A DNA stretch of 15,760 nt from an uncultured Deinococcales bacterium (GCA_964244895.1 CAXTKV010000123.1:1-15760); one strand, 5' to 3'. Numbered from the stretch's first letter, positions 1 to 15,760 are shown. Numbers and translations: made by a program. Notes: generated by a model not told the origin, from the sequence alone.

Positions 1-1879
1 CTACCGCCACGGCCCGGAGCTGAGCGCCTTTTACAGCGCGGTGGCGGCGCGGCTTTTTCCCGAATTCAGCGAACTCGGGCTGCCCGCAGAAGTCCGTCCG
101 GGGCGAGAATCCAGCGCGAATTCCGGGGCGGAACCCGGCGCACCCCGCGCGGAATTGCACGTTTTTCAGGGCGCGAGCCTCGAGATCGCGCGGCGCAACG
201 AGGCGCGGTTCCTGGCGGATCGCTTGCTGGGGTTGCACGAATCGGGCACGCCGTGGTCGGAGATGGCCGTGCTGGTGCGGTCGCGCACCGCTTTGCCCCC
301 GTTGGAAGCTGCATTGGCCGCGCTGGGCATTCCCGCGCTGGCGGTTTCCGGCCAGAAATACTACGACCGCCGCGAGATCCGCGATGCCGCCACCTTGTTG
401 CGCGCCCGCTTGACGCCCGACGCGCCGCACGTGCTGGCGGCCCTCGCGCGCTTGCCGGGGATCGACCTGGAAACGGATGTCCTCGAGAAGATGCTCGAGG
501 ACATCGAAGGCTTCACCGTCGCGCTCGAGCGATCCCGCGCCGCCGCCGCGCGGCGATTGCGCGAACTCCTGGAACGCATCCGCCGCGCCGGAGACGCGAT
601 CGATTTGTTGTCGGACGCATGGAGCTTCCTGGGGCCAGCCAGTTTCACGCGCGACCGACAGGCCGTGGCCAACCTGGACGGGTTGCTCTACCAACTGGCT
701 GCTCGGGGTTTGCGCGACCCGCGCACCGCGCTGACCTTCCTGGAACGCGCCCGACTCTCGGAGGCCGAAGGCGACGAACCCCTGGAGGCGGGCGACAGCG
801 TGCGCCTGCTGACCGTCCATGCCTCGAAGGGGCTCGAGTTCGGCGCGGTCGCGGTCTTCGACCTCGCGCGCGGCGAGCGCAACCAGACCGATGAAATCAG
901 CGTCCATCCGGACGGCGAAGTCGCGCTCAAAGGATCGGGCCACGCCGCCCGGATCGCGGCGCACTGGGACGCGCGGCGCGACGGCGAATCGAACCGATTG
1001 TTGTACGTCGCGTTGACGCGCGCCAGGGATCACTTGATTTTGACGGGCTCGATGACCAAAACGCCGCGCGCCTGGTTGGAAATTCTGCTGGCGCAACTCA
1101 GGTTGGGCAACGAAGACCACGGCATTCCTGGCATCCGCGTGACCGCGCACGCCGCCACTGAAGACGTGCTGCCCGCGCTCTTGGAAGCGCCCGCGCCCGC
1201 ACCGCGCTTCACCGTGGACGCGACCCTGGCTCGCGCCCGATTCCCCAGACCCAGACGCCGCGTGCGCGCCCCGACCCGGTCTCAGGAAACGACTGACGCT
1301 GACGGTGAACTCGATCCCGACGAAGTCCTGGACGGACTGCCCGATCTGGGCGAGGCGCTGGCCTTACCGCAAGCGGAACGCGTCATCGGCACGCTGACCC
1401 ACTACGCCATCAGCGAGGGACTGGACGCGACCAACCCGACGCACCGCAGCGTCCTGAGCGCGCAGTACGTGCTGCACCCGTTCCCCGAGCGTGAACGCGA
1501 AGCCATGCTGGAACGGTCGTGGGCACTCAAGGCTGTCCACGACAGGTTGTACCCCGATATCGGTGCACGTTTGGAGGATCGCGCGGAGTTGCCGTTCGCG
1601 TTTTCGCGGGACGGCGTAACCTGGCAGGGCGTGATCGACCGGTTGTACCGCGAACCGTCCGGGGCGTGGGTGCTGGAGGATTACAAGACCGACGACGTGC
1701 CGTTGGATGCCGTTTCCGAACGCGCCGCGACCTACCACCGCCAGCTCGCGCTGTACCGCGAGGCGATCAGGCTGGCGCGCCCGGAACTCGAGCCGGAAAT
1801 CCGGTTGACGTTCCTTCGGCACGGCATCGTGTTGAAGCTCGAGACGAGCGATCTGGATGCGGCCATGCAGAGCCTGTGA
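1..1879 (+). CDS. AddA/UvrD-family ATP-dependent helicase with C-terminal RecB-like PD-(D/E)XK nuclease (5'-truncated by window edge)
   Basis: The frame is open from base 2 (YRHGPELSAF, resembling the NYRS motif IV region). SF1 motifs AVLVRSR, LLTVHASKGLEF and ESNRLLYVALTRARDHL are present. Nuclease motifs GTLTH, QGVIDRLY, VLEDYKTD and QLALY follow. Stop TGA at 1877-1879. Confidence 0.9.
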   Translation, partial: YRHGPELSAFYSAVAARLFPEFSELGLPAEVRPGRESSANSGAEPGAPRAELHVFQGASLEIARRNEARFLADRLLGLHESGTPWSEMAVLVRSRTALPPLEAALAALGIPALAVSGQKYYDRREIRDAATLLRARLTPDAPHVLAALARLPGIDLETDVLEKMLEDIEGFTVALERSRAAAARRLRELLERIRRAGDAIDLLSDAWSFLGPASFTRDRQAVANLDGLLYQLAARGLRDPRTALTFLERARLSEAEGDEPLEAGDSVRLLTVHASKGLEFGAVAVFDLARGERNQTDEISVHPDGEVALKGSGHAARIAAHWDARRDGESNRLLYVALTRARDHLILTGSMTKTPRAWLEILLAQLRLGNEDHGIPGIRVTAHAATEDVLPALLEAPAPAPRFTVDATLARARFPRPRRRVRAPTRSQETTDADGELDPDEVLDGLPDLGEALALPQAERVIGTLTHYAISEGLDATNPTHRSVLSAQYVLHPFPEREREAMLERSWALKAVHDRLYPDIGARLEDRAELPFAFSRDGVTWQGVIDRLYREPSGAWVLEDYKTDDVPLDAVSERAATYHRQLALYREAIRLARPELEPEIRLTFLRHGIVLKLETSDLDAAMQSL

Positions 1880-1900
1880 AGCTGTGCGCGTGAACTCGAC

Positions 1901-1946
1901 AACACCGTCCAGCACGCGTTTTGAGATATGCGTGCTGGACGGTGTT
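1901..1946. repeat. REP-like inverted doublet (perfect 17-bp arms), probably also a bidirectional terminator
   Basis: AACACCGTCCAGCACGC (1901-1917) and GCGTGCTGGACGGTGTT (1930-1946) are exact reverse complements. The element lies between convergent genes and has homologous copies elsewhere in the window. Confidence 0.85.
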
Positions 1947-1979
1947 CTCTAGGGTGAATGTTTCTCGAGCTTGAGAATT

Positions 1980-2357
1980 TTAGTGGATGGTGAACGCCAC
2001 CAAGCTGTTCAGCACGCCAACAAACGCCGCCCCGTAAATTAATCCTCGAGACAAACCGGAGTTGAAGTTGCACGCGGTGCGATGACGCAATAACCAATGC
2101 AGACCCGCGTGGACGATCAGGAACGCGCTGGTGAGGGCTCGAGACCAGAATTGCAGTTCGCCTGGTGCTTGTGTGACGACGAGCAGGATCAAGAACAGCG
2201 GAACGTGAACGGCGATGAAGGCTCGAGCCGCAATGTCCTCGGGCATGTGGCGCAGCACGAACAGCAACCGCCATTCGTGCTGGCGCACCGCATCGAGTTC
2301 GTGCGTGAACAACAGCGCGAGTCCGAGATTGAACAGCAGGTTTTCGGGCGCGGTCAT
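1980..2357 (-). CDS. DUF6713-like small membrane protein
   Basis: Hydrophobic 125-aa ORF with a THELDA..EWRLL motif plus HVP and HAGLH motifs. ATG 2357 is chosen because the upstream ORF-track extension overlaps the preceding gene. Confidence 0.75.
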   Translation of the reverse strand: MTAPENLLFNLGLALLFTHELDAVRQHEWRLLFVLRHMPEDIAARAFIAVHVPLFLILLVVTQAPGELQFWSRALTSAFLIVHAGLHWLLRHRTACNFNSGLSRGLIYGAAFVGVLNSLVAFTIH

Positions 2358-2388
2358 CGCGCGACTTTCGGCAGGTTCGAGCCTCGGT

Positions 2389-2808
2389 TCAGGCCGTCCT
2401 GGATTTCCCCAGCGGTCCAAGGAAGGCTGACGTGATACCGACGAAGTAAATCCAAAGCAGGTGCGCCCCGAAGATGTACGCGACGCTGGGGTTCATGTTG
2501 GGATAGACGCTCCCGAAAAAGCCGACGGTGAACGTGTCCATCAGCATTCCGGGTGCGACGATGCAGACGGCGAAGGTCACGCCCTCGTATCGGCTGAGGT
2601 TTTGCGATGTGATGTATGCGCGAATGCACCAGGCCGTGATGGGCGTGAGAAAGAGCGCGAACGCCACCGATATCAGGGCCGCGTCAGGGGCGAAGAACCA
2701 ATGTCCGATCAGCCGAAAGCCGAGCGTTCCCAGCATCCAGACCACGAAGCCGACGCCGAACCACCTGCTGATCCTGGAACCGCCCGAATGGTGCTGTACT
2801 GCGTTCAT
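2389..2808 (-). CDS. DUF5367-like 4-TM membrane protein
   Basis: GFVVWMLGTLGFRLIGHWFF...PGMLMD...FGAHLLWIY pattern. GAGGAGG RBS precedes ATG 2808, which overlaps the TetR stop (ATGA). Confidence 0.75.
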   Translation of the reverse strand: MNAVQHHSGGSRISRWFGVGFVVWMLGTLGFRLIGHWFFAPDAALISVAFALFLTPITAWCIRAYITSQNLSRYEGVTFAVCIVAPGMLMDTFTVGFFGSVYPNMNPSVAYIFGAHLLWIYFVGITSAFLGPLGKSRTA

Positions 2809-3392
2809 GCTTGCCTCCTCGATGCTTCGAGTTCCGCCCGAAGCCAGCGCGAGAATTGCTTGAATGCCGAATCGAGGGTTTTGTCCTGATTTGATGTCAG
2901 GCGCATCAATAAAAGCCCGTAGAAGGTCGAGACGATCAGCACCGAGAGCGTTCTGGATTTCGTTCTCGGCAGGCCGTAGGTTTTGAGCGCGGCCTCGAGT
3001 TGCGCCGTCCACGGTTCGACCAGGCTCGAGAGGAAGGATTCAAACCCTTCCGGGCGCACCAGCGCCTGCCCCCAGACCTCGAACGAGAGGCGTTCGACGT
3101 GATCTACTTGACCGCTGGTCAGGATTTTCCAGAAGCGCTCGAGCCCAGCCGCGGGATCGCCATCGTTGGATTGCGCCGCCAGCAGTGCGACGTACTGGTG
3201 TTCTATGGCGGTCAGGATTTCGGCCAGCAGGGCTTCCTTGCTGCCAAAGTGGTGAATCAGCATCCGGGCGCTGGTGCCGATGGCTTCGGCCAGGGCACGC
3301 AGTGACAGGTCGGACAGGCCACGCTCGAGGACGTGAGCGACGGCTTTCTCGAGCAGCAGCGCCCGGATTTCGGGGTCTTTCGATTTGGTCAC
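2805..3392 (-). CDS. TetR/AcrR family transcriptional regulator
   Basis: N-terminal HTH (GLSDLSLRALAEAIGTSARMLIHHFGSKEALL), 195 aa, GTG start. Confidence 0.93.
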   Translation of the reverse strand: MTKSKDPEIRALLLEKAVAHVLERGLSDLSLRALAEAIGTSARMLIHHFGSKEALLAEILTAIEHQYVALLAAQSNDGDPAAGLERFWKILTSGQVDHVERLSFEVWGQALVRPEGFESFLSSLVEPWTAQLEAALKTYGLPRTKSRTLSVLIVSTFYGLLLMRLTSNQDKTLDSAFKQFSRWLRAELEASRRQA

Positions 3393-3427
3393 GTAACGAG
3401 TGTTACATGTAATACTCGTTACGTCAA
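3391..3427 (-). promoter_or_regulatory. Putative TetR autoregulatory double operator overlapping a leaderless promoter
   Basis: 34-bp palindrome ACGTAACGAGTGTTACATGTAATACTCGTTACGT (3391-3424, one mismatched pair), made of two GTAAY-N4-GTTAC units. Minus strand reads TTGACG (3427-3422), 17 bp, AACACT (3404-3399), 6 nt, GTG. Confidence 0.75.
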
Positions 3428-3462
3428 CTGCTCGAGCCTCGGATCGATACCTCGGTGATATT

Positions 3463-3606
3463 AGACCTGCTGCGAAAGGGGTCGAACGCGTCTCGAGGGC
3501 AGGGTAACCACGAGGGTTACCCCTATAAAAGCCTGTTCTGTAGGGGCAACCTTGATGGTTGCCCTCGCGTCAACGCGTTCTGGGGACTGACTTTCGCAAG
3601 AGGTTC
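3463..3606. mobile_element. MITE-like non-autonomous element with imperfect terminal inverted repeats
   Basis: Left end AGACCTGCTGCGAAAG (3463-3478); reverse complement of the right end GAACCTCTTGCGAAAG (3591-3606). Internal inverted pairs GAACGCGT/ACGCGTTC. No coding capacity. Confidence 0.55.
3502..3564. repeat. Inverted pair of GTAG-type REP palindromes (REPIN-like)
   Basis: GTAGGGGCAACCTTGATGGTTGCCC on + (3540-3564) and ATAGGGGTAACCCTCGTGGTTACCC on - (3526-3502). Each is a tetranucleotide tag followed by a GGGYAACC/GGTTRCCC hairpin. Confidence 0.75.
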
Positions 3607-3644
3607 ATTGACGATTCGCGGATGAAAGCCAGCCTGAGCGTTCA

Positions 3645-3669
3645 AAAACACCGTCTAAAACAGTGTTTT
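3645..3669. repeat. Single unit of the ACACCGT-N5-AC(G/A) repeat family
   Basis: AAAACACCGTCTAAAACAGTGTTTT is an imperfect palindrome matching the units at 1901, 6006 and 11682. Confidence 0.6.
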
Positions 3670-3695
3670 CAAGGTGACGCCAGTGGCGGTGTCGT

Positions 3696-3725
3696 TCGGG
3701 GCAAACTCGAAACGTCTCGCCCCGA
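3696..3725 (-). terminator. GC-rich hairpin directly after the stop of the 3728-4297 gene (possible terminator)
   Basis: On the minus strand TCGGGGC...GCCCCGA forms a stem starting 3 nt after TGA. There is no U-tract. Confidence 0.4.
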
Positions 3726-3727
3726 CC

Positions 3728-4297
3728 TCAGGCGCTGATTGGGGACGGATTCGCTCGCGCGATCATCGCCGCCAGCGCCGAAGCGGACAGGTGCGACAGC
3801 GCGACGATTGCCGCCAGCCCCGCCAGCCCGAAACGCGATTGCTGCGCCTGAAAAATTGCGTCCCGAATGTCGAAGGCCGCGAACAGCAAACCGAAGGCGA
3901 CGATCCCGAGCATCAAGGCTCGAGCCCGCGATTGCGACGCACCCAGTGCGAGCGCGAATGACGCGGCCATCGCCGCGAGGACGGAACCATCCGATTCGGG
4001 ATTGATGCCCAGAATTCGTTGCTCGCCCGCTTCCACGTGGGTCGCGGCTGATTGAATCGAGGCCGGTGGGTCTGCGCTCGAACCCTCGCCCAATTCGGTG
4101 CTTGTTTGCGCCGCCGTCTCCCCGCCCGAGCCCTCCGCCGCTTCGGAAGGCGTTTTGGTGGACGCCTGAAGCGCCGTCTCGGTATGCGATCCACCCGCGA
4201 CGGAGCGCTCGAGCAGAATGCCCAGCCCGAAGGTCAGCGTCGAGCCGACGATCAGCCCGACGAGAATCGGTTGGCGCGCATTTGAAAACTGGGACAT
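3728..4297 (-). CDS. Uncharacterised membrane protein (1 TM, low-complexity acidic linker, 3 TM), probable MerR target
   Basis: 189-aa ORF with hydrophobic segments, an S/T/A/E/G-rich loop, an LGINPES segment, and Asp/His in or next to TM segments. A MerR-type promoter lies 6 nt before the ATG. Confidence 0.75.
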   Translation of the reverse strand: MSQFSNARQPILVGLIVGSTLTFGLGILLERSVAGGSHTETALQASTKTPSEAAEGSGGETAAQTSTELGEGSSADPPASIQSAATHVEAGEQRILGINPESDGSVLAAMAASFALALGASQSRARALMLGIVAFGLLFAAFDIRDAIFQAQQSRFGLAGLAAIVALSHLSASALAAMIARANPSPISA

Positions 4298-4303
4298 GCG
4301 CGG

Positions 4304-4335
4304 AGTCTAGGGCCTCCCGTATACGGGAGAGTCAA
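4304..4335 (-). promoter_or_regulatory. MerR-type promoter/operator
   Basis: Minus strand reads TTGACT (4335-4330), 20-bp spacer, TAGACT (4309-4304), 6 nt, ATG. The spacer holds the perfect palindrome CTCCCGTATACGGGAG (4314-4329). Confidence 0.88.
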
Positions 4336-4337
4336 GC

Positions 4338-4841
4338 TTAGGATAACGTCAATGATTCGTCCGACACGAGATAACGGCATCCTTTAGCGCCATCGCAATC
4401 GGGTTCGGGGTTCGCATCGGCCCACCCGAGGCGCTCGACGAGTTCAATCTCGAACGCCCGGAGCGCCACCATTTTTGCGCGCACGCGCTCGAGTTGAAGC
4501 GCGATCTGGCCGCGCACCAGACCGCAATCCCGGTCGGGGGAATCACCGCAGGCGCGCAACAACGCCTCGATCTCCTCGAGCTTGAAGCCCATCGCCTGCG
4601 CCCTGCGGATCGTCGGGATGCGGTCTTTGAGGCTGGGATGGTAGTACCTGTAGCGGTTTTCGTCGCGTTGATCGGGCAGCAAGCCGATATCCGTCCAGTA
4701 GCGCAGCGTCTTGACCGTCTGCCCGGTTGCGGCGGCGAGCTGACCGATGGACCAACGCTCGAGCTTGTGAACCTCGCGTACCGGGCTCGAGCACGGCGGT
4801 AACGATGAGAACAGCTTCTCGACGGAGGTGATCCGATTCAT
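4338..4841 (-). CDS. MerR-family heavy-metal-responsive regulator (CadR/PbrR/ZntR-like)
   Basis: SIGQLAAATGQTVKTLRYW...GLL...ENRYRYY...IRRAQAMGFKLEEI. A Cys precedes the dimerisation helix (DRDCGLV) and a C-terminal C-x5-C loop follows. ATG 4841 has a G-rich RBS; the exact start is uncertain. Confidence 0.9.
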   Translation of the reverse strand: MNRITSVEKLFSSLPPCSSPVREVHKLERWSIGQLAAATGQTVKTLRYWTDIGLLPDQRDENRYRYYHPSLKDRIPTIRRAQAMGFKLEEIEALLRACGDSPDRDCGLVRGQIALQLERVRAKMVALRAFEIELVERLGWADANPEPDCDGAKGCRYLVSDESLTLS

Positions 4842-4960
4842 GAAACCCCCTGTGTTCGACGGTTTTTGATGTACGGTTCGTCGGTCGACACCTTCAAGAT
4901 ACGCGAGCGAACCCCATCGGGCTCGATGCTCGAGATTGAACCTCGGGCTCAAAATCGAAC

Positions 4961-5004
4961 AGACCGTTCGGGACGCGAAGGTTGAATCGCGTCCCGGACG
5001 GCCT
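4961..5004. repeat. REP-like inverted doublet, just downstream of the PIG-L gene
   Basis: AGACCGTTCGGGACGCGA / TCGCGTCCCGGACGGCCT, 16 of 18 Watson-Crick pairs. Same 44-bp span as the cores at 1902-1945 and 6007-6050. Confidence 0.75.
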
Positions 5005-5017
5005 TCTCACGGGAGCT

Positions 5018-5851
5018 TCAATCCTCGAGCTGCGAGAACCCATCCAACCCGTCATAAAACCCGCGCAACGGCCAGTGCGGGATCGGGCCGCGCGTGCCAC
5101 CCAGAGAAAAACTCTCCCAGCTTGAACGCTCGCGCATTTTTTCTTGCCACTCGGGCGGCATCTGACCCATCCTCGAATTTGGTCCGGTCTGCGATCCGTG
5201 AAAACGGATCGCGGCCAGCTTCTTTTCCAGTTGCGCTTCGACGTTGCGCTTGACGGCGATGGTCGGGGCGGACACGCCGTACACTTCCGGCGTCATGCCC
5301 GGCGTCATCGGGCCGCCCGGCATGTCGATCCAGGTGCGCATGGTTTCCACGGGCATGGCCGTGTAGAACAACCGCTCCGGTGCGCCATCCAGGTGTCCGC
5401 TCGAGAACCAGGCCGCCAAGGTCGCCTGGTGAATCACGATGTGATCCGGGTGGTCGTAACCGCCGTGCGGATCGAAGGTCAGCACGACCTGCGGCTCGAC
5501 CCGCTCGATCACGTCGCGCACTTTCGCCTCGATCTCGCGCGGGTCGGCGTTGATGCTGGCCAAGGGGTCGTCCTTGCGCAAGCGCTCCAGGCGGCCCGAA
5601 TCGCGGTAGCCCAGAAAAATCGGGGCTTCGATGCCCAGGGCCTTACACGCATCACGCAGTTCCTGCTCGCGGTGCTTGCCCAGATCCTCGATGGTCAGGT
5701 TCGGATCGGTGATCTTACCCGCCTCGCCGCGCGTGCTGCAGGCCAGCGTGACCTTGACACCCCGTTCCGCGTAGCGCGCGAGGGTGCCGCCCGAACTGAA
5801 CGCTTCGTCGTCGGGGTGCGCAAAAACCGCCAGCAGTGAAGGAGTGGTCAT
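5018..5851 (-). CDS. PIG-L/LmbE family deacetylase (MshB/BshB/Mca-like)
   Basis: AHPDDE, TRGEAG, REQEL and DPHGGYDHPDH zinc-deacetylase motifs. TATGCT lies 7 nt before ATG 5851, favouring that start over 5863. Confidence 0.92.
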   Translation of the reverse strand: MTTPSLLAVFAHPDDEAFSSGGTLARYAERGVKVTLACSTRGEAGKITDPNLTIEDLGKHREQELRDACKALGIEAPIFLGYRDSGRLERLRKDDPLASINADPREIEAKVRDVIERVEPQVVLTFDPHGGYDHPDHIVIHQATLAAWFSSGHLDGAPERLFYTAMPVETMRTWIDMPGGPMTPGMTPEVYGVSAPTIAVKRNVEAQLEKKLAAIRFHGSQTGPNSRMGQMPPEWQEKMRERSSWESFSLGGTRGPIPHWPLRGFYDGLDGFSQLED

Positions 5852-6005
5852 TGCTCGGAGCATACGCCCGCTGCGTCACCGCATCCGTCAGGTTCGAGAC
5901 GTTGTTGTCTGGAATCCGAGGGGATTCGCTCGAGCCGCGAGCCTGCAGCTCGAGCGCGAACTCGGCCCGCTGAGGGTTCGTTGGACAATTGGAGACTACG
6001 GTAAA

Positions 6006-6051
6006 AACACTGTTCAGTACGCGCGCTGAGTATCGTGTGCCGGACAGTGTT
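6006..6051. repeat. REP-like inverted doublet between divergent genes
   Basis: AACACTGTTCAGTACGCG-N10-CGTGTGCCGGACAGTGTT aligns end to end (46 bp) with 1901-1946 and shows a compensatory C:G to T:A change. Confidence 0.75.
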
Positions 6052-6174
6052 GACCAACGCAAAGCACCGAGTGAAGCTCCGTCGAGGCCGCGCTGATTCG
6101 AGGAGCGAAGGCTCGAGGTCGATTCCATCGGCGATTTTAGAGAGCGTAAACAATGAAGATATAATTTATGTCTC

Positions 6175-7299
6175 ATGGGTCAGATCGTCTCCGTTCAGGT
6201 GCTCCGGCTGTTGGCGGCGCTGGCAGTCGTCTTCCTTCACGTCTCGCACGACGCGCAAACCATCGCAGAGCGCACGGGCTCGGGCTTCGTTCCAACCTGG
6301 GGACCGTTCGATGTCGGGGTGGATCTGTTTTTCGTGATCTCAGGTTTCGTGATGGTCGTCTCCTCGAGCCGTCTGTTCGGGCAGGACGGCGCAGCCAGAC
6401 TGTTTTTCGCTCGGCGTTTCGCGCGGATCGTGCCGATCTACTGGGCCACGACCAGCCTCTACGTGATTCTGGCGCTGTTCGTGCCCGCTTTGTTGAACGC
6501 CAACCGCATCGGGGGGCTCGAGATCATCGAGTCGTACCTGTTCGTGCCGTTCGCGCAGGCGGACGGTTCGATCGTTCCGGTCTTCAAGCAAGGCTGGACG
6601 CTGAATTACGAGATGCTGTTTTACCTGGTTTTCGCGCTGATGCTCGGGCGTTTTCGGAGCGCCAGACGGGTCGTGGTGGGCATCACGGTGGTGTTCGCGG
6701 TGCTGGCCGTGGTCGGCTGGTTCGCGCGCTTCTCGCCGGGACCGTTTCAATTCTGGACCAGCACCATGCCGCTCGAATTCGTGGCGGGATGCTGGATCGG
6801 GTTGTCGTTCGTGGGTGGCCTGCGCTTGCCGTGGGGCATCGGCGCATTGAGCGCGGCGGCTGGCATCGGGCTGGCGGTGCTACCGATGCTCTTCGGCCTG
6901 CACTACGAGCCGACCAACACCTTTCTTCGCGCCTTCGTCTGGGGTGTGCCCGCCGCGCTGATCCTGCTCGGTGGGGCGCTCGGCTTCCCTCAAAAGCAGA
7001 GCCGTTCGCGCCTGACGCGCGCCCTGGTCGGGCTCGGGGATGCGTCCTACGCGCTTTACATTTGCCATCCGTTCATCGTCAGGTTGTTTCGGGAAGTCTG
7101 GATTCGGCTCGGGCTGGCGTCCAGGTTCGACGAATGGGTGTACATCCTGAACGCCACGGTCGTGTCCGTCCTGGCCGCGATGCTGATTCACCGTTTTTTC
7201 GAGCGACCCCTGACGCGCTGGGTTCAGCGGCGCCTCGGTGTGGAGCGTTCGCCATCCTCGACCCCGATCAGCGCGGTACGCTCGATCCCACCGATCTAG
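6175..7299 (+). CDS. Acyltransferase family 3 (OafA/ExoZ-like) membrane O-acyltransferase
   Basis: SVQVLRLLAALAVVFLH, GVDLFFVISGFVM, RRFARIVPIYW, GWTLNYEMLFY, LGDASYALYICH and FERP motifs; multi-TM. TATAAT at 6160-6165. Confidence 0.93.
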   Translation: MGQIVSVQVLRLLAALAVVFLHVSHDAQTIAERTGSGFVPTWGPFDVGVDLFFVISGFVMVVSSSRLFGQDGAARLFFARRFARIVPIYWATTSLYVILALFVPALLNANRIGGLEIIESYLFVPFAQADGSIVPVFKQGWTLNYEMLFYLVFALMLGRFRSARRVVVGITVVFAVLAVVGWFARFSPGPFQFWTSTMPLEFVAGCWIGLSFVGGLRLPWGIGALSAAAGIGLAVLPMLFGLHYEPTNTFLRAFVWGVPAALILLGGALGFPQKQSRSRLTRALVGLGDASYALYICHPFIVRLFREVWIRLGLASRFDEWVYILNATVVSVLAAMLIHRFFERPLTRWVQRRLGVERSPSSTPISAVRSIPPI

Positions 7300-7313
7300 A
7301 CGGACTGCTCTAA

Positions 7314-7333
7314 AGCGCGTCCAGAACGGTGTT
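7314..7333. repeat. Single unit of the ACACCGT-N5-ACG repeat family (reverse orientation)
   Basis: AGCGCGTCCAGAACGGTGTT, located between convergent genes. Confidence 0.6.
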
Positions 7334-7372
7334 GATGAAGCGCGAGCCGCGGCGAGTTCGACCCGCGACCGA

Positions 7373-8137
7373 TCAGACCTCGAGATCGAACACCTGGAAC
7401 GCTCGCTCGAGCCCCTGCAGCGGGTCGCGCGTGGGAATCCATTCGTGACCGACGAAGCTCTGTGAACCCCACTGAGAGATGGCTTTGGCGATCGCCGGGT
7501 AGTTCAGTTCCTGGGCTGCGTCCGGTTCGTGCCTGCCGGGGTTTCCGGCCACGTGGTAGTGCGCGAACATCGCGCCCCACTGGTCGATGGTGCGCACCAC
7601 GTCGCCCTCCATGATCTGCATGTGGTACGCGTCGTAAAGAAGGCGCAAACTGGACGATTCGACCATCTCGCAGACAGACAACCCCCATTCCGTGCGATCC
7701 GCCATGTAGCCTGGGTGATCGAGCCTGGAATTCAGCATCTCGAGCGCGATCGTCACGCCTGCGTCCCTGGCGTGACCGACGATGCGGCTCAGGCCTTCGG
7801 CGGTGATGCGCGCGCCCGTGTCGTCGCGCACGCCGTAGCGGTTACCCGAAAAAACGATCAGCACGGGAATCTGTTGGGCTTCAGCCGTTTCCAGGCTGGT
7901 CAGGAATTCTTTTTCCAGATCGTCGTGGTTCGCTCTGTCGTTCCAGCCGCGCTCGAGCGAAGATTGACCTCGGTGCGTGACGATCTTCAAACCCGCAGAT
8001 TTCATCAACCCGTGCAGTTCTTCCGGCACGAGTTCCACGCCCTCGAAACCGATCCGAGCGATCCCTTTCGCGAAGGCTTCGGGGTCGAGCGCTTTCTCGA
8101 AGCACCACCAGCACACGCTCTGTCGGAGTTTTGGCAT
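7373..8137 (-). CDS. Hydroxypyruvate isomerase-like / xylose-isomerase-like TIM-barrel protein
   Basis: QSVCWWCF, GFEGVEL, ALEMLNSRLDHPGY, LLYDAYHMQIMEGD, HYHVAGNPGRHEP, ELNY and VGHEW motifs. Start is ATG 8137 or GTG 8155. Confidence 0.88.
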   Translation of the reverse strand: MPKLRQSVCWWCFEKALDPEAFAKGIARIGFEGVELVPEELHGLMKSAGLKIVTHRGQSSLERGWNDRANHDDLEKEFLTSLETAEAQQIPVLIVFSGNRYGVRDDTGARITAEGLSRIVGHARDAGVTIALEMLNSRLDHPGYMADRTEWGLSVCEMVESSSLRLLYDAYHMQIMEGDVVRTIDQWGAMFAHYHVAGNPGRHEPDAAQELNYPAIAKAISQWGSQSFVGHEWIPTRDPLQGLERAFQVFDLEV

Positions 8138-8151
8138 TGGAGATTCAGGAT

Positions 8152-8170
8152 ACACCGTTCCAGACGGTCT
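8152..8170. repeat. Single unit of the ACACCGT-N5-ACG repeat family in a divergent promoter region
   Basis: ACACCGT-TCCAG-ACGGTCT. Confidence 0.6.
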
Positions 8171-8247
8171 TTTACATCTTCAGGTGAACCGTCTGATGCG
8201 CGCGTTCTTTTTGACTCGCGCGATTCGCGGTTCACCCGTACAATCCG

Positions 8248-11200
8248 ATGGTGTTGACGGCGCTTGAACTGGACGAAATCTTTGAGGCTGGAACGCTCGA
8301 GCGGGCGCGCAAGCTGCGGCAATCGCAGAAAATCCAGAAGATCACGGTCTCGAAAGACGGTTCGGTCATCAGCGGCGTCGTGCGCGGCTCGAACGGTGAG
8401 CGTTACGACGTGGACGTGTTCCTCGAGTGGAGCGATCGCGCCCTGGAAGATGTCAACGTCATCTGCGATTGCCCGGTCGAGTTCAACTGCAAGCACGGCG
8501 CGGCCCTGCTCCTGGAGGCCGACGAACGCGGGTTGCTGCCGCGACCCAAACCCCTCGAGACGAGCGCCGATCTTCGCGCGTTGATCGAAACCTTCGCGCC
8601 GCCTACGATCCCGCAGAAATCATCGAGCGTCCTCGAGACCTTCCAGAATCCGCCCGCCGCGCCCCGGCTCGAGCAGCAACTGAACGCGTGGTTGACAACT
8701 TCCTCGCGCATCGCGGAATCTGACGATGCGAAAACCCAGACGCAGACGCTGGCCTTCACGCTCTCCTCGACGCCGGAACGCAAGATCAGTTTCAAGGTCT
8801 GGAGCGGCAAGGAGCGCAGGGACGGCAGTTTTTCGGAACTCAAAGCCTACAACCTGCCCAGCCACCTGGATGCCCTGCCGCAGTACGCGCTGCGCGACAG
8901 GCCGCTCCTGCGTTCGATGATGAGCTTGCGCGTGTCGTTGATCGATTTTGCGACCTGCGTGATCGGCGATTTCCCGCCCGCGCCGGAGTTCTTGAAGCTC
9001 CTGCTCGAGACCGGGCGCTGCTGGTGGGACGCGCCGAACGGCCAGCCGCTGCGCATGGCCACGCCCAGATCCGGCGAACTCGAGTGGCTGATTCAGCCGA
9101 ACGGTACGCAAGTCCCGAGCTTCCGCGTCTCACCCGCCTGCGATCACGTGCTGGCGCTTTCCCCGCCGTGGTTCGTGGACGTTTCGCAGGCTGCGATGGG
9201 CCTGATCGAGACGCCGTTCAAGCCCTCCTTGGCGCAGCATTTCGCGGCCTGCCCACCGGTCGCACCGGGTGAACTGAGCGCCTTTCGGGCCGCGTTCACG
9301 GCCCGATTCCCGGACTTGCCCGCGCCCGAAGCCATCCAGGAACGCGTCGTGGATCGGGCCTGTCGACCGATGCTGCGCCTGATGTCGCGCACCATCAAAT
9401 CGAACTGGAACGTCCCGGTGGAACTGGACTTCGCGGTGCTCGAGTTCGGCTACGGCGACGCGCGTTTTTCGCCGTCCGACGCGCGCAACACGCCGCGCGA
9501 GGTGGTCAGCTTCAGGGACGGCGTGCTGGAACGCATCCTGCGCGATCCGGTGGCGGAACTGAACGCGGAACGATTGCTCTTGGCGCTCAAGTTGCAACCG
9601 ATGCTGACCAGCCACCTGCCCGGCGTCGGGCGGGCGTACACGCAACCCGACGCCAGATCCGACGCGCTCCAGACGGCCTGGTTGCGCTTCATGAACAAGA
9701 CCCGTCCCGCCCTCGAGGAACTCGGCTGGCGCATCGAATCCGACCCGAGCTGGCGCTACAACACCGTCGAGGCCGCCGAATGGTACGGCGAACTCGAGGA
9801 TGAACGGGATGCCGTGGGAACCGTCACCGACGCACCGCTCGAGGATGCGGGGCACGGCGGCTGGTTCGGTCTGGAACTCGGCGTGATCGTGGACGGTCAA
9901 CGGTTGAACCTGCTGCCGCTTTTATCCGACCTGGTGGCGCGCCTTCCCAAAGATTTCACGCCCGAGCACCTGCGCCAGATGCCCGACGACGCCCGCGTCT
10001 ACCCGCGCTTGCCGGACGGTCGCTTGCTGGCCTTGCCCATTGAACGCGTCCGCGCCCTGCTGGGCGTGCTGCTCGAGCTGTACGCCGAACGGCCCAGGGG
10101 CAAGTTGCGACTCTCGATCTTCGACGCGGCCCGCTTGCTGGAACTTCAGGATGCCCTCCAGCTGCGCTGGCACGGTGGCGAACGGTTACTTGCCATGGCC
10201 GCACGCCTGCGCGATTTTCAGCGCATCGCGCCGCTCGAGCCACCCGTCGGCCTGAACGCCGAACTGCGCCCGTACCAGATCGAAGGCTTTTCCTGGCTGC
10301 AATTTCTGCGCGAGCACGACCTGGCGGGCGTGCTCGCCGACGACATGGGCTTGGGCAAGACCGTCCAGGCGCTGGCGCACGTGCTGCACGAAAAAGCCTC
10401 CGGTCGATTGGATCGCCCCGCGCTGGTCGTGATGCCGACCAGCCTGGTCACCAACTGGAAGCTCGAGGCTGCGCGCTTCGCGCCTGAACTCAAATTAACC
10501 GTGCTGCACGGTGCAAAACGCGATCATTCCAGAATTCTCGGATCGGACGTGGTGCTGACCACCTACCCCTTGTTGCTGCGCGATTTCGACAAGCTCAAAC
10601 AGCACCAGTTCCACCTGATCGTGCTGGACGAAGCGCAGTACATCAAGAACGCCCGCAGCAGCACCGCCCAGAGCGCCAGCGCCCTGAGCGCCCGCCACCG
10701 GATCTGCCTGACCGGAACGCCGCTGGAAAACCACCTGGGCGAACTCTGGAGCATCTTTAACTTTTTGATGCCCGGCTTCCTGGGCGACGAGCGCGCCTTC
10801 CGCGAGGCGTACCGCACGCCGATCGAAAAGAATGGCGACACCGCCCGCCGCGCGCAACTCGCGAAACGCATCAGGCCGTTCCTGCTGCGCCGCGCCAAAC
10901 GCGATGTCGCCCGTGAATTGCCGCCCAAAACCGAGATCATCGTGCCGTTGGAACTCGAGTCCAGCCAGCGCGACCTCTACGAGACCATCCGCGTGGCCGT
11001 CAGCCAGCGCATCCGCGAGGAAGTCGAGAAAAAAGGTCTGGCCCGCTCGCAGATCGTGGTGCTGGACGCGCTTTTGAAACTCCGTCAGGCCTGTTGCGAC
11101 CCGCGCCTGGTCAAATTAGAGGGCGCGAAACCCGTCAGGCACAACACCAAACTCGAGTGGTTCACCGAAAACATTCCCGCCATGATCGAAGAAGGCCGCA

Positions 11201-11658
11201 AGGTGCTGGTCTTCAGCGCCTTCGCAACGCTGCTGGGCAACCTGGAAGCCGCGCTGGAGGGCATGAACGTTCCCTACGCCAAACTGACCGGGCAGACCCG
11301 CGACCGCGCCCAGCAAATCGAGAAGTTTCAGTCGGGGGACGCAGGCGTGTTCCTGATCAGCCTGAAAGCCGGTGGTGTCGGGTTGAACCTGACCGCCGCC
11401 GACACCGTGGTTCACTACGACCCGTGGTGGAACCCCGCCGCCGAGAACCAGGCCACCGACCGCGCCCACCGCATCGGGCAGACCAAACCCGTGTTCGTGT
11501 ACAAGTTGATCGTGCAGGGCAGCCTGGAGGAAAAAATTCTTGAATTGCAATCGCGCAAGGCGGAACTGGCGCGCGGCATTCTGGAAGGTGGCTTGACCAG
11601 CGCGGTCGCGCTGACGCAGGCCGACCTGAGCAATTTGCTCGCGCCGCTCTCGAAGTGA
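8248..11658 (+). CDS. SWIM zinc-finger SNF2/SWI2 family helicase
   Basis: N-terminal CDCPVEFNCKH (SWIM). LRPYQ, LADDMGLGKT, LDEAQYIKN, LTGTPLEN, SLKAGGVGLNLT and DPWWNPAAENQATDRAHRIGQ motifs. TACAAT at 8239-8244 suggests a leaderless GTG start at 8251. Confidence 0.95.
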   Translation: MVLTALELDEIFEAGTLERARKLRQSQKIQKITVSKDGSVISGVVRGSNGERYDVDVFLEWSDRALEDVNVICDCPVEFNCKHGAALLLEADERGLLPRPKPLETSADLRALIETFAPPTIPQKSSSVLETFQNPPAAPRLEQQLNAWLTTSSRIAESDDAKTQTQTLAFTLSSTPERKISFKVWSGKERRDGSFSELKAYNLPSHLDALPQYALRDRPLLRSMMSLRVSLIDFATCVIGDFPPAPEFLKLLLETGRCWWDAPNGQPLRMATPRSGELEWLIQPNGTQVPSFRVSPACDHVLALSPPWFVDVSQAAMGLIETPFKPSLAQHFAACPPVAPGELSAFRAAFTARFPDLPAPEAIQERVVDRACRPMLRLMSRTIKSNWNVPVELDFAVLEFGYGDARFSPSDARNTPREVVSFRDGVLERILRDPVAELNAERLLLALKLQPMLTSHLPGVGRAYTQPDARSDALQTAWLRFMNKTRPALEELGWRIESDPSWRYNTVEAAEWYGELEDERDAVGTVTDAPLEDAGHGGWFGLELGVIVDGQRLNLLPLLSDLVARLPKDFTPEHLRQMPDDARVYPRLPDGRLLALPIERVRALLGVLLELYAERPRGKLRLSIFDAARLLELQDALQLRWHGGERLLAMAARLRDFQRIAPLEPPVGLNAELRPYQIEGFSWLQFLREHDLAGVLADDMGLGKTVQALAHVLHEKASGRLDRPALVVMPTSLVTNWKLEAARFAPELKLTVLHGAKRDHSRILGSDVVLTTYPLLLRDFDKLKQHQFHLIVLDEAQYIKNARSSTAQSASALSARHRICLTGTPLENHLGELWSIFNFLMPGFLGDERAFREAYRTPIEKNGDTARRAQLAKRIRPFLLRRAKRDVARELPPKTEIIVPLELESSQRDLYETIRVAVSQRIREEVEKKGLARSQIVVLDALLKLRQACCDPRLVKLEGAKPVRHNTKLEWFTENIPAMIEEGRKVLVFSAFATLLGNLEAALEGMNVPYAKLTGQTRDRAQQIEKFQSGDAGVFLISLKAGGVGLNLTAADTVVHYDPWWNPAAENQATDRAHRIGQTKPVFVYKLIVQGSLEEKILELQSRKAELARGILEGGLTSAVALTQADLSNLLAPLSK

Positions 11659-11681
11659 TCTCGCCCAGGGTCATGGAGCGA

Positions 11682-11740
11682 GAACACCGTCCAGGACGCG
11701 GTTTTTGGTTCTCTAGGGAATGCCGTCTGGGACGGTGTTC
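11682..11740. repeat. REP-like inverted doublet between convergent genes
   Basis: GAACACCGTCCAGGACG / CGTCTGGGACGGTGTTC. The spacer contains GTTCTCTAGGG, which also occurs at the end of the 1901-1946 copy (1944-1954). Confidence 0.8.
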
Positions 11741-11778
11741 CCGAATCGAGCACCTCGAGAAAGCGCCCTCGGGAACCC

Positions 11779-12021
11779 TCAACGCTCGAGGAACAAAATC
11801 AGCGCCATGACCGCCGCGATGCCCACCACGGCTGCGACCGCGCCCACCCACTGCTCGCGCCAGACGAACACCACACCGATCAACATGAGCGCCACCATCA
11901 CCCATTGAAGAACGCTCCGCAGGGTTCCGTTGAGGCTGAAGGCGTAAGCGCTGACGTACAGCGACACGAGTCCGATCAACACCAGCAACACGCTGATGAC
12001 GACTCTCAAGATGATGGTCAT
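11779..12021 (-). CDS. Small hypothetical 3-TM membrane protein
   Basis: 80-aa strongly hydrophobic ORF filling the gap after glcF. TATAGT lies 8 nt upstream of the ATG. Confidence 0.65.
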   Translation of the reverse strand: MTIILRVVISVLLVLIGLVSLYVSAYAFSLNGTLRSVLQWVMVALMLIGVVFVWREQWVGAVAAVVGIAAVMALILFLER

Positions 12022-12049
12022 TGCTCTGGACTATAACGCAATTGAGGGC

Positions 12050-13330
<1,281 letters not shown>

Positions 13331-13370
13331 GGTGTTCTCCTTTGGAAGCCGCAGGCCGTAAGCCTCGAGC

Positions 13371-14447
13371 TTAGAAGCTGGGGAATTTGCCATCCGGGTC
13401 GAGCGCCCGCTTGACTCGAGCGAGCATCACAGCATCCGAGCCGACGCCCAGGATCGGTTTTTCGGTGTCGCCCATGAACACCAAGGCTGAAAGTTCCAGC
13501 TCGTGCAGCACGGCTTCCAGTTCGTGCAGTTCCGCGTTCCAGCCGACCCACGCGACCTGCCCCGCCGAGCCGTAGCGCCTGACCGCCGCGCCCTCGAGCC
13601 TGGATTCCAGCGCCGGAATTCGCTTCGGCGTGACCGGAATCTTCAGCAGGTACCGTGCAGAACGGTGTTCCTGGAATTCGCGGAGTCCGTCCCAGACGGT
13701 CTTTTCTGCATTACCCGTCAGCCTCACGGCCTTTGCGCCGACGAAACCCTCGAGCCGATCCAATCTTGCATCCAACGCTTCCGGCACGCCGCCCAGACGC
13801 ACCAGCACCGTGCTGGACGGAATCAATTCCAACCCTTCCAGATCAAAGTTCGATCTCGAGAGGCGCACCACGGCATCCAACGCACGTTGGAAGCTCGGAA
13901 GCTCGAACCGCGCCGTCTGGAACGCCTTCGGCTTCGGGAAGACCTTGAACGAAAGCTCCGTCATGACGCCCAAACGCCCCAGGCTACCGACCATCAATTT
14001 GGGGAAATCGAAACCCGCCGCGTTCTTCACGACCTTGCCGCCGCCCCGAACGATGTTCCCGCGACCGTCAATGAACTGCACGCCCAGGATGAAATCCCGC
14101 ACGCCGCCGTACCGCACGCGCCCCGGCCCGGACAGACCAGATGCGACCGTGCCACCCAGCGTCGCGCCCGCATCCACCAGCACTGGATCGAACGGCAGGT
14201 ATTGCCCGTTCTTCTCGAGCAGATCGCGCACCTCGGAGACTTTGGTTCCGGCCAGCGCGGTGAAGGTGTACTCGCCGGGATCGTACTCGAGGACGCCGGA
14301 GAGGGCGGTCATATCGAGTGGGACAATGTTGTCGGAAGATCTCGAGAGGGCGGTTTTTGATTTCCCTGAATGAATCGAAACAGCGGTGCTTGCGAGAACA
14401 TGGGCGCTAATGGATTGAATTGCTGCACCAGTCGTCATTGCGCTCAT
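13371..14447 (-). CDS. glcE: Glycolate oxidase FAD-binding subunit
   Basis: [41 protein letters not shown] and KRALDP motifs; lies between glcD and glcF. Start is ATG 14447 (ATGA overlap) or 14438. Confidence 0.9.
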
Positions 14448-14971
14448 TTCGCTAAAAACTCATACTTCAGATATTCATGAAGTGTATCAGCGAAGTGAAT
14501 TGCGTCATGATCCATGATTGAAAGGATTTCGCAATTTTTCGTTTCGTTGGTACATACGATAAATCGGTGCGCGTATATAGGTAATAGTCTATCACTGTCG
14601 TCAAGGCCAAATTCCGAGCAAATTTCAGCCATATATGGAACAGTTCTTTCTATCATCTCATGAACCGTATCAGTGTCTCGAGGAAATGAATACACTCCCA
14701 CTCCATATCTATGAGGATAACCTGACGATCCATAAATGTTCTTTGTCGGCAAATCAGTTCCATTCATAAAGCTTAGCATTAGCCGAAAATCATCTGGCAA
14801 GCGAACCTGAAACTCTTCTTCAAGTGTGATTATTTCATCATCTGAGAGCCCGGGATTCCATTTTGTTCCAGGCTGAAACTGGAAACCATATGTAACTGGA
14901 TTTAACTCCGTGGTTGCCCATTTTGTTTCGGTTCCGCGTTTGAATTGATCCAACCACTCGCGCGTAAGCAT
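14444..14971 (-). CDS. SMI1/KNR4 (SUKH) family protein, low GC
   Basis: GLSDDEIITLEEEFQVRLPDDFRLML...NG signature, LLPIYAHRF and FADTLHEYL C-terminus. AAGGA RBS precedes ATG 14971. Sampled lines are 38-45% GC. Confidence 0.8.
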   Translation of the reverse strand: MLTREWLDQFKRGTETKWATTELNPVTYGFQFQPGTKWNPGLSDDEIITLEEEFQVRLPDDFRLMLSFMNGTDLPTKNIYGSSGYPHRYGVGVYSFPRDTDTVHEMIERTVPYMAEICSEFGLDDSDRLLPIYAHRFIVCTNETKNCEILSIMDHDAIHFADTLHEYLKYEFLAK

Positions 14972-15063
14972 CTCAAAATCCTTATTTATTCCTCGAGATA
15001 ATACCCGATTGCTCAAATCTAAGGTGGTGGCCTATCTACGAATGATGAGCCCAGAAATTTGCG

Positions 15064-15267
15064 TCAGAGACAACCTCGGGATTGCATCGAGCATTTGGGC
15101 TGACCCACTACCAAATCTAAATCATCTTTGAGTACTTCCCAATCTTCCAGTAAAGTGGCAGGTTCAAACGGTTGCTCGTAACGGACTACAGTCCCTTTGA
15201 GCGGATGTTGCATCTTCTTCTCGTTGGCGTCAATTTCTGGTGCATTTTTCGATGATTGATCGTTCAT
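15064..15267 (-). CDS. Small protein resembling the C-terminal part of a type II (VapB/Phd-linked) antitoxin, possibly degenerate
   Basis: HPLKGTVVRYEQPFEP...EDWEVLK resembles the PLxGxVxxYxxPFEP..DWE tail recalled from antitoxins preceding PIN toxins. GGGAG RBS lies 8 nt before ATG 15267. No alignment was run. Confidence 0.5.
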   Translation of the reverse strand: MNDQSSKNAPEIDANEKKMQHPLKGTVVRYEQPFEPATLLEDWEVLKDDLDLVVGQPKCSMQSRGCL

Positions 15268-15272
15268 TTCTA

Positions 15273-15760
15273 TCACTCCCTCGAGATTGCGCCGGATTGC
15301 TCGAGCGGGTGCGGGCCGTGGTGTTTCAAACTCGGGGCTTCACCGTCGGGGAACATCTTGCCGGGGTTGGACAACTCGAACGGGTCGAGCGCGAGACGAA
15401 GATTTCGCATGGCATCCATGTCCACCGCGTTGAACATCTCCGGAAGGTACTCGCGTTTTTCCACGCCGACGCCGTGTTCTCCGGTGATGCTGCCGCCCAG
15501 TCGAACGCACAATTTCAGAATTCCGCCCGCCAGGGTTTCGGCTCTCTCGAGCGCACCGGGTTCGCGCCCGTCGAACAGGATCAAAGGGTGCAGGTTGCCG
15601 TCGCCCGCGTGGAAGACGTTGGCGACGCGAATCCCTGCTTCTTTGGACATCCGTTCTATTTCTCCGAGCGCCAATCCCAGCTTGCCGCGCGGTACGACAC
15701 CGTCCTGCACGATGTAATCGGGACTCAGGCGTCCCACGGCTGAAAAAGCGCTCTTGCGGC
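15273..15760 (-). CDS. glcD: Glycolate oxidase subunit GlcD (C-terminal part, truncated by window edge)
   Basis: [54 protein letters not shown] and NPGKMFP motifs. Confidence 0.93.

Follow-up and report, generated by a model that had tools for sequence, protein, structure and literature searches.

The closest described relatives of the signal analysed here are the highly iterated palindromes of cyanobacteria, namely HIP1 (GCGATCGC) and the alternate HIPs GGCGCC, GCsGC and rCCGGy (PMC4390886, PMC5861425, PMC13756078). HIP1 has hitherto been treated as a cyanobacterial, methylase-linked phenomenon. It has been without a settled explanation for three decades (PMC13756078). Chi sites, which are read by AddAB or RecBCD, include AGCGG in Bacillus subtilis and GCTGGTGG in Escherichia coli (PMC4614115; bioRxiv 2021.07.08.451572; bioRxiv 2020.08.13.249359). 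None of the Chi sites listed in bioRxiv 2021.07.08.451572 is palindromic. That study also argues that the Chi frequencies of E. coli and S. aureus follow from codon use, which would make a 10-fold excess unusual for Chi. Where PMC9751324 and PMC11143384 mention Chi, they give no sequence for Thermus AddAB.

The window (the whole stretch of DNA analysed, 15,760 nt, from an uncultured Deinococcales bacterium) contains exactly 73 copies of CTCGAG (4.6 per kb; Table 1), the number that had been counted by hand in a sequence-only reading. The expectation of about five copies given there was slightly too low, as 200 dinucleotide shuffles gave a mean of 7.33 and a maximum of 14, but none reached 73 and the excess itself stands. 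Comparison with the longest ORFs placed 52 copies as in-frame Leu-Glu, seven in the xCT-CGA-G frame, seven in the xxC-TCG-AG frame and seven outside ORFs, which confirms that the word occurs in all three frames and in intergenic DNA; site 2994 is also in the xCT-CGA-G frame of an overlapping ORF, in addition to the seven counted. Seven of nine sites previously called intergenic are correctly placed (Table 1), while 13364 is in frame inside a GlcF-like ORF (12050-13393) and the intergenic placement of 4929 depends on a MerR gene start at 4841. The unusual Arg codons were all found as described (CGA at 2045, 2138, 2222 and 13415, AGA at 13855 and 14341, AGG at 15280), as was the codon pattern of the SNF2 gene, where CTC-GAA is absent from the 30 Leu-Glu pairs and GAA is used in 10 of the 14 pairs that are not CTC-GAG. 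Over the whole genome CTC-GAA shows no depletion (1,344 cases), so its absence from this gene is a small-sample effect.

Table 1. Features of the 15,760-nt window
Feature	Position	Strand	Remarks
CTCGAG palindrome, 73 copies	179..15551	.	Positions, shuffles, frame assignment
AddA C-terminal 625 aa (UvrD-C and PD-(D/E)XK nuclease), truncated by contig start	2..1879	+	Candidate site reader together with AddB
SNF2-family helicase gene	8248..11658	+	CTC-GAG codes 16 of 30 Leu-Glu pairs
Intergenic CTCGAG	1964..1969	.	Further ones at 3431, 3492, 5929, 5949, 6112, 11754
Three out-of-frame sites (xCT-CGA-Gxx), DUF6713 gene	2045..2227	-	Arg codon CGA
Two out-of-frame sites (CTC-TCG-AGA), FAD-binding (GlcE-like) ORF	13855..14346	-	Arg codon AGA
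REP-like inverted pair	1901..1946	.	Separate intergenic repeat family
Second REP-like inverted pair	11683..11739	.	Followed by CTCGAG at 11754

The enrichment is genome-wide and not limited to the window. CTCGAG is the commonest hexamer of the source genome (21,883 copies, about one per 230 bases) and ranks first by count and by z under order-0 to order-2 models. Its observed/expected (O/E) ratio under an order-2 Markov model is 9.8, with the next palindrome of more than 500 copies at 2.05; the order-4 (maximal-order) model gives a ratio of only 1.25 (z = 47 on both-strand counts) because the two 5-mers largely consist of CTCGAG itself. Synonymous shuffling of 3,619 of the 4,365 gene calls, which were made by self-trained or GC-bias heuristics and no standard caller, left a 4.26-fold excess. 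The TCGA sub-word does not explain it either, since CTCGAG accounts for 21,883 of about 54,040 TCGA and the next flank pair for 3,744. In-frame Leu-Glu accounts for most copies within genes (10,232 of 13,947, 73%), but the out-of-frame ratios are about 13-fold and 7-fold, and CGA makes up 44% of Arg codons between xCT and G versus 4.6% before G elsewhere. Density peaks where constraint is lowest (6.6-8.2 per kb in intergenic DNA, 2.7 per kb in the most codon-typical genes). Repeated 14-mers contain 787 of 4,165 intergenic copies, and REP-free intergenic DNA still holds 991 copies versus 82-119 expected. The word also affects protein sequence: Leu-Glu is the most over-used dipeptide of the genome and is doubled among orthologues (AddA, 17 versus 7.6 here; about 1:1 in four g9 orthologues), while GlcF homologues elsewhere show 251 versus 247.

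One-off variants of CTCGAG have O/E ratios of 0.42-1.46 in genes and 0.72-2.21 in REP-free intergenic DNA, and no extended consensus surrounds the site beyond a mild flank bias. Pair counts up to 5 kb, a scale below the 10-90 kb periodicity of HIP-type palindromes, show no period in the source genome, whose contigs are short, and coverage around G006 is even (77-120 copies per 20 kb, in 20 tiles, too sparse for such a period). HIP1 itself (GCGATCGC or its CGATCG core) was rejected, as CGATCG is under-represented (order-2 O/E 0.32). Likewise rejected as a second signal was AACACCGT (22-fold), which is the core of the REP-like element, lies mostly outside called genes and is rare in three relatives sampled; CTCGAG often adjoins this core, and the REP-like repeats are not the cause of the excess. 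As an outlying oligomer that occurs in all frames and in non-coding DNA and is conserved between species, CTCGAG is supported as a HIP-type highly iterated palindrome. The non-cyanobacterial lineage postulated for it is the Deinococcales, the closest named matches to the source genome being 'Deinococcales bacterium' MAGs.

A survey of 121 genomes of the order, including the source genome and divided into families f1 (the source family), f2, f3 (Deinococcus-like), f4 and f5, showed a signal that is order-wide and graded across lineages. Density is 4.3-6.8 per kb in all 19 genomes of the uncultured source family, 2-3-fold higher than in Meiothermus, where CTCGAG is enriched 3-5-fold. Records of cultured Meiothermus, Calidithermus and Allomeiothermus carry the signal and those of Thermus show it at a detectable level; the enrichment in other Deinococcota that the sequence-only reading mentioned is real. 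Thermus records avoid other TCGA words (67/660 observed/expected), whereas CTCGAG is largely spared (229/349). The 26 f3 genomes carry only 0.01-0.27 copies per kb, and overlapping samples of their coding DNA gave 0/9 and 1/11 observed/expected. Other TCGA words there occur about as often as expected. Low-GC restriction islands of relatives are already at 2-6 per kb. CTCGAG is the top hexamer of Meiothermus phage MMP17 and is not avoided there; Thermus phage phiFa has 31 copies (O/E 0.98) with neither excess nor terminal-repeat pile-up, phiKo has one, and the covered 30 of 86 kb of P23-45 has none in the left repeat and four of five sites just inside it. Haloarchaea-labelled loci reach 3-5 per kb (order-2 O/E 2.3-3.9). 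A small triple-site scan of 1/64 of genome_contigs gave order-2 O/E of at most 3.9 for the 25 densest among 80 of 120 loci from other lineages, and the 15 densest among 80 of 126 viral loci, also a small sample, reached at most 6.5. No paper on a CTCGAG excess in Deinococcota was found in a literature search of listings and main texts drawn mostly from non-subscription journals.

Comparison between species, a check suggested in the sequence-only reading, showed that sites are retained, with 66 synonymous losses versus 270 expected (43/166 in six genomes of genus g4, 23/104 in seven of genus g5) compared with 134/153 for 17 control hexamers. CTCGAG is an all-or-none six-base signal that is kept against transitions (58/200) and transversions (8/71) alike, while its one-off neighbours CTCGAA, CTCGAT and CTCGAC are unprotected (20 losses versus 16.7 expected). 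Non-synonymous losses are also reduced (12/37), gains are raised (21 observed, 5.2 expected) and five synonymous transversion gains were seen with fewer than 0.2 expected. The loss and gain ratios calculated from these counts (about 0.24 and 4) are consistent with a fixation bias of scaled strength of about 2.5-3 and a 10-15-fold equilibrium excess. Neighbouring sites repel: in the source genome, Leu-Glu pairs with an out-of-frame site nearby are coded CTCGAG at a reduced rate (0.87 at 7-30 bp, up to 1.05 beyond 500 bp), with a far-minus-near gradient of 0.082 versus at most 0.044 across 25 control words. Pooled relatives show 0.71 at 7-30 bp and 0.95 at 31-60 bp, then a flat profile and no long-range gradient, a pattern that suits a protein footprint at least as well as Chi. 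Within genes of relatives, loss was 12% at up to 40 bp from a neighbour and 2% beyond 200 bp, a trend that runs as expected but is not significant (p 0.06-0.10).

We tentatively propose that CTCGAG is a candidate palindromic Chi (resection-stop) site of Deinococcota AddAB, spread by repair-biased gene conversion; a recombination or protein-binding signal had been one of the alternatives raised at the outset and is the option that the data favour. AddAB would enter at a double-strand break and degrade DNA until AddB meets CTCGAG, after which a 3' tail would be passed to RecA, and a palindrome could be read from either side, with no need for strand polarity. Repair of the broken copy would then draw on a further chromosome copy or on DNA taken up by the cell, such that a site-bearing allele halts resection and survives, while a site-less allele is resected and replaced. 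This bias would favour CTCGAG whatever the base change, would require no methylase and would make closely spaced sites partly redundant. Polyploidy and frequent breaks occur in Deinococcota. With slightly more reserve, the palindromic Chi may go back to the ancestor of the order; the Deinococcus-like family would have lost it together with AddAB, and break-repair conversion would have driven it in the uncultured family until the proteome was rewritten.

The genome encodes an addAB gene set: addB and an addA N-terminus lie at the end of another contig (G000:C128, 11522-15275). The AddB profile matches B. subtilis AddB (3u44_B, E 5e-10), unlike a single-sequence search against the PDB, which gave no match, and the top five fold matches of an AddB model are AddAB chain B; this model is moderate (pLDDT 66.6, pTM 0.49) and served for fold assignment only. 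Among 35 Deinococcales AddBs aligned to the Chi helices described in PMC4614115, Q occupies the Q42 position in 33, R the M43 position in 33, Q the S69 position in all 35 and Q or N the R70 position in 32, compared with a mean top-residue share of 0.61; the pocket position equivalent to T44 varies within the order. AddA was found in 18 of 18 f1, 26 of 27 f2, 22 of 23 f4 and 25 of 26 f5 genomes, and AddB in 17, 26, 21 and 25 of these, respectively, while f3 gave only three weak AddA matches and four weak partial AddB matches among its 26 genomes.

The CTCGAG excess partly tracks this distribution. Neither protein was found in G120 (f2, 96% complete), where CTCGAG is unenriched (40/34), and both are present in G103 (GC 0.41; 23/3). 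In G098 (99% complete) neither AddA nor AddB was matched, yet the signal persists, with CTCGAG at 48/61 versus 3/157 for other TCGA words and a density of 1.1 per kb that is the highest of its genus; the genes are kept in 15 of 16 congeners, and G098 fits the AddAB reading only if their loss was very recent. G023 has both proteins and no enrichment (22/25), and the ratio of CTCGAG to other TCGA words is at most 1.4 in nine of 23 Trueperaceae-labelled AddB loci; several high-GC Trueperaceae run counter to a link between word and enzyme. Five one-off variants were uncorrelated with a weak skew proxy for replication polarity (165 contigs), and the palindrome itself cannot be polar. Counted in favour of AddAB are mutation-type-independent retention, unprotected one-off neighbours, the distribution in f3 and in G120 versus G103, the sparing in Thermus, the AddB fold and Chi-helix residues, neighbour repulsion, phage MMP17 and the failure to find a cognate methylase. 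Counted against it are its dependence on two contrasts for which other genes lost together may be responsible (ComEC is also missing from G120), the listed Chi sites (non-palindromic, and in E. coli and S. aureus with frequencies attributed to codon use), G098, G023, the nine Trueperaceae loci, pooled-relative spacing, the non-significant loss trend in relatives, phiFa and the variable T44-equivalent position.

A strict palindrome of six bases usually points to recognition by a homodimer, and a hypothetical dimeric protein that binds or marks DNA, covering about 30 bp, although doubtful in itself, is nearly as likely as the Chi reading. This could be a nucleoid protein, a restriction-fold binder or a methylase of a family outside those searched, and either weak selection or strand-directed repair acting locally would maintain the sites. 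Both G098 and G023 would be compatible with such a protein, and neighbour exclusion is strongest within 30 bp in both the source genome and its relatives. Changes at four-fold sites are somewhat fewer when the motif is no more than 10 bp away (164/212), but flank protection was rejected because this effect is within the scatter of 13 control dipeptides (0.77-1.44), and no candidate protein was found, 59 methylase queries having matched only five genes of the source genome.

The uptake sequences of Neisseria and Pasteurellaceae have an extended consensus and graded one-off variants. It is improbable that CTCGAG is likewise a DNA-uptake or post-uptake preference signal of natural competence, accumulating by molecular drive as proposed for HIP1. 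ComEC is present in the source genome and in 17 of 18 other source-family genomes as well as in G098, which has the excess, while G120 lacks both; molecular drive, like the observed losses, is independent of mutation type, and PMC13756078 ties HIP1 to the competence machinery. However, ComEC is present in all 26 f3 genomes, where the excess is absent, one-off variants are unprotected with no extended consensus, and, with sites already 150-230 bp apart, one more makes little difference to a fragment of a kilobase.

The link to methylation raised in the sequence-only reading was not supported, and it is quite unlikely that a XhoI/PaeR7I-type orphan methylase creates or retains CTCGAG, as in Elhai's methyl-directed repair model. 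According to PMC4390886, all HIP-bearing cyanobacterial genomes have a matching methylase, PMC4752239 describes a CTCGAG orphan methylase in Nocardia, and a methylase adjoining a frameshifted XhoI-family nuclease in G031 has full-length relatives (43-60% identity) in eight other genomes, from f2, f4 and f5, several of which are enriched. In the 19 source-family genomes (57-94% complete), where the excess is strongest, no close PaeR7I/XhoI-type methylase was found (best match 27% identity), and the enriched G113, G025 and G059 are likewise without a close match. A search of four methylase families found no orthogroup common to the source genome and its five best relatives. The five source-genome genes matched by queries of four classes are a beta-class gene in a low-GC island, a D12-class gene, a type I HsdM, and genes in a BREX-like cluster and an ICE-like region. 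TaqI_C methylases occur in six of 18 relatives and not in the source genome, which also lacks C5 methylases (unrelated copies in all five relatives) and a D12 orthogroup present in three of five relatives; no N4/N6 methylases were found in G006. Half-flanked TCGA words are unprotected, so a TCGA-core methylase model fails. A XhoI/PaeR7I restriction-modification target was also rejected, as the XhoI-family nuclease (PF04555) was found in none of the 19 source-family genomes (six of 121 in the order) and the site is enriched where avoidance would be expected.

A site-autonomous mutation or repair bias (Vsr-like T:G repair) that writes a functionless CTCGAG is less probable still. The density peak at lowest constraint and the densities of low-GC restriction islands agree with it, but losses by transversion are at least as far below expectation as those by transition, synonymous transversion gains exceed expectation and neighbouring sites repel. 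Finally, an explanation by codon or dipeptide usage or REP-like repeats, to which the in-frame Leu-Glu copies, the repeated 14-mers and the Haloarchaea-labelled loci would point, is refuted by the out-of-frame ratios, REP-free intergenic DNA and the doubling of Leu-Glu in orthologues, and has almost no probability left.

If AddAB reads CTCGAG, a Chi sequence would be supplied for Thermus and Meiothermus, a methylase-free route to highly iterated palindromes would become testable on HIP1, and a long-standing question would come down to a single enzyme assay. The signal in cultured Meiothermus, Calidithermus, Allomeiothermus and Thermus opens the mechanism to bench tests without culturing the source family. 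New here are the order-wide graded signal, the partial tracking of AddAB and the finding of no cognate methylase. Like Chi, CTCGAG is a short all-or-none word on a frequent dicodon, occurs in host phage and is found in a host encoding AddAB with aligned Chi helices; unlike Chi, it is palindromic, hence unpolarised, and far above codon expectation, and its Chi activity is a prediction. It resembles Neisseria and Pasteurellaceae uptake sequences in that it is spread over the whole genome, alters dipeptide use and coexists with a competence gene (ComEC), but it is a palindrome of six bases, lacks an extended consensus and is absent from ComEC-positive f3. The orphan methylase clusters of Nocardia feature the same word, but there the cluster is local, near dnaA and methylase-tied (PMC4752239), whereas coverage here is even and no methylase was found. 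Compared with HIP1, the word and phylum differ and no methylase was found, where Elhai finds one per HIP genome; the raw densities (4,300-6,800 per Mb versus 300-2,700 for the HIP1 octamer) are those of a hexamer and an octamer and are not comparable. The O/E ratio is of the same order as that of the HIP hexamer GGCGCC (15.5 quoted for Calothrix D253). The Deinococcota are a second phylum with HIP behaviour, with another word, graded strength, apparent losses and no cognate methylase found, in which, as with HIP1 and the alternate HIPs, a short palindrome fills genes and spacers in all frames and is conserved between species.

An exact count of CTCGAG in the window returned 73 copies, in agreement with the sequence-only reading, which had estimated about 73, while 200 dinucleotide shuffles gave 7.3 ± 2.7 copies and a maximum of 14. 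Its details of the SNF2 gene and of the Arg codons were correct on rechecking, and of nine sites that it had placed between genes, seven are intergenic. CTCGAG is the commonest hexamer of the source genome (5.12 Mb, 62.7% GC, 91% complete), with 21,883 copies (4.27 per kb) and observed/expected (O/E) ratios of 12.7, 9.1 and 9.8 at Markov orders 0, 1 and 2; the ratio drops to 1.25 at order 4 because the 5-mers within CTCGAG occur mainly as parts of the full site. Other GC-rich palindromic hexamers are mostly avoided. Synonymous shuffling within 3,619 of 4,365 self-called genes predicted approximately 3,270 copies, compared with 13,947 observed (4.26-fold; by reading frame, 10,232 observed to 2,807 expected, 711 to 52 and 3,004 to 413), and no other dipeptide is as over-used as Leu-Glu (O/E 2.13). 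Short intergenic DNA carries 8.15 copies per kb, and 991 copies (82-119 expected) persist in intergenic DNA once segments with a REP-like repeat are removed. All 190 contigs of at least 10 kb carry the site at 2.4-6.8 per kb, its spacing across contigs is near random (CV 0.96), and twenty tiles of the single-contig relative G006 each hold 77-120 copies per 20 kb. The CTCGAG excess is real and strong.

The REP-like repeat, with the core AACACCGTCC(A/T)G(C/G)ACG, has about 1,457 core copies in the source genome, often as inverted pairs and often adjoining CTCGAG; its core 8-mer occurs at about 570 per Mb, versus 40-90 per Mb in the sampled relatives G003, G006 and G008. GAGCTC, which is CTCGAG backwards, has 568 copies in the source genome and is nearly absent from the 18 other genomes of its family (G001-G018): 16 of these have 0-25 copies, and the remaining two have 114 and 161. 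In G006, counts of many other palindromes are close to zero. The restriction-modification island on contig C114, which is among the longest CTCGAG gaps in the genome, was probably acquired recently. Comparable islands in relatives already have 2-6 sites per kb, and the density of the site may therefore indicate when genes were acquired.

Locations of features in the window, the source genome (G000) and related sequences
Feature	Sequence	Positions	Description
AddA	window		first ORF; UvrD-C plus PD-(D/E)XK protein
REP-like repeat	window	1901-1946	intergenic
REP-like repeat	window	11683-11739	intergenic
AT-richer insert	window	14444-15272	SMI1/KNR4-family gene; between GlcD-like and GlcE-like ORFs
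Restriction-modification island	G000, contig C114 (L003)	10538-12888	GC 0.42; no CTCGAG over 2,350 bp
Methylase and XhoI-family nuclease genes	G031, contig C1 (L130, L125, L126)	1093865-1096226	adjoining; nuclease gene broken into two overlapping pieces
CTCGAG	Thermus phage phiFa (L700)	7-12	7 bases from left genome end

The signal is order-wide and graded rather than limited to one family, as follows from family densities, ratios at named addB loci and two mobile elements. Among 121 genomes of the order, CTCGAG occurs at 4.3-6.8 per kb in the source genome's own family (f1, 19 genomes including the source), 0.29-2.4 in f2, 0.7-2.9 in f4, 0.6-3.1 in f5 and 0.01-0.27 in f3. The nearest named relatives of the window's source are Deinococcales MAGs. 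We infer that f3 is Deinococcus-like from its lack of AddAB, a DNA-break-processing helicase-nuclease (cf. PMC9751324), while TaqI_C methylases in 16 of 16 genomes of genus g9 suggest that it is Thermus-like. Around addB, 73 of 78 named loci were analysed (five short loci were left out, and none is labelled Deinococcus). The codon-shuffle ratio is 6.2 in f1-like MAGs and falls to 3.5 in named Meiothermus species, 2.5 in Calidithermus and 2.2 in Trueperaceae (range 1.2-9.1); in Thermus it is 0.66, compared with 0.10 for other hexamers with a TCGA core. CTCGAG likewise ranks first among hexamers in Meiothermus phage MMP17 and across 40 kb of the plasmid pMESIL01 from Allomeiothermus silvanus. 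Two IMG/VR viral contigs (L492 and L531) carry 6-7 copies per kb (order-2 O/E 3.1 and 5.7); phage phiFa is not enriched overall. In the samples L642, L644 and L645 (f4 genus g8) and in L667-L669, GTAGAC/GTCTAC ranks first or nearly first among hexamers.

To assess retention, 60 kb from G003 was aligned to five congeners (86-88% identical) and 20 kb from G008 to six, and each change unique to one genome was scored relative to the neutral rate for that base change. Synonymous losses numbered 43 against 166 expected in the G003 set and 23 against 104 in the G008 set, and were reduced among transversions (8 against 71) and transitions (58 against 200); non-synonymous losses were 12 against 37, and seventeen control words lost 134 against 153. 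Synonymous gains, a small parsimony-based count, were 21 against 5.2. This pattern speaks against a repair bias specific to T:G and favours a fixation bias acting on the full hexamer. No protection of three one-off variants was seen in these alignments. Losses to CCCGAG/CTCGGG were the least suppressed (9 versus 17 expected), and this variant is the most enriched in the source genome (2.2-2.5-fold intergenic, 1.46-fold coding), hinting at its partial recognition. Leu-Glu is doubled in AddA orthologues of f1 but close to 1:1 in those of four g9 genomes; a further f5 genome has 16 versus 9.1, and 77 GlcF homologues from outside show a 1:1 ratio. Within genes, CTCGAG-coded Leu-Glu pairs are scarcer near one another, at 0.79-0.95 of permuted values over 9-120 bp, where ten control dicodons differ. 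With independent out-of-frame sites as the reference, the source genome shows a rise in the ratio from 0.87 to 1.05, larger than for any of 25 control words; relatives, when pooled, show the effect only within 30-60 bp (0.71, 0.95). Adjacent sites therefore appear partly redundant, mainly at short range.

We tentatively prefer to regard CTCGAG as a palindromic Chi site that would have spread through repair-biased conversion, because this reading dispenses with a methylase, does not depend on the type of mutation, makes neighbours redundant and explains two losses of the signal. AddAB would read CTCGAG as Chi, its resection-stop site, although we infer every step from enzyme to site. The G006 orthologue of the window's AddA ORF adjoins an 843-aa gene whose profile and predicted fold match Bacillus subtilis AddB, and in the source genome addB and the start of an addA gene lie on contig C128. 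Conserved residues in 35 AddBs line up with the two Chi helices described in PMC4614115, and f1 has a version of its own (T-N-L-Q-N). Almost every genome of f1, f2, f4 and f5 has AddA and AddB; in f3 the matches are all weak and partial. In support of the link, f3 and the f2 genome G120 (2.1 Mb, GC 0.48, 96% complete) have neither clear AddAB matches nor a CTCGAG excess; G120, in which AddA, AddB and ComEC all lacked a match, is a reduced member of the order. Against it, G098 keeps the signal without AddA or AddB matches, and AddAB occurs in G023 and in several high-GC Trueperaceae that show no clear excess. Also counting against a Chi function, bioRxiv 2021.07.08.451572 cautions that Chi sites cannot be called adequately by computation and that their frequencies in hosts track codon use.

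A protein that binds or marks CTCGAG, which is possible if somewhat unlikely, would account for both the short-range exclusion and these AddAB counter-examples, but no candidate was found. Uptake drive through natural competence is a doubtful source of the spread: ComEC occurs in 26 of 26 f3 genomes and in G098 but is missing from G120, which makes competence a better account than AddAB for G098 and a poorer one for f3. It is improbable that a classical orphan methylase retains or creates the site. The cognate-methylase link proposed from sequence alone found no backing, since 59 queries in four classes recovered five DNA-methylase-like genes in the source genome, none assigned to CTCGAG, and a search of methylase families in incomplete assemblies found no orthogroup common to it and its five best f1 relatives. 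XhoI-family nucleases were found in 0 of 19 f1 genomes and 6 of 121 across the order. Close relatives of the G031 methylase, which is taken as PaeR7I-like by adjacency to its XhoI-family neighbour, occur in eight genomes from other families, and none was found in the incomplete f1 assemblies. In five f4 genomes (L120-L124), an XhoI-family nuclease is paired with a beta-class (SPPY) methylase, not a gamma-class one. Pure mutation bias is hardly credible as the writer of CTCGAG beside the losses between congeners.

No description of a CTCGAG excess in Deinococcota was found in the literature searched. We report a HIP-like excess in this phylum, for which Chi function is a candidate reading. CTCGAG shows three defining features of the highly iterated palindromes of cyanobacteria, with no cognate methylase found among the families searched; its behaviour is HIP-like, as the sequence-only reading had claimed, but the word is not HIP1.
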